Shown: positions 1-29,803 of the stretch, piece after piece
Layout: each line of letters starts with the position of its first letter
How positions within the stretch are numbered: position 1 is the first letter of the stretch
DNA from: an uncultured Thermodesulfatator sp.
GTDB taxonomy: Bacteria > Desulfobacterota > Dissulfuribacteria > Dissulfuribacterales > QOAL01
Direction of reading: 5' to 3'
Assembly: GCA_964581255.1 (NCBI GenBank)
Contig: CAZOMT010000007.1
Coordinates: 1 to 29,803 of the forward strand
DNA length: 29,803 nt
Notes under the pieces: generated by a model
Database searches by the model: none
Seen by the model: only the letters and a program-made list of their open reading frames with translations
Told to the model about the DNA's origin: nothing
Position numbers and translations under genes: made by a program

Positions 1-960
1 GGTGCGGTGTTTGACGAGGCACAGCACGTCCCACCGCTCTTTTCCTATCTTCAGGGCAATGTGGACAAAGATCCAGTCCCAGGGCGTTTCATCATTACGG
101 GTTCGCAGCACTTTGGCCTCACAGAGCATATATCTCAAAGCCTTGCAGGACGTGCGGCGATCCTTGAGCTTCTTCCCTTCAGTGCGAGCGAGCTTGAAAC
201 AGGCGGCTGGCTTTCCCAGGAACTGGAACAGGCCCTATGGAAAGGCGCTTATCCTCCTGTGTTCGACCGTGGTCTCAGGCCTGATAAATGGTACGCCAAT
301 TACCTTGCTACATACATCCAGCGGGATGTAAGGCAGATCTCCCAGGTTCACAACCTTGAGGTCTTCACCCGTTTCATGAGGCTTTGTGCAGGCAGTGTCG
401 GCCAGTTGTTCAACTCAAGCCGTCTTGCAACAGAGTGCGGGGTGGATCACAAGACCATACGAAACTGGCTTGGGGTCTTGCAGGCAAGCTATGTGGTGTC
501 CCTGCTTCCGCCCTATTATCGCAACTTCCGAAAGCGGATAATAAAGACCCCAAAGCTGTACTTCTATGACACAGGTCTTGCCTGCCATCTCCTTGGCATC
601 CAGCAGCCGGAACACCTGTCTCTTCATCCGTTAAAAGGAGCGTTGTTCGAGAACTGGGTCTATGCAGAGCTTGTAAAAAGCCAGGTGAACATGGGCCGCC
701 AGCCGAATATCTTCTTCTGGCGAACCCACGGCGGCCAGGAGGTGGACTTCATATTGGAGCAAGGAGGCAGTATCCACTGCATTGAGGTAAAATCAGGCAT
801 GACAGTGACCCCATCCATGCTGAGATCTCTACGCAATACCCTAAAGTTGTGGCCAGAGGGTAATGCCCAAGGCTGGGTGGTCTATGGCGGCGATACCCCG
901 TTTAAACTGCATGGGTGCCTTCTCGTTCCCTGGCGTCGGATAGGTAATTACCTGCATTAA
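1..960 (+). CDS. AAA-family ATPase with DUF4143-type C-terminal domain (5' end outside window)
   Basis: Frame 1 is open from nt 1 (GAVFDEAQHVPPLF...) to TAA at 958-960. It has an FDEAQ Walker-B-like box, then KTPKLYFYDTG, GALFENWVYAEL and EVDFILE...IEVKSG motifs. By eye these fit the widespread AAA_14 + DUF4143 'ATP-binding protein' family. It is clearly paralogous to minus-strand ORF 1104-1745. Confidence 0.8.
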   Translation, partial: GAVFDEAQHVPPLFSYLQGNVDKDPVPGRFIITGSQHFGLTEHISQSLAGRAAILELLPFSASELETGGWLSQELEQALWKGAYPPVFDRGLRPDKWYANYLATYIQRDVRQISQVHNLEVFTRFMRLCAGSVGQLFNSSRLATECGVDHKTIRNWLGVLQASYVVSLLPPYYRNFRKRIIKTPKLYFYDTGLACHLLGIQQPEHLSLHPLKGALFENWVYAELVKSQVNMGRQPNIFFWRTHGGQEVDFILEQGGSIHCIEVKSGMTVTPSMLRSLRNTLKLWPEGNAQGWVVYGGDTPFKLHGCLLVPWRRIGNYLH

Positions 961-1103
961 CCCCCTCAATCATACACGAACCCAAAAGATTGTTACTCAC
1001 CGCTCGTTTGAGACGCAGAGAACGCAGAGAAGAGATCCTTTCCGGACATGATTAGTGCTTATGTCGGTGGAATTTCTCTATGCCGAGCAAAAGTCAAGTA
1101 AAT

Positions 1104-2340
1104 TCATACAGCGTGTGTAGTGGCCCAGTGGGGCCTGAAGAGGATATGGGCCTCTGAAATGGTTTGATCTGCACAATATTCACCAGACGACATGATCCCT
1201 GTTCCTGGTCTGTATTTGTCCAGGAAGCTGCGGAACGATCTGGTAATACTGCTGGATGTAATCTTTGATTTCACCTCTATTGGAACCACCTGCCCCTGTC
1301 TCTCAACAATAAAATCCACCTCTGCCTTGGATTTGGTGCGCCAGAAGCGGAGGGGAACATCCTTTTTTAGAAGCTCTGAGGCAATGAAGTTTTCATGCAG
1401 CGCACCCGTATCGCCTCGCGCGTCAAGGCCTCTGAAATTCTGTATGCTCATATTGCGGAACCCGTTGTCTATAAAATAGAATTTCGGGGTTTTTGTAAGT
1501 TCCACCCTCTTGTTGGTGTGAAAGGGCAGGCATGGGGCCACGACAAATGTCTTGATTAAAATATCCAGGGCGCTGCGCAATGCCCTGTATTTCAGGCCTG
1601 TCAGACCTGAAAGTTCATTGTAGTTGCACGTGCTGCCTGTCTGCAGGGCCAGGGCAGTAATCAGTTTTTTCAGCTCAAGGTCTTGTTTGTACCCAAGAAT
1701 CTGCCTGATCTCCTTTAGGAGATAGGTGTGAAAGATATTTTTCAAGACCAGTTCCCTCTCCTCATCACTTTTGGCAAGGGCAACCCTGGGGTAACCTCCA
1801 AAGACAGCATATCGGTTATAAAAGCTGTTTATCCGTCTGATGATTTCCTGGCTTGGGCATTCGGGGCTTTTGAGGAATCTGACCAGGCTGGGCTGGACGA
1901 ACCTCAGAAATTCTGCAAAGGACAGTGGATAGAGAGTAAAGACAAAAATCCTGCCAACAAGATATTGGATGCTCTGGATGGAAAGTTCTGTAGCTGAGGA
2001 ACCAGTGATAAATATCTTTATTGGATAGTTGTCATAGATGTATTTTAAGTTTCTGCCGCCAGCCTCTGCATACTGAAACTCGTCAATAAAAAGATACTTC
2101 TTTCCTTCAACATAAAGATCGCAAAATCCCTTGATGTCATTGGTAAAAAGGGCGAGTTCATCCCGGTCTTCAAAGTCTATTACTGAAACCTCTTTATCCT
2201 TAGTTTCCTTTACTATGTGCTAGAGAAGGGTGATTTTACCCGACTGCCTTTACTACTGCAATGATTTCTGGCCTATCAAGACAGGCTGAATTTTTTCCTT
2301 CAAGGTCTCTTTATATACCGCTCAAAGTTCTGCATAAATT
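1104..2340 (-). pseudogene. Decayed AAA/DUF4143-type ATPase gene with a disrupted N-terminal P-loop region
   Basis: ORF 1104-1745 encodes the DUF4143-type C-terminus (KTPKFYFIDNG, GALHENFIASEL, EVDFIVE...IEVKSK). Its frame continues upstream with no ATG/GTG/TTG through ...KKYLFIDEFQ (Walker B). It then reaches a recognisable but broken Walker A: ...PVLIGQKSLQ**RQSGKITLL*HIVKE. My manual translation finds in-frame stops at 2220-2222, 2250-2255 and 2322-2324. Confidence 0.7.
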
Positions 2341-2417
2341 ACCCTGCCAAAATTGCAATTACAAAAATTTTAAATTTTAACAGAGTTATGATGACTCAAC
2401 TCAAAATGCAATAAAGG

Positions 2418-4712
2418 TCAGGAGAAATCTTTCTGCCAGCACTTCTCCCAGTGTTCCTGTGCTTCGATGGAAGTTGCAGGAAAACCATGATATAGCCTCA
2501 AACCAGTGATTGTCTCTGGATCGTCATGGTTAAAAAAGACAGGGGCCTTATTTGGAAAGTATGAAGCTGTAAAAGGATTATGTGCTTTTGGACCAATGCC
2601 AATAAGAAGTGCTGATTGCGGCACAGCTTCTGTGGATTCGTTGATTTTTAATAAAGGATGCGAGGCTAATTCAAGACGTTGAGCCATTGACCTTTGTTTT
2701 TTGAGAAATGAGATGGCCTTTGTTGCATTCCATTCTCGTATCCATCCAAACTTTGATTTAGCATAGTCTTGAATTCCATCAAAAAACAATTTTCTTCTGG
2801 CTCCAGGGCTGTAAAATTGGGAAATACCGGTGGACAAACTTTTATCTTCTGAAAGATCTTCTAAAAATTCTTCAAAATATTCAGTTAGTTTAGGCTTGCT
2901 GAATTTATGGTAGTAGAGCTTTTTAATGTCATCTTGATCTTCTACTATATGTATTTCAAATGGAGTGACACTAGGATATATCTTGTCAATCTGTTCCTGA
3001 ATCCAGTGTCTTGTCTCTTCAAGTTTTGAGATAAAGGCCTTTATTTCCTCTTCAAGGGGGTTAATAAGTTCCCGCAATTTTTTAGCTACAAACAGTGCGA
3101 AGAAAAATGGAAAGAGCCTTTGGTATCCTTCAAAGACCTCGACACAAATTAACTCCATATATTCCTTAAGCTGTTGGAGTTCTTTTTGTAGAGCTCGTTT
3201 CTTGGAGAACAAGGACCAAGATCTAGGATCATATCTGTGCCATCCAAGTTCAGAGATTTTCTGGTCAAGATCCTGAATTTTTTTAAGGACAGATCGTGCC
3301 TGATCCATAACCCTCTCAAGGGTTGTAATAAGTTGTGCTTCAAAGAGACCTACTATGTCCTGGAAGCCACCTGAAGTAAAAGGATGGGTATAAGGTTCTG
3401 CCAACGCTTCCACAATAAAAGACACCTTGTGTTGGAGCGCTCTGATGAATTCTTTATCTGCTCCAAGCAGCTTATCCATATCTGGTTGTTGGAGAAGACA
3501 CTCAACCTCGTTTTGAAGGGCCTCCCAGGACGAAAGTTCCGGTAAGGGGAGTTGATATGCCTTATAAAATTTTCTTAGCATCTCTGATGCTTCATGAAGG
3601 AGGCGCTTTAGGATAGGAGATGCAGTCTGTCCCTGCCATCCAAAAAGAAAACTCTCTATTGAAACTGGATATGGTGCTTCAGATTCTTCCAGTGGTTCTT
3701 TTTGTAGAAATTCAAGGTACGGACCACCTACCCCCAATACAAGTCCAATAAAACCCCAAGCTGAGTAAGGGGCATGAGGGGCCTGGTCAAGGATCTCCTC
3801 AAGTTCTTTCTTGACATCTTTATATAAGGCTTCTGCAAGAGGTAATATTTTTCTATAGCATTTGATCTTTTTTTGTTCGATTAATAGCCTCAACTTAGCG
3901 AGGAATTTTTCTATAGAGTTTTCCTCTTCTATGGCAAGATTCGCTGGCAAGATATTCTGCCTGGATAACATGACCGGCTCGGCTATCAAGCTGGCTAGAT
4001 CAGTGAGCCGTTTCTTGAACAGTGAATGAACCTGTGATATCTGTATCTTGGTTGCGTCCGAAACAGCTTCAAGTGGAGATAGGGCCTTTATGTTTAAAAG
4101 GTCACGGGCCAACATTAGCCCCAGACTATCTTGCCATTTAGTCGCAGGAAAGCACAATTTTCCTATGCCCACTGATCCATATAAAAATTCCCTTCCTCTT
4201 GTAAGCTTTAGTTTGATTTCTTCATTAAAGGACCGGTACAGATCCGTGGACAGATATATGTCTATGACCTCTTTGAGCCGTTCAAAAGGCATGCGGTCGC
4301 TATCAAGGAGCCAAATAAGGTTAGGGGATTCTTTTGAATCAAGACCGTTAAGCTCGATGAAGAACTGGTAACACTTAGCCTTGGTTCTCTGATCGGCCTC
4401 TATGGAAGGCAACAAGATGAATGCCTCCAGCTCAACAGGGATAACAAGAATGCTTTTATGAATATCAATAAGGGTCTCAATAAACGTCCTAAGCGTTATA
4501 TCTGTATCTTCATAGGCAGCAGCAGTAAATATATATCTTATCGCGCTGACTTTTTTTGCCTTACATTCCTTGTAAATAGGGAACAATTTGGTTTGTAGCC
4601 ATTCTTTAAATTCTCCGGGGTTTATATGGCGAGCCGTAATATTATGTGAAGAAACAGGAGCAATATTTGCTCCTGTTTCTCCAAGTCCTATGAAGACTAG
4701 GCTTTCTTTCAT
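2418..4712 (-). CDS. Large tubulin/FtsZ-like paralogue with degenerate GTP-binding motifs (function unknown)
   Basis: The long minus-strand ORF has stop at 2418. Possible starts are GTG 4745, ATG 4739 or ATG 4712; 4712 lies 10 nt after the upstream stop with AGG 8 nt upstream. N-terminus VFIGLGETGANI (4662-4697) resembles a T1 loop. TFIETLIDIHKSI...AFILLPS aligns by eye with SFIDAAFLFHKAL...GFLILPS of the adjacent 950-aa protein. The GGTGSG signature is replaced by YEDTDITLR. The middle region is long and helix-rich. Confidence 0.6.
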   Translation of the reverse strand: MKESLVFIGLGETGANIAPVSSHNITARHINPGEFKEWLQTKLFPIYKECKAKKVSAIRYIFTAAAYEDTDITLRTFIETLIDIHKSILVIPVELEAFILLPSIEADQRTKAKCYQFFIELNGLDSKESPNLIWLLDSDRMPFERLKEVIDIYLSTDLYRSFNEEIKLKLTRGREFLYGSVGIGKLCFPATKWQDSLGLMLARDLLNIKALSPLEAVSDATKIQISQVHSLFKKRLTDLASLIAEPVMLSRQNILPANLAIEEENSIEKFLAKLRLLIEQKKIKCYRKILPLAEALYKDVKKELEEILDQAPHAPYSAWGFIGLVLGVGGPYLEFLQKEPLEESEAPYPVSIESFLFGWQGQTASPILKRLLHEASEMLRKFYKAYQLPLPELSSWEALQNEVECLLQQPDMDKLLGADKEFIRALQHKVSFIVEALAEPYTHPFTSGGFQDIVGLFEAQLITTLERVMDQARSVLKKIQDLDQKISELGWHRYDPRSWSLFSKKRALQKELQQLKEYMELICVEVFEGYQRLFPFFFALFVAKKLRELINPLEEEIKAFISKLEETRHWIQEQIDKIYPSVTPFEIHIVEDQDDIKKLYYHKFSKPKLTEYFEEFLEDLSEDKSLSTGISQFYSPGARRKLFFDGIQDYAKSKFGWIREWNATKAISFLKKQRSMAQRLELASHPLLKINESTEAVPQSALLIGIGPKAHNPFTASYFPNKAPVFFNHDDPETITGLRLYHGFPATSIEAQEHWEKCWQKDFS

Positions 4713-4722
4713 TATCCATGCC

Positions 4723-7575
4723 TTATGCAATGAGTTCATTTGCACTGGATCCGTTCTTCACCCAAGAATCAAGAAATGTCAATTGCTTGTGCAATAGGAT
4801 CTTGTCTCCAAGGTTAATGGAACGGTCCTCTTCGTTAAAAGTCTTTTTTACATCCTCAAGATAGGCGCGCATTACCTTGCTGACCCTTTCAGGTGAAGTC
4901 TCTATCTTTTCCTTTAGAATCGAAAGAAGTGCGTCAACAAGTTCTTGCCTGTGCGGTTTTTTGAGTTCTTCAAACACTCTCCAGGCAGGATAACCAAGTT
5001 CAAGCCCTTCCTCATCAGCCTTCAGACAGCGCGAATCGTCGATGACGTAACGGCCATAGAACTTTTCCTCTTTTATAAGGCCTAGTGCCATGGAAAGCAT
5101 GTAGATACGAAAGGCCTGTTTGTAAGAAGTATCTTCCGGAAACAGGTCAGGCATTTTGAATTCCAGGTCCTCTGCAATGTGTGGTGTGTTCTCAATAGGC
5201 GCCTCAAGATACATCAGCCGGTATCTTTCCATATCTGCCAGTAGGTAAACTGCAAGGGGTGCCTTGTATTTAAAGAAAAAGATCTTGTGTGGATCAGATG
5301 TAGACATAATGGTAGGAGGATACTGGGCATCTGGAAAGAGGATGTTATTCAAGGTGGTCTTATGCTCGCTATTGACACCAATAATAAAGATCTCTTCCAT
5401 GGTGGCTGCCTGGTCTACACTGGCATTGTGACGCCAGAAGGGAACTGCCCGGCGGGAGGCCTCTCTCAACCAGTATTCCAGGCCCTCCTTACGCAAAGAA
5501 AGTAATGTCTCTATATCAATATTCTTTATGGGGCCTACCATTTTATGGGTATAGGACATGATCTTTTTCCACAGGTCCTTCCAGTTAATATCTTCAATAT
5601 CTCCCATGGTCATCTTGTTTTCTTTCAGAAACTCCTTTGGATCTGGAGGCTTAATGTTAAGTTTGCTAAAGTCAGAAGGTAGCTCTATCAGTTCCTTGGT
5701 CTGTGACAGTTTGATCCTGCCATCTTGTCCTGTTGTTTTAATAAAGATATCATGAGGGAACAGGATGAGTGAGAAATGTCCATATTCATCAAGGACTCTG
5801 GTAGTGCCAAAGTAGTCCTGTTCTATTTTCTCCCTAACACGAGAAAGCTTCATTTCCATGACACCAAGGCCAAGGCCTTCTATGTAGTTTTTCATGCTTT
5901 GAATGATCTTGTTGAGGACTTCAATGGCCTGCCTGTGCCGCTCAATATCAAGCTCAAGCTTGAATACCTCCCCCATCTCATCCAGATAACTCTGGAAGAT
6001 CTTCCCCTGTTTTCTTAGTATCCGGAATCCCAGGCCAACTTTGGTTACGTTGTTATCATAAAAGTCTTTTGCCATTTCCTGGTTTTTGCCAAGTTTTTTT
6101 TCTAGACTCTTAATCTCTTCAAGGAATTCATCTTTGAACAGGCCTAAGCGGGCAGCAATCTTCTCTGCGGACTTGCGTGTATAGATGAACCCCTTGCTCT
6201 CCTCCCTGTCCTTGAGAAACGATTTAACAACTTCCAGTGCATTTTCTTCCTTTTGTATACGGTTTTGCCCTGTAACTTCCCTTAAGGAATCGCGCCTGCG
6301 GACCCCTGAGTCCACCTCCAGGTTCAGCTCCGAAGAAGAACCAAGGCCATCAGCCGAGAGACGAAAGAGCAGGTTTTGATATGTCAAGATGTCATCCAGT
6401 ATCTGCTCCTTATTCAGTCTGGCTTCTGTAAGGAATTTTTGGATAGCTTCTTCCACCTCCTTGTCCTGACCATTTCCGTTATCCCCTTTAATTAATCCGT
6501 TTAGTCCATCAATAAGGGTATAGGCATAGTAGGTAGAGATTTGATTGAAGTGCTTCTCTATGGGATAAATAATGGAAGATATCCCTAAGGTAGAATAACA
6601 AGAATTTTTCTTATTCCATCTTGGAGAGTTGGCAACGATACCTGCCAGGTTGTCAAATGCTGATTCGCTTCTCTGGCCAATATTCCCGAGATTAAGGGCT
6701 ATCCCCTCACCAACAATGCGGCAGAGTGTCAGAACACCACTTGATGTGCCCTTGCCCGGAATGATATTTCCGTTTTCCTGTACTGCGTCGACAAGGCTTA
6801 TGAGATCATAAGGTGGCCGCCTTGGGGAAAATTCCGAGCTTCCAAACACGAAAGTTGGTGCTTGGCGTAAGGAATTAATGTCCATGTAATAATCGAGTTC
6901 TTTTAATGCAGCATATCCGTTCATCTGCACCCTTGGGGTTATTGGCAATCCTTCAAAAACAGAAGGAAGAATCAAAAAGCCTATCACTCTGTGCTCGACG
7001 TTTTCCAGTGCCTTATGAAACAGGAATGCTGCATCAATGAAGGAGCCGCTTCCAGTCCCTCCTGCCAGAGAGGCAATAATGTAGACATCAACTGAGTTAT
7101 CTATCAGTTTAAAGCCCTGTTCTTGATACATATTATGAGCCAGGTTTCCAGCCATGACCTGACTAACTACCTGGGTTATGATCCCCTCGACCTTGTGTGC
7201 ATAGGCATGAAATGCAAGCCGGCCCCTGGCCCTGTAACCGCCAGCTCCGTGAAGAATTGCGTTGACAGGAATGCCCTTAGGCCACCACTGCTTTATGGCA
7301 GGGGAGGTCTGTATGACGTTAAGTGGGTTCTCCACATTGAGATAGTGGAATTCATCCTCTCTTATTCCCACAACCGTTGTCCGCTCTCCTTTTATATTCA
7401 CCCTTAGTGGGCTTGGCCGGTTACTGTCTGTATCCATGGCGAGGAATTTGATGCTGTATGGTATCTTTTCATAGAATTGGATCAGTGCTCGCTTTATAAA
7501 TTGAACCACCTGAATACCTGACCCCCCTATGCCGACAACGACACTTCTCCTTATTCTTGCAATGCCCTCGTTCAT
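4723..7575 (-). CDS. Tubulin/FtsZ-superfamily GTPase, large 'tubulin-like' (Tubulin_2-type) protein
   Basis: ATG at 7575 is preceded by AAAGGGAG. T1-type loop VVVGIGGSGIQV lies at ~7516-7533. Tubulin signature ASLAGGTGSGS lies at ~7042-7066. There is also a GAGGYRARGRLAF motif. About 650 aa of helical/coiled C-terminal extension follows the GTPase core. Confidence 0.8.
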   Translation of the reverse strand: MNEGIARIRRSVVVGIGGSGIQVVQFIKRALIQFYEKIPYSIKFLAMDTDSNRPSPLRVNIKGERTTVVGIREDEFHYLNVENPLNVIQTSPAIKQWWPKGIPVNAILHGAGGYRARGRLAFHAYAHKVEGIITQVVSQVMAGNLAHNMYQEQGFKLIDNSVDVYIIASLAGGTGSGSFIDAAFLFHKALENVEHRVIGFLILPSVFEGLPITPRVQMNGYAALKELDYYMDINSLRQAPTFVFGSSEFSPRRPPYDLISLVDAVQENGNIIPGKGTSSGVLTLCRIVGEGIALNLGNIGQRSESAFDNLAGIVANSPRWNKKNSCYSTLGISSIIYPIEKHFNQISTYYAYTLIDGLNGLIKGDNGNGQDKEVEEAIQKFLTEARLNKEQILDDILTYQNLLFRLSADGLGSSSELNLEVDSGVRRRDSLREVTGQNRIQKEENALEVVKSFLKDREESKGFIYTRKSAEKIAARLGLFKDEFLEEIKSLEKKLGKNQEMAKDFYDNNVTKVGLGFRILRKQGKIFQSYLDEMGEVFKLELDIERHRQAIEVLNKIIQSMKNYIEGLGLGVMEMKLSRVREKIEQDYFGTTRVLDEYGHFSLILFPHDIFIKTTGQDGRIKLSQTKELIELPSDFSKLNIKPPDPKEFLKENKMTMGDIEDINWKDLWKKIMSYTHKMVGPIKNIDIETLLSLRKEGLEYWLREASRRAVPFWRHNASVDQAATMEEIFIIGVNSEHKTTLNNILFPDAQYPPTIMSTSDPHKIFFFKYKAPLAVYLLADMERYRLMYLEAPIENTPHIAEDLEFKMPDLFPEDTSYKQAFRIYMLSMALGLIKEEKFYGRYVIDDSRCLKADEEGLELGYPAWRVFEELKKPHRQELVDALLSILKEKIETSPERVSKVMRAYLEDVKKTFNEEDRSINLGDKILLHKQLTFLDSWVKNGSSANELIA

Positions 7576-7607
7576 AATGATACTCCCTTTCTCTATCTCC
7601 CCTTTGA

Positions 7608-9725
7608 TCAGTGAAGCCTTCTCCCTTTTGATCTAGGTGGCCTTTTACGTGAGACGATCCTGACGACATAGTCTCTCCCATTATCTTTAAATATCAGGAA
7701 GTCGCCTCCATAGAGGTTTTCCATGACCACTGGTTTTGTATCCCCCTGCCTCTCAATAAATATGTTTCCTTTTTCTGCCCTTATCCTTAGCCCCCTGCCC
7801 CAAGTAGCAGAAAGGGTAAAGGCAGTTTCCTCAAGCTCGGTGAAGGCATCTCTCCTATTGCCACATCTCAAGCTGTCGCCAGACAAGGATTTCTTGACCT
7901 TTTTATGGCATGACATGAGGATGTCTGGTCTACCCATTGGTTTTTCCACAATAAGCTTTCCTGATAATCTGGGCCTTAACACATATGCAAGTGAAAGGAG
8001 GAGTACCACTCCAAGAAGCGCAAAGATGCCCCATACCCATACGGCCCATTTAAGATCAAAAAGACAAAAAGGAGATTCTATCCTCACCCTTTTACCATTT
8101 GCAAGACGCCCTGCAATGACTACTTGGGCAACATACCTGCCCCGTTCCAGGTCAGCCCTTTGTACGTAGTACAGGATCTTCCCATCTACTTTTTTGTGTT
8201 TCAACTCCATTATTGGCAGATGTGTGTTGCCCTGTTTCTTTACCTTATCAAGGTACAGGAAGATTCTTGGAAGCTCCGAGAACCGTGGGTAGTTTCGATG
8301 ATGGGTATCAAACTCGACCACAAAGCTAACGCCCTTCCACAAGATGGGCCACATTACTTGCGTCCCTTCTGGGAGTTTGAATGTGAAGAAGGCCTCCTTG
8401 ATCCTGACCGGCAACACAGGGCTTTTTCTAAGGAAAAAGCCTTTATCATCCCTGGCCTTAATTTGAAGTAGATAGTCTCCCTTTGTGGGCGTTTCCCCTT
8501 TTATGTTTAGCTGAGTAAGGTAGGTACCCTTTCTGGTTCTTTTAAGGCAAAGGGCATTGTCGCTGCTCTGAAAGTCCTTCTTACGGTCAAACCTTAGGGT
8601 CATCTTGCAGGGTCTTTCTGAGATGGCCCCTGTTCGCTCGTCATAGAGCCAGGCCATGACCGTTTTTTTCTCTCTGTCCCAGTATTCCCTGTTTACCAGA
8701 TAACGAAGGTGGACCTGATTTCTTATTAGGGTCGCTACCCTGGGAAAGTCTCCATTGGCCAGGATTACTTCCCATCCCCCGGCAGAGGGCTCCTGTATAA
8801 TAATCAGGTCATAGAATTCTCCTGAACGCCACTGAATATTTGGATTGGATAGGGCATGGTTAAAGTCTATCTCTTTTCCACTAAAGTCTTTCACGCGGAT
8901 GTCTCTGGTAGTACAGAGCGTGTGGCCAGGGATTCTCTTTAGCACCAGAAAGACAAGGCGGTTAGTGCTATCATCTGTCCAGAATACCTTTTGTCCCTTT
9001 AGTTCCTCATATCCCTTTGTGATTCGTAAAACATCCACACAGGTTTCAATCAGCTCTTCCACAGATCTTACAGGAAAGAATCTTCCGCCGCTGGAATCAG
9101 CCATTCGGTTCAAAAGGCCCAAGCCATTTATGCCAGGGAGGAAATCCCTGTTTATCTCTGTATCTCCAAGGCCGATGGTATAAAAGGGTATGATGTCGGC
9201 AAGAGCTTGCCAGTCCTGGATTAACCTTTGGTATGAAGACCTGACATCTCCCCTTGGCTCAAGCTTGCCGTCACTTATTAAAATGACTGCTGGTTTTGCC
9301 TTGCCGGTTCCTCGAAAGAGAGATGCTGTTTCTTGCCTAAGCAGGGTTATTGCTTTTGATATGTCTGTGTGGCGGCCTCTAAAAGAGAAGCCTGACTCAA
9401 GGGCCATCTTAAGGCGGTTTCGTTCGTTCTCGCCTGCTATTGTTTCAGTAGCAATGATCCTTGCATCTGTATCAAAGGTGATAAGGGAAATCCTGTCTCC
9501 TATCTCTGCAAGCTCTATAAATGCCTTAATAGCCTCTTTAGCAAATGTTCTTGATTCTCCCCTGGGGATGCTGCCAGAATTGTCCAGCAAGAATACATAG
9601 TCTACAGGAAGCCTTACCTCCTCTGGCACAGGAGGTGGATGAATGCTTGGAGCCGACTGGCTCCCTTTACAACCAGCGATAATAACTAACAAAATAATAG
9701 GTAGGAATCGGCTTATCTTCCCCAT
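7608..9725 (-). CDS. vWA-domain lipoprotein with a C-terminal transmembrane helix and short cytoplasmic tail
   Basis: The N-terminus MGKISRFLPIILLVIIAGCKGS is a signal peptide with lipobox IAGC. MIDAS motif VFLLDNSGS lies at 9570-9596, and VILISDG follows later. TM helix WAVWVWGIFALLGVVLLLSLAYVL lies at ~7975-8046. It is followed by a ~105-aa basic tail. Confidence 0.75.
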   Translation of the reverse strand: MGKISRFLPIILLVIIAGCKGSQSAPSIHPPPVPEEVRLPVDYVFLLDNSGSIPRGESRTFAKEAIKAFIELAEIGDRISLITFDTDARIIATETIAGENERNRLKMALESGFSFRGRHTDISKAITLLRQETASLFRGTGKAKPAVILISDGKLEPRGDVRSSYQRLIQDWQALADIIPFYTIGLGDTEINRDFLPGINGLGLLNRMADSSGGRFFPVRSVEELIETCVDVLRITKGYEELKGQKVFWTDDSTNRLVFLVLKRIPGHTLCTTRDIRVKDFSGKEIDFNHALSNPNIQWRSGEFYDLIIIQEPSAGGWEVILANGDFPRVATLIRNQVHLRYLVNREYWDREKKTVMAWLYDERTGAISERPCKMTLRFDRKKDFQSSDNALCLKRTRKGTYLTQLNIKGETPTKGDYLLQIKARDDKGFFLRKSPVLPVRIKEAFFTFKLPEGTQVMWPILWKGVSFVVEFDTHHRNYPRFSELPRIFLYLDKVKKQGNTHLPIMELKHKKVDGKILYYVQRADLERGRYVAQVVIAGRLANGKRVRIESPFCLFDLKWAVWVWGIFALLGVVLLLSLAYVLRPRLSGKLIVEKPMGRPDILMSCHKKVKKSLSGDSLRCGNRRDAFTELEETAFTLSATWGRGLRIRAEKGNIFIERQGDTKPVVMENLYGGDFLIFKDNGRDYVVRIVSRKRPPRSKGRRLH

Positions 9726-9742
9726 TATAGGTACTCAGTTCC

Positions 9743-10483
9743 TTATACATTAAGGTGAGACCTTGCTGGCCTCACAGCTATGATGGTTATATTATCCCTT
9801 CCCCCAGCCTCATTTGCCTCTTTGACTAAAATGTCGCAGGCCTCTTGAAGATCATCTGCCTGTTCCATCAAGACTTTTTCTATTTCCTCGTCCTTAAGCA
9901 TGTCTGTCAGTCCATCGGTGCAAAGGATTAACAGCTCACCTGAATAGGCGATTTCCTTGGTTTCTACCTCAACAGCAGGATTTATCCCCAATGCCCGTGA
10001 GATAGTATTGGCCCTTGGGTGGAGCCTGGCTTCCTCCTCAGAGATTTCTCCCTGTGATATAAGCTGAAATACCAAAGAATGATCGTTTGTCAGCCGTTTC
10101 AGTCCCTTTTGTGTAAGCATGTAGGCCCGGCTATCTCCCACATGGGCCAGAAGAAGCCTGCCCTCCCTTATTACTGAAACGACTACTGTGGTTCCCATGC
10201 CATAGAGCGAAGGATCCTCTATTGATTTCTGGTACACTATCTTGTTTGCTTCTTCTACCACCATTTCAAGATCCTTCAGCGTTATCTGCCCATCTGCCAA
10301 GGGGGCAAGAAGACGTGAAATCTCATCTACTGCCAGAGTGCTTGCCACTTCTCCAGCCTGGTGCCCCCCCATTCCATCTGCCACGATAAAAAAAACTCTA
10401 TCCTGTTCCACACAAAAGGCATCTTCGTTATTGATCCTCAATTTGCCCTTATCGCTATTAGCTCCAACTTCAAGCCGAATCAA
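9743..10483 (-). CDS. PP2C-family Ser/Thr protein phosphatase
   Basis: Motifs present: NNEDAF, VADGMGGHQAGEVAS, CTDGLTD and GGRDNITIIAV. A TTG start at 10483 lies 2 nt after the FHA gene stop. There is no in-frame ATG upstream of the conserved N-terminal block. Confidence 0.85.
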   Translation of the reverse strand: MIRLEVGANSDKGKLRINNEDAFCVEQDRVFFIVADGMGGHQAGEVASTLAVDEISRLLAPLADGQITLKDLEMVVEEANKIVYQKSIEDPSLYGMGTTVVVSVIREGRLLLAHVGDSRAYMLTQKGLKRLTNDHSLVFQLISQGEISEEEARLHPRANTISRALGINPAVEVETKEIAYSGELLILCTDGLTDMLKDEEIEKVLMEQADDLQEACDILVKEANEAGGRDNITIIAVRPARSHLNV

Positions 10484-10485
10484 TT

Positions 10486-10839
10486 TCAGGCTCCAAGAAA
10501 TTTCAGCCAGATGGATCGTCCAAGCACAATAATATCTCCTGGACTTACAGCTACCTTGTCTCCAGGGATTGGTGGACTATCATTTTTCTTCCAGATCTCT
10601 GTTTCTGTTCCATCCGTAGCAATTATCAAGGTGCCATTAGTGCTTCCCTTGCCATCGTTTCCGGTGTCAATGACAAAGTAGTTTTCCTTTACATGATCAA
10701 TTACTGCATGTCTCTGGCTGACCATCCCAGCATAGCCAATGGGTATGTCATTTTGGGCTCCGCGGCCAAGGGTCACCCTGTCCCTATTTATTTCTACCTT
10801 TTGGGCATCTTCAGGCCCAAACATCACCTCAAATCTCAT
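10486..10839 (-). CDS. FHA-domain protein (phosphothreonine-binding)
   Basis: 117 aa containing VTLGRGAQNDIPI...VSQRHAVI...GSTNGTLI, the canonical FHA G-R / S-x-x-H / N-G signature. Its start overlaps the upstream kinase stop by 11 nt. Confidence 0.85.
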   Translation of the reverse strand: MRFEVMFGPEDAQKVEINRDRVTLGRGAQNDIPIGYAGMVSQRHAVIDHVKENYFVIDTGNDGKGSTNGTLIIATDGTETEIWKKNDSPPIPGDKVAVSPGDIIVLGRSIWLKFLGA

Positions 10840-12136
10840 TTTTTTTCATCTCCATTATGATTTCCTTGGGTTCTACTCCCCTTTTTCTTAAAAGCCAGGA
10901 AAAGAAGGTCTCCTGCTCAAGGAGATAAAAGGTGAATTCCTTAATTCCCACCCCTTGTGGAAAACGTTCCTTTACTCTCCTTAGTAGGTCTTCCAGTCGC
11001 ATGGACACGGCGCGTGCACTGGGAAAGTATTCGATTCGCTTAAGGCCATTAAAGATCTCCTTTCGTATAAGCTCTGGTGCCACTTTCATCATTAAGAGTG
11101 TAAAAGAAAGGGTGGATTCCCGTTCAAGAAGTGTCCATAGCACATGCTCAAGCCCAAGATAGCAGTTTGAGACCTTTTGCTGTGTAACCGTGAGGCTGAA
11201 GAATAATGCCCTTGTCAGGGTCTGCTGCAAGTCATCTTTAAGGCCGATAAAGAGCTCTTCTTTTTCCTTATCCCATTTTTCAAGAAAGGCATTTTCCCTG
11301 TCTGTCTTGAGTAGGGTCTTACCTGGCGAGACAGACAAATCAGCATGTCGAGGTTTTTCTGTATTCCAGTACACAGTTGAGATATTCATGCTCAGCAGCC
11401 TGACACAATCCCTTGCCAACTCTTCAGCAGAACAGCGTTTTTCAGGTACTATGTTACAGGCCTTTTGAATAATTTCTTTCAGATGGTCTGGGATATTGAA
11501 AAAATCTATACTTTCATGCGGTAGGACCTCCTTTGGCCTGCCTCCCAGCATTTCATACAAACATACGCCAAGACTGTATACGTCGCTTGCAGGTGAGTGA
11601 TTTGCTCCCTGGAATATCTCAGGAGCGGTGTATGTTTGTTTAAACGGAATGCTCCTAAATTCTTCTGCCTTTGAGGCAAACCCCATATCCCCCAATTTGG
11701 GTAAACCAGAAGCATCAAAAAATATGTTCTCCGGACACACATCCCTATGGATCATACCTATGGCGTGCATATCACCTAAGGCACAAGCTATTGAATATAG
11801 AACCTGTATCGCATCGTTCACTTCCATACCACATTGGATCCTCTGTCTGAGATCTCCTCCTTCCATATATTCTAAAAGTATATGAAGGTAAGGGGACGAA
11901 AACTCGCTTGCTCCCAGAAATTTCACGAAATAGGGTTTATTGCTGAAAAGGCCCATTATCATGACTTCATTAAAGAAATCTGTATAATCAAGCTCTGGGG
12001 AATATAGCTTTAATGCTACGAGGCCAAGCCTTTTGCAATCGGCAAGATAGACTTGGGAAAAGCCTCCCTTCCCAAGAGATCTTATTATTACACAGTCACC
12101 AATTTTGTCTCCGATGCTCAAGAGATATTCATCCAT
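10829..12136 (-). CDS. Hanks-type Ser/Thr kinase with atypical catalytic motifs, fused to a C-terminal Clp_N-like double repeat
   Basis: G-loop LGKGGFSQV, VALK lysine, catalytic loop HRDVCPEN (Cys where Lys is usual), DMG instead of DFG, and YTAPE. The C-terminal ~135 aa (about 10832-11235) has two repeats: YLGLEHVLWTLLERES...VAPELIRKEI and IKEFTFYLLEQETFFSWLLRKRGVEPKEI. These match the Clp N-domain repeat pattern (EHLLLALL...L...GV....L). Confidence 0.75.
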   Translation of the reverse strand: MDEYLLSIGDKIGDCVIIRSLGKGGFSQVYLADCKRLGLVALKLYSPELDYTDFFNEVMIMGLFSNKPYFVKFLGASEFSSPYLHILLEYMEGGDLRQRIQCGMEVNDAIQVLYSIACALGDMHAIGMIHRDVCPENIFFDASGLPKLGDMGFASKAEEFRSIPFKQTYTAPEIFQGANHSPASDVYSLGVCLYEMLGGRPKEVLPHESIDFFNIPDHLKEIIQKACNIVPEKRCSAEELARDCVRLLSMNISTVYWNTEKPRHADLSVSPGKTLLKTDRENAFLEKWDKEKEELFIGLKDDLQQTLTRALFFSLTVTQQKVSNCYLGLEHVLWTLLERESTLSFTLLMMKVAPELIRKEIFNGLKRIEYFPSARAVSMRLEDLLRRVKERFPQGVGIKEFTFYLLEQETFFSWLLRKRGVEPKEIIMEMKKNEI

Positions 12137-12151
12137 CCTCCACCTTCAAGG

Positions 12152-12181
12152 TTGCAATTTATTATCTAATTATGTTATAAT
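12152..12181 (+). promoter_or_regulatory. Putative sigma70-type promoter in the divergent intergenic region
   Basis: TTGCAA (12152-12157), 18-nt spacer, TATAAT (12176-12181). It sits in a 92-bp AT-rich gap between divergent kinase genes, ~48 nt upstream of ATG 12229. This is sequence pattern only. Confidence 0.35.
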
Positions 12182-12228
12182 GAATTTTATCATTTTTTAA
12201 CAAAATAAAGCAAGTAGATTTGTTCCTT

Positions 12229-15200
12229 ATGAAGGTGCGGCAAGATGTAGGAACTGATGTATCAGTTGCTTTCTGTAGTACACATTCGTGGTTTTCAGAA
12301 AGCGGCATTATCTATCCAATCAATATCCAGGTCTCATCTAATGGCGCGGATATTCCTATCAGCTACCGTATAGGCTCTCCAATCAAGGGTACTTTCCTTA
12401 GGGTGGGTGACCCAATCGGAGGAAACAGGTGGCGAGTTCTTAAGCGCCTGGGATCAGGCACAACAGGCGTTGTCTATCTTGCTTTATCCCAGACAAATGG
12501 AGAACTGGTTGCTGTTAAAACAATAAAGCAGGATCTTGCAGTCGGGTCTGAGTCCGACATTAGCGACTTTTTTTATTATGAAGCCCTTGCCTGGACACAG
12601 GTAGGACGTCATCCAAATGTCTTATGGGCCAGAGATGTGGTAAGTGTTGCCAAGAAGGTATGGGTGAGCATGGATTATATTCCTGCTCCAAAGGGGCTGT
12701 ATGGAAGTTCGCTTCGCAATTGGATCAAGTTTCGACGTCCTTTCAGCCTGAAGCAGATTCTTCTTTGGGCAGTCCAATTTTGCCTTGGGATGGAACACGC
12801 ATTGCGAAACGGGATTAAGTGTCACAGGGATATAAAACCTGGAAATATCCTCATAGATCCGGAGAAAAGGGTAAAGATAGCTGACTTCGGCCTGGCTGTA
12901 TATACGGATAGAAGAAGGTCAGGAGTCGTAAGGTGTGGCACCCCCCAATATATGTCTCCGGAACAGTTCGAAGGTGTGGACGAGGTGGATGTGCGAAGCG
13001 ATATATACAGCTTCGGTGTGGTCTTATTCGAGATGTCCACAGGAAACCTTCCCGTTTCACCACCCCCGCATTTAAAAGAACAATACTTCCTTGCCCACCC
13101 AGATTTTCGGAGGCTCTCATGGGAGCTTTGGCGCAAGGTACACAGGGAACAATCCCCTGCCAACATTGGCGGGCCTTTGGGGCCGATCATACTCAAATGT
13201 CTTGAGAAGGCCCCACACCACAGGTTTCAGAGCTTTGCCGAGCTACGCAGTGCGCTCTTGCAGCTTTGCCGCAGGCTGGGTATCGCTGTTGAGTTACCTG
13301 AGGTTACAGGACCTTCAACACATGAACTTAACGTCAGTGGAGTCCAGCTACTGGCGCTTGAGATGTTTGATGAGGCCATGGGATATTTTGACAAGACCCT
13401 TGAGCGAGAAACAATGAACATGCACGCCATAAATGGTAAAGGCCTTTGTCTTTATTACCTTGGTCAACATGAAAAAGCCATCAAGTGCTTTCAGAAGGTC
13501 CTTGATCAAGACGGTCAGGATATTTGTGCCCTGGTGGGAAAGGGACTTTGCCTACAGGGCAAAGGTGATTTCGAGCAGGCTGGAAAGTTTTTTCAAGAGG
13601 CGCTTTACGTAAATTCTTCTCTACCCCATGTATGGTATCACATGGGCGAGAACTTTTTGGGCCTTGGGCAGCAGAGGAAGGCAAGGAAATGTTATTTAAA
13701 GGCTCTTAGTCTTCTTGTAGCCCTTAAATGCCAAGACGAGGCCTGTACGCTGATAAAGTCCATTGAAAGATACTTTCCGGGTGACATCCAGCTTATGCTG
13801 TTTCACATCTGGGCGCATAGGTTAAGAGGACAGGTGGAAAACAAACTGATGGATTATTTGTCTATAACCAAAGACAGTTTTGTCGCCCCTGAGGATGATC
13901 CTGAATTTGCCGGGATACTTGCTGGAACATATAAAAGGTTATGGGCTGCAGCACCTGAAAAAAACATGGATAAACTTGAAGAGGCCTATAGGCTCTACCA
14001 TACCGCATGGCTTGGCTCTGGCAAGACCAATACCTATGTGGGCATCAACGCGGCTACACTTGCCCTGTTTCTTGGAAGAGCCGAGGAGTCGAGAGAGACC
14101 GCCAGAGAAATAAAAAAGATATATGAAAACCGCAGCCTCAATGACCTTACAGATTCTGAATCTTCATATTCAAGCTATTGGGATCGGGCGACCCTTGCTG
14201 AAGCTGAACTTCTTCTAGGACACCTTGGCAAGGCACGGCGCATCTACCAGGAAGTCATGGACCTTTACAGGGAAAAAAGGACCTATGTGGATAGCTCAAT
14301 GGATCAGATAGACCTAATCCTTCCTCGCCTTGGATTGTCGCTGAATGCAATAGATTTCTGTGGCCAGCAACCCAGCTCGCCTGGGGTAAGAAGTGTGAGA
14401 TTTGGGATTACTGGCCACAGGGCACTGGAGGATCCAGCCAGGGTTTCAGAGGGTCTAAAGATAGCTGTTGAGACCATCAGGCGTAAACTTCCCCCTGATA
14501 CCGTCTTTGAGATCATCTCACCTCTGGAAGAGGGTGCTGACAGGATTGCGGCAAATGTTATGTTGAAAGAATTTCAAGCCTTGCTTTGGGCAGTCTTGCC
14601 ATTTGATCCAAAGGATTACATGGCACATTTTGGTGGCAGTAATTCCCAATCCACAAAGGAATTCAGGAAATTTCTTAATCAGGCCGAAGAACTGACTATA
14701 CTATCTCCAGCAAACGATATGAACGAGGCCTACAGCAATGCTGGACGGTATGTAGTGGACAACTGCGACATCCTTATAGCCGTATGGGATGGCAAGAAGG
14801 CCAGGGGAGAAGGTGGGACTGAAGAAATCGTAGCCTATGCCAGGGACAAAGGGCAACCGCTTATCTGGATTGAATCCGTCCCCCCCTGTGGCATTCATTT
14901 TGAGAGATTAGACAGGCTTAACACTTTAGACTTTACAAAAAGGAATTTTGATATGTACAAACCAAAACCTATTGACACCTCCAATATCCATCTGTCTGAT
15001 GATCTTCTTGAGCTTACGGAGCTTCTTGCTGAAAACGCCCATGAGAACTGGGCAAAAAAGCGTATGGATGAAGGCTGGACTTATGGCCCCGAGCGGGATG
15101 ATGCCGCAAAGAAACACCCAGACCTTATACCATATACAGAGCTTTCTGCATCAGAGAAGGAATACGACCGCAAGATGGCCCTTGAAACCCTGAAGGCAAT

Positions 15201-15234
15201 AATCGCATTAGGATACAAGATCTGGAAAGAATAG
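12229..15234 (+). CDS. Multidomain Ser/Thr kinase: kinase - TPR - DUF4071-like helical region - SLOG (YpsA-like) - RyR domain
   Basis: Start is ATG 12229, with an alternative TTG at 12220.
- Kinase (~12429-13270): LGSGTTGVVY, VAVK, HRDIKPGN (12823), DFG, GTPQYMSPE.
- TPR-like repeats: ~13320-13720.
- Helical region (~13750-14290): AGTYKRLW...YVGINAATLALFLG, resembling the MAP3K-TRAF-binding/DUF4071 signature.
- SLOG/YpsA-like (~14386-14880): GITGHR, SPLEEGADRIAANV, AVLPF, DILIAVWDGKKARGEGGTEEIVAYA.
- RyR repeat (~15025-15210): AENAHENWAKKRMDEGWTYGPERDDAAKKHPDLIPYTELSASEKEYDR. Confidence 0.75.
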   Translation: MKVRQDVGTDVSVAFCSTHSWFSESGIIYPINIQVSSNGADIPISYRIGSPIKGTFLRVGDPIGGNRWRVLKRLGSGTTGVVYLALSQTNGELVAVKTIKQDLAVGSESDISDFFYYEALAWTQVGRHPNVLWARDVVSVAKKVWVSMDYIPAPKGLYGSSLRNWIKFRRPFSLKQILLWAVQFCLGMEHALRNGIKCHRDIKPGNILIDPEKRVKIADFGLAVYTDRRRSGVVRCGTPQYMSPEQFEGVDEVDVRSDIYSFGVVLFEMSTGNLPVSPPPHLKEQYFLAHPDFRRLSWELWRKVHREQSPANIGGPLGPIILKCLEKAPHHRFQSFAELRSALLQLCRRLGIAVELPEVTGPSTHELNVSGVQLLALEMFDEAMGYFDKTLERETMNMHAINGKGLCLYYLGQHEKAIKCFQKVLDQDGQDICALVGKGLCLQGKGDFEQAGKFFQEALYVNSSLPHVWYHMGENFLGLGQQRKARKCYLKALSLLVALKCQDEACTLIKSIERYFPGDIQLMLFHIWAHRLRGQVENKLMDYLSITKDSFVAPEDDPEFAGILAGTYKRLWAAAPEKNMDKLEEAYRLYHTAWLGSGKTNTYVGINAATLALFLGRAEESRETAREIKKIYENRSLNDLTDSESSYSSYWDRATLAEAELLLGHLGKARRIYQEVMDLYREKRTYVDSSMDQIDLILPRLGLSLNAIDFCGQQPSSPGVRSVRFGITGHRALEDPARVSEGLKIAVETIRRKLPPDTVFEIISPLEEGADRIAANVMLKEFQALLWAVLPFDPKDYMAHFGGSNSQSTKEFRKFLNQAEELTILSPANDMNEAYSNAGRYVVDNCDILIAVWDGKKARGEGGTEEIVAYARDKGQPLIWIESVPPCGIHFERLDRLNTLDFTKRNFDMYKPKPIDTSNIHLSDDLLELTELLAENAHENWAKKRMDEGWTYGPERDDAAKKHPDLIPYTELSASEKEYDRKMALETLKAIIALGYKIWKE

Positions 15235-15252
15235 GCCGGTACAGATGGTCTA

Positions 15253-15281
15253 TTGACAATTTGCCTATCAAAGACTACAAG
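15253..15281 (+). promoter_or_regulatory. Possible internal promoter upstream of the TIR gene
   Basis: TTGACA (15253-15258), 17-nt spacer, TACAAG (15276-15281; 4/6 match to TATAAT). It lies in the 93-bp gap after the kinase stop. The -10 element is weak, so this is tentative. Confidence 0.2.
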
Positions 15282-15327
15282 TCGTTTTTATAGTCTTTAG
15301 TATAGCCACGCCTTGGGAGGGGAGGAG

Positions 15328-16371
15328 ATGGGTTCATATCGGATATTCATCAGCTATTCCCACGAAGACAGAGGCCTGGTTGAGACTGTTGTCGGCATCT
15401 TAGAGGAAAATGGTCTTAGACCAATGTGGGATGCGGGTTTTACGTGGGGCCTGGGCTTTCACGAACAGATAAAGGATTTTATTGCCCATGCCCACGTATT
15501 CATTCCCATCATAACCAAGACCTCAAGCAACAGAGGTTGGGTGCATCAAGAGATTGGTTATGCCTTGGCTTTGAACATCCCGATTCTTCCCTTGACTGTT
15601 GGGGAAGTTCCTCCTGGTCAGATGCTTCAGCACCTGCAGTCTATATCATGGGACGGTAACGACATAAAAGGCCTAAAGATACAACTCACTAAGGCTACGT
15701 TTGATTCCTTAGTTAAGATTATCGGTCGGAACTCCCGTGCCCTGTTCGAATGTGCAGAACACCATGAAGAACGTACCTCCATGATCATCGAGTATGCCAC
15801 TAAGGTACGCAACATGAATGCCTATGGCCATGTCCGTTTGAAAGGTGCATTGAGTTCTTTTCAGATCCCAGACAAACCCTGTTTTCACCCTGCATGGAAG
15901 GAACGTTACAACTATGAGCCCAACCGTTATCATTGCCAGCAGCTTCGCAGGGAACGAAAGGTTCTGGAAGAACATGCCAGGGAGAAGGGTTGCAGCCTTA
16001 TAATTGATCCATATGTTGATTACAGAAATTATGGAGTTTCAGCAAGAAGGGCCCGTCTTGAGACACTCCTTGAATTTCTGGAGTCCATAGATGCTGAAAA
16101 GATCCGTGTTGCCATCCATAAGGACATGCCAAAAGGCCAGAATCTGACCATTGTTGGAGACTGGTTTGCTGCTGAAGCTGTTTCAGTGGCAGTGGGAGGA
16201 GGGTATCAACAGACCATTTTTACGCGGCATGCACCTACTATCCGGGAGCAGATCAAGATATTTGACGAGGAGCTGGAATTTGTGCTCAAGAGTAATGGAA
16301 TTGATGTGGACTCTTCAAGGGATGAAGCTATAGCCTGTATAAAGAAAATACTTGAAGGAATACCTAAGTAA
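15328..16371 (+). CDS. TIR-domain protein with an uncharacterised ~220-aa C-terminal domain
   Basis: ATG 15328 has GGAGG (15316-15320) 7 nt upstream; the ORF track's TTG 15313 is less likely. N-terminus YRIFISYSHEDRGLVE...HVFIPIITKTSSNRGWVHQEIGYALAL is a bacterial TIR pattern (FISYSH.D ... W...E). It includes the glutamate at the position of the TIR NADase catalytic Glu. I see no recognisable motifs in the C-terminal region. Confidence 0.8.
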   Translation: MGSYRIFISYSHEDRGLVETVVGILEENGLRPMWDAGFTWGLGFHEQIKDFIAHAHVFIPIITKTSSNRGWVHQEIGYALALNIPILPLTVGEVPPGQMLQHLQSISWDGNDIKGLKIQLTKATFDSLVKIIGRNSRALFECAEHHEERTSMIIEYATKVRNMNAYGHVRLKGALSSFQIPDKPCFHPAWKERYNYEPNRYHCQQLRRERKVLEEHAREKGCSLIIDPYVDYRNYGVSARRARLETLLEFLESIDAEKIRVAIHKDMPKGQNLTIVGDWFAAEAVSVAVGGGYQQTIFTRHAPTIREQIKIFDEELEFVLKSNGIDVDSSRDEAIACIKKILEGIPK

Positions 16372-16918
16372 CTGTGGTGAAATCTACAATAATATCTTAA
16401 CAAATGGTTTTTTAGTGCACTTTTTAAGTAGGTGTTGTTATGAAAACCATGACGTTTACTGATTTCCTCAAAAAGGCCTAAAGTTTCATAATCGAGTGTA
16501 ACATGGTGAGACACTTGTGCATTCGTCATGGAAAACAAGTAGCCAAAGTAATACCGTTTTTTGATAACTCCCAACGGATACCTTCATAGGAATAACCGGG
16601 AATCCGTTTGCGAATAAGAGAGCTATCCTCTGCTATTCTGGAAGATCGTGAGACTGGCAGATGAAACTGACAACTGATTTGCCCGCTAAAATCTTTTATC
16701 GCAGTATGCATCAGAATTAGCGCTCAGCGTTATATTAGGTGACCAAGATTATTTCTATCTTTATATAGCAGACAGTCAGACGCTATTCCACTACTAATTC
16801 CTAACTCCCTCTATTGAACATTTCCTATCTTCCTAACTCCTGGAGAATAAATTCAAGCGAGAACTTTTTACCTGACCACTATTATAATATAATAAAATAA
16901 TCATAGGAGGCCTAGATC

Positions 16919-17890
16919 ATGCATCCTTTGGAAAACAATCAGGAAGAGAAGTTTCTCAACTATGAAAGGATACAGTTTGAGGGAAAGTGGCTTTGGGTAC
17001 CGTCTCCTGTAGAGCTTCCTATAAGGCGTATAATCGACAGGGATGACATAATGGAGAAGGCCCTTGCAGCCTGGGCCAGGCTGGATGGTCTTCCACCCCT
17101 GAATTTTCGTTTCTACGGCCCTCATGGAACTGGCAAAAATGCCATTGTCTACAGGCTGGCACAGCTTCTAAAAAAGGATCTTTACATTATAAATGGGCAT
17201 GAGGAGCTTGGGCCAGAGGACATCGCGTGTTCTGCCACCATGACCTCAAGCCAAACTATAGAGTACGTGGCCTCTCCCCTTTTTGCAGCTATGCTAAGGG
17301 GTGGGATCTGCTTCTTTGACGAGATCGGCAAGGCCCCTTCAAGGGCCCTCGCCCCTCTTGCCTCTGTCCTGGATGACCGCCGCACCCTCACCTCGGTCCT
17401 TGCCGGAATTCATCTTAAGGCTCACCAGGATTTCCTTTTCTGTGCAGCCCTCAATGAAGACGAGGAAGGGGGCTTTGGGCTTCCGGGCTTTATAGACGAG
17501 CGGACAAGGCCAGCCATCTATGTAGGGTGTCCAGATGTTAGTACCCTGGAAAAGATTTTGAGGAGTCATCTGCCAGGGGCATCAAACCTGTGGTTTACGG
17601 TCTTTCTGGAGGAGTTAAGAGACAAGGAGATTTCCCCAAGGGTTGCTATTATCTTGCTTAGCTACGCATACAGGCTGTCCCGGGCAGATGGCCGCGGGCT
17701 TACCAGAAGGCACATAAGAGGCTTTCTCAGGCGGGCCTGGGAGGACCTAGAAAAGGGGAAGACAGACTATTTCGAGGAACGGGAAGATCAAGATTGTCAG
17801 GATGATCAAGATATAGACGAGGGGGAAGACGATGATGTGGACGGGGTGGACCTCAATTTGCTCGTGCAGGAAGATGAAGCCCTTCATTGA
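16919..17890 (+). CDS. MoxR-like / AAA_5-type AAA+ ATPase with an acidic C-terminal tail
   Basis: AGGAGG (16905-16910) lies 8 nt before ATG 16919. Walker A is FYGPHGTGKNAIV, with Asn where Thr/Ser is canonical. Walker B is ICFFDEIG. FCAALNE is a possible sensor-1 Asn. The tail is EDQDCQDDQDIDEGEDDDVDGVD. Confidence 0.7.
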   Translation: MHPLENNQEEKFLNYERIQFEGKWLWVPSPVELPIRRIIDRDDIMEKALAAWARLDGLPPLNFRFYGPHGTGKNAIVYRLAQLLKKDLYIINGHEELGPEDIACSATMTSSQTIEYVASPLFAAMLRGGICFFDEIGKAPSRALAPLASVLDDRRTLTSVLAGIHLKAHQDFLFCAALNEDEEGGFGLPGFIDERTRPAIYVGCPDVSTLEKILRSHLPGASNLWFTVFLEELRDKEISPRVAIILLSYAYRLSRADGRGLTRRHIRGFLRRAWEDLEKGKTDYFEEREDQDCQDDQDIDEGEDDDVDGVDLNLLVQEDEALH

Positions 17891-19979
17891 GTATCCTGGG
17901 TACGGCAGGCTCTTTGTACTTCCCTACATAAGGAGCAGGCTAGTATTTGCCCAACTTGCGGCAAGAGCCCTTGAAGAGGAGAGGTTCGACCAGGTGCTTG
18001 TGGACCTTCCCTACTTTTTAAACAATGGAAGCACACTTGAGTCCGCCTTAGGACACTTTCCCCTTGTAAGCATACTAATATTAAAAAGGAACGATTCCAG
18101 CCATGTCTTTTTCCCCTTTGTGCCTAGTGACGCAGGTTGTATCTCTGCCCGGATTGCCATGGAAAGATCTATCCCTTTTGAGTGTATAGATGACTCAAGA
18201 CTGCCGTACTTTCCGGAAGGATCCATGTTTCGTCCCTCTGTGACTGGACTTCCAGACGACTATCTTGTCTTTGATATGGGACTTAAAGAATATTTTGCCC
18301 CTTTCTGGAGCCACCTTGACTATCTTTGGGAGAAAGCTTCTCACATTGAGCGCTATTTTACCTCCCTTCGTATAGCTGTTCTTGGAGAGCGTCTTAAAAA
18401 GGCCCTTTCACAAGGGGAAAAGGTATTATTTGTGTGTGAAACCAGTCTTTGGCAGGCTATAAAGAGGTGGCTTGATGGCGAGAGCACACCTCCAAATCCT
18501 ATACACATAAACTGCAAGGACCTTCAAGGCGCTCTTGTCTTTGAGAGTCCACTAAACCTCTGGTCTCGAGGCTTGTTGGATGACTATCCTTTGCTGGTCT
18601 TTAAGTTTTGGAAGAGTCTTGAGGACAAGGAGGGATCATCCTTTGACAAACTTGATGCCTTCAAAAGGGTCATGGAGGAACTGCTTCAACCGGAAAGTCT
18701 CACAAAGGCAGGGAATCCTTCTATCCGTCTTCTTATTATCTTTAAGCAGTACCTCAAGACCCAAATGGTGTCCCATAAGAGGGTGATCCCTCATCCCACA
18801 GACCACCTTTTTGAGAGTGCAAAAAGCTGTATGGGTATGGACATGGCCACACACATTGCAAGAAGGTTCCTTTATTATTTTTCTCCTCTGGATTTTATAA
18901 TCTCTATGTCCCAGTACCCTCTTTTTCTAGTCAGACAGGATGAAATAGTCCCAAGCGAAGGTGCCTCTGAGCTGCCAGACCTTACAGATGCAAGGTACTA
19001 CTATTTCTTTGATATTTCTTCAGGTCCTTATCACTTTAAGCCAGGCCATCCAGAGGAAAATCTGGTATACTGGAAAAATGTTATATTGCCTTCCATGACC
19101 AGAAAAGAATTGGTCGAGCTGAACAGAAACGGAGGAGAGTGCACGATAAGATGGACCGTGGCTCAGGACTATGGGCTTCATGCCAGGGTATGTTCTTATG
19201 TGAAGGAAAAGGTAACAAGGGCAGCGGCAACTGTCAGGATAAGGCGTAGCTGGGGACAGATGATGGATGGGATCCACTGGAAGGCTACACTTTGTGCTTT
19301 AGCAAGGGGTGAAAAGGCAGTATACGTAAAGGAGAGAGCCGGAAGGAAGGCAGGTTTTCCAAGGATGAATGATTTTACTCCGGTGGTGTTTCTCTTTTCC
19401 AGGGAGGCCGACAGATCTTACTCTTGTGTCATACACGACAGTAACGAGAAGCTAAGGAACATGGAGCTTGATGGCTATTATCCAAATTCAGATACATATC
19501 CTCAGGGTGATCTCGATATGGTCTACTCAGTATTTTATACTATAAGTAGCAATAGAACATTTTGGAGCCCCCACTTTGCAAGAGAGCACTTAACATCCAT
19601 TGCCATGCTGTGCACTATAAGAGCGATGGGATCTGAGAGATATCAAGCCATCACCAGGCGGCCAAAAAGGTATCAGTGCCGCATACACCCAAGGGACGAT
19701 AAAGAATTGCAAGACTTTTCCCTCTTGGAAAAGGGGGTTGCCTGGGCCGTAAAGTATGCAGAGGATGTGGTAGTGGTGGTGCACTATCCGGGATGGAGTC
19801 CTTCTGCAAGGCTATTAAGTTTTGCTCGGAAAAAGGGGGTAATGCTTGAGTGCATTTCCATGTCCTGTCTTTCAAAACGCCTTGTAAGGAGGCTTCGACA
19901 TTTGCATTTTGTGTCCACAGCCTTGAAAAGACACCCTGAATATGAGAGGATTGTGAGGAGATTTTTGCATTTGGTGTGA
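17832..19979 (+). CDS. Large uncharacterised protein translationally linked to the MoxR-like ATPase
   Basis: Uninterrupted ORF. ATG 17832 has GAGG 9 nt upstream and overlaps the upstream gene by 59 nt. Alternative ATG 17874 (MKPFIEYPGYG...) overlaps by 17 nt. I found no motif I can name with confidence. Its size and position next to a MoxR-type ATPase recall the YehL/YehM (DUF5682) pairing, but that is unverified. Confidence 0.55.
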   Translation: MMWTGWTSICSCRKMKPFIEYPGYGRLFVLPYIRSRLVFAQLAARALEEERFDQVLVDLPYFLNNGSTLESALGHFPLVSILILKRNDSSHVFFPFVPSDAGCISARIAMERSIPFECIDDSRLPYFPEGSMFRPSVTGLPDDYLVFDMGLKEYFAPFWSHLDYLWEKASHIERYFTSLRIAVLGERLKKALSQGEKVLFVCETSLWQAIKRWLDGESTPPNPIHINCKDLQGALVFESPLNLWSRGLLDDYPLLVFKFWKSLEDKEGSSFDKLDAFKRVMEELLQPESLTKAGNPSIRLLIIFKQYLKTQMVSHKRVIPHPTDHLFESAKSCMGMDMATHIARRFLYYFSPLDFIISMSQYPLFLVRQDEIVPSEGASELPDLTDARYYYFFDISSGPYHFKPGHPEENLVYWKNVILPSMTRKELVELNRNGGECTIRWTVAQDYGLHARVCSYVKEKVTRAAATVRIRRSWGQMMDGIHWKATLCALARGEKAVYVKERAGRKAGFPRMNDFTPVVFLFSREADRSYSCVIHDSNEKLRNMELDGYYPNSDTYPQGDLDMVYSVFYTISSNRTFWSPHFAREHLTSIAMLCTIRAMGSERYQAITRRPKRYQCRIHPRDDKELQDFSLLEKGVAWAVKYAEDVVVVVHYPGWSPSARLLSFARKKGVMLECISMSCLSKRLVRRLRHLHFVSTALKRHPEYERIVRRFLHLV

Positions 19980-20037
19980 GGTGCATTGCCCGCCATAATT
20001 TGTAGGTATCAGTAGGAAAAAGAGGAGGGATGCAGGG

Positions 20038-22677
20038 ATGCATGATGGATTAAGTGAAGTGAAAAGGAGGGGTGATCCTGAAGCCATACTCTCCATTTGG
20101 CGTACAGAGGTCATTAAAGGGCCAGAGGTGTCTTCGCTACAGAAACCTATTGGTGACTGGCCGGATCAGATAAGTAGAGAGGCAGAAGAACGTGTTCGAG
20201 GACTAGGGGCAGATATCCCATGGGGCTATGGCCAAAAGTTTGGGGAGAGGGATTTCAGAGTCACAGGGCTGAGGGCAGGTGGGATAGGAGTGGTCCTCCT
20301 TGTTGAGTCCGACACCCCTGAGGGGAAAAGGTTTTATGCGGCAAAGACCCTCCTTCCTTTTCTAAAACCCGAATATCTTAAAAAATCTTTACAAGAGCAG
20401 GAGCGTATCTCCCAGGCCTTTCTTGAAGAGGCCCTCCCCTGGCTTGAGATGGGCCAGCATCCTCACATCGTTCCTGTGCTTCTTCTTGAGAAGGTTGTTC
20501 ACCTGGGGCTTAACAGGAGCATTCCATTTATCTTTTCTCTGTTCATGCCAAGGGGAAGCCTTAAAGAATATTTAGCTCAAAGGGGCAGGTTAAGTCTAAG
20601 GGAGTCCTTGGCCCTTGGCATCCAGCTTTGTGACGGGCTTGTCCATGCCTACGGACATGGCCTTGATGCCCATCTCGATCTTAAACCAGAGAATATCATG
20701 GTCCATGACGACGGGGTCTTTAGAATTACGGACTTCAGCTCAGGTGTAATTGGCACTCCTGGCTACATGGCCCCCGAGCAGGTACCGGCCCTGTGGCAAA
20801 AACGCGGGACAGGGTTTGTCACCAATGATATTTCAATGGATCACAGGGCGGACCAGTTCGCCCTTGGCATTGTTTTGCTTGAGGCCTTGAATGGAGAGCA
20901 TCCATTTCCCATCTGCTTTGACGCTTGCGGAAGTATGGGATGGGCCAGGGAGTATCTGGACAAGGGAGTAGGCAGCCTCAAAGACAACAGCAGCATCCCT
21001 GAGGGTTTGAAGAAGATTCTTTCCCGCATCCTGTCCCTGGCACCTGATGACCGGTTTCCTGATATGTCCGTTCTAAAGGCCGAGTTGCTTGATCTGTATG
21101 AGAGGGAATTTGAGCGCTACAAGGCACCAGGAGTCGAACTAGATTATTCGGCCAATTGGTGCTTTGAAAGGGGGATGGCGTTTTACACCCTGGGCCGTTA
21201 TGCCTCTGCCGAGGAGCCATTTAATGAAGCCCTTTTTGTCTTTCGATCAATGCCAGGTACAGAGCTTGAGCAGGCTATCTGCAAGGTTAGTCTTGGGACT
21301 GTATTGGGATTGATCGGTCGTTTTGAGGAAGCAGTGTCATTATATGAAGATGCGCTTATTATATATCGCTCAATACCTGGTACAGAACTCAAGCAGGCAG
21401 CTTGCATAATACACCTTGGGCTTATCTATTCAGATACAGGTCATTTTGAAGAAGCGATCTCAGCATATGAGGAGGCCCTTAGCATTTTTCGATCAATCCC
21501 AGGAACAGAGTTTGAGCAGGCTAAGTGCATGGGCAATCTTGGAAATGTCTATCAAAAAATCGGTCTCTTTGAGGATGCGATGTCTATCTATAGAGAGGTA
21601 CTTAGTATCTACCGTCTGCTCCCAGGAACAGAGTTTGACCAGGCTATCTGTACAATGAACTTTGGGACCAGCTGTTCTCAGGCAGGTCATTTTGAAGAAG
21701 CGATGTCAGCATATGAGGAGGCCCTTGGCATTTTTCGATCAATCCCAGGAACAGAATTTTATCAGGCTATCTGCACAATGGAGTTTGGACTCGTTTATTT
21801 GGGGAGCGGTCATTATGAGGAATCGCTACCTTACTTAGAGGAAGCCCTTAGCATCTATCAATCAATTCCAGGCACTGAGCTTAAGCAGGCTAACTGCATG
21901 AAAAATATAGGAGATGCCTTTGACAGGACTGGTCGTTTTGAGGAAGCAATGTCATACTTAGAAGGAGCTTTTAGTATTTATAGCTTGATTCCCGGTACTG
22001 AAATTAATCAGGCTAAATGCATTATGAGCCTTGGGAACGTGTATTCGAATATCGGTCATTTTGATGAAGCGATTTCAAAATATGAGGAGGCACTTGATAT
22101 CTATAGTTCAATTCCAGGCACTGAGCTTAACCAGGCCCACTGCACAGTGAATCTTGGAAATGTTTATTTAGACATGGATTGTCCTGAGGAAGCAATATCA
22201 GCCTTTGAGGAGGCATTTAGTATCTATAGCTCGATCCCTGGTACAGAGCTTTACCGGGCTACCTGCAAAAAGAAGCTTGGGGATGCCTATTGGCAGACAG
22301 ATCAGTTTGATAATGCATATTCAGCTAATTTATACGCTATTAATATTTATAGTTCAATTCCAGGTAAAGAGCACGATTTGGCTATCTGTATAGCAAATCT
22401 TGGAAATGTGTATGCAGACTTAGGTTACATTGAAGAAGCGCGTTCAGCCTATGAAAAGGCCCTTGGTATGTTTTGTTCAATCTCTGATACAGAACTTGAA
22501 CAGGCGCAATGTATGTGCAGCTTGGCCGTCATTTACTATCAAGAAATAGAGGATCCCGATAAGGCCTTCCGGTATGCTGTTTACGCCCTAAAGCTCTGTG
22601 AGCCTTTTCCCCCGGAAAAAACAGCCAAGATAAGAGAGGTCTGTAAGACGGTTTTAGAACGTCTGGGTCTAATCTGA
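20038..22677 (+). CDS. Non-RD Ser/Thr kinase-like domain fused to 11 tandem TPR units
   Basis: Kinase (~20260-21090): LRAGGIGVV, YAAKT, HLDLKPEN (HRD changed to HLD), DFS in place of DFG, GTPGYMAPE. From ~21140 to 22600 there are 11 repeats of a ~41-42-aa unit: EEA.S.YEEAL.IYRSIPGTE..QA.C..NLG.VY...G.F. Confidence 0.8.
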   Translation: MHDGLSEVKRRGDPEAILSIWRTEVIKGPEVSSLQKPIGDWPDQISREAEERVRGLGADIPWGYGQKFGERDFRVTGLRAGGIGVVLLVESDTPEGKRFYAAKTLLPFLKPEYLKKSLQEQERISQAFLEEALPWLEMGQHPHIVPVLLLEKVVHLGLNRSIPFIFSLFMPRGSLKEYLAQRGRLSLRESLALGIQLCDGLVHAYGHGLDAHLDLKPENIMVHDDGVFRITDFSSGVIGTPGYMAPEQVPALWQKRGTGFVTNDISMDHRADQFALGIVLLEALNGEHPFPICFDACGSMGWAREYLDKGVGSLKDNSSIPEGLKKILSRILSLAPDDRFPDMSVLKAELLDLYEREFERYKAPGVELDYSANWCFERGMAFYTLGRYASAEEPFNEALFVFRSMPGTELEQAICKVSLGTVLGLIGRFEEAVSLYEDALIIYRSIPGTELKQAACIIHLGLIYSDTGHFEEAISAYEEALSIFRSIPGTEFEQAKCMGNLGNVYQKIGLFEDAMSIYREVLSIYRLLPGTEFDQAICTMNFGTSCSQAGHFEEAMSAYEEALGIFRSIPGTEFYQAICTMEFGLVYLGSGHYEESLPYLEEALSIYQSIPGTELKQANCMKNIGDAFDRTGRFEEAMSYLEGAFSIYSLIPGTEINQAKCIMSLGNVYSNIGHFDEAISKYEEALDIYSSIPGTELNQAHCTVNLGNVYLDMDCPEEAISAFEEAFSIYSSIPGTELYRATCKKKLGDAYWQTDQFDNAYSANLYAINIYSSIPGKEHDLAICIANLGNVYADLGYIEEARSAYEKALGMFCSISDTELEQAQCMCSLAVIYYQEIEDPDKAFRYAVYALKLCEPFPPEKTAKIREVCKTVLERLGLI
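21140..22600 (+). repeat. Intragenic tandem repeat (~123-126-bp units) encoding the TPR array
   Basis: Eleven (S/L)IPGTE-type units. Some units are near-identical at the nucleotide level. For example, ~75 nt starting at 21439 and at 21685 (ggtcattttgaagaagcgat.tcagcatatgaggaggccctt.gcatttttcgatcaatcccaggaacaga) differ at only a few positions. Confidence 0.8.
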
Positions 22678-22712
22678 GGAAACCCGGGCAGTGGTTTTGG
22701 TAGAGTTTAACC

Positions 22713-25079
22713 ATGTTTCCTTTTACGCATTCCATTATCTTTGTATGGCAGATAGCAGCCATTGAGGCTATATCGCAAGACCACGAGTTTCTTGAAAAAG
22801 AGCACGTCTTTTGCGCTCTGTGTAAGGCCCACGAGCTTCTTCAAGAAGATATCTTGGAACAGCTTGGGGTGAAGGGGGTCTCCCTTGAGGCCATCAGAAA
22901 AGAGCTTTTTCCAGTACAATCAGCCTTCAACGCTACCTGTACAGACCCTAAGCACCTGCGCCGCAAATTAAGGATCCTTATCGGCCAGGGGGATTATGAA
23001 CGAAGGAAGGGAGAGGTCATTCACAGAAGCAGGGAGTGTAAGAGGTGCTTTGAGAGTGCAGCAGGGCTTGCCAAGGCAGAAGGCAGCGGCCTCCTTTCCC
23101 CTGTTCATCTTTTCACAGCTCTTCTTCTTGAGCCCACGCCTCACATCGAAAGAGTGCTTATGGAGCTTGGCACCACGTCCAAGGATCTTCTTGAGGCCCT
23201 TCACTCAGGCAAAGGACCACACAAATCCCGGTCATACCTTGAGCGCATCGGCCGAGATCTCGTATCCCTTGCAAAAAAGAGGGAACTTAAGCCACTTATA
23301 GGTAGGCAGGCCGAGCTTCTTCAGATCATCCGTACACTTCTTCGCAGGGATAAGAACAATCCAGTTCTCGTGGGAGATGCAGGGGTAGGTAAGACTGCCA
23401 TTGTAAAGGGTCTTGCCCAAAGGATTTCTGATCGCAATATTGATAAGAGTCTCTGGGGTGTGCAGATCATAGAGATCAATCTTTCATTTCTTCTTGCTGG
23501 AGCAAAATACAGGGGCGAGTTCGAGGAACGGCTCCTGAGGGTTATAGAAGAGGCCAGGGCACGGCCTGAAGTCATACTGTTTATTGACGAGATCCACACT
23601 GTAGCCGAGGCTTCGAGGGCCACGGGCAGCTTGAATGCATCGGATATCATGAAGCCCTTCCTTGTCAGAGGGGATCTCAGGGTGATCGGGGCCACCACTA
23701 CAGATGAGTACCGCCGCTACATAGAGAAGGACCCTGCACTTGAGCGGCGGTTTCAGCCAATCATGGTGGACGAGCCTTGCCGTGAGGATACACTTGAGAT
23801 CTTGAATGGCCTTAAGGTGATATATGAGAGCCACCATGGGGTTAGTATTGATCAAGAGGCCATATCCGCTATACTGGATCTTTCTATACAGTATCTTCCA
23901 TACCGACGCCTGCCAGACAAGGCCATAGACCTCATGGACAAGGCCTGTGCTGCAGTAAGGGTCTCTACTGTGAGCATTTCCAATAGCTCTGAACCTGAAG
24001 AGCCCAGTATCTACCAGGAGGACACAGGCCCGGTACCCCAGCGTCCGGTAGTCACCCCAGATGTGGTGGCACAGTTGGTAAGGGAGGAGACCGGGATACC
24101 TGTAGCCAGGGCCAACGCCCATGACCGTGATATGCTTCTTGGCCTCTCTGAGGTGTTGAAAGACCAGATTGTGGGCCAGGATGAGGCGGTAGAGAAGGTC
24201 TGCCAAGCGGTAAGGCTCTCCCATGTAGGCCTTAAGGATGCTGGGAGGCCCTTGTGTGTGTTCCTGTTTCTTGGTCCAACAGGTGTTGGGAAAACCGGGC
24301 TTGCAAAGGCACTTGCAAGGGGCCTTTTCGGGTCGGCAAACTGCGTGATTCGCCTTGATATGTCTGAGTACATGGAGAGTCACAGTGTGGCAAGGCTCAT
24401 TGGTTCGCCCCCTGGTTATGTGGGGCATGAGGAAGGCGGACAACTTACAGAGGGGCTGAAGAGGAAGCCATACTCTGTTGTGCTCCTTGATGAGATCGAG
24501 AAGGCGCATCCCAGGGTTCTCGATGTGTTTCTCCAGGTATTTGACGAGGGCCGCCTGACTGACGGCAAGGGAGGAACAGTGGATGCCACAAACGCCATCT
24601 TCATCATGACCTCGAATCTTGGTGCTCTGGTCTACCACAAGGAGCCCATGGGCTTTGTTGGACCGGACAGCCAGGAGTATACAAACGTGGTGAATGAGGA
24701 TATTGAGGCAAGACTGAGAAATACCTTGCACCCCGAGTTTCTGAGCCGCATTGACGAAACGGTCCTTTTCCGCCCGCTTGACATAGAGGCCCTTGTGCTC
24801 ATAGCCGGAAAGATGTTTGAGTCACTCAAGAAAAAGATGGCATCAGAGCGAAAGATATTCCTTGGCGTTGAAGCCGGTGTCCTTGAGCTTCTTGCAGAGA
24901 AAGTCCATAACGAGCCTCTGGAAGGCGCAAGACACATGAAAAGGCTTATCAGGCAGATGGTAGAGGTCCCGCTAAGTGAGAGAATCATTAAAGGAGAGAT
25001 CAATCAATGGGACCGGGTGGTCATCCGTCGTACCTCAGGGGATGAGCTTGTTATTGGACTGGATTACAGGACAGAGTAG
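22713..25079 (+). CDS. ClpA/ClpC-like class-I double-AAA+ unfoldase (Clp_N domain, two AAA+ modules, no long M-domain)
   Basis: - Clp_N-type N-terminus: IAAIEAISQDHEFLEKEHVFCALCK.
- D1: LIGRQAEL..., Walker A GDAGVGKTAIV, Walker B ILFIDEIH.
- D2: IVGQDEAV, Walker A GPTGVGKTGLAKALA, Walker B VVLLDEIEKAHP, sensor-2-like GARHMKRLI.
- Only a ~45-aa linker where ClpB/ClpC carry the coiled-coil M-domain.
- PMGFVG loop (MGF at 24648-24656) at the position of the ClpP-docking IGL/IGF/VGF tripeptide. Confidence 0.85.
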   Translation: MFPFTHSIIFVWQIAAIEAISQDHEFLEKEHVFCALCKAHELLQEDILEQLGVKGVSLEAIRKELFPVQSAFNATCTDPKHLRRKLRILIGQGDYERRKGEVIHRSRECKRCFESAAGLAKAEGSGLLSPVHLFTALLLEPTPHIERVLMELGTTSKDLLEALHSGKGPHKSRSYLERIGRDLVSLAKKRELKPLIGRQAELLQIIRTLLRRDKNNPVLVGDAGVGKTAIVKGLAQRISDRNIDKSLWGVQIIEINLSFLLAGAKYRGEFEERLLRVIEEARARPEVILFIDEIHTVAEASRATGSLNASDIMKPFLVRGDLRVIGATTTDEYRRYIEKDPALERRFQPIMVDEPCREDTLEILNGLKVIYESHHGVSIDQEAISAILDLSIQYLPYRRLPDKAIDLMDKACAAVRVSTVSISNSSEPEEPSIYQEDTGPVPQRPVVTPDVVAQLVREETGIPVARANAHDRDMLLGLSEVLKDQIVGQDEAVEKVCQAVRLSHVGLKDAGRPLCVFLFLGPTGVGKTGLAKALARGLFGSANCVIRLDMSEYMESHSVARLIGSPPGYVGHEEGGQLTEGLKRKPYSVVLLDEIEKAHPRVLDVFLQVFDEGRLTDGKGGTVDATNAIFIMTSNLGALVYHKEPMGFVGPDSQEYTNVVNEDIEARLRNTLHPEFLSRIDETVLFRPLDIEALVLIAGKMFESLKKKMASERKIFLGVEAGVLELLAEKVHNEPLEGARHMKRLIRQMVEVPLSERIIKGEINQWDRVVIRRTSGDELVIGLDYRTE

Positions 25080-25156
25080 TAAAGATGATATCAAATATGG
25101 GAGAGGGAAGTGGAGATTGATTGATCCTATTGGAGGTGAGTATCTGGAGGTTTTCC

Positions 25157-25774
25157 ATGGGAGGAGAACTAAGAATAGGTAGAATTCTTGTCTCTACTGG
25201 GGCAAACGGCCCTGGAACAAGGCTTGTGATTTGGTTTCAGGGCTGCCCCTTTTGCTGCAAGGGATGCTTTAATCCCGAATTTCATGACACTGAAGGCGGA
25301 AGCCTCATGTCACGCAGTGAGCTTTTCAACCGTATTGTCTGTCAGCCAGACATTGAAGGAGTCACGTTTACAGGTGGGGAGCCCCTCCTTCAGGCATCAT
25401 CACTCATCCCTTTGGCCCAGGCCATAAAGGGCGCAGGCCTTACAATCGTCTGCTACACGGGCTACACCCTTGAACAGATCAAGGTCGGCATTCCCCCTTC
25501 AGCAAGGCATCTTGTTCCATATCTGGACATACTCATAGACGGGCTCTTTGAAGAGAAGGAAAAGGCCCCGTTGCTTTGGAGGGGAAGCCGCAATCAGAGG
25601 GTACATTTCCTCACTAACAGATACGAACACTTGGCAGAGCAGGCAAACCAGGAGGGCCGAAGGGAGGCAGAGGTCCTGGTTGGACCGGATTCCATTGCTA
25701 TGACAGGCATATTTGACATTGAGTTTTGGGAGAGACTAAAGGCCAAGTTAAGTGGCCATAACAATGAGAGGTAA
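25157..25774 (+). CDS. NrdG/PflA-like radical-SAM activase-family protein (4Fe-4S CxxxCxxC)
   Basis: GGAGG (25146-25150) lies 6 nt before ATG 25157. NGPGTRLVIWFQGCPFCCKGCFNPE (cluster motif ~25241-25267) and VTFTGGEPLLQ match the anaerobic RNR-activase-type family pattern. The size (~205 aa) also fits. Confidence 0.75.
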   Translation: MGGELRIGRILVSTGANGPGTRLVIWFQGCPFCCKGCFNPEFHDTEGGSLMSRSELFNRIVCQPDIEGVTFTGGEPLLQASSLIPLAQAIKGAGLTIVCYTGYTLEQIKVGIPPSARHLVPYLDILIDGLFEEKEKAPLLWRGSRNQRVHFLTNRYEHLAEQANQEGRREAEVLVGPDSIAMTGIFDIEFWERLKAKLSGHNNER

Positions 25775-25779
25775 ATAAA

Positions 25780-26940
25780 ATGCTTTGTCCCTATTGCCTT
25801 GAAGATTGCATACCAACGATCAAAGGAAACGAGTACCAGTGCCCTAAGTGCAAGGAGCGTCTTGAAAGGGAATATGTTGAAAAAAGGCATATTCCAAGGA
25901 CCACTATAGGACTTATTGGGTTTTCCGGCCACGGTAAGACAGCTTATATTACCAGTCTTTTTTATGTCTTGAAAGATATTCTCATGCAGAAATCATTCTG
26001 GCGCGATTTCACTTTAGTGGCGCTTGACAAAAACACAATGGCTGGAGTGTACGACAGAGTACAATTCCTAAAGGATGGGGAGCTTCCGCCACCAACTCCT
26101 TTGAACTTTCCAAGGCCTTGTATCGTAAAGTTTTCAGGCCTGCCGTTTGAAGACAATACCTACAGGGAATACTTCGTCACATTCTACGACATAGGCGGGG
26201 AGGTATATGGAGATGAAGAACACATAACAGATAAGGCAAAGATCATTGCCAAGTCAATAAATGTTCTTTTTCTTATAAGCATTTCAGACAGAAAAGGCAA
26301 CTGGCAAGACAGGATATACAGGCTGCTCAACACATATATCCTTGGCGTAAGGAACAAGCTGAAACTAGACCCAAAGAAGTACCAGAACCTGATTGTTGTC
26401 TTTACAAAGGCAGATGAGATCCTGGACAAGCTATCTGGCGAGCTGAGCAATTACCTTATTACCGGTACCTATACGTGCTATCCCCGCCTGGACGGAACCT
26501 TGGAGGAGATCGATAAGAAATCCAGGATGATAGAGCAATGGCTCAGGGAACAGGATGCCGGCGGGTTCGTAAACCTGGCGCGCCAGCAGTTTAAGAGTGT
26601 GCACTACACTGTTGCATCCGCACTTGGCGCTAGACCTGATGGACAAAGGCTTCATGCAGAGATTCAGCCAGATGATCCGAAGCGGGTTCTTGATCCATTT
26701 ATCCTTGCTCTAAACAACCATTACCCGCTTCCTTTTAGACTCAAGGACTGGATCAATAAGCGTGCCGGGATCTTTTTGGCAGTAATCCTTGCTATCATCA
26801 TAAGTATCTTTTTGCTGATGAATTTCTTTGGGAAATCTCCTCCCCTTCCCCTGAAATTCCATACCAGCACAGTGCAACACAGCAAAACCAACATCCATGA
26901 CACCTTGCAGAAACCAAGCCTCAAGGGGGAAGTCAGATGA
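25780..26940 (+). CDS. Zn-ribbon + P-loop GTPase with a C-terminal transmembrane anchor
   Basis: The start lies 5 nt after the upstream stop.
- Zn-ribbon: CPYC...x13...CPKC.
- G1: GFSGHGKT (25918-25941).
- G3: DIGGE (26188-26202).
- G4: TKAD (26404-26415).
- TM helix: GIFLAVILAIIISIFLLMNFF (~26763-26830). Confidence 0.75.
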   Translation: MLCPYCLEDCIPTIKGNEYQCPKCKERLEREYVEKRHIPRTTIGLIGFSGHGKTAYITSLFYVLKDILMQKSFWRDFTLVALDKNTMAGVYDRVQFLKDGELPPPTPLNFPRPCIVKFSGLPFEDNTYREYFVTFYDIGGEVYGDEEHITDKAKIIAKSINVLFLISISDRKGNWQDRIYRLLNTYILGVRNKLKLDPKKYQNLIVVFTKADEILDKLSGELSNYLITGTYTCYPRLDGTLEEIDKKSRMIEQWLREQDAGGFVNLARQQFKSVHYTVASALGARPDGQRLHAEIQPDDPKRVLDPFILALNNHYPLPFRLKDWINKRAGIFLAVILAIIISIFLLMNFFGKSPPLPLKFHTSTVQHSKTNIHDTLQKPSLKGEVR

Positions 26941-28799
26941 AGATTGATCACTTCATATACACAAGGGTGGATGAGGACATATCCCCGTGGGAGAAAAGTG
27001 GTTTTCAGATGGCCTTTTACCCCCTGGAGCTTTTCAGTAAAAAGGCCCGCATCCATATAGAGGGCCGCATTCACTGGGCAGAGGATATCAAGCCCTCAAG
27101 CAAGATATCAGTCTTTTTCCAGAACCTAAAGGGAGAGGACAGGCTTATCATCCTTTATTACACGGATCAGCCAGAGGCCACAGACAAGTTTGGAAGAAGG
27201 GGCATATTTCTATGCCACGGCCTGGTCTTCCCCCGTACAATCTGGCAGGCCTTGCCAAGCCCACTGCGTGCCCTTGACCTGGTAAAAGACCACATCTTTA
27301 AAGATATAAATGACGCCCTTTCCTCTTCCCTTGTTGACAGGGCAACTGGAAACTTGGCGCCCATCACCATTGATTCCTCAAAGCTTGAGGGTGTGTCACA
27401 GGGGCTTGCCGCCCTTGGCTCTGAGCTTGAGCGGCAGCTTGTGATTCTTCTTAACCGGGCGGCCCGCTCCCAGGAAGAGATGCCCCGGTTTCTTCTTCAT
27501 GGCACACCTGACCATGTCTCCCAATTCATGGACAGGATTGTGGCCTATGTGCCCGATGCCTTCAAGCCCAACCTTGGCTGGGATCCTGCCCTTGATGGCG
27601 GAAGCCTGTTTCACAGCCCGTTCATGATCGCTGGTTACTCGGCCTCGAGGCCTACAGGGGCAGATCCGGTCCATATAGACCTTGAGTCAGTTACCATGGA
27701 ACCTTCGCCTGGAACCACCCTTGACCTGTCTCCAAGGACATCCTACGAGCACTGGTTCATCCGTTGCCAGGATAAGATCAGGCAAAAGCGCCAGATCGAG
27801 GATGTGTACCGCGCGGACCTCTTTTTGAACAAAAAGGGCGGGCCAGGCCCGTTCAAGCCAGATCCATGTTTTTTATCTCTTAACCAAGAGGCCATAGAGA
27901 GGCTTTTCTCAGAAACATGCCAAAGGGTGTTGGACCCGTCCCTCTGCTCCTTTGTTTTCCAGTACACAGGGCTTGATAAGAAATTAGAGCTTCTTTTGCA
28001 AGAGCTTCCCATGAAAAGGATCGCCAGTATCCTGGACAGCATAATCCCTGACAGGGAAAGTCCAGTTCCTGGAAGCATAAAGACCCCTTTCCCAGATCAA
28101 TTACTAAAACATGCAGGGCCAGTTCTAAGGTGCATACACCATTTATGGCTGGAAGGGAAACTGACCCCAGAGGATCTTTCGTCTTTTTCCCATGGGGAAA
28201 AGCTAAGGCTCTGCCGCTACATCCTTCTTTATTTCACAAAAGAGCCCTGGGTTTCAGATATCCTCAAGGCCGAAAAAGAGATCTTTGACCAGCTCATGTC
28301 AGAGGCAAGGGGCCGCATCACAGATGTCCTTAAAACCCACCTTGTCACAAGAAAGAATCTCTCAGGTGAGCTTGCCGGACTCATCGTCAGGGAAGCCCTA
28401 AGACAAGACAAGGCAGAAGGCATCCTTGATGACGATTTCAACTACTTCCCCCTGCTGGAACAGATGATCAAGGCTGCAAGGTTCTCTGAATCAGATATCA
28501 ATGCGCTTTTCGCTCAAGGGCCTGGGGTATGGCAGAGGCTGCCAAAGGATGCATTTCCTTTCCTGCAGGCCTTCTTGATGCCTAAGATAGGGGTAGCAGA
28601 AGAGGTTTTGAACGATTCGCGCATAAGATTGAGCCTTCTTCAGGTGCTTGTCAAAAGGCACAACTACAAAGAGCGAGATTTGTCAGGCCTCAACTACACA
28701 AAAGAAGAGATAGAGAAGGCAATTTTAGATGCAAGGTCCAAGGAAGGCCTGCTTGGCAGGATAAAATCCATGTTTGCCTTTAAGGGGAGGAGATCATGA
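26937..28799 (+). CDS. Uncharacterised 620-aa protein; N-terminus resembles GTPase-associated protein 1 (GAP1)-type domains
   Basis: There is an ATGA start/stop overlap with the GTPase gene (26937-26940). N-terminal HFIYTR...x11...SGFQMAFYP and later GRRGIFLCHGLVF resemble, from memory, the (Y/H)T...GFQ ... GR.G.(Y/F).H.LV signature. That signature belongs to proteins encoded next to conflict-system GTPases. The rest is mostly helical with no motif I recognise. Confidence 0.5.
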   Translation: MKIDHFIYTRVDEDISPWEKSGFQMAFYPLELFSKKARIHIEGRIHWAEDIKPSSKISVFFQNLKGEDRLIILYYTDQPEATDKFGRRGIFLCHGLVFPRTIWQALPSPLRALDLVKDHIFKDINDALSSSLVDRATGNLAPITIDSSKLEGVSQGLAALGSELERQLVILLNRAARSQEEMPRFLLHGTPDHVSQFMDRIVAYVPDAFKPNLGWDPALDGGSLFHSPFMIAGYSASRPTGADPVHIDLESVTMEPSPGTTLDLSPRTSYEHWFIRCQDKIRQKRQIEDVYRADLFLNKKGGPGPFKPDPCFLSLNQEAIERLFSETCQRVLDPSLCSFVFQYTGLDKKLELLLQELPMKRIASILDSIIPDRESPVPGSIKTPFPDQLLKHAGPVLRCIHHLWLEGKLTPEDLSSFSHGEKLRLCRYILLYFTKEPWVSDILKAEKEIFDQLMSEARGRITDVLKTHLVTRKNLSGELAGLIVREALRQDKAEGILDDDFNYFPLLEQMIKAARFSESDINALFAQGPGVWQRLPKDAFPFLQAFLMPKIGVAEEVLNDSRIRLSLLQVLVKRHNYKERDLSGLNYTKEEIEKAILDARSKEGLLGRIKSMFAFKGRRS

Positions 28800-28864
28800 G
28801 CGGTGTCATTCACAGGTTCAGGCTAAGGGGCAGCAAGAGTAAAGGAATGGCGGAGGGTTAGGGT

Positions 28865-29803
28865 ATGAGGTTAAGAGGTCTCTGGATTCTCAGGGTCATT
28901 TCTCTCGCGGTCTGTGCGGTATTGCTCCTTTCGGAGGTGGGGTGGGGTGCGACCACCTATGATGTAAAGAGGTGGGAGAGAGAAAAGGCAGTAGAGCCAT
29001 TGATAAAAGCGCTCAAGGATTCTGACTCGTCTGTTCGTAAGGCCGCAGCCCAGGCATTGGTAGTAATTGGCAAACCAGCAGTAGGGCCATTAATAGAAGC
29101 GCTCAAGGATTCTAACTCGTCTATCCGCGCATTTGCAGCCTTGGCATTGGGGAAGATAGGTGATAAGCGAGCAGTAGGGCCATTGATAAAAGCGCTTAAG
29201 GATTCTGACTCGTCTGTTGTCCGCGCATTTGCAGCCTTGGCATTGGGGGAGATAGGTGACAATCGCGCAGTAGGGCCATTGATAAAAGCACTCAAGGATT
29301 CTTCCTGGGCTGTCCGCGCAGTTGCAGCCTTGGCATTGGGGAAGATAGGTGATAAGCGAGCAGTAGGGCCATTAATAGAAGCGCTCAAGGATTCTCACTC
29401 GTGGGTCCGCTATGATGCAGCCGAGGCATTAGGTAAGATAGGTGACAAGCGAGCAGTAGAGCCATTGATAAAAGCGCTTGAGGATTCTGACTGGTATGTG
29501 CGCTATCAAGCAGCCGAGGCATTGGGGAAGATAGGTGACAAGCGAGCAGTAGAGCCATTGATAAAAGCGCTCAAGGATTCTGACTCGTGGGTCCGCTATG
29601 ATGCAGCCGAGGCATTGGTAAAAATTGGCAAGCCAGCAGCAGAGCCATTGATAAAAGCGCTCAAGGATTCTGACTCGGATGTCCGTTGGCGAGCAGCCGA
29701 GGCATTGGGGAAGATAGGTGATAAGCGAGCAGTAGGGCCATTGATAGAAGCGCTCAAGGATTCTAACTGGCTTGTCCGTGATAATGCAGCCGAGGCATTG
29801 GGG
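28865..29803 (+). CDS. Secreted HEAT-repeat (PBS-lyase HEAT-like) protein, 3' end outside window
   Basis: This gene is not in the supplied ORF track because no stop falls inside the window. My manual translation from ATG 28865 (GGAGGG at 28852-28857) is open for 313 codons to nt 29803. It starts with MRLRGLWILRVISLAVCAVLLLSEVGWG, a signal-peptide-like stretch. About 9.8 units of AV(E/G)PLIKALKDSD..VR..AAEALGKIGDKR follow. Confidence 0.8.
   Translation, partial: MRLRGLWILRVISLAVCAVLLLSEVGWGATTYDVKRWEREKAVEPLIKALKDSDSSVRKAAAQALVVIGKPAVGPLIEALKDSNSSIRAFAALALGKIGDKRAVGPLIKALKDSDSSVVRAFAALALGEIGDNRAVGPLIKALKDSSWAVRAVAALALGKIGDKRAVGPLIEALKDSHSWVRYDAAEALGKIGDKRAVEPLIKALEDSDWYVRYQAAEALGKIGDKRAVEPLIKALKDSDSWVRYDAAEALVKIGKPAAEPLIKALKDSDSDVRWRAAEALGKIGDKRAVGPLIEALKDSNWLVRDNAAEALG
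28988..29803 (+). repeat. Tandem 90-96-bp coding repeats (HEAT units), highly similar at the nucleotide level
   Basis: Units begin at 28988, 29078, 29171, 29267, 29360, 29453, 29546, 29636 and 29729. They share the core gcagta(g/a)ggccattgataaaagcgctcaaggattct. Units are contiguous and in frame, with no unique spacers. Confidence 0.85.

Follow-up and report, generated by a model that had tools for sequence, protein, structure and literature searches.

Three probably separable gene systems in a 27-kb signalling and NTPase gene cluster of an uncultured Thermodesulfatator sp.

Do the tightly packed genes for kinases, NTPases and repeat proteins on one contig of an uncultured Thermodesulfatator sp. 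(CAZOMT010000007.1) encode one machine or several? The stretch analysed here ('the window', 29,803 nt in full) carries from position 2418 to 29803 (~27 kb) 15 intact genes and one that is cut by the contig end, as established by ORF calling (Table 1). A sequence-only reading had arrived at the same gene count and had taken three adjacent operons for a single co-assembly. Having compared the region with ~105 related loci, we favour, at a probability of roughly 55 per cent, a mosaic resembling a defence island and made up of three separable systems (S1, S2 and S3), each of several genes, over one machine.

Content of the region

The region consists exclusively of signalling, NTPase and repeat proteins, identified by Pfam, NCBIfam and PADLOC scans; as claimed earlier, no metabolic or housekeeping gene was found between 2418 and 29803. 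The families named in the sequence-only reading were recovered by scans or by direct reading of the sequence: three Hanks kinases with distinct catalytic loops, PP2C, FHA, a vWA lipoprotein, a MoxR-like ATPase, a two-ring Clp/Hsp100 unfoldase, an NrdG-like radical-SAM protein, a membrane GTPase, and TPR and HEAT arrays. The tubulin pair, the SLOG domain and the GAP1-like protein were recovered in part (see below). Gene junctions are indeed tight (overlaps of 4, 11, 23 and 59 nt), although gaps range from 2 to 83 nt, wider than had been stated, and one AT-rich spacer of 547 nt, together with divergent orientation, sets blocks apart. The suggested check of compositional deviation gave GC3 values that are heterogeneous among genes (0.375 to 0.573), and no tRNA was found in the window.

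The left flank (7..2230) lies outside the three systems; its two DUF4143 ATPases (E 1.5e-54 and 1.1e-33) correspond to the PADLOC candidate PDC-S01 (E 2.8e-86).

Table 1. Features of the window, with the system to which each is assigned.
Feature	System	Coordinates	Strand	Evidence or remark
DUF4143/AAA_14 ATPase	left flank	7..960	+	cut by contig end
DUF4143/AAA_14 ATPase pseudogene	left flank	1104..~2215	-	in-frame stops at Walker A (frame analysis)
P775, degenerate Tub2 paralog	S1	2418..4745	-	hhalign vs Tub2 family
Tub2, Tubulin_2/FtsZl1 family, 950 aa	S1	4723..7575	-	PF13809 E 2.7e-56
vWA lipoprotein	S1	7608..9725	-	VWA_2 E 2.7e-10; direct sequence reading
PP2C phosphatase	S1	9743..10483	-	PP2C E 1.5e-19
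FHA, stand-alone (phospho-Thr reader)	S1	10486..10839	-	FHA E 6.9e-10
K1, Hanks Ser/Thr kinase with C-terminal Clp_N-like domain	S1	10829..12136	-	Pkinase E 8e-35
K2, kinase-TPR-TPR-S-SLOG-like-RyR	S2	12220..15234	+	Pkinase E 2.9e-40, TPR-S E 5e-14, RyR E 1.2e-35
TIR protein	S2	15313..16371	+	TIR_2 E 1.6e-16; likely start ATG 15328
MoxR-like AAA_5 ATPase	S2-associated pair, part 1	16919..17890	+	AAA_5 E 1.4e-17
P715	S2-associated pair, part 2	17832..19979	+	overlaps MoxR by 59 nt
K3, non-RD Hanks kinase fused to TPR_12 array	S1	20038..22677	+	Pkinase E 4.5e-19, TPR_12 E 6e-74
Two-ring Clp/Hsp100 unfoldase	S1, possibly shared with S3	22713..25079	+	AAA_2 E 7e-61
NrdG-like radical-SAM protein, small	S3	25121..25774	+	Fer4_12 E 1.5e-36
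DO-GTPase2 (DOG2)	S3	25780..26940	+	PF19993 E 1.2e-6, 28.9 bits vs cut-off 27
P620, divergent GAP1-N2 family	S3	26937..28799	+	overlaps GTPase gene by 4 nt
HEAT-repeat (PBS-lyase type) protein, secreted or membrane	S3	28865..29803	+	HEAT_2 E 1.7e-76; truncated by contig end

Three gene sets and their relatives

The S1 cassette K1-FHA-PP2C-vWA-Tub2-P775 is collinear in L008/L009, L003 and L005 (Tub2 identity 57, 50 and 37%, respectively), and the distant L006 retains vWA, Tub2 and its partner alone. K1 (HRDVCPEN, DMG) has orthologs in L003 and L008 (44-51% identity) and in L005 (35%) that keep HRD, N, D-x-G, the ALK lysine and the Clp_N-like motif SNCYLGLEH, with a variable catalytic-loop lysine (C/S/A/K); in L005 and L008, Pfam detects the Clp_N domain. 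The FHA gene again separates kinase and PP2C in L003, L005, L008 and L009, and L003, L005 and L008 have PP2C orthologs (49-57% identical) in the corresponding place. The vWA protein comprises a signal peptide with lipobox IAGC, an extracytoplasmic vWA domain with the MIDAS motif DNSGS, a beta-rich region, one transmembrane segment (~residues 560-585) and, in the cytoplasm, a tail of ~120 aa; its gene immediately precedes that for Tubulin_2 in all relatives, L006 included.

Tub2, of the Tubulin_2 or FtsZl1 family (PMC9871819), keeps its GGTGSG signature intact and continues at the C terminus into a long helical region. The GG.G and AGGTGSG columns are invariant in alignment. Of 158 homologs six are close, 37-58% identical over full length; six among 5.8 billion clusters is a sparse and patchy distribution. 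P775, always encoded directly downstream of Tub2, has no Pfam match but aligns with the Tub2 family in its C-terminal domain (hhalign probability 94.6%, E 7e-8) and its N-terminal core (83%, E 8e-6), with AYEDTD in the place of GGTGSG. These alignments indicate that P775 is a Tub2 paralog with a tubulin-like core, no GTP signature and a C-terminal domain common to both; the 'tubulin-like GTPase pair' of the sequence-only reading thus stands for Tub2 and needs amending for P775. The S1 operon of L003 and L004 is interrupted by an inserted toxin-antitoxin pair (RHH-PIN). With its vWA protein, tubulin-like protein and kinases, S1 resembles the vWA/FtsZl1 operons described by comparative genomics, which often include kinases and ZnR-GTPases (Makarova and Koonin, PMC2875224).

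K3 and the Clp unfoldase lie on the strand opposite to the S1 cassette; relatives carry them in it. L003 has two K3 orthologs (45% identical), inside and next to its tubulin cassette, and both keep the HLD and DFS of K3 (HLDLKPEN, DFS). The Clp protein (Clp_N, AAA, AAA_2, AAA_lid_9 and ClpB_D2-small domains, intact Walker motifs, an MGF loop in D2) scores below every NCBIfam equivalog cut-off; a full-length ortholog (45% identical) is encoded in L005 between PP2C and vWA, and the MGF/VGF loop is conserved. K3 is an S1 component encoded away from the cassette, and so is Clp, which is possibly shared with S3. K3-type kinase-repeat proteins and Clp-D2-type ATPases adjoin relatives of both S1 and S3 (the ATPases near S3 relatives in L017, L020 and L023).

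S2 combines the TIR protein with the kinase K2 (HRDIKPGN, DFG). The TIR protein has 139 full-length relatives in JGI metagenomes and a conserved C-terminal domain, and two of its motifs, FISYSH.D and RGWVHQEIGYA (with the catalytic Glu in the latter), show at least 90% conservation in a set of 74 sequences. Whereas TIR and RyR domains are securely detected, the Rossmannoid domain of K2 (~residues 715-905) has no Pfam detection and matches YpsA and DprA weakly, below threshold; its tentative assignment to SLOG draws on these matches and on architectural context. Elsewhere, this SLOG-like domain is fused to DUF4231/SLATT_1. In 17 of 80 loci, the SLOG-like or RyR parts of K2 turn up again beside a TIR-family gene, and the commonest neighbour (32/80, a median of 13 nt away) is a head-TPR-SLOG(LSDAT_prok)-RyR protein with RelA_SpoT or NUDIX as its head. 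TIR-SLOG logic is a class described by comparative genomics (PMC9503650). S2 resembles Thoeris in its presumed logic, a TIR signal passed to a sensor, except that a kinase would take the effector's place.

The MoxR-like ATPase (Walker A GTGKN, Walker B FFDE) has orthologs 42-68% identical, each directly upstream of a P715 homolog. P715 matches nothing in Pfam, NCBIfam or PADLOC, its AF2 model (pLDDT 84.8) has no PDB match, and a word-indexed search of 5.8 billion clusters returned 26 homologs. The pair recurs with the TIR family in at least five other loci: L076 (P715 E 4e-22), L092 (9e-18), L073 and L081 (~1e-6), in all four of which it lies within 2-7 kb of TIR, and L107. It occurs alone in L010, L011, L106 and L108. 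Since P715 has no vWA domain, the vWA + MoxR pairing proposed earlier fails, and the MoxR-like and vWA proteins are not cognate.

In S3, the radical-SAM protein falls short of the NrdG cut-off (118.9 vs 126.1 bits), and no glycyl-radical enzyme is encoded near its gene; orthologs (43-61% identical) lie directly upstream of DO-GTPase2 in L012, L017, L018, L020 and L023. DO-GTPase2, found in ten genome loci of at least five lineages, has an N-terminal zinc ribbon (CPYC..CPKC), Walker A GFSGHGKT, Walker B DIGGE, a TKAD motif and a C-terminal transmembrane segment, and in alignment these motifs agree with the published description of DO-GTPases (PMC7159879). P620 itself has no Pfam match, yet a relative (L023:7522-9363) matches GAP1-N2 (E 2e-5), and so do 29 of 60 sampled relatives (best E 3e-11) from the 340 cluster representatives retrieved with its family profile; the GAP1-like label therefore survives by way of its relatives, P620 being, on profile evidence, a divergent member of GAP1-N2. 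HEAT genes flank the radical-SAM, GTPase and GAP1 genes in L012, L013, L017, L018 and L020, and the set rSAM-DOG2-GAP1-HEAT is conserved in these loci and in L023. Relatives of S3 have extra genes (AAA618, p348, p203, p311), among them a dedicated single-ring, Clp-D2-like AAA+ absent from the window, where Clp occupies that position. Self-standing clusters, which have no tubulin, vWA, TIR or MoxR gene within 10 kb, occur in several phyla (Kryptonia, Gammaproteobacteria, Planctomycetia and others). GAP1-N2 DO-GTPase systems, too, are a class known from comparative genomics (Kaur et al., PMC7159879).

One system, two or three

None of the ~105 related loci combines S1, S2 and S3: the 10 loci anchored on S3 are free of S1 and S2 genes, the 80 anchored on TIR have none of S1 or S3, and the S1 loci lack those of S2 and S3. 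Coverage reached 10 kb to either side, on contigs that were often short, so that the systems may co-occur elsewhere in the same genomes. The units are independently distributed and their borders cut across the three operons, so the co-assembly proposed for the island as a whole does not hold, though links across operons are real (K3 and Clp with the tubulin cassette in L003 and L005). Core pairs also sit among housekeeping genes in L006 (S1; a 7.65-Mb genome) and L106 (MoxR-like/P715), a setting atypical of defence islands.

That the whole 27 kb forms one phospho-signalling and NTPase apparatus, in which TIR-derived nucleotides, three kinases, PP2C, FHA, the tubulin pair, MoxR, Clp and the GTPase serve one pathway, is highly improbable. 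Its genes are contiguous with nothing unrelated in between, the systems are interleaved (K3 and Clp between S2 and S3), one phosphatase and one FHA reader serve three kinases in the window, and L107 brings together a SLOG protein, TIR, MoxR, P715 and a kinase; against this stand the synteny result, the completeness and conservation of each unit by itself in other lineages, the 547-nt spacer with its divergent orientation and the uneven GC3. As a rule, moreover, unrelated defence systems gather in islands.

A merger of S1 and S3 into one GAP1-N2-type, GTPase-centric system, with K3 and Clp as shared regulatory parts and TIR, K2, MoxR and P715 as an unrelated insertion between its halves, seems unlikely, although published family-level associations suggest that the two may be such halves: GAP1-N2 neighbourhoods are centred on tubulin+vWA in 52% of cases and on kinase+PP2C+vWA in 10% (Kaur et al., PMC7159879), themes that would here be merged, and ZnR-GTPases and kinases are frequent in vWA/FtsZl1 operons (Makarova and Koonin). 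In the window, K3-Clp-rSAM-DOG2-P620-HEAT is a tight co-directional run (gaps of 35, 41, 5, -4 and 65 nt), Clp stands where S3 relatives have their own AAA+, and in L016 a kinase-TPR-WD40 gene abuts DOG2. However, DOG2, P620 and rSAM are absent from all three close S1 relatives (L003, whose 116-kb contig was covered for 10 kb to the left and right of Tub2, L005 and L008); Tub2, vWA, FHA and PP2C are absent from L017, L018, L020, L022 and L023 (10-20 kb of context); and the AAA+ of S3 relatives matches the Clp D2 ring only, as all Hsp100 proteins would.

Hanks kinase/FHA/PP2C triads are common regulators of growth and division, and S1 could be a host cytoskeletal, membrane-remodelling or envelope machine with no conflict role, its adjacency to S2 and S3 incidental. 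The transmembrane lipoprotein and the housekeeping surroundings of the distant L006 homolog fit such a machine, as do the membrane remodelling and vesicle biogenesis predicted for the FtsZl1/vWA class (Makarova and Koonin, PMC2875224). We nevertheless consider it improbable, given the sparse distribution of S1, the toxin-antitoxin pair within its operon in L003 and L004, the TIR, GAP1 and PDC-S01 genes among its neighbours, and the placement of tubulin+vWA modules in conflict systems (Kaur et al., PMC7159879).

Proposed workings of the three systems

In the mosaic that we favour, each system would be built as an NTPase switch with a sensor and an effector. S1 (2418-12136 on the minus strand, with K3 and Clp at 20038-25079) would couple the vWA lipoprotein, which spans the membrane with its MIDAS domain outside and its tail inside, to a GTP-competent Tub2 and a degenerate P775. 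The pair may form a membrane-associated polymer, with assembly gated by the writers K1 and K3, the reader FHA and the eraser PP2C; the two-ring Clp unfoldase may reset or degrade the assembly, for which the Clp_N-like domain of K1 is a likely docking or competition module. In S2 (12220-19979), the TIR enzyme, its catalytic motif intact, would produce an NAD-derived signal, and the TPR-S/SLOG-like/RyR sensor of K2 would read it and turn on the kinase head; the MoxR-like/P715 pair is probably a facultative, chaperone-type accessory module. S3 (25121-29803+) would be a GAP1-N2-type DO-GTPase switch, a membrane-anchored ZnR-GTPase with a divergent GAP1, to which the NrdG-like radical-SAM enzyme and HEAT proteins are presumably lineage-specific accessories, and the neighbouring Clp may stand in for the absent single-ring AAA+.

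The earlier view that no named system matches the locus is borne out by PADLOC, which detected none in the window, but not for the parts, each of which fits a computationally described class. The attribution to conflict-type families agrees with the literature on vWA/FtsZl1 (PMC2875224), GAP1-N2 (PMC7159879) and TIR-SLOG (PMC9503650) systems, some of them uncharacterised and membrane-associated, and with the PDC-S01 flank. S1, S2 and S3 are each a variant of a class known from comparative genomics alone. The sequence comparisons show which genes and families they contain and that the three units are conserved and separable; that Tub2 and P775 polymerise, what the signalling chemistry is, which way information flows and that the systems act in conflict or abortive infection is our inference.

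Gene content and extent of the three units

The region from 2418 to 29803 shows the pattern of a defence-island mosaic, and we put the probability that it is made up of three separate systems at about 0.55. S1 comprises a cassette encoding the Hanks kinase K1, an FHA protein, a PP2C, a vWA lipoprotein, the tubulin-like Tub2, and P775, together with a further kinase (K3) and a Clp unfoldase; S2 comprises kinase K2 and a TIR protein, with an associated MoxR-like/P715 pair; and S3 comprises a radical-SAM protein, a DO-GTPase2, P620, and a HEAT protein. (P775, P715, and P620 are proteins of the window, and handles such as L003 denote related loci retrieved for synteny comparison.) Other genomes conserve each of the units in what appears to be complete form, and none of about 105 related loci combines all three; the single co-assembly proposed in the sequence-only reading is thus not upheld. 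A long spacer and a change of orientation also set the blocks apart, and GC3 ranges from 0.375 to 0.573.

The gene map, built from ORF calling, translation, and Pfam, NCBIfam, and PADLOC scans, reproduced the domain inventory of the sequence-only reading, including the motif states of the three kinases exactly as quoted there. Its description of tight junctions without housekeeping genes also stands: overlaps measure 4, 11, 23, and 59 nt, gaps measure 2-83 nt, and the map contains no housekeeping gene. A tRNA search of the window found none. The sequence is a 29.8-kb metagenomic contig (assembly GCA_006243085.1, contig VAPK010649252.1; run SRR8542060). The TIR-to-MoxR spacer (16372-16918; 547 nt) is AT-rich (~40% GC), contains no identifiable ORF or ORF remnant, and carries a weak promoter-like site at 16872-16901. 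Promoter and terminator counts in 11900-29803 did not exceed those of shuffled sequence, and operon borders are therefore not definable from that scan. PADLOC returned only generic kinase, TIR, AAA, TPR, and HEAT matches for all 18 proteins and called no system. At Pfam E-values up to 5, the SLOG region of K2, the C-terminal domain of the TIR protein, P775, P715, and P620 gave no usable match, and the C-terminal domain of K1 gave a faint Clp_N match. Scans of viral contigs with Tub2 and P715 profiles recovered no relatives and hence no sign of phage origin.

Genes of the window, and additional conserved genes beside S3 relatives
Feature	Coordinates	Strand	Unit or remark
DUF4143/AAA_14 ATPase, truncated at contig end	7-960	plus	matches PADLOC candidate PDC-S01
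DUF4143/AAA_14 ATPase pseudogene	1104-2230 (continues upstream of the listed ORF to ~2215)	minus	matches PDC-S01
P775	4745..2418	minus	S1
Tub2 (Tubulin_2)	7575..4723	minus	S1
vWA lipoprotein	9725..7608	minus	S1
PP2C	10483..9743	minus	S1
FHA protein	10839..10486	minus	S1
K1 kinase	12136..10829	minus	S1
K2, kinase-TPR-TPR-S-[SLOG-like]-RyR	12220..15234	plus	S2
TIR protein	15313..16371	plus	S2
MoxR-like AAA_5	16919..17890	plus	S2-associated
P715	17832..19979	plus	S2-associated
K3, kinase-TPR_12	20038..22677	plus	S1 component
Clp, two-ring	22713..25079	plus	S1 component
Radical-SAM protein, NrdG-like	25121..25774	plus	S3
DO-GTPase2	25780..26940	plus	S3
P620	26937..28799	plus	S3
HEAT protein, truncated at contig end	28865..29803	plus	S3
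AAA618, p348, p203, p311	L017:1621-6057; L020:2500-9400; L023:11057-17000; L018		extra S3 genes in relatives

The tubulin-like and vWA cassette

Tub2 matches PF13809 in Pfam with E 2.7e-56 over profile positions 1-351 of 356, and an alignment of 11 homologs shows no variation in the GGSG and AGGTGSG columns. Among 5.8 billion protein clusters, 158 homologs were recovered, six of them close and full-length (37-58% identity). Synteny was assessed by comparing the contexts of four independent Tub2 relatives with all window proteins by tblastn. L008/L009 (Tub2 57% identical) have exactly the order K1-FHA-PP2C-vWA-Tub2-P775, and L003 (50% identical, on a 116-kb contig) has the gene order of the window cassette with three changes. 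A K3 ortholog (45% identical) lies between PP2C and vWA in L003, with a second K3 ortholog and further kinase-TPR genes following the partner gene; L005 (Tub2 37% identical) carries a full-length Clp ortholog, 45% identical, between PP2C and vWA. Because these cassettes embed their orthologs, K3 and Clp belong to S1 despite their opposite strand and a distance of 8-18 kb in the window. Assignment of the Clp unfoldase to the radical-SAM/GTPase operon only is ruled out by the same L005 ortholog. L006, a locus in a 7.65-Mb genome with a Tub2 homolog only 23% identical, has vWA-Tub2-partner alone, which is the ancestral core. An RHH-PIN toxin-antitoxin pair interrupts the tubulin cassette between kinase-TPR and vWA in two loci (L003:6873-7516 and L004:1059-1702).

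The vWA gene adjoins Tub2 in all S1 relatives. Its product matches VWA_2 (Pfam, E 2.7e-10) and has a MIDAS motif (DNSGS), a lipobox, and a transmembrane segment visible in the sequence. The C-terminal ~120 aa (7608-7970), cytoplasmic after the transmembrane segment, are rich in beta structure and bear a superficial likeness to FHA or YscD; Pfam found nothing in this tail.

The tubulin-like GTPase pair of the sequence-only reading holds in part: Tub2 appears competent, but P775, which itself has no Pfam match, is a Tub2 paralog and a degenerate protomer. Profile-profile comparison with Tub2 gave a probability of 94.6% (E 7e-8) for the C-terminal domain and 83% (E 8e-6) for the tubulin-like core. 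The GGTGSG signature of Tub2 aligns with AYEDTD in P775, and the N-terminal glycine motif of P775 varies among orthologs. Neither the Tub2 nor the P775 profile gave a significant match to PDB sequences.

K1 orthologs retain HRD, N, D-x-G, and the ALK lysine, with C, S, A, or K at the position of the catalytic-loop lysine. Their Clp_N-like C-terminal domain is conserved and is detected as Clp_N by Pfam in the L005 and L008 orthologs. K3 orthologs share HLD..KP.N and DFS, and K3 therefore represents a stable non-RD subfamily, not decay. The Clp protein, with Walker motifs intact in both rings, falls below every NCBIfam equivalog cut-off, including those for ClpB (715.8 vs 1232), ClpA (633 vs 993), and ClpV (600.8 vs 885), and is a divergent two-ring Hsp100. 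In ClpA, ClpC, and ClpX, a hydrophobic-Gly-Phe loop docks ClpP. The corresponding D2 loop reads MGF in the window and VGF in L005, and by analogy the MGF loop suggests that the window Clp may dock ClpP as well.

The sequence-only reading had also invoked the TerY-P triad, which Anantharaman et al. reportedly described in 2012 as a vWA protein, a PP2C, and a Ser/Thr kinase. The corresponding operon is indeed present, with K1, PP2C, and vWA in one minus-strand unit joined by gaps of 2-17 nt or overlaps, but the hallmarks specific to Ter are absent: instead of a small TerY-type protein, the vWA gene encodes a transmembrane lipoprotein of 705 aa, an FHA protein and the tubulin pair are added, Pfam and NCBIfam gave no Ter-family match in window proteins, and there are no ter genes.

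S1 falls in a known class, the vWA/FtsZl1 operons, in which Makarova and Koonin (2010, PMC2875224) described kinases and ZnR-GTPases; Pfam Tubulin_2 is the FtsZl1 family (PMC9871819). S1 shares with these operons a Tubulin_2 protein with tubulin signature whose gene immediately follows that of a membrane-associated vWA protein with intact MIDAS, associated Ser/Thr kinases, a ZnR-GTPase (elsewhere in the window), and a sparse distribution. S1 differs in its fixed six-gene cassette with stand-alone FHA and PP2C, its Clp_N-like kinase, its degenerate tubulin paralog as obligate neighbour, the two-ring Clp or HLD/DFS kinase-TPR embedded in its relatives, and the lack of an OmpA-like gene in the window. 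In the parts of PMC2875224 consulted, no mention was found of the fixed combination of FHA, PP2C, and Clp_N kinase, of the degenerate paralog, or of an embedded Clp or kinase-TPR.

The TIR-kinase unit and the GTPase unit

For S2, metagenomes were scanned with the TIR protein as anchor, yielding 139 full-length relatives, for which 80 loci were returned. The TIR protein matches TIR_2 (Pfam, E 1.6e-16); FISYSH.D and RGWVHQEIGYA, the latter with the catalytic Glu, are kept in at least 90% of 74 family sequences, which also have a conserved C-terminal domain with a fold unassigned by Pfam. PADLOC ThsB gave a weak partial match (E 2.6e-6, ~80 residues), the TIR protein lies far below the cut-offs of NCBIfam Thoeris and retron TIR models, and tblastn against plasmids gave one weak partial match. 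ORF clustering identified the commonest TIR neighbour in 32 of the 80 loci, a median of 13 nt downstream and encoding 700-1000 aa, with the Pfam layout RelA_SpoT (or NUDIX+RelA_SpoT)-TPR-LSDAT_prok SLOG-RyR. This neighbour appears to match K2 in layout but with a different head, that of K2 being a Hanks kinase (Pfam).

The SLOG domain claimed for K2 is likely, but its detection is sub-threshold: Pfam does not recover it, and the Rossmannoid region gives only weak matches, to YpsA (2nx2, E 0.16) and, likewise below threshold, to DprA (E 0.0086 in one relative), YpsA, and cpYpsA. Elsewhere the region recurs by itself at the N-terminus of proteins, joined to DUF4231/SLATT_1. A single-sequence AlphaFold model of K2 residues 704-1004 was unusable (pLDDT 39.9).

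Several other genes recur beside TIR (in TIR-anchored L076, L079, L092, L038, L046, and L107): a sigma54-type AAA+ activator directly adjacent to it, pairs of ~630-660-aa proteins, one member of which (the ~640-aa cluster c7, L079:11158-13083) has an HATPase_c domain, a phosphofructokinase-domain fusion protein of up to ~900 aa, and giant WD40 proteins. The closest TIR (64%, L026) and Tub2 (57%, L009) relatives come from the same metagenome (JGI sample Ga0315279), on separate contigs; L026 has no K2-like gene within 10 kb upstream of TIR.

A 2015 paper by Burroughs et al. is said to be the source for TIR/SLOG/TPR-S. The TIR-K2 arrangement probably follows Thoeris/TIR-SLOG logic, with a kinase as read-out: both are two-gene units of a TIR with conserved catalytic Glu and a neighbour with a SLOG-type Rossmannoid sensor beside a variable effector head (PMC7272460, PMC9503650). 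In S2, however, that head is a Hanks kinase—RelA_SpoT, NUDIX, or SLATT in relatives—where Thoeris has SIR2 or Macro-TM, the sensor combines TPR-S, SLOG-like, and RyR domains, the TIR has an extra conserved C-terminal domain, and a facultative MoxR-like/P715 pair is added.

The P715 family is rare, with 26 homologs in a word-indexed search of 5.8 billion clusters, and P715 always follows a MoxR-like gene 42-68% identical to that of the window. The pair occurs on its own in L010, L011, L106 (there surrounded by housekeeping genes), and L108, and L107 has it in a series of SLOG protein, NUDIX, TIR (47% identical, full length), sigma54-type AAA, HPr-like, MoxR, P715, and kinase. P715-like genes beside MoxR-like genes occur near TIR in 4 of the 40 TIR loci that have 5 kb or more of flanking sequence; they lie 2-7 kb from TIR in L076 (E 4e-22) and L092 (E 9e-18), with weaker profile matches, both about 1e-6, in the same setting in L073 and L081. 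Because the P715 family is so rare, this link is not chance, and the pair is linked to TIR facultatively.

AlphaFold models P715 with confidence (pLDDT 84.8, pTM 0.79), and Foldseek found no PDB match to the model (best E 0.038, TM 0.13), the second-ranked hit, 2qni, being weak (probability 0.72). The N-terminus of a distant homolog (L076:38-2350) bears what we take to be a resemblance to the TraB/PrgY/GumN motif. The MoxR-like Walker A reads G-x-G-K-N, not GK[ST], with Asn in five of eight aligned members (the window, L092, L106, L107, and L108) and GKT kept in L011, L073, and L076; Walker B (FFDE) is intact in the window ATPase. P715 as a vWA partner of MoxR is ruled out, neither Pfam nor Foldseek on the confident model finding a vWA domain. 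The vWA + MoxR hallmark of the sequence-only reading is therefore not a cognate pair here, the vWA protein of the window belonging to the tubulin cassette. As in MoxR-vWA ternary systems (PMC7159879), the AAA_5 MoxR-like gene extends into the beginning of a large partner gene, but there is no VMAP or iSTAND third component, and the Walker A is GKN in most members.

In S3, the DO-GTPase2 scores 28.9 bits against PF19993 (cut-off 27), and CPYC..CxxC, GHGKT, DIGGE, and TKAD are invariant in its alignment (A1), the zinc ribbon, DIGGE, and TKAD agreeing with what PMC7159879 reports for DO-GTPases. Its gene overlaps that of P620 by 4 nt. P620 has no Pfam match and only three close relatives in a word-indexed search; an exhaustive search with its profile recovered 340 cluster representatives, and 29 of 60 sampled relatives match GAP1-N2 (PF20013; best E 3e-11), with GAP1-M in one of 60 and GAP1-C in none. 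The P620 counterpart at L023:7522-9363 matches GAP1-N2 directly (E 2e-5). The GAP1-like protein noted earlier thus has indirect support, and S3 is a GAP1-N2-type GTPase-centric system. The radical-SAM protein scores 118.9 against NrdG TIGR02491, below the cut-off of 126.1, and no glycyl-radical enzyme (NrdD partner) was found in the window or S3 relatives.

On the contigs of the close P620 relatives, the order is HEAT-rSAM-GTPase-P620-HEAT in L012 and GTPase-P620-HEAT in L013. When genomes were scanned with the GTPase alignment, 10 loci came up, distributed over Desulfobacterales, Ca. Kryptonium (Kryptonia), Gammaproteobacteria, Bacteroidales, and Planctomycetia MAGs; the conserved cluster in L017, L018, L020, and L023 is AAA618-p348-p203-p311-HEAT-rSAM-GTPase-GAP1-HEAT. 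AAA618 (618-626 aa) has an N-terminal domain without assigned family and a single Clp-D2-like ring, and p203 has a faint FGE-sulfatase match. These four genes are absent from the window; the contig ends in the HEAT gene, and some could lie downstream.

GAP1-N2 DO-GTPase systems (Kaur, Burroughs, Iyer, and Aravind 2020, PMC7159879) share with S3 an N-terminal zinc ribbon, a Walker-B Glu, and a TM anchor in the GTPase, a GAP1-N2-family gene directly downstream of it, and nearby tubulin+vWA and kinase+PP2C+vWA modules, which are two published themes. S3 differs in having one GTPase, a GAP1 too divergent for Pfam, and no FNIII-repeat component (window proteins contain no FNIII repeats, genes past the truncated HEAT gene being outside the contig). 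It further differs in the lineages named above and in its NrdG-like radical-SAM and HEAT proteins, to which relatives add a Clp-D2-like AAA+ and three further proteins. No such rSAM/HEAT/AAA+ accessory set for GAP1 systems was found in PMC7159879, where radical SAM appears for FtsH ternary systems only and HEAT repeats with vWA proteins only.

Alternative readings, proposed mechanisms, and significance

S1 and S3 could instead form one system into which S2 was inserted, which we consider unlikely. GAP1-N2 neighbourhoods often centre on tubulin+vWA or kinase+PP2C+vWA (Kaur et al., PMC7159879), ZnR-GTPases are listed in FtsZl1 operons by Makarova and Koonin (PMC2875224), K3-Clp is directly continuous with rSAM-GTPase-GAP1 in the window, S3 relatives have their own Clp-D2-like ATPase where the window has none, and a kinase-TPR-WD40 gene abuts the GTPase in L016. 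L017, L018, L020, and L023 contain no S1 or S2 genes within the available 10-20 kb. The L016 gene (6606-9983) encodes a 1125-aa Hanks kinase (HRDIKPAN/DFG) with TPR and WD40-like repeats, 18 nt upstream of the DO-GTPase2 relative, which is the closest genomic one (47% identical; Desulfobacterales MAG). Full integration of S1, S2, and S3 is very improbable, and none of the 80 TIR-anchored loci contains S1 or S3 genes.

A different question is whether S1 takes part in conflict at all. Makarova and Koonin (PMC2875224) predicted membrane remodelling for vWA/FtsZl1 operons, and we give little credence to S1 as a non-conflict cytoskeletal or envelope machine. The left flank of the region holds PDC-S01-type DUF4143 ATPases, the 1104-2230 copy being pseudogenised, as in-frame stops around Walker A indicate (RQSGKITLL followed by a stop). 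Somewhat less doubtful, and offered tentatively, is that S1 might be an immune or abortive-infection device of unrecognised kind: a vWA-triggered, phospho-licensed Tub2/P775 heteropolymer, dismantled by a ClpP-docking Clp and wired to DO-GTPase/GAP1 via K3 and Clp. Our preferred reading remains the three-system mosaic.

We suggest the following mechanisms. In S1, the extracytoplasmic vWA/MIDAS domain would sense a ligand or envelope perturbation and pass the signal through the single transmembrane segment to the cytoplasmic tail; Tub2 and P775 would co-assemble at the membrane in a GTP-dependent manner, with K1 and K3 phosphorylating components, FHA reading these marks, and PP2C erasing them; and Clp, perhaps with ClpP, would unfold or remove the assembly, the Clp_N-like domain of K1 serving as the interface. 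In S2, TIR would turn NAD+ into a signal, binding of which by the TPR-S/SLOG-like/RyR module would activate the kinase head, and MoxR/P715 may remodel or license a component. In S3, the membrane-anchored GTPase and GAP1 would act as a threshold switch, with the radical-SAM enzyme modifying a protein partner or nucleotide and the HEAT proteins serving as scaffolds.

Since comparative genomics has already described a class for every part of the region, nothing here is new in kind. New are the particular forms that these classes take: an S1 set of eight genes, a TIR-SLOG system headed by a kinase and accompanied by MoxR/P715, and a GAP1-N2 system with rSAM and HEAT. Knowledge of the three classes comes from comparative genomics only, and the window and its relatives provide compact, well-delimited, clonable versions of them: a tubulin-like/vWA cassette of six to eight genes that includes its own unfoldase and a full set of phospho writer, reader, and eraser, a TIR system with a predicted protein kinase read-out instead of NAD depletion, and a GAP1-N2 GTPase system recruiting a radical-SAM enzyme. 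P715 is a separate, small lead: its family is very rare, and its confidently predicted fold has no PDB match. Operon borders and functional units do not coincide, as K3 and Clp illustrate, and such systems should therefore be annotated by synteny and not by adjacency. Should S1 prove defensive, it would represent an immune device of prokaryotes based on a tubulin-like polymer and would bear on the long-standing question of FtsZl1 function.

Follow-up and report, generated by a model that had tools for sequence, protein, structure and literature searches.

The locus raises the question of why a large tubulin/FtsZ-like GTPase should be encoded immediately upstream of a protein that resembles it and carries a degenerate GTP site, and what function such a pair would have in an operon of signalling genes. 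The window, that is, the whole stretch of DNA analysed here, comprises 29,803 nucleotides from an uncultured Thermodesulfatator sp. The two genes, FtsZl1-A and FtsZl1-B (proteins A and B hereafter), are tightly spaced and come last in a six-gene operon with the order kinase, FHA, PP2C, membrane-spanning vWA, A and B (Table 1). An earlier sequence-only reading of the locus had proposed an obligate heteromer of an active and an inactive subunit under phosphorylation control. All of its sequence claims (open reading frames, motifs and upstream Pfam genes on the same strand) were verified.

Operon organisation

Pfam annotation confirmed that kinase, FHA, PP2C and vWA genes lead the operon, an arrangement that is conserved within the clade. 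It also identified no division or cell-wall genes anywhere in the window, in agreement with the lack of division context noted previously. The FHA and kinase genes share an 11-nt overlap, and promoter and terminator scans along the operon gave results no different from shuffled sequence. The C-terminal ~135 aa of the kinase are Clp_N-like, being homologous to the kinases of related loci L003, L005 and L090 that bear a Clp_N match, with the C-terminus of the window kinase itself scoring E 0.15 against Clp_N (Pfam). The longest open reading frame of B begins at GTG 4745 (4745..2418, minus strand, 775 aa), and the true start is probably the ATG at 4712 (M12, 'MKESLVF'), because orthologues begin at this codon, it has an AAGG 8 nt upstream, and pLDDT is <50 for residues 1–12. 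As this ATG is 10 nt past the A stop codon, the A and B genes abut without overlapping.

Table 1 Coordinates of the operon genes, nucleotide-site motifs, candidate accessory genes and a DO-GTPase2 gene in the window
Feature	Position (nt)	Strand	Size (aa)	Description
Kinase	10829..12136	-	435	Ser/Thr protein kinase; first gene of operon; Pfam Pkinase E 8e-35; sequence shows HRD, N and D(M)G
Stand-alone FHA protein	10486..10839	-	117	Phospho-threonine reader; Pfam FHA E 6.9e-10
PP2C-type Ser/Thr phosphatase	9743..10483	-	246	Pfam PP2C E 1.5e-19; DGMGGH and GGRDN motifs
Membrane-spanning vWA protein	7608..9725	-	705	Pfam VWA_2 and VWA
FtsZl1-A (protein A)	4723..7575	-	950	Pfam Tubulin_2 E 2.7e-56
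FtsZl1-B (protein B)	2418..4712	-	764	Length from probable ATG; GTP-site-degenerate paralogue of A
T1 loop of A, GIGGSG	7516..7533	-		A residues 15–20
T4 tubulin signature of A, AGGTGSG	7045..7065	-		A residues 171–177
Degenerate T4 equivalent of B, YEDTDITLR	4488..4514	-		B residues 78–86 (775-aa numbering)
T1 remnant of B, GLGETG	4671..4688	-		B residues 20–25
Kinase-TPR-TPR-S-RyR protein	12220..15234	+	1004	Divergently transcribed candidate accessory gene; Pfam
Kinase-TPR protein	20038..22677	+	879	Candidate accessory gene; Pfam
ClpB/ClpC-like double AAA+ ATPase with Clp_N	22713..25079	+	788	Candidate accessory gene; Pfam
DO-GTPase2 gene	25780-26940	+		About 18 kb from operon, on the other strand; Pfam

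Protein A is a member of the FtsZl1 family

Protein A scores 191.8 bits against Pfam Tubulin_2 (PF13809; gathering cut-off 27), and its AGGTGSG motif is an exact match to the PROSITE-type tubulin signature, [SAG]GGTG[SA]G. Alignment of 34 A-family members revealed invariant glycines in the T1 loop (G17, G18 and G20) and an invariant G172, G173, T174 and G175 in T4, and the further invariant positions (D48/T49, G110-A-G, R115 and N219) are all intact in the window protein. Its architecture comprises a tubulin/FtsZ-like N-domain (~1–363), a long helical stalk (~368–597) and a C-terminal alpha/beta domain, and the AF2 model has a pLDDT of 88. Comparison of this model with the PDB using Foldseek returned 52 matches at E ≤1e-3, of which all 50 listed are tubulin, FtsZ or TubZ (TM to target 0.44–0.50 for FtsZ, up to 0.50 to E. 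coli FtsZ). A phmmer search of A against PDB sequences gave no match, an NCBIfam search was uninformative for all three of A, B and vWA, and a hydropathy scan detected no transmembrane (TM) segment in A. Protein A is a full member of FtsZl1 / Pfam Tubulin_2, which within the tubulin/FtsZ superfamily is the branch that has diverged furthest. The previous assignment of the 950-aa protein to this superfamily on the strength of both GTP motifs stands, and its capacity to bind GTP is supported by these motifs as far as sequence can tell.

No T7-like catalytic loop was located in A or B. An A-family-invariant motif, NxYAALKEL, was considered as T6 but probably belongs to T5/H5, beyond which Makarova & Koonin could align nothing further. 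These authors found no T6-H7/T7 equivalents in the FtsZl1 family (PMC2875224), and FtsZl1 proteins may not polymerise at all.

Protein B is a paralogue of A

The by-eye alignment of B with A in the sequence-only reading did not reach significance in pairwise comparison (BLASTP of A against B, best E 0.3; E 0.43 for the TFIETL/SFIDAA block). Its register was reproduced by profile methods. Comparison of the B family with the A family using hhalign gave a probability of 99.8% (E 3.4e-29, 579 columns), with the N-domain, stalk and C-domain of the two proteins aligning end to end and the N-domain of B being reduced. The motifs of B (775-aa numbering) are VFIGLGETGANI at 17–28, YEDTDITLR at 78–86, TFIETLIDIHKSI at 87–99 and AFILLPS at 108–114; the profile alignment places YEDTDIT opposite GGTGSGS of A and pairs SLVFIGLGETGANI with SVVVGIGGSGIQV. 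When the A-family profile is used as query in a plain hmmsearch, B is detected with E 1e-9. Pfam gave no match for the window protein at E ≤1, and 4 of 15 B-family members weakly match Tubulin_2 (best 6e-5, below the gathering score). A phmmer search of B against PDB sequences produced chance-level matches only, a word-index homologue search recovered B itself only, and an exhaustive HMMER search found 16 relatives among 1.84 billion representatives.

The AF2 model of B has a pLDDT of 86.1, and the top 24 Foldseek matches in the PDB are all CetZ, TubZ, FtsZ, tubulin or BtubAB (E 1.8e-3 to 3e-2; TM to target 0.25–0.38). These E-values are modest, and the fold assignment of B consequently rests on their agreement with the profile match. 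It is extremely improbable that B is an unrelated helical protein whose likeness to A is a coiled-coil or compositional artefact: the BLASTP result, the marginal Foldseek E-values and the long helical stalks of both proteins, which can raise profile scores, would be compatible with this, but comparison of the stalk-free N-domains still gives 93.7–96.7% probability (E 2e-7 to 4e-10) against ≤0.5% for controls (vWA; reversed sequence), the aligned blocks fall on the tubulin S4-T4-H4-S5-H5 core and the top 24 of the independent structure search are solely of the tubulin superfamily. Taking profiles and model together, B is a genuine paralogue of A with a predicted tubulin/FtsZ-like fold, as had been proposed.

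Loss of the GTP site in B

As judged from the alignments, the nucleotide site of B is lost. A segment equivalent to A ~36–158, which carries the invariant D48/T49, G110-A-G and R115, is missing; about 90 GTPase-domain residues with invariant motifs are deleted, and the invariant N219 of A corresponds to K122. No B-family member keeps a Gly-rich loop at the T4 position. Of the proteins surveyed, 89/89 of A type carry a relaxed tubulin signature versus 0/48 of B type, which takes beyond the window protein the earlier observation that YEDTDITLR replaces the signature there. At T1, a low-stringency alignment pairs GLGETG of B with GIGGSG of A, and this remnant is not conserved, orthologues reading DLTGSS, GFGEIA and DLRKSG. 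Protein B is predicted to be unable to bind any nucleotide.

That B is a decaying relic of tandem duplication, with no function of its own, would agree with its much faster evolution than that of A, its loss of all catalytic motifs and of ~90 GTPase-domain residues, its lack of any Pfam match and the fragmentation of both A and B in the Nostoc locus L022. This is nevertheless highly unlikely and close to refuted by conservation, given that intact open reading frames of 765–1355 aa are maintained at 18–39% identity over several phyla, that B lineages conserve residues in a clade-specific manner as well as a TM hairpin, that the AF2 model is confident and that the duplication is older than these clades, over which time a relic would not last.

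Conservation of the pair and its operon

A B-type gene lies directly 3' of A in 46 of the 76 related loci with enough downstream sequence, and these A-B loci come from Cyanobacteria, Acidobacteriota, Bacteroidota, Pseudomonadota MAGs and one archaeon. B was not detectable directly downstream of A in 30/76 surveyed loci, where either A can function on its own or a B gene has diverged too far or sits at another position. The A-B intergenic gap (10 nt in the window) is -3 to 35 nt in most loci, and a vWA gene lies directly upstream of A in 45/74. The same gene order as in the window operon was found in L001, L003/4, L005, L006/7, L090 and L091, with an FHA gene at the same position in L001, L003, L005, L006 and L090 and a PP2C gene throughout the orthologous loci. 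Both the vWA-A-B triad and the six-gene module are conserved, and the co-occurrence of the pair anticipated by the sequence-only reading is seen in these orthologous loci as well as in the broader set.

The closest relatives in the genome collection are 24–33% identical. A is more conserved than B (A-to-A profile E 1e-56 to 1e-126; B-to-B profile E 2e-13 to 3e-76), and the B-to-B matches are stronger than any A-to-B score. B lineages are closer to each other than to A, indicating that the A/B duplication is old. Systems with the recurring pair probably work as two-protein assemblies.

Membrane association

From N- to C-terminus, the vWA protein consists of a signal/lipobox (IAGC), an extracytoplasmic vWA domain with an intact MIDAS (DNSGS, residue 48), a beta-rich region, a single TM helix (~558–585) and a cytoplasmic tail of ~115 aa (hydropathy scan). 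Pfam assigned no family to the tail or to the beta-rich ectodomain. The vWA proteins upstream of A in ~45 loci have a like topology and an intact DxSxS motif, with MIDAS, TM helix and tail being uniform. TM-like segments occur in 0/85 A proteins versus 35/48 B proteins; the stalk of B is the site of a TM hairpin in most other clades, and B is soluble in the clade of the window.

Genomic neighbourhood and biological role

In addition to the candidate accessory genes (Table 1), the window encodes TIR_2, MoxR and DO-GTPase2 proteins (Pfam) and, following the DO-GTPase2 gene, a 620-aa protein without a Pfam match. Several of these genes recur near related loci. A kinase-TPR gene related to the 1004-aa protein lies 3 kb downstream of B in L001, where homologues of the 879-aa kinase-TPR protein (E 5e-233, 9e-195) are found within the operon and immediately after it and an RHH-PIN pair is inserted into the operon. 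In L005, an orthologue of the 788-aa ClpB-like protein (E 5e-200) is encoded within the operon, between PP2C and vWA, and L008 has a TIR_2 gene upstream. The vWA-A-B triad of L044 is flanked by a DUF4062-NACHT-TPR gene and a RelA_SpoT-TPR-RyR gene, the latter directly after B. A search of PADLOC-DB v2 gave no match for A, B, vWA or FHA, just generic similarities for the kinase and PP2C.

The neighbouring genes suggest a conflict or immunity role rather than one in cell division, and division or cytoskeletal function was considered and set aside as the main interpretation given the lack of division genes, the patchy distribution and the immunity-like neighbours. The neighbourhood and the related loci point to biological conflict no less strongly than to generic membrane remodelling. 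This role is contextual, since cyanobacterial loci such as L010 have housekeeping genes (e.g. BipA) around the module, and it may be specific to the clade of the window.

Of the alternatives, the one that survives best is that vWA-A-B is a housekeeping machine for membrane remodelling or vesicle biogenesis, the proposal of Makarova & Koonin 2010 (PMC2875224), with the immunity-like neighbours being coincidental. The components are membrane-linked through the TM helix of the vWA protein and the TM hairpin of B in most clades, the module is vertically conserved in Nostocales amid ordinary genes, and the lack of a PADLOC match is also consistent with this. We regard it as possible, if not favoured, because the distribution is patchy, the flanks are variable and are immunity-like in three independent clades (TIR, DUF4062-NACHT, RelA/SpoT-TPR-RyR, PIN-RHH, MoxR, DO-GTPase), and the mere 16 B relatives of the window's clade among 1.84 billion representatives are unlike what is seen for a core function.

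Proposed mechanism

We consider an A/B hetero-oligomer under vWA and phospho control, with a conflict output at the membrane, to be the most likely mechanism, with moderate confidence; heteromer formation, phospho-regulation and biological role are each inferred from the gene and model data. A and B would be co-produced and assemble into a hetero-oligomer in which GTP is bound and hydrolysed by A alone, with B as a non-catalytic partner that may limit or shape the assembly of A and, in most other clades, may also anchor it to the membrane via the TM hairpin of its stalk. In the clade of the window, the membrane link would be the vWA protein, with its MIDAS-competent domain outside the cell and its tail inside. 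Kinase, PP2C and FHA together could set a reversible phospho-threshold for assembly. The output would belong to biological conflict, as an immunity or stress response at the membrane, rather than to cell division.

A alone might instead form a GTP-dependent homopolymer like FtsZ and TubZ, with B as a separate regulator, cap or tether whose tubulin-like face binds filament ends or the vWA tail. Retention of every nucleotide motif in A, the more conserved of the two proteins, the 30/76 loci without a detectable B directly 3' of A and the TM hairpin of B in most clades, which suits a tether, are consistent with this geometry. The strict pairing where B exists, with adjacent genes and usually short gaps, and the shared three-part architecture, which suggests matched assembly partners, make it rather doubtful, somewhat more so than a housekeeping role; it differs from the hetero-oligomer in stoichiometry and geometry only, which sequence analysis cannot separate.

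A more elaborate form of the favoured hetero-oligomer would make vWA-A-B a widespread and so far unrecognised trans-membrane machine, in which the extracytoplasmic MIDAS sensor steers, via its tail, GTP-dependent assembly of an obligate A/B heteromer on the membrane's inner face. In the clade of the window, this would be gated by the kinase/FHA/PP2C switch and a ClpB-like disassembly factor. The output would be immune or abortive-infection, for example through remodelling or perforating the membrane or by acting as a scaffold for TIR or NACHT effectors. This extended version is speculative and, as a whole, unlikely.

Comparison with known systems

GTP is bound by each subunit of the alpha/beta-tubulin, BtubA/BtubB and Asgard AtubA/B heterodimers, with turnover at only one nucleotide site. 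The analogy with alpha/beta-type pairs drawn in the sequence-only reading holds in that paralogous tubulin-fold proteins are encoded as an adjacent, co-expressed pair, and such proteins occur in the structural matches of A and of B. It is otherwise loose, since the GTPase and activation domains of those subunits are complete, whereas in B the Gly-rich T4, the T2/T3 segment and with them the pocket and ~90 GTPase-domain residues are gone and acidic residues stand where the pocket would be. A and B, which are known here from genes and monomer models, also differ from tubulins in having a helical stalk of ~230 aa and an extra C-terminal domain. B is better termed a pseudo-GTPase partner. Tandem bacterial dynamin-like pairs (Campylobacter DLP1/DLP2, PDB 5owv) are adjacent paralogous large GTPases that form hetero-oligomers at membranes. 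Their long helical stalks and two-paralogue membrane logic are similar by analogy only, since the GTPase fold is unrelated and the Foldseek match to 5owv covers the helical part alone (probability 0.21).

The family had been described in the sequence-only reading as noted in comparative genomics and largely uncharacterised; it was in fact described specifically, under the name FtsZl1 and together with its operons of vWA and protein-kinase genes (Makarova & Koonin 2010, Biol Direct 5:33, PMC2875224), and no experimental characterisation after that description was found in the searchable literature. The window operon agrees with those operons in its upstream vWA gene with intact MIDAS, its Ser/Thr kinase and its lack of division context, and A follows the FtsZl1 domain plan of an FtsZ-like N-terminal domain and helical stalk, with a vWA protein in the operon. 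In contrast, the downstream gene was not recognised as a homologue in that study: alr2044/Ava_4731 is entered just as 'coiled-coil' in Additional file 5, and other partners are the uncharacterised families B1-B9. The FHA and PP2C genes, the Clp_N-like kinase tail and the ClpB-like partner are also absent from the published description. The vWA and kinase context itself had been described there.

Tubulin and vWA modules of the DO-GTPase/GAP1-N2 type have also been placed among NTP-dependent conflict systems (Kaur et al. 2020, eLife 9:e52696, PMC7159879). The passages of that paper on these modules describe coiled-coil-fused tubulin-domain proteins with membrane vWA proteins, as found here, with two tubulin genes in Firmicute versions and an added active kinase, PP2C and vWA in actinobacterial versions, and interpret them as regulated assembly of cytoskeleton-like complexes during biological conflict. 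The systems in those passages differ from the window in phylum and in their DO-GTPase or GAP1 genes, neither of which adjoins the tubulin and vWA genes in the operon (Pfam), and an active/inactive split between two tubulin genes is not described there.

If the gene that regularly follows A encodes a paralogue whose GTP pocket is destroyed, A is best studied together with B and probably also with the vWA tail, for which alr2042-2044 in Nostoc sp. PCC 7120 offers a tractable example. The pair would provide a natural active/pseudo-enzyme system in which to study the evolution of heteromeric assembly among tubulin-fold proteins, and the finding also ties a tubulin-fold module to Ser/Thr phospho-signalling and immunity-type neighbourhoods. 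Should the trans-membrane machine prove true, it would represent a prokaryotic tubulin-fold active/dead pair that serves defence rather than the cytoskeleton.

The GTPase belongs to the FtsZ-like 1 family

The 950-aa protein with intact GTP motifs (FtsZl1-A, hereafter A) was assigned to Pfam Tubulin_2 (PF13809) over residues 12–351 (E 2.7e-56, 191.8 bits vs a cut-off of 27), which is the 'FtsZ-like 1' (FtsZl1) family of Makarova & Koonin 2010 (PMC2875224). Genes of this family usually share an operon with a vWA gene, and protein kinases are often encoded there too; a role in membrane remodelling was proposed for them by the same authors (PMC2875224). FtsZl1 as published already includes A, the vWA partner and the link to kinases. 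An alignment of 34 relatives revealed invariant positions of A in loops T1 (G17, G18, G20) and T4 (G172-G173-T174-G175) of the nucleotide site, and further invariant residues at D48, T49, G110, R115, N219, Y221, A223, L224 and E226. The AlphaFold2 model of A (pLDDT 88, pTM 0.76) comprises an alpha/beta N-domain (residues ~1–363), a helical stalk (~368–597) and a C-terminal alpha/beta domain. Foldseek comparison of this model with the PDB gave 52 matches at E<=1e-3, with all 50 of the 50 matches listed being tubulin, FtsZ or TubZ (e.g. OdinTubulin, 7.7e-5; Aquifex FtsZ, 1.2e-4), and a TM-score of 0.50 against E. coli FtsZ.

The downstream gene is a paralogue with a degenerate GTP site

The abutting downstream gene encodes a 775-aa protein (hereafter B) that has no match in Pfam, NCBIfam or PDB sequences; BLASTP of B against A was not significant (best E 0.3), and an exhaustive HMMER scan found only 16 relatives of B among 1.84 billion representative proteins. 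The sequence-only reading had proposed B as a paralogue of A, and this proposal is borne out by profile-profile comparison, N-domain controls, HMM matches and AlphaFold2/Foldseek analysis. A profile of the 15 B-family sequences matched one of the 34 A-family sequences at a profile-profile probability of 99.8% (E 3.4e-29, 579 columns), with the alignment spanning B residue 68 to ~755. It pairs YEDTDITLR-TFIETLIDIHKSI with GGTGSGSFIDAAFLFHKAL, and AFILLPS with GFLILPS, identical to the register previously drawn by eye. When the comparison was restricted to N-domains as a safeguard against coiled-coil bias (three A clades, three B clades), probabilities were 93.7–96.7% (E 2e-7 to 4e-10); control values were <=0.5% both for N-domain profiles against an alignment of vWA, another three-layer alpha/beta fold, and for reversed B against A (E >=0.1). 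Weak Pfam Tubulin_2 matches were present in 4 of the 15 B-family members (best 6e-5), and the window's B was found by a plain A-family HMM at E 1e-9. The AlphaFold2 model of B (pLDDT 86.1, pTM 0.74) is divided into the same three parts as that of A, and its 24 best PDB matches in Foldseek all belong to the tubulin superfamily (CetZ1, phage TubZ, M. jannaschii FtsZ, tubulins, BtubA/B and Asgard tubulin), with a probability of 1.0 but E 1.8e-3 to 3e-2 and TM-scores to target of 0.25–0.38. Taken alone, this predicted structure is modest evidence for the fold of B, and it agrees with the profile evidence. By these four independent lines, B is a real paralogue of A.

B is, moreover, almost certainly a paralogue whose GTP site has degenerated. 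The replacement of its tubulin signature by YEDTDITLR, recognised in the sequence-only reading, holds on alignment to T4 of A, where GGTGSG becomes YEDTDIT, with acidic or bulky residues, and a Gly-rich loop occurs at this position in no B-family member. B has no counterpart of A residues ~36–158, the segment holding D48/T49, G110-A-G and R115, and the invariant N219 of A pairs with K122, a nearly invariant residue of B. R70, Y71, H96 and E107 are further conserved residues of B. Under a permissive alignment, SLVFIGLGETGANI of B pairs with the T1 stretch SVVVGIGGSGIQV of A, the T1 remnant GLGETG not being kept in orthologues (DLTGSS, GFGEIA, DLRKSG). A relaxed signature, G[GS][TS]G[SACG][GS], was detected in 89/89 A-type and 0/48 B-type proteins and a strict PROSITE-type tubulin pattern in 77/89 and 0/48, respectively; in cyanobacteria, for example, T4 takes the form LSVSNQFARG. 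These motif losses suggest that B would be unable to bind GTP. The analogy with alpha/beta-type pairs drawn earlier is apt for paired paralogues with one active site but fails for nucleotide binding, as alpha- and beta-tubulin both bind GTP whereas B lacks the GTP-site motifs.

Operon organisation

All six ORFs of the operon are on the minus strand (12136 to 2418) and follow one another head to tail, with intergenic gaps of −11, 2, 17, 32 and ~10 nt in order, and a terminator scan of the operon found no terminator-like site exceeding the shuffled-sequence level; the short gaps and the lack of such sites indicate a tight operon. All motifs quoted in the sequence-only reading were recovered where it had placed them. 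The start of B is most likely the ATG at 4712 (M12, MKESLVF), since orthologues begin at the matching position, an AAGG precedes it by 8 nt, and residues 1–12 are the sole very-low-confidence segment of the AlphaFold2 model; this ATG sits 10 nt past the stop codon of A. The C-terminus of the kinase (10829–11236, minus strand) is Clp_N-like, clearly so in the related loci L005 and L090 and only at E 0.15 in the window, and together with the ClpB-like neighbour it hints at a kinase–Clp connection.

Features of the window in the operon and its neighbourhood
Feature	Position	Strand	Length (aa)	Remarks
Ser/Thr kinase	12136..10829	-	435	Pfam-confirmed
FHA protein	10839..10486	-	117	Pfam-confirmed
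PP2C phosphatase	10483..9743	-	246	Pfam-confirmed
vWA protein	9725..7608	-	705	Pfam-confirmed
A	7575..4723	-	950	Pfam Tubulin_2
B	4745..2418	-	775	Longest ORF
DUF4143 ORF	7-960	+	317	Partial AAA_14 match; beyond 3' end of B
DUF4143-only ORF	1104-1745	-	213	Beyond 3' end of B
Kinase-TPR-TPR-S-RyR	12220-15234	+	1004	Divergent from operon
TIR_2 protein	15313-16371	+	352	N-terminal TIR_2, E 1.6e-16; C-terminal two-thirds uncharacterised
MoxR-type AAA+ (AAA_5)	16919-17890	+	323	Overlaps start of 715-aa gene
Protein without Pfam match	within 16919-19979	+	715	After MoxR
Kinase-TPR	20038-22677	+
ClpB/ClpC-like double AAA+ with Clp_N	22713-25079	+
Radical-SAM (Fer4_12)	first gene of 25121-28799 row	+
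DO-GTPase2	25780-26940	+		E 1.2e-6, just above gathering score
Protein without Pfam match	within 25121-28799	+	620	Overlaps DO-GTPase2

Conservation and age of the A/B pair

The A/B pairing is conserved far beyond the clade of the window. The closest relatives of A are found on metagenome contigs (37–58% identity), and the order kinase, FHA, PP2C, vWA, A, B is kept in the related loci L001, L003/L004, L005 and L006/L007, with the B proteins of L001 and the window aligning end to end (31% identity, E 5e-142). A B relative of very remote similarity (P0134, 24% identity) belongs to the L090 operon, ordered PP2C, kinase(Clp_N), FHA, vWA, A, B, and another distant B follows a truncated A-type gene in L091. 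We surveyed 80 A-type loci from one-genome-per-species contigs, scanning all ORFs with A- and B-family HMMs. The gene following A was a second, strongly diverged Tubulin_2-like gene in 46 of the 76 loci whose sequence continues for 1.5 kb or more past A, including loci from Nostoc, Anabaena, Calothrix, Acidobacteriota, Thermoanaerobaculia, Chitinophagales, other Bacteroidota, Pseudomonadota MAGs and a Hadarchaeum, and vWA lies directly 5' of A in 45 of the 74 loci having enough upstream sequence. B profiles from different clades match each other best (E 2e-13 to 3e-76, vs 2e-7 to 4e-10 for A to B), indicating that the A/B duplication is older than these clades and that B has evolved faster since.

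Two loci depart from the simple pair. An uncultured bacterium MAG (L084, 7305–13827) carries three Tubulin_2-like genes in a row, of which the middle one is intact and the outer two have altered T4 loops (SPLFDGLGSG and GSLSETKCSS); the FtsZl1 family thus also forms triplets with graded degeneration. In a Nostoc MAG (L022, 9962–15795), each gene of the pair is broken into two ORFs (686 + 194 aa for A, 276 + 744 aa for B), reflecting either decay of both genes into pseudogenes or frameshifts in the assembly.

Membrane topology

TM-like segments were found in 0/85 A-type proteins, and the window's A has no hydrophobic segments. Such a segment is present in 35 of the 48 B-type proteins, usually as a hairpin of two hydrophobic stretches mid-stalk (B-type genes outside the window's clade, in loci L008–L060; e.g. 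residues ~559–616 of the gene at 12764–15808 in L010). Members of the window's B clade (window, L001–L007, L043 and L044) have no TM segment and are ~250 residues shorter, having either lost the hairpin or never had one. Nearly everywhere, the vWA partner is anchored at its N-terminus, keeps the DxSxS MIDAS motif intact, and has a single TM helix followed by ~100–130 cytoplasmic residues. In the window, the anchor is a lipobox-like IAGC, the MIDAS motif is DNSGS (residue 48), the TM helix spans ~558–585 and the tail measures 115 aa. The topology survey therefore defines a conserved core of three proteins: vWA, which spans the membrane; A, soluble and GTP-competent; and B, GTP-dead and usually membrane-inserted. 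The window's vWA tail (7608–7960, minus strand; residues ~590–705) resembles by eye a small beta-sandwich with FHA-like G/D/hydrophobic spacing, and a Pfam search of this tail returned nothing at E<=10.

Genomic neighbourhood and possible role

The kinase-TPR and ClpB-like genes can be tied to the operon, as kinase-TPR homologues of near-identical architecture (E 5e-233, 9e-195) occur inside and just after the L001 operon and a ClpB-like orthologue (E 5e-200) lies between PP2C and vWA in L005. An RHH_1/PIN toxin-antitoxin-like pair (L001 6873–7516; also L002 1059–1702) is inserted together with the extra kinase-TPR gene between PP2C and vWA of L001, the operon being otherwise collinear. In L044, genes for a DUF4062-NACHT-TPR STAND protein and for a RelA_SpoT-TPR-RyR protein flank vWA-A-B, the latter (15403–18105) directly following B; set beside the window's kinase-TPR-TPR-S-RyR gene, this points to a recurring neighbour built as 'enzymatic head + TPR + RyR', with the head domain swapped. 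A TIR_2/aspartyl-protease fusion protein is encoded upstream of vWA-A-B in L008. Within the window, the 715-aa protein could be the co-chaperone of the MoxR ATPase in a 'ternary system'-type pair, and the radical-SAM/DO-GTPase2/620-aa row could be a DO-GTPase/GAP1-type system adjoining the tubulin operon. GC content is 37% at 2001–3000 (end of B and spacer) vs 42–53% elsewhere, a dip that may mark an island edge.

Kaur et al. 2020 (PMC7159879) count tubulin + vWA modules among NTP-dependent conflict systems, some with two tubulin genes in Firmicutes and others with kinase, PP2C and vWA in Actinobacteria. Counting against a defence reading, PADLOC has no models for A, B or vWA, and the cyanobacterial loci are surrounded by ordinary genes. 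We regard a conflict or immunity role and housekeeping membrane remodelling as equally plausible.

In the mechanism that we propose, A and B would form a hetero-oligomer in which GTP is cycled by A alone and B is a non-catalytic partner that would limit or shape assembly and, in most clades, also tether it to the membrane. We lean towards A and B acting as a heteromer; a T7-type catalytic loop was located in neither protein. Through its tail, the vWA protein would relay metal-dependent binding on the extracytoplasmic side to the A/B pair in the cytoplasm, the kinase/PP2C/FHA trio would provide a phosphorylation threshold that is reversible, and the ClpB-like ATPase may take the product apart. 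Whether phosphorylation directly gates A/B is, in our judgement, finely balanced.

Relative to the searchable literature, the new element is that the conserved downstream gene, until now 'coiled-coil' or uncharacterised, is recognised as a paralogue that arose by an old FtsZl1 duplication and has had its nucleotide site destroyed. Of the two proteins, this is usually the one inserted in the membrane; Additional file 5 of Makarova & Koonin lists this gene as alr2044/Ava_4731, 'coiled-coil' (PMC2875224). The kinase(Clp_N)-FHA-PP2C front end, with its ClpB-like and kinase-TPR accessories, represents a distinct six-gene variant. The finding alters how the FtsZl1 family should be studied.

Follow-up and report, generated by a model that had tools for sequence, protein, structure and literature searches.

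A TIR gene beside a kinase with SLOG and RyR domains: a putative Thoeris-like signal/sensor pair with kinase output

In the Thoeris system, the SLOG domain of ThsA senses 3'cADPR made by a TIR enzyme (10.64898/2025.12.03.692087). Experiments from 2026 show that TIR-made cADPR isomers are bound by RyR-domain proteins, and the phage RyR-domain proteins RyDEP and RyR Tad were found to bind or cleave 2'/3'cADPR in preprints of that year (PMC13232231; 10.64898/2026.06.04.730250). Within the SLOG superfamily, N-glycosidases occur among the LOG and YpsA clades (PMC9503650). DUF4062 has been shown experimentally to be a TIR-like NADase, and the DUF4062 enzymes tested so far yield linear ADPR and no cyclic signal (10.64898/2026.05.01.722283).

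In the window analysed here (29,803 nucleotides of contig CAZOMT010000007.1, from an uncultured Thermodesulfatator sp.), two neighbouring genes, A and B, bring TIR, SLOG and RyR domains together with a Ser/Thr kinase. Judging from sequences and predicted folds, we lean towards reading them as a Thoeris-like signal/sensor pair with a kinase output. The features are as follows.

4723..12136, minus strand: context genes Tubulin_2 (950 aa), vWA (705 aa), PP2C, FHA and Ser/Thr kinase.
12152..12181, plus strand: promoter-like site, TTGCAA-18-TATAAT with extended TG, in the divergent intergenic region 5' of gene A; 10 of 12 positions matched.
12229..15234, plus strand: gene A, an ORF for a 1001-aa kinase-TPR-TPR-S-SLOG-RyR Ser/Thr kinase, putative sensor/effector.
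12433..13230, plus strand: Hanks-type Ser/Thr kinase domain (Pkinase, 2.9e-40); all catalytic motifs intact.
13327..13719, plus strand: canonical TPR repeats (Pfam TPR_1, TPR_2, TPR_12, TPR_8).
13738..14319, plus strand: TPR-S (PF20308, 5e-14) overlapping MAP3K_TRAF_bd (PF13281, 5.7e-9), an ASK1-like helical region.
14383..14922, plus strand: YpsA-clade SLOG domain with motifs GITGHR, EGAD and WDGK..GGTEE, from homologue alignment and model.
14956..15225, plus strand: single RyR repeat (PF02026, 1.2e-35; residues 913-1002 in 1004-aa numbering).
15328..16371, plus strand: gene B, an ORF for a 347-aa TIR + C-domain protein, putative signal generator.
15343..15657, plus strand: TIR domain with catalytic Glu E75 in WVHQEI (TIR_2, 1.6e-16; fold matches).
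15685..16368, plus strand: conserved alpha/beta C-terminal domain of about 230 aa, with about 38 invariant positions in 12 homologues.
16919..25079, plus strand: context genes MoxR-like AAA_5, an uncharacterised 715-aa protein, kinase-TPR (879 aa) and ClpB-like AAA+.

The original prediction described a standalone TIR gene directly downstream of a protein of about 1000 aa, and this, like all its other statements about the sequence, is confirmed. The two genes share a strand and are separated by 93 nt, in which no promoter-like or terminator-like match is found, a layout that appears operon-like. The pair is present in three independent assemblies. Gene A starts with ATG, matching the calls in public assemblies; an alternative TTG at 12220 would give 1004 aa. 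The ATG of gene B is preceded by GGAGG and is a likelier start than the TTG at 15313. The promoter-like site 5' of gene A is weak evidence because such matches are no commoner than in shuffled sequence.

Gene B (P0029) is predicted to be a catalytically competent TIR protein. Besides its match to Pfam TIR_2, its model (pLDDT 89.9) matches the TIR domains of SARM1, SPARTA, TIR-STING, BtpA and B. cereus. Its WVHQEI motif aligns with WVHKEI of SARM1, and Glu75 therefore corresponds to the catalytic E642, which agrees with the Glu predicted at the NADase catalytic position. This residue is invariant across 37 homologues. The TIR + C-domain family is widespread, with at least 729 proteins aligning over the full length. 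The C-domain has no match among Pfam families or PDB profiles, and fold matches of the model are confined to the TIR part; the domain possibly serves in trigger sensing or oligomerisation.

The N-terminal half of gene A contains the canonical Hanks kinase and TPRs expected from the original reading. In the numbering of the 1004-aa translation (TTG start), Pfam places Pkinase at residues 72-337, several TPR families at about 370-500, TPR-S at 507-615 and MAP3K_TRAF_bd, formerly DUF4071, at 560-700; the last match reaches 35.9 bits against a cutoff of 24.1 and bears out the DUF4071-like region. The kinase retains the Gly-loop, Lys97 of VAVK, Glu118, Asp201 of HRD, Asn206 and Asp219 of DFG, and these five numbered residues are invariant in 5/5 gene A homologues. 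It also matches the models for the kinases of two defence systems, mad6 and PD-T4-6. The TPR-S/MAP3K_TRAF_bd region is strongly conserved in 5/5 homologues as well, and kinase-less proteins also combine it with SLOG and RyR. Full-length homologues are rare, with only four found in a search of 5.8 billion protein clusters.

The SLOG domain is matched by no Pfam family even at E <= 10 (residues 700-920), and a sequence comparison of these residues with the PDB gives nothing significant; its fold is established by homologues and by an AlphaFold model (pLDDT 94.8). The motifs TGHR, LAEGAD and WDGK..G.GGT are common to 28 stand-alone homologues, which are 138-251 aa long, and profile matches among the 29 aligned sequences (window plus homologues) fall to YAcAr (8), YpsA (7) and DprA (5). 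The best fold match of the model is B. subtilis YpsA (2NX2, E 6.7e-8, TM 0.68), in line with the YpsA-type SLOG predicted; ShosA, DprA, the ThsA SLOG with 3'cADPR (7UXS, E 1e-4, TM 0.44) and TRPM5 follow. The ThsA SLOG is a fold match, but the clade here is YpsA while that of ThsA is STALD, so a ThsA-type pocket is not to be assumed.

The predicted terminal RyR repeat is recovered with PDB matches to the RyR1-3 repeats and to bacterial 3NRT, and it aligns to RyR2 repeat 1 without gaps. Six ligand-type residues (H938, W941, R945, R956, H963 and D980, 1001-aa numbering) are all kept; this set includes the adenine-stacking Trp and His/Asp/Arg ligand residues. In other proteins these positions contact adenine nucleotides (RyR1/RyR3) or take part in binding or cleaving 2'/3'cADPR (RyDEP and RyR Tad). 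Their counterparts are W882/R886/R897 in RyR1 (PMC13642953), H75/W78/H100/D117 in RyDEP (PMC13232231) and H129/W132/K147/H154/D171 in RyR Tad (10.64898/2026.06.04.730250). The original prediction took SLOG as the main reader of the signal and RyR as a possible one. Both domains are present, but conservation reverses their order: the SLOG motifs are degenerate in 2/5 gene A homologues, whereas the RyR repeat and four of its ligand residues (H938, W941, R945, D980) are invariant in 5/5. The most conserved candidate sensor is therefore RyR rather than SLOG.

Because the glycosidase RyDEP uses the same His/Asp pair as its catalytic dyad, the RyR repeat of gene A could destroy the signal instead of sensing it. 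The RyR and/or SLOG domains would then remove the TIR product, either by breaking it down or by sequestering it, and so act as an off-switch encoded by the host or set a threshold, with the kinase driven by TPR-S and not by a nucleotide. RyDEP is an inverting glycosidase that uses H75 and D117, and other homologues act as sponges of high affinity (PMC13232231; 10.64898/2026.06.04.730250). Gene A has kept both counterparts, H938 and D980, which are invariant. The SLOG domain has a LOG-like GGT-x-D/E motif, and the LOG/YpsA clades include N-glycosidases (PMC9503650). Small stand-alone RyR genes adjoin diverse TIR genes, a position more in keeping with a regulator than with an effector, and in locus L164 ADP-ribosylglycohydrolase and NUDIX genes lie alongside a gene B-family TIR. 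However, 6/8 tested RyDEP homologues bind without cleaving despite conserved residues (PMC13232231), so the dyad is no predictor of catalysis. Moreover, RyR and SLOG are repeatedly fused to RelA_SpoT, SLATT, cyclase and kinase domains, the syntax by which a sensor governs an effector. The architectures observed are RelA_SpoT-TPR-LSDAT SLOG-RyR, AAA/STAND-RyR(-SLOG), SLOG-SLATT_1, RyR-TPR-S-SLOG-cyclase and kinase-TPR-S-SLOG-RyR; a variable enzymatic or toxic domain joined to SLOG and/or RyR fits an effector-plus-sensor logic. We consider signal termination unlikely.

The original prediction also expected the pair to be co-located in other genomes. The four full-length relatives of gene A are only 41-55% identical and are therefore independent. 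All four have a TIR_2 or DUF4062 gene within three genes, directly downstream in three: DUF4062-TPR at 29 nt (L007), DUF4062-NACHT at 45 nt (L008) and Asp-protease-TIR_2 at 367 nt (L009); in L010 a DUF4062-NACHT gene lies three genes upstream. These TIR-superfamily genes are other than the gene B orthologue. The TIR pairing is thus conserved at the domain level, not at the orthologue level, and the exact gene A/gene B pair is unique to the lineage of the window.

Such partners also allow the signal to run the other way. TPR-S of gene A would detect an invader component, and the kinase would phosphorylate and activate the neighbouring TIR or DUF4062 NADase, the real effector acting through NAD+ depletion, while SLOG and RyR would read NAD+/ADPR/ATP:ADP as feedback only. 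Pfam annotates TPR-S as a sensor repeat, and gene A, with this predicted sensor region, might need no TIR input. Homologues adjoin DUF4062-STAND NADases, which are NAD+-depleting effectors (10.64898/2026.05.01.722283), kinase-TIR_2 fusions occur in the same neighbourhoods (L129:1617-2861 and L016:662-3052), and the RY12 domain of RyR1 has been proposed as an ADP/ATP sensor (PMC13642953). This direction looks distinctly unlikely to us: it leaves unexplained why the gene B family lies beside kinase-less RyR/SLOG proteins (RelA_SpoT, STAND, SLATT), the STAND NADases have sensor repeats of their own, and gene B shows no evident phospho-acceptor motif or FHA domain (Pfam).

The neighbourhoods of gene B relatives were surveyed at 64 genomic loci, which span many phyla. 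At 25 of them there is a RyR or SLOG gene; it lies within three genes at 21 loci and is the immediate neighbour at 14, where it shares the strand of the TIR gene and is separated from it by about 0-190 nt. RyR proteins form the largest neighbour cluster (23 loci), and their matches fall with gene distance (14/118, 6/106, 5/97, 4/90, 1/80, then 1/177; distance 1 versus >=5, Fisher p = 3.4e-6). Independent precomputed annotation of L164 gives the same association. The flanks of the other 39 loci contain neither a RyR nor a SLOG gene, and some of these loci have a (TIR-)PFK-domain partner. The closest gene B homologue (64%) has unrelated surroundings, rich in TIR genes, and neither a kinase nor a SLOG or RyR gene is among its neighbours. 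The frequency of TIR genes around small RyR genes declines only slightly with distance (8.5%, 7.3%, 6%). The RyR/TIR co-occurrence is partly an island-level effect, since the genes sit in conflict islands where TIR, STAND and WD40 genes abound.

The two genes could then be independent neighbours, adjacent merely through a shared conflict island, with gene A part of a Tubulin_2/vWA/PP2C/FHA/kinase/ClpB-like system and gene B forming a one-gene TIR defence apart from it. The whole window is made up of conflict-system genes, TIR genes are frequent across such islands, and the context of the closest TIR homologue differs. Gene A homologues co-occur with Tubulin_2/vWA/PP2C/FHA/ClpB-like genes: genes resembling the 4723..12136 set flank those in L007 and L009, and a ClpB-like gene adjoins the one in L007, with Clp_N fused to relatives. 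The 4723..12136 genes may be functionally coupled to gene A. We nevertheless judge chance adjacency improbable, as the association of the TIR family with RyR/SLOG is distance-dependent, same-strand and short-gapped in many phyla, a TIR-superfamily gene lies no more than three genes away in 5/5 gene A lineages, and the link between RyR domains and TIR products is shown biochemically (PMC13232231).

For the signal/sensor pair that we prefer, the steps may be as follows. On a trigger, possibly sensed by its C-domain, gene B would convert NAD+ to an ADPR-derived nucleotide, a cADPR isomer or a related compound, by analogy with the TIR families of Thoeris, SARM1 and plant TIRs. The C-terminus of gene A carries two nucleotide-binding folds, of which the RyR repeat would bind this product, with SLOG helping or tuning. 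Binding would act through the TPR-S/ASK1-like helical scaffold to switch on the N-terminal Hanks kinase, the presumed output, in the position held by RelA_SpoT, cyclase, STAND ATPase or SLATT in sister proteins. Phosphorylation might then arrest the cell or the invader, perhaps via the neighbouring FHA/PP2C/kinase/ClpB-like/tubulin-vWA genes.

As predicted from sequence, this two-gene module most likely represents a form of Thoeris-type antiviral signalling that is new in having a kinase as its output. In Thoeris the TIR product is sensed by the SLOG domain of ThsA, whereas in gene A SLOG and RyR are joined to a kinase.

Gene calling resolved the interval into two genes on the same strand, here named gene A, the putative sensor and effector, and gene B, the putative signal generator. 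Gene A starts at an ATG and encodes 1001 residues, as in public assemblies. An alternative TTG start at 12220 gives 1004 residues, and the Pfam domain positions listed here are numbered on this longer translation.

Features of the two genes (window coordinates and Pfam matches)
12229-15234, + strand: gene A, ATG start, 1001 aa
Gene A, residues 72-337: Pkinase, E 2.9e-40
Gene A, residues about 370-500: several TPR families
Gene A, residues 507-615: TPR-S (PF20308), E 5e-14, 53.2 bits against a curated threshold of 27.6
Gene A, residues 560-700: MAP3K_TRAF_bd (PF13281, formerly DUF4071), E 5.7e-9, 35.9 bits against a cutoff of 24.1
Gene A, residues 913-1002: RyR (PF02026), E 1.2e-35, 122 bits (curated threshold 27.4)
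15328-16371, + strand: gene B, ATG start with GGAGG ahead

The two genes are separated by 93 nt and no promoter-like or terminator-like match was found between them, an operon-like layout. Upstream of gene A is a promoter-like site, in a region where such matches are no commoner than in shuffled sequence. The Hanks catalytic set of the kinase is complete, with K97, E118 in αC, D201 of HRD, N206 and D219 of DFG, all invariant in the five full-length homologues (gene A and four relatives). Among the PADLOC kinase models, mad6 (1.3e-58) and PD-T4-6 (2.7e-47) match this domain. The original prediction had read a Hanks kinase, TPRs, a DUF4071-like helical region and a terminal RyR repeat in gene A, and the profiles recover each of them above the curated thresholds where these are given.

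The predicted YpsA-type SLOG domain had to be approached through homologues and structure, because direct sequence searches gave no significant match. Nothing was found for this region in Pfam at E ≤ 10, the YpsA and YAcAr profiles included, and against PDB sequences phmmer and profile searches returned only a sub-threshold DprA. Twenty-eight stand-alone homologues of 138-251 aa, one labelled DUF1273/YpsA by its source, have the motifs TGHR, LAEGAD and WDGK..G.GGT in common, and members of the alignment match YAcAr (8/29), YpsA (7/29) and DprA (5/29) weakly in Pfam. A model built on this alignment has a pLDDT of 94.8. Its closest fold match is YpsA (2NX2, E 6.7e-8, TM 0.68), followed by ShosA, DprA and TRPM5; the ThsA SLOG domain with 3'cADPR (7UXS) is also among the matches (E 1e-4, TM 0.44). 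The nucleotide-pocket motifs GITGHR, EGAD and WDGK..GGTEE (GxD/E plus a Gly-rich stretch) are conserved across the family. The model thus agrees with the original assignment and places the domain, with its Rossmannoid fold, in the YpsA clade of SLOG and not in the ThsA (STALD) clade.

The RyR domain is a bona fide single repeat. By phmmer against the PDB it matches the repeats of RyR1-3 and the bacterial 3NRT (5e-31); for RyR1 and RyR2, whose four repeats are summed, the whole-sequence E-values are near 1e-62 to 1e-65, and the best single animal repeat gives about 1e-18. The alignment with repeat 1 of RyR2 is free of gaps, and six residues fall on known ligand positions.

Ligand-position residues of the gene A RyR repeat (1001-aa numbering) and their equivalents
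H938: RyDEP H75, RyR Tad H129
W941: RyR1 W882, RyDEP W78, RyR Tad W132
R945: RyR1 R886
R956: RyR1 R897, RyR Tad K147
H963: RyDEP H100, RyR Tad H154
D980: RyDEP D117, RyR Tad D171

In RyR1, W882, R886 and R897 hold ADP/ATP (PMC13642953; PMC12627627), in RyDEP the listed positions serve binding and cleavage of 2'/3'cADPR (PMC13232231), and in RyR Tad they bind 3'cADPR at about 43 nM (10.64898/2026.06.04.730250). H938, W941, R945 and D980, which are predicted ligand contacts, are invariant in the five homologues, and the repeat as a whole stays strongly conserved there (136-175 bits). The SLOG domain does not: in P0152 and P0153, two of these homologues, the motifs have degenerated to GVIGDL/TSAE and GIIGAS/NKAE, the GGT motif is gone, and the SLOG HMM gives them 64 and 46 bits, while the others reach 172-187 bits. 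The original prediction had ranked SLOG first and RyR only as a possible reader. Both modules stand, but the ranking does not, since SLOG is degenerate in 2/5 and RyR constant in 5/5; the candidate for the constant sensor of this lineage is therefore RyR, not SLOG, as judged from residue conservation. Alternatively, RyR and SLOG would be degraders or buffers of the signal; the same ligand positions serve cleavage in RyDEP and binding in RyR Tad. We favour a receptor role for the gene A repeat.

Gene B was predicted to be a TIR protein with Glu at the NADase catalytic position, and this holds. TIR_2 matches at 1.6e-16 in Pfam, and the model (pLDDT 89.9) finds the TIR domains of SARM1, SPARTA, TIR-STING, BtpA and B. 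cereus TIR as fold matches; with the TIR domain as query, phmmer found no match among PDB sequences. BLASTP aligns WVHQEI of gene B with WVHKEI of SARM1, which pairs Glu75 with E642, the established catalytic residue of SARM1. The SARM1 sequence used is identical to the PDB chains over residues 558-700, and the Glu can therefore be equated with E642. Glu75 is invariant among 37 members of the gene B family. The conserved C-domain of about 230 aa has no match in Pfam, NCBIfam or PDB profile searches. An APAZ-like identity was considered and rejected for this domain: foldseek gives long alignments to SPARTA TIR-APAZ, with a TM of about 0.3 that is no better than for TIR-only proteins.

Only four full-length relatives of gene A were found among 5.8 billion protein clusters, with 55, 50, 43 and 41% identity. 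Their neighbours are as follows.

TIR-superfamily genes near the four relatives of gene A (L, comparison locus)
L007: 29 nt downstream, DUF4062-TPR followed by DUF4062-NACHT
L008: 45 nt downstream, a pair of DUF4062-NACHT genes followed by one for TIR_2
L009: Asp-protease-TIR_2, 367 nt downstream
L010: DUF4062-NACHT, three genes upstream

Experiments have identified DUF4062 as a TIR-like NADase (10.64898/2026.05.01.722283), and therefore all five gene A lineages keep a TIR-superfamily gene (TIR or DUF4062) nearby, within three genes in each case and never the same TIR gene. The original prediction called for conservation of the pair across genomes. As an orthologous pair it is not kept; at the level of domains it is, with 5/5 kinase lineages near TIR or DUF4062 and 14/64 loci of the gene B family adjoining RyR or SLOG. 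That genes A and B are mere neighbours in an island is a rival reading to which the lack of an orthologous pair lends weight, and the recurrence of the domains speaks for a functional pair, the reading we prefer.

The rest of the window, at 4723-12136 (- strand) and 16919-28799 (+ strand), is a conflict-system island. It includes genes for Tubulin_2, vWA, PP2C, FHA, a Ser/Thr kinase, a MoxR-like AAA_5 ATPase and an unknown 715-aa protein, and further a kinase-TPR protein, a ClpB-like AAA+ protein, a radical-SAM-like Fer4_12 protein and DO-GTPase2. Similar gene sets surround the gene A homologues in L007 and L009. Fusions with Clp_N occur as well, to an FHA protein in L008, to a kinase in L009 and in P0153, a homologue of gene A. 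Two DUF4143/AAA_14 ATPase genes, one per strand, occupy the left end (7-1745), the first running off the contig end. A near-identical contig from another sample (L003:5678-10514, corresponding to window 17832-22677) carries the 715-aa ORF as two of 367 and 357 aa and the 879-aa kinase-TPR ORF as 710 and 167 aa; these splits could reflect a frameshift, an assembly difference or pseudogenisation.

The gene B family is far larger, with at least 729 members aligned along their full length. The closest homologue (64%) lies in a TIR-rich island (L004:2938-13969) with four other TIR genes and without kinase, SLOG or RyR; a metallophosphatase gene lies 19 nt upstream of it and a TIR-STAND-TPR gene follows after 40 nt. 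The survey covered 69 loci of the family, drawn from genomes of many bacterial phyla and some archaeal ones; the counts refer to the 64 with an intact gene. The loci were scanned with local HMMs for SLOG, RyR and TIR, which LSDAT-type SLOG escapes; the iterated TIR HMM was checked by Pfam, where 10/10 matches were TIR_2. A RyR or SLOG gene is present in 25/64 loci, within three genes in 21/64 and directly adjacent in 14/64, where both genes share a strand and the gap is about 0-190 nt; these counts are lower bounds because simple longest-ORF calling lost some small RyR genes. With increasing gene distance from TIR, RyR matches fall from 14/118 through 6/106, 5/97, 4/90 and 1/80 to 1/177, and distance 1 differs from distances of at least 5 (Fisher p = 3.4e-6) against a background internal to the surveyed loci and not genome-wide. 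All-against-all clustering of the neighbours also gives RyR proteins as the largest partner cluster (23 loci, mostly at position -1). An independent precomputed annotation of L164 bears the pattern out: its gene B family TIR is flanked by RelA_SpoT-LSDAT-RyR, TrkA_N-RyR, Sigma54-activator-RyR, DUF4062-WD40, NUDIX and ADP-ribosylglycohydrolase genes, an NAD/ADPR-centred set packed within 15 kb (L164:1-15047).

Other partners recur in these neighbourhoods. Phosphofructokinase (PFK)-fold proteins, about 690-790 aa long and in some cases with a weak N-terminal TIR match, form a second class of partner that has neither RyR nor SLOG (L162:8081-10225, L163:8100-10169, L096:9048-11189, L102:4727-7093), directly downstream of the gene B family gene in L162, L163 and L096. 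A 685-aa FtsZ/Tubulin-FtsZ_C-TIR_2 fusion lies directly upstream of a family member and adjoins a SLOG-SLATT_1 protein (L122:5859-7913); the window has a Tubulin_2 gene as well. Ser/Thr kinase-TIR_2 fusions are found in TIR/RyR neighbourhoods at L129:1617-2861 and L016:662-3052, one of them with an FGE-sulfatase domain.

The Pfam layouts of the SLOG- and RyR-bearing partners follow one recurring plan, a variable output domain attached to SLOG, RyR or both, in many cases together with a TPR or TPR-S scaffold.

Layouts of SLOG- and RyR-bearing proteins (P, homologous protein)
Kinase-TPR-TPR-S-SLOG-RyR: gene A and P0409
RelA_SpoT-TPR-LSDAT SLOG-RyR: 829-871 aa
AAA/STAND-RyR: about 910-930 aa; also AAA-RyR-SLOG
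SLOG-SLATT_1: P0325 and L122
RyR-TPR-S-SLOG-adenylate/guanylate cyclase: permuted order
TrkA_N-RyR

The proteins with RelA_SpoT, an alarmone-synthetase-like domain, and LSDAT_prok SLOG stand beside gene B family genes (L093:3268-5754, L133:2597-5155, L114:4999-7533, L164:8104-10719) and have the syntax of gene A with another output domain and another SLOG clade. The permuted cyclase proteins, with TPR-S/MAP3K_TRAF_bd, are encoded at L041:86-2362, L087:2196-4529 and L079:2044-4290. RyR and YpsA-clade SLOG are fused in either order and also occur as separate adjacent genes (L024, L080). A metagenome scan with the SLOG+RyR alignment returned mostly RyR-only proteins and few SLOG+RyR loci. In a set of 80 RyR loci, 20-23 include one or more TIR genes, and in 9 of them a TIR gene directly adjoins RyR. 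Small stand-alone or C-terminal RyR genes are immediate neighbours of a variety of TIR genes (TIR-STAS, X-TIR-Sel1, X-TIR, TIR-X, SIR2_2-TIR and TIR-WD40) at L017:254-1391, L028:3017-4525, L032:2103-3712, L083:8016-9626, L059:5032-7437 and L043:560-4502, and may represent regulators of the host or anti-Thoeris genes of prophages. Judged by domain content, the layouts are the pattern expected of a ligand-sensing module controlling interchangeable effectors, the slot being taken in gene A by a kinase. The flow may also be the reverse, with the kinase switching on the NADase; the layouts lead us to prefer a signal passing from gene B to gene A.

TIR enzymes turn NAD+ into ADPR-type signals, the SLOG domain of ThsA senses 3'cADPR, and RyR-fold proteins bind 2'/3'cADPR and cADPR at nanomolar affinity or cleave them. 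On a trigger, gene B would make an ADPR-type nucleotide; the RyR repeat of gene A would bind it, with SLOG as a second or modulatory site, and the TPR-S/ASK1-like scaffold would pass the change on to the kinase, giving phosphorylation as the output. The FHA, PP2C, kinase, ClpB-like and tubulin-vWA genes nearby may plausibly be coupled to this pathway, as they recur around the homologues and Clp_N is fused to relatives.

Our wider proposal, which we hold tentatively and at somewhat less than even confidence, is that cellular RyR repeats, alone or with SLOG, are native receptors for TIR-made ADPR-type messengers in widespread, undescribed prokaryotic immune modules, where one TIR + C-domain family serves interchangeable outputs (Ser/Thr kinase, RelA_SpoT, cyclase, STAND ATPase, SLATT) and the window holds the kinase-output member. 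TIR-to-sensor signalling is already established with Thoeris, and binding or cleavage of cADPR isomers by RyR domains was shown in 2026 for phage counter-defence proteins only. In the 2025 systematic TIR survey, no effector with a kinase or a RyR domain is mentioned (10.64898/2025.12.03.692087). Both 2026 RyR preprints restrict themselves to phage proteins, and neither kinases nor SLOG appear in them (PMC13232231; 10.64898/2026.06.04.730250), and in the 2026 Nat Commun paper on RY12 only AlphaFold3 predictions suggest that prokaryotic RyR domains may sense nucleotides. The searchable literature gave nothing joining a RyR domain and SLOG in bacteria, no systematic SLOG-RyR pairing and no fusion of YpsA-clade SLOG with a Ser/Thr kinase.

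If the proposal is true, protein phosphorylation would be a new Thoeris-type effector mechanism, extending bacterial immune effectors by nucleotide-gated phosphorylation and, by extension, by RelA_SpoT and cyclase outputs. The receptor side, so far missing from this arms race with phages, would be filled by host RyR proteins encoded next to TIR, and phage RyDEP and RyR Tad would be captured copies of the host receptor. The animal cADPR-ryanodine receptor connection would gain a prokaryotic immune ancestry, which could explain why animal ryanodine receptors have a domain tuned to adenine-ribose nucleotides and bears on the long-debated cADPR-RyR question. Genes A and B offer a concrete and cheap two-gene test system.

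A comparison with type I Thoeris (ThsB TIR and ThsA SIR2-SLOG) shows the same placing of a catalytic-Glu TIR gene next to a protein with a SLOG fold, and the same union of effector and sensor domains, in which the gene A SLOG could read an NAD-derived signal. In gene A a Hanks kinase takes the output place that SIR2 has in ThsA, the SLOG domain is nearer to YpsA (TM 0.68) than to ThsA (0.44), gene A adds the RyR repeat and the TPR-S/ASK1-like region, and gene B adds its C-domain of about 230 aa. PADLOC gave weak ThsB matches (best 2.6e-6) and no ThsA match, and the NCBIfam Thoeris models score far under their cutoffs (type III ThcB4, 26 bits against 220). Named defence families in PADLOC and NCBIfam are ruled out, with generic kinase and weak ThsB similarity only. 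By these profile searches the pair has the logic of Thoeris, yet lies outside the known ThsA/ThsB families.

Kinase-based phage defence, to which Stk2 belongs, also includes PD-T4-6, mad6 and PglW. Like these, gene A has a Hanks kinase that could serve as a cell-arrest output, but the resemblance does not extend beyond the kinase domain and none of the four is known with SLOG/RyR or with gating by a TIR-derived nucleotide. ASK1 (MAP3K5) likewise joins a kinase to a PF13281-type helical repeat region; its domain order is different, and the bacterial gene A has no TRAF or thioredoxin partners. The resemblance is a lead only. YpsA, SLOG-SLATT and related SLOG proteins of conflict systems were reportedly treated by Burroughs et al. 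in 2015. They belong to the same SLOG clade as gene A, with GxD and Gly-rich GGT motifs, and the gene A SLOG family is elsewhere fused to SLATT_1 and to cyclase, the fusion of the YpsA family with cyclase having been noted before (PMC6459960, Fig. 1 legend).

Sequence similarity to the animal RY12 domain (Repeat12) is very strong, and the equivalents of W882, R886 and R897 are kept. The animal repeats form a tandem pair while gene A has a single repeat, which lies outside any ion channel and is fused to SLOG and a kinase. The phage RyDEP glycosidase and the RyR Tad sponge share PF02026 and the His-x-x-Trp ... His ... Asp pattern with the same spacing (PMC13232231; 10.64898/2026.06.04.730250). 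These are small viral counter-defence proteins, whereas the gene A repeat is the C-terminal domain of a 1001-aa host kinase beside a TIR gene, and would therefore be a receptor or regulator on the side of defence.

What the first reader, a model, noticed from the sequence alone, without database searches (positions are those of the whole stretch)
25157..28799. Orphan NrdG-like radical-SAM activase coupled to a Zn-ribbon membrane GTPase and a GAP1-like protein
Three genes are translationally coupled, with a 5-nt gap and then an ATGA overlap.
- The first is an NrdG/PflA-type activase (GCPFCCKGCFNPE, TFTGGEPLLQ). No glycyl-radical enzyme such as NrdD or PflB lies anywhere in the window.
- The second is a TRAFAC-like GTPase (GHGKT, DIGGE, TKAD) with an N-terminal CPYC/CPKC ribbon and a C-terminal TM anchor.
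- The third has an N-terminus (HFIYTR...SGFQMAF ... GRRGIFLCHGLVF) resembling the GAP1 N-terminal domains described for GTPase-centric conflict systems.

An activase-type radical-SAM enzyme in this setting implies one of two things. Either it has an unconventional protein substrate, perhaps one of its neighbours, or it makes a small-molecule or nucleotide modification. I cannot match this trio to a described system.
Basis: partly seen in the sequence, partly recalled or inferred. Interest (0 to 1): 0.75.

Follow-up and report, generated by a model that had tools for sequence, protein, structure and literature searches.

The report
NrdG-derived radical-SAM enzyme in GTPase–GAP1 system
A small radical-SAM enzyme that evolved from the activator of anaerobic ribonucleotide reductase has lost that partner and is instead hard-wired, in many uncultured anaerobes, to a zinc-ribbon GTPase and its GAP1 partner, forming an undescribed variant of a predicted bacterial conflict system whose radical chemistry has no known substrate.

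Summary
Three coupled genes lie at 25157-28799: a 205-aa radical-SAM protein, then a 5-nt gap, a 386-aa GTPase, an ATGA overlap and a 620-aa protein.

- **Radical-SAM protein.** It is a complete NrdG-like core plus a roughly 55-aa C-terminal extension. It scores just below NCBI's NrdG cutoff.
- **GTPase.** It is Pfam DO-GTPase2, with a zinc ribbon, a DxxGE Walker B motif, TKAD and one TM helix.
- **620-aa protein.** It has no direct Pfam hit. Profile searches place it in the GAP1-N2 family (hhalign E 4e-45).
- **Linkage.** Among 17 distinct loci with a close relative of this radical-SAM protein, 13 carry the GTPase, 12 carry GAP1 and none carries NrdD. NrdD is present in 41 of 50 loci with canonical short NrdG.
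- **Extent.** The system is larger than reported. A HEAT-repeat gene follows at 28865 and runs off the window. An AAA+ gene precedes it.
- **Related loci without the radical-SAM gene.** Relatives of the same GTPase–GAP1 subfamily carry caspase, trypsin, metallo-beta-lactamase or kinase genes in its place.

Verdict: a new variant of the DO-GTPase/GAP1-N2 systems described in 2020. The radical-SAM enzyme is the likely enzymatic output. Its substrate is unknown; I favour a protein loop.

The parts
22713..25079 (+). ClpA/ClpB-like double-ring AAA+ ATPase (788 aa). Probable accessory component of the system.
   Evidence: Pfam AAA_2 scores 7e-61, with AAA, AAA_lid_9, ClpB_D2-small and Clp_N also matching. 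It lies 77 nt upstream of the radical-SAM gene on the same strand. It is present in the same position on other contigs of this organism. In 10 related loci a shorter AAA_2 ATPase of about 615 aa belongs to the operon. The window protein's D2 domain is 48-53% identical to those proteins over about 160-184 aa. Membership in the system is inferred from position and analogy.
25157..25774 (+). NrdG-derived radical-SAM enzyme (205 aa).
   Evidence: Fer4_12 scores 1.3e-36 and NrdG TIGR02491 scores 119.2 bits, below the cutoff of 126.1. The AlphaFold model has pLDDT 88. Its best PDB folds are PFL-AE (E 3e-8) and QueE. The family alignment is A3.
25205..25267 (+). NGPGTR motif (aa 17-22) and the CX3CX2C [4Fe-4S] cluster motif (aa 30-37).
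   Evidence: G18, P19, G20, R22, C30, C34 and C37 are invariant in 29 family members. The stretch aligns to DGPGIR...CLMRCLYC of PFL-AE.
25373..25384 (+). GGEP motif (aa 73-76), inferred to bind SAM.
   Evidence: Invariant G73, G74, E75 and P76.
25577..25597 (+). WRGSRNQ motif (aa 141-147), where canonical NrdG proteins end.
   Evidence: Invariant W141, R142, G143, S144, N146 and Q147. Short NrdG proteins that sit next to NrdD stop a few residues after [FY]RGSxNQ.
25607..25771 (+). C-terminal extension of about 55 aa (FLTxRY...E-h-x-h...TG...W..L), absent from canonical NrdG.
   Evidence: It is present in all tier-1 and tier-2 relatives and absent from the short NrdG proteins. The model shows a helix, a beta-hairpin and a helix, with pLDDT 74-82.
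25780..26940 (+). DO-GTPase2-family GTPase (386 aa) with an N-terminal zinc ribbon and a C-terminal TM anchor.
   Evidence: PF19993 scores 28.9 bits against a gathering score of 27. Of 24 homologues, 19 are pre-annotated PF19993.
25786..25851 (+). Zinc ribbon CPYC-x14-CPKC (aa 3-24).
   Evidence: Two CxxC pairs, conserved in most homologues.
25918..25941 (+). P-loop GFSGHGKT (aa 47-54).
26188..26202 (+). Walker B motif DIGGE (aa 137-141), carrying the glutamate that defines the family.
   Evidence: The family feature is described in PMC7159879.
26404..26415 (+). TKAD guanine-specificity motif (aa 209-212).
26764..26829 (+). Single predicted TM helix (aa 329-350), followed by a 36-aa tail.
   Evidence: The Kyte-Doolittle 19-residue window scores 2.02. 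A TM helix is present only in this protein and in the 518-568-aa homologues (some with Sel1 repeats). The homologues of about 335 aa lack one.
26937..28799 (+). Divergent GAP1 protein of the N2 type (620 aa).
   Evidence: No Pfam hit at E<=10. A profile search finds 340 relatives. Of 44 distant relatives, 34 carry PF20013 GAP1-N2. hhalign gives E 4e-45 over 427 columns. In L004 it is fused to the GTPase.
26982..27008 (+). Invariant SP...GFQ loop (aa 16-24), just before beta-strand 2 of the N-terminal domain.
   Evidence: S16, P17 and F23 are invariant. The corresponding residues S17, P18 and G23 are invariant across GAP1-N2 relatives. The model has pLDDT below 50 at aa 15-25.
27183..27221 (+). 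Invariant D.FGRxGIF loop (aa 83-95). R87 is a candidate arginine finger.
   Evidence: R87, G89, I90 and F91 are invariant. D, G, R, G and H are nearly invariant across GAP1-N2 relatives. The model has pLDDT below 50 at aa 78-90, between strands 4 and 5. The arginine-finger role is an inference.
28865..29803 (+). HEAT-repeat protein, cut off by the end of the window.
   Evidence: HEAT_2 scores 1.7e-76. It is at least 766 aa on contig L093 of the same organism. HEAT-repeat genes flank the module in 9 of 17 related loci. At the DNA level it is a 93-nt tandem repeat, with 8.8 copies here and about 17 in L093.

Best explanation
The trio is the core of a previously undescribed variant of the DO-GTPase/GAP1-N2 'GTPase-centric' conflict systems of Kaur, Burroughs, Iyer and Aravind (2020).

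**Shown**
- The GTPase belongs to the DO-GTPase2 family.
- The 620-aa protein is a divergent GAP1-N2 protein.
- The radical-SAM protein is a full NrdG-type core plus a roughly 55-aa C-terminal extension, and all cluster and SAM motifs are intact.
- This radical-SAM clade sits directly upstream of the GTPase, 11 nt of overlap to 32 nt of gap, in 12 independent loci.
- It is never next to NrdD.

**Inferred mechanism**
1. The membrane-anchored GTPase is the nucleotide switch.
2. GAP1 regulates it. Its N-terminal domain has a longin-like topology. Two invariant flexible loops, SP..G and GR.G, resemble the catalytic pocket of the C9orf72/FLCN-type longin GAPs. R87 would act as the arginine finger.
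3. The tandem-repeat HEAT protein is the variable binding or sensing surface. The AAA+ ATPase remodels the complex.
4. The radical-SAM enzyme is the enzymatic output. It occupies the slot that caspase, trypsin, metallo-beta-lactamase or kinase genes fill in relatives lacking it.
5. It keeps the GPGxR loop and the overall fold of glycyl-radical activases. I therefore think it abstracts a hydrogen atom from a protein or peptide loop. The target would be a system component or an invader or host protein. The result would be a protein radical or a radical-derived modification or cleavage, under control of the GTPase state.

The substrate is unknown. That the system acts in conflict or immunity is itself an untested prediction from the literature.

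The confidence of 0.45 is for the whole statement. I put the system assignment (the 'Shown' part) at about 0.85 and the protein-directed radical mechanism at about 0.35.
For: **Family assignments.**

**Linkage.** The loci were sorted by their radical-SAM protein into three groups.
- Tier 1, close relatives scoring at least 240 bits: 17 distinct loci. GTPase in 13, plus one cut by a contig end. GAP1 in 12, an AAA_2 ATPase in 11, HEAT in 9, NrdD in 0.
- Tier 2, more distant relatives that still carry the extension: 24 loci. NrdD in 0, GTPase in 0.
- Tier 3, short canonical NrdG: 50 loci. NrdD in 41, GTPase in 0.
- Six of six radical-SAM relatives chosen only for lying on long contigs sit in an operon with a DO-GTPase.
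- Gene order and tight spacing are conserved.

**Intact catalytic motifs.** C30, C34, C37 and GGEP are invariant in 29 sequences.

**Activase-type fold and the GPGxR loop shared with PFL-AE.**

**Effector slot.** In relatives of the same GTPase–GAP1 subfamily that lack the radical-SAM gene, the gene directly upstream of the GTPase is caspase-like (two genes, L007), trypsin-like (L006), a metallo-beta-lactamase (L005) or a kinase-WD40 protein (L001).

**GAP1 fold.** The model has pLDDT 81. The N-terminal topology is beta-beta-alpha-beta-beta-beta-alpha-alpha. The two most conserved motifs are low-confidence loops. The top Foldseek PDB hit is C9orf72 in the C9orf72:SMCR8:ARF1 GAP complex (E 6.7e-5, probability 0.99), followed by chains of the FLCN-FNIP2 complex. 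Longin GAPs use a conserved motif before strand 2 together with an arginine finger (PMC12290439).

**Habitat.** Sources are anaerobic: a hydrothermal-vent metagenome, Desulfacinum and Desulfococcaceae. This fits oxygen-labile radical chemistry.
Against: - No substrate has been identified.
- No glycyl-radical-type motif occurs in any of the eight co-directional genes. The same relaxed pattern finds RITGY in 24 of 39 NrdD controls.
- Comparing partners from loci with and without the radical-SAM gene revealed no convincing glycine specific to the former. Only G288 of the GTPase differed, and weakly.
- The conserved GR.G loop of GAP1 is also present in GAP1-N2 proteins that have no radical-SAM neighbour. 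It is therefore not a radical-SAM-specific site.
- QueE, a small-molecule enzyme, is the next-best structural match.
- The longin/DENN link rests on one significant Foldseek hit with low TM-scores (0.14 and 0.21). It has no sequence-level support.
- The window version lacks three genes found in most relatives: p353, the FGE-sulfatase-like p198, and p318. It carries a different AAA+ protein.
- No component of a DO-GTPase/GAP1 system has been studied experimentally, as far as the searched literature shows.
Confidence: 0.45

Rival explanations
1. The radical-SAM enzyme acts on a nucleotide or other small molecule, as viperin or QueE do. The product would be an antiviral or signalling molecule, possibly derived from GTP. 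The GTPase–GAP1 pair would gate its production.
For: QueE is the fourth-best structural match (E 3.5e-5). Viperins follow at probability 0.9-0.97. PADLOC's only hits are prokaryotic viperin models, at 27-31 bits. No protein substrate motif was found. The neighbouring gene encodes a nucleotide-binding protein.
Against: Sequence and fold are clearly closer to glycyl-radical activases: NrdG at 119 bits, PFL-AE at 3e-17 by sequence and 3e-8 by fold. The viperin similarity is generic radical-SAM core similarity. The GPGxR loop shared with PFL-AE is invariant in the family. No nucleotide kinase, cyclase or receptor domain is conserved in the operons.
Confidence: 0.2
2. The enzyme still targets a class III ribonucleotide reductase, but in trans. 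It would activate, mis-activate or block the NrdD of the host or of an infecting phage. dNTP supply would then be the system's target.
For: It is a complete NrdG core scoring only 7 bits below NCBI's NrdG cutoff. The NrdG-terminal WRGSxNQ motif is retained. NrdG homologues are very common in phages: 2250 phage records matched.
Against: NrdD is never linked: 0 of 41 loci with the extended form. The extension and the tight coupling to the GTPase point to a partner within the system. This was not testable with these tools.
Confidence: 0.1
3. The radical-SAM protein is a sensor rather than a catalyst. Its [4Fe-4S] cluster and SAM site would report redox state, oxygen or SAM level to the GTPase switch. 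A fall in SAM caused by phage SAM-degrading enzymes is one example.
For: It is translationally coupled to the switch GTPase, which suggests a stoichiometric complex. No substrate was found.
Against: Every catalytic motif is strictly conserved over 29 diverse sequences. In relatives the same slot holds bona fide enzymes: caspase, trypsin, metallo-beta-lactamase. There is no precedent among activase-type radical-SAM proteins, to my knowledge.
Confidence: 0.1
4. It is an ordinary NrdG for an NrdD encoded elsewhere in the genome. Its position beside the GTPase would be incidental.
For: NCBIfam's best hit is NrdG. JGI annotates many relatives as the anaerobic RNR activase. The rest of the genome cannot be seen.
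Against: The score is below the curated cutoff. The protein carries an extra 55-aa extension. Adjacency to the DO-GTPase is conserved in 13 of 17 loci despite only 44-62% identity, and NrdD adjacency is 0 of 17. Real short NrdG proteins sit with NrdD in 41 of 50 loci from the same scan.
Confidence: 0.03
5. The whole module is a housekeeping regulator, of membrane, cytoskeleton or protein quality control, in complex anaerobes. It would not be a conflict or immunity system.
For: The conflict role of DO-GTPase/GAP1 systems is only a prediction (PMC7159879). The partners include chaperone-like AAA+ proteins and HEAT repeats. In this window a tubulin-like protein, vWA, PP2C and kinases are also present.
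Against: Distribution is patchy and rare. The enzymatic slot is swappable: caspase, trypsin, metallo-beta-lactamase or radical-SAM. The repeat proteins are tandemly amplified. The neighbourhood includes TIR and MoxR genes. All of these are typical of conflict systems.
Confidence: 0.12

Closest known systems
DO-GTPase/GAP1-N2 GTPase-centric conflict systems (Kaur, Burroughs, Iyer, Aravind 2020, eLife; PMC7159879)
   Same: - A DO-GTPase2-family GTPase with an N-terminal zinc ribbon and a Walker-B glutamate.
- A GAP1 gene directly downstream, fused to the GTPase in one relative.
- Membrane anchoring of the GTPase.
- One or two GTPase paralogues.
- A repeat-protein partner.
- Swappable effector-type genes such as caspase and trypsin.
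   Different: - GAP1 is so divergent that no Pfam GAP1 model matches it directly.
- The repeat partner is HEAT rather than FNIII.
- None of the three published N2 themes (tubulin, HSP70/GrpE/DnaJ, kinase-PP2C-vWA) includes a radical-SAM enzyme.
- Most relatives add an AAA_2 ATPase, a zinc-ribbon protein (p353) and a protein with weak FGE-sulfatase similarity (p198).
- The source organisms appear to be anaerobes such as Desulfacinum and Desulfococcaceae and vent metagenomes. The published systems were reported in Actinobacteria, Firmicutes, Planctomycetes, Verrucomicrobia and Chloroflexi.
NrdG, the activase of class III (anaerobic) ribonucleotide reductase
   Same: The whole 150-aa NrdG core aligns: profile positions 7-151 of 154, 119 bits. 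The CX3CX2C, GGEP and WRGSxNQ motifs are present.
   Different: - The score is below the curated cutoff.
- It carries about 55 extra C-terminal residues.
- It is never adjacent to NrdD.
- It is always in GTPase/GAP1/AAA+ operons.
[quoted passage not shown]
   Same: It is the closest solved structure and sequence: E 3e-17 by sequence and 3e-8 by fold. The GPGxR loop and the cluster motif are shared. PFL-AE abstracts a hydrogen atom from a glycine in a protein loop (PMC10665898).
   Different: It is shorter, and only about 130 residues superpose, at TM about 0.5. No RVxG[YF]-type partner lies nearby.
Radical-SAM enzymes of the peptide-processing modules in the VMAP and FtsH ternary systems (same 2020 paper)
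   Same: A radical-SAM enzyme embedded in an NTPase-centred predicted conflict system. One relative (L012) also has an FtsH-like double AAA+ gene next to the module.
   Different: Those enzymes are SPASM-fused or related to the Memo-AMMECR1-associated type, and they accompany small peptide genes. This one is NrdG-derived. No conserved peptide gene is present.
Longin-domain GAP complexes of eukaryotes (C9orf72-SMCR8, FLCN-FNIP, GATOR1)
   Same: The predicted GAP1 fold's best PDB match is C9orf72 in its ARF1 complex. The N-terminal domain has the longin strand and helix order. A conserved motif in the loop before strand 2 and an invariant arginine lie in flexible loops.
   Different: Support is at the fold level only: one hit at E 6.7e-5, low TM-scores and no sequence signal. 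The arginine sits in a position I could not match residue by residue to FLCN R164 or SMCR8 R147.

Membership tests
DO-GTPase (Pfam PF19993 DO-GTPase2) | Match to the family model at or above the curated score. | tested here: met
   28.9 bits against a gathering score of 27, covering aa 42-276. Of 24 homologues, 19 carry PF19993.
DO-GTPase (Pfam PF19993 DO-GTPase2) | TRAFAC-type P-loop with a conserved glutamate in Walker B (DxxGE), plus an N-terminal zinc ribbon. | tested here: met
   GFSGHGKT, DIGGE, TKAD and CPYC...CPKC are present. The same motifs occur in nearly all 24 homologues. The feature definition is from PMC7159879.
DO-GTPase (Pfam PF19993 DO-GTPase2) | A GAP1 gene immediately downstream of the GTPase, or fused to it. 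| tested here: met
   ATGA overlap in the window. The same order is seen in 12 related loci. L004 has a fusion protein of 1102 aa.
GAP1 (GAP1-N2 type) | Direct match to Pfam GAP1-N1, N2, M or C models. | tested here: not met
   No Pfam family at E<=10 for the 620-aa protein.
GAP1 (GAP1-N2 type) | Homology to bona fide GAP1-N2 proteins by profile methods. | tested here: met
   The family profile finds proteins of about 550 aa at E 1e-12 to 1e-27. Of 44 such proteins, 34 carry PF20013. hhalign gives probability 100%, E 4.2e-45, over 427 columns spanning the N and M regions.
GAP1 (GAP1-N2 type) | Three globular domains (N, M, C). | tested here: inconclusive
   The model shows an alpha/beta N-terminal domain (aa 1-130), a mixed middle region (about 130-260) and an all-alpha C-terminal half. 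Only 1 of 44 distant relatives hits GAP1-M, and GAP1-C was never matched.
GAP1-N2 system | An accompanying protein with rapidly evolving FNIII repeats. | tested here: not met
   No FNIII protein was found. Tandemly repeated HEAT proteins accompany the module instead.
NrdG (class III RNR activase, TIGR02491) | Score at or above NCBIfam's equivalog cutoff. | tested here: not met
   119.2 bits against a cutoff of 126.1.
NrdG (class III RNR activase, TIGR02491) | Genomic partnership with NrdD. | tested here: not met
   No NRDD in the window. NrdD is present in 0 of 17 loci with a close relative and 0 of 24 with a more distant extended relative, against 41 of 50 loci with canonical NrdG. The rest of the genome is not visible.
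NrdG (class III RNR activase, TIGR02491) | CX3CX2C cluster motif, GGEP and the terminal RGSxNQ motif. | tested here: met
   All are invariant in alignment A3. The terminal motif is shared with short NrdG proteins that sit next to NrdD.
Glycyl-radical-enzyme activases (functional class) | A substrate protein with a glycyl-radical loop (RVxG[YF] type) encoded nearby. | tested here: not met
   Neither the strict nor the relaxed pattern hits any of the 8 co-directional genes. The control finds the pattern in 24 of 39 NrdD ORFs.
Glycyl-radical-enzyme activases (functional class) | SAM-dependent generation of a protein glycyl radical. | not testable with these tools
   Needs anaerobic biochemistry and EPR.
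Known or candidate anti-phage systems (PADLOC-DB v2) | Any system-specific model matching the components. | tested here: not met
   Only generic domain hits were found: pVip at 27-31 bits for the radical-SAM protein, and DolB and PDC-M37B for the AAA_2 domain. Nothing matched the GTPase or GAP1.

The most novel reading that the evidence does not exclude
Glycyl-radical-type chemistry has been taken out of metabolism and used as the output of a GTPase-switched immune or conflict system. The NrdG-derived enzyme would install a radical, or a radical-derived cleavage or modification, on a protein that is not a glycyl-radical enzyme. It would do so under control of a bacterial GTPase whose GAP1 partner is a prokaryotic relative of the eukaryotic longin-DENN GAPs (C9orf72, FLCN).
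Probability: 0.25. Interest if true: 0.88.

Novelty: new variant of a known kind. Interest (0 to 1): 0.7.

Why it matters
1. To my knowledge, every characterised activase of the NrdG/PflA type serves a glycyl-radical enzyme. Here a large clade has provably lost that partner. More than 2000 sequences match at E<1e-20, and at least 41 examined loci carry the extended form. A conserved set of candidate partners offers a concrete route to new radical-SAM chemistry.
2. It adds a real, catalytically intact enzyme to the DO-GTPase/GAP1 systems. Their outputs have been obscure, and none has been studied experimentally. This gives an assayable read-out: SAM cleavage.
3. If the C9orf72/FLCN-like fold of GAP1 holds, the pair would be a bacterial GTPase with a longin-type GAP. 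That bears on the origin of eukaryotic small-GTPase regulation.
4. Automatic annotation currently labels these genes as 'anaerobic ribonucleoside-triphosphate reductase activating protein'. For this clade the label is almost certainly wrong.

Tried and rejected
- **Direct Pfam, NCBIfam and PADLOC scans of the 620-aa protein.** No hit. Homology was recovered only through a profile of the family.
- **Word-index homologue search for the 620-aa protein.** Only 4 hits. The exhaustive profile search found 340.
- **Genome-collection scan with the GAP1 alignment.** Only 4 loci, because a single peptide pattern was used.
- **Glycyl-radical motif search in neighbouring proteins.** Negative.
- **Search for residues conserved only in partners from loci with the radical-SAM gene.** Inconclusive. 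The sample was small, and L005, which lacks the gene, groups with loci that have it.
- **Neighbour-joining tree of the NrdG core.** Midpoint rooting did not make the extension-bearing proteins one clean clade. I do not claim monophyly.
- **PDB sequence searches.** Nothing meaningful for the 715-aa upstream protein, p353 or p198, or for a GAP1-N2 profile.
- **p198 as an FGE-sulfatase-like (FGS) domain.** Only sub-threshold hits, E 0.012-0.18, in 3 of 3 proteins tested. One relative has a pre-computed weak hit. I treat this as a lead.
- **Promoter and terminator scan of 16.5-29.8 kb.** Fewer sites than in shuffled controls, so no evidence on operon boundaries.
- **Kaur et al. held supplement.** No mention of radical SAM or NrdG.
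- **Literature searches for a radical-SAM and GTPase defence system, or NrdG-like proteins in conflict systems.** Nothing found.
- **tblastn of the GTPase against plasmids.** No match.
- **Rfam.** A hit to Rhodo-rpoB at 25140-25227 is 1 bit above threshold at E 0.03. I judge it a chance match.

Full report
**1. The observation**

- The radical-SAM gene starts at the ATG at 25157, behind a GGAGG. It ends with TAA at 25772-25774.
- Five bases later the GTPase gene starts at 25780.
- Its stop overlaps the start of the 620-aa ORF in ATGA at 26937-26940.
- All quoted motifs are present.

Every ORF of at least 200 aa in the window was scanned against Pfam. None is an NrdD, PFL or other glycyl-radical enzyme.

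**2. What the three proteins are**

*Radical-SAM protein.* It matches Fer4_12 at 1.3e-36. It aligns over the whole length of NCBIfam's NrdG model, positions 7-151 of 154. The score is 119.2 bits, just under the curated cutoff of 126.1.

An alignment of 29 relatives shows invariant GPGxR, CX3CX2C, GGEP and WRGSxNQ motifs. It also shows a conserved C-terminal extension of about 55 residues. Canonical NrdG proteins stop a few residues after RGSxNQ.

The AlphaFold model has pLDDT 88. It is most like PFL-activating enzyme (E 3e-8) and next QueE. By sequence, PFL-AE is the only close solved relative (3e-17), with the GPGxR and cluster motifs aligned.

*GTPase.* It passes Pfam's threshold for DO-GTPase2: 28.9 bits against 27. 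It has that family's hallmarks, namely an N-terminal zinc ribbon, a Walker B motif with glutamate (DIGGE) and TKAD. It also has one C-terminal TM helix.

*620-aa protein.* It has no Pfam hit even at E<=10. A profile of its family found 340 cluster representatives among 1.84 billion proteins. Of 44 of the distant ones, 34 carry Pfam GAP1-N2. Profile-profile comparison gives probability 100%, E 4e-45, over 427 columns. It is therefore a divergent GAP1 of the N2 type.

**3. Is the trio linked elsewhere?**

Yes. I approached this from both sides.

*From the GTPase and GAP1 side.* The pair is always together.

*From the radical-SAM side.* A metagenome scan with the radical-SAM alignment returned 80 loci. 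I added loci fetched by exact look-up. I scored every locus with HMMs built here for each component and for NrdD. NrdD identity was confirmed by Pfam NRDD at 2e-190. The results were as follows.

| Group | Loci | DO-GTPase | GAP1 | AAA_2 ATPase | HEAT | NrdD |
|---|---|---|---|---|---|---|
| Tier 1: close relatives, at least 240 bits | 17 | 13, plus one cut by a contig end | 12 | 11 | 9 | 0 |
| Tier 2: more distant relatives that keep the extension | 24 | 0 | 0 | 2 | 0 | 0 |
| Tier 3: short canonical NrdG | 50 | 0 | 0 | 2 | 0 | 41 |

- Six of six radical-SAM relatives chosen only for lying on long contigs sit in an operon with a DO-GTPase.
- The radical-SAM gene lies directly upstream of the GTPase, from an 11-nt overlap to a 32-nt gap, in 12 loci.
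- The same operon, with identical proteins, occurs on four other contigs, evidently the same organism in other metagenomes.

**4. The system is larger than the finding**

*Downstream.* An ORF starting at 28865 runs off the window. It is a HEAT-repeat protein (HEAT_2, 1.7e-76). It is at least 766 aa on another contig of the same organism. At the DNA level it consists of 93-nt tandem repeats. HEAT-repeat genes flank the module in 9 of 17 relatives.

*Upstream.* A ClpA/B-like double AAA+ gene lies 77 nt away, at 22713-25079.

*The fuller version.* Most relatives carry more genes. The typical order is:
- an AAA_2 ATPase of about 615 aa;
- p353, which ends in a zinc ribbon;
- p198, which gives weak FGE-sulfatase hits;
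- a HEAT protein, in some loci;
- the radical-SAM enzyme, the DO-GTPase and GAP1;
- further genes of unknown function, including p318.

The window has a reduced version without p353, p198 and p318.

**5. What occupies the radical-SAM position when it is absent?**

In relatives of the same GTPase–GAP1 subfamily, the gene directly upstream of the GTPase is one of the following:
- two caspase-domain proteins (L007);
- a trypsin-like peptidase (L006);
- a metallo-beta-lactamase (L005);
- a kinase-WD40 protein (L001).

These are the effector or signalling enzymes typical of the conflict systems described by Kaur et al. (PMC7159879). The radical-SAM enzyme therefore behaves as one alternative enzymatic output on a constant GTPase–GAP1–repeat-protein core.

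**6. How it may work**

*Shown:* the family assignments, the intact catalytic motifs, the conserved linkage and the loss of NrdD.

*Inferred:*
- The GTPase is the switch and GAP1 its regulator.
- The GAP1 model has pLDDT 81 and pTM 0.68. Its N-terminal domain has the strand and helix order beta-beta-alpha-beta-beta-beta-alpha-alpha, which is that of longin domains.
- The two most conserved motifs of the family are SP..GFQ, just before strand 2, and D.FGRxG, between strands 4 and 5. These are exactly the two low-confidence loops of the model.
- The best PDB match is C9orf72 in the C9orf72:SMCR8:ARF1 complex (E 6.7e-5, probability 0.99). Chains of the FLCN-FNIP2 complex follow.
- Those eukaryotic longin GAPs use a conserved motif in the loop before strand 2 plus an arginine finger (PMC12290439). 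I therefore propose R87 as an arginine finger.
- This is a fold-level lead only. TM-scores are low, and a sequence profile finds nothing in the PDB. The 2020 paper does not mention longin or DENN domains.

*The radical-SAM enzyme's substrate.* Its nearest relatives all abstract a hydrogen atom from a glycine in a protein loop (PMC10665898). The GPGxR loop it shares with PFL-AE is invariant. As I recall, that loop contacts the peptide substrate in PFL-AE; I did not verify this here. I therefore favour a protein or peptide-loop substrate.

No candidate site was found:
- no RVxG-type motif in any of eight neighbouring genes;
- no radical-SAM-specific glycine in the partners;
- the GAP1 GR.G loop also occurs in GAP1-N2 proteins without a radical-SAM neighbour.

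**7. Rival explanations**

- A nucleotide or small-molecule substrate, as in QueE or viperin.
- Action in trans on a host or phage class III reductase. Canonical NrdG homologues are found in 2250 phage records.
- A sensor role rather than a catalytic one.
- An ordinary NrdG whose position here is incidental. The co-occurrence data largely exclude this.
- A housekeeping rather than a conflict role for the whole module. No DO-GTPase/GAP1 system has been tested experimentally in the literature I could search.

**8. Comparison with what is known, and novelty**

The GTPase–GAP1 pair belongs to the published GTPase-centric systems. The paper's three GAP1-N2 themes are tubulin, HSP70/GrpE/DnaJ and kinase-PP2C-vWA. 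Its repeat partner is FNIII. None of these includes a radical-SAM enzyme.

The radical-SAM enzymes that paper does mention are SPASM-fused or of the Memo-AMMECR1-associated type, and they sit in peptide-processing modules. PADLOC has no model for this system.

I rate the finding a new variant of a known kind. The recruited NrdG-derived enzyme is the novel element. Its clade is currently mis-annotated as the RNR activase.

Noticed in passing
window 2418-12136 (- strand): A cluster of five genes: a 775-aa protein with no Pfam hit (2418-4745), a Tubulin_2 protein of 950 aa (4723-7575, 2.7e-56), a vWA protein (7608-9725), PP2C (9743-10483) and a Ser/Thr kinase (10829-12136). Tubulin+vWA and kinase+PP2C+vWA are two of the three published 'themes' of GAP1-N2 neighbourhoods, which were reported as restricted to Firmicutes and Actinobacteria. 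L002 also has kinase, PP2C and vWA genes beside its GTPases. The whole window may be one extended island. No tubulin homologue was found in the other loci.
   Followed up: partly
window 12220-22677 (+ strand): Co-directional with the trio are a kinase-TPR-RyR protein (12220-15234), a TIR-domain protein (15313-16371), a MoxR-type AAA_5 ATPase (16919-17890), an overlapping 715-aa protein with no Pfam or PDB match (17832-19979) and a kinase-TPR protein (20038-22677). The MoxR gene plus the unknown protein could be a MoxR-vWA-like pair of another ternary system.
   Followed up: partly
window 26937-28799: The predicted structure of the GAP1-like protein best matches C9orf72 (7mge_C; E 6.7e-5, probability 0.99), then chains of the FLCN-FNIP2 complex. 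Its N-terminal domain has longin topology. The invariant SP..G and GR.G motifs lie in flexible loops. This suggests GAP1 proteins are bacterial longin-DENN-like GAPs, which the 2020 paper does not mention.
   Followed up: partly
window 28988-29803; L093 6574-8147: The HEAT-repeat gene is a DNA-level tandem array. The unit is 93 nt (31 aa). There are 8.8 copies at 81% matches before the window ends, and about 17 copies on contig L093. This suggests recent amplification or homogenisation of a variable binding surface. The 143-aa ORF on the minus strand at 28957-29388 is a shadow of these repeats.
   Followed up: partly
window 25140-25227 (+): Rfam reports a match to Rhodo-rpoB RNA (RF03074) across the start of the radical-SAM gene. 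It scores 34.7 bits against a gathering score of 33.6, at E 0.03. It is probably a chance match. The leader is identical on the other contigs of this organism, so covariation could not be checked.
   Followed up: partly
L018, L022, L029-L032, L035, L038, L040, L041, L043, L047, L050, L056, L060, L063, L066, L067, L070, L072, L074, L080, L081, L092: A second, more divergent set of 24 NrdG-like proteins carries the same kind of C-terminal extension. These proteins also lack NrdD, but they have no GTPase. Their neighbours include a WD40 protein of 701 aa, an AAA ATPase, an MreB/actin-like protein and a PmbA/TldD-like protein. They may belong to other undescribed systems that use the same enzyme.
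   Followed up: partly
L010 6362-7988; L012 7021-8677; L008 6289-7948; L004 2514-4167; L100 6213-7893: Two conserved proteins of the fuller system are absent from the window. p353 has an alpha/beta N-terminal half and a CPxC...H...CP zinc ribbon. p198 has FPVSKYQFERF and GFRV motifs. Its only Pfam signal is sub-threshold FGE-sulfatase, E 0.012-0.18 in 3 of 3 proteins tested. It may be an FGS-type domain of the kind common in the published conflict systems.
   Followed up: partly
L004 5803-9752: In the MAG SZUA-191 the radical-SAM gene is split into two overlapping ORFs, which indicates a frameshift or an assembly error. The GTPase and GAP1 are fused into one protein of 1102 aa.
   Followed up: no
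L008 1377-3746; L100 634-1311: Other radical-SAM genes lie close to the module in two relatives. In the contig L008, whose radical-SAM protein UniRef assigns to Desulfacinum infernum, two radical-SAM genes lie upstream, one with a faint SPASM hit. In L100 a 225-aa Fer4_12-type protein sits next to a DNA polymerase III beta-clamp homologue.
   Followed up: no
window 7-960 (+) and 1104-1745 (-): Two DUF4143/AAA_14 ATPase genes lie at the left end of the window. The first is truncated by the window edge.
   Followed up: no
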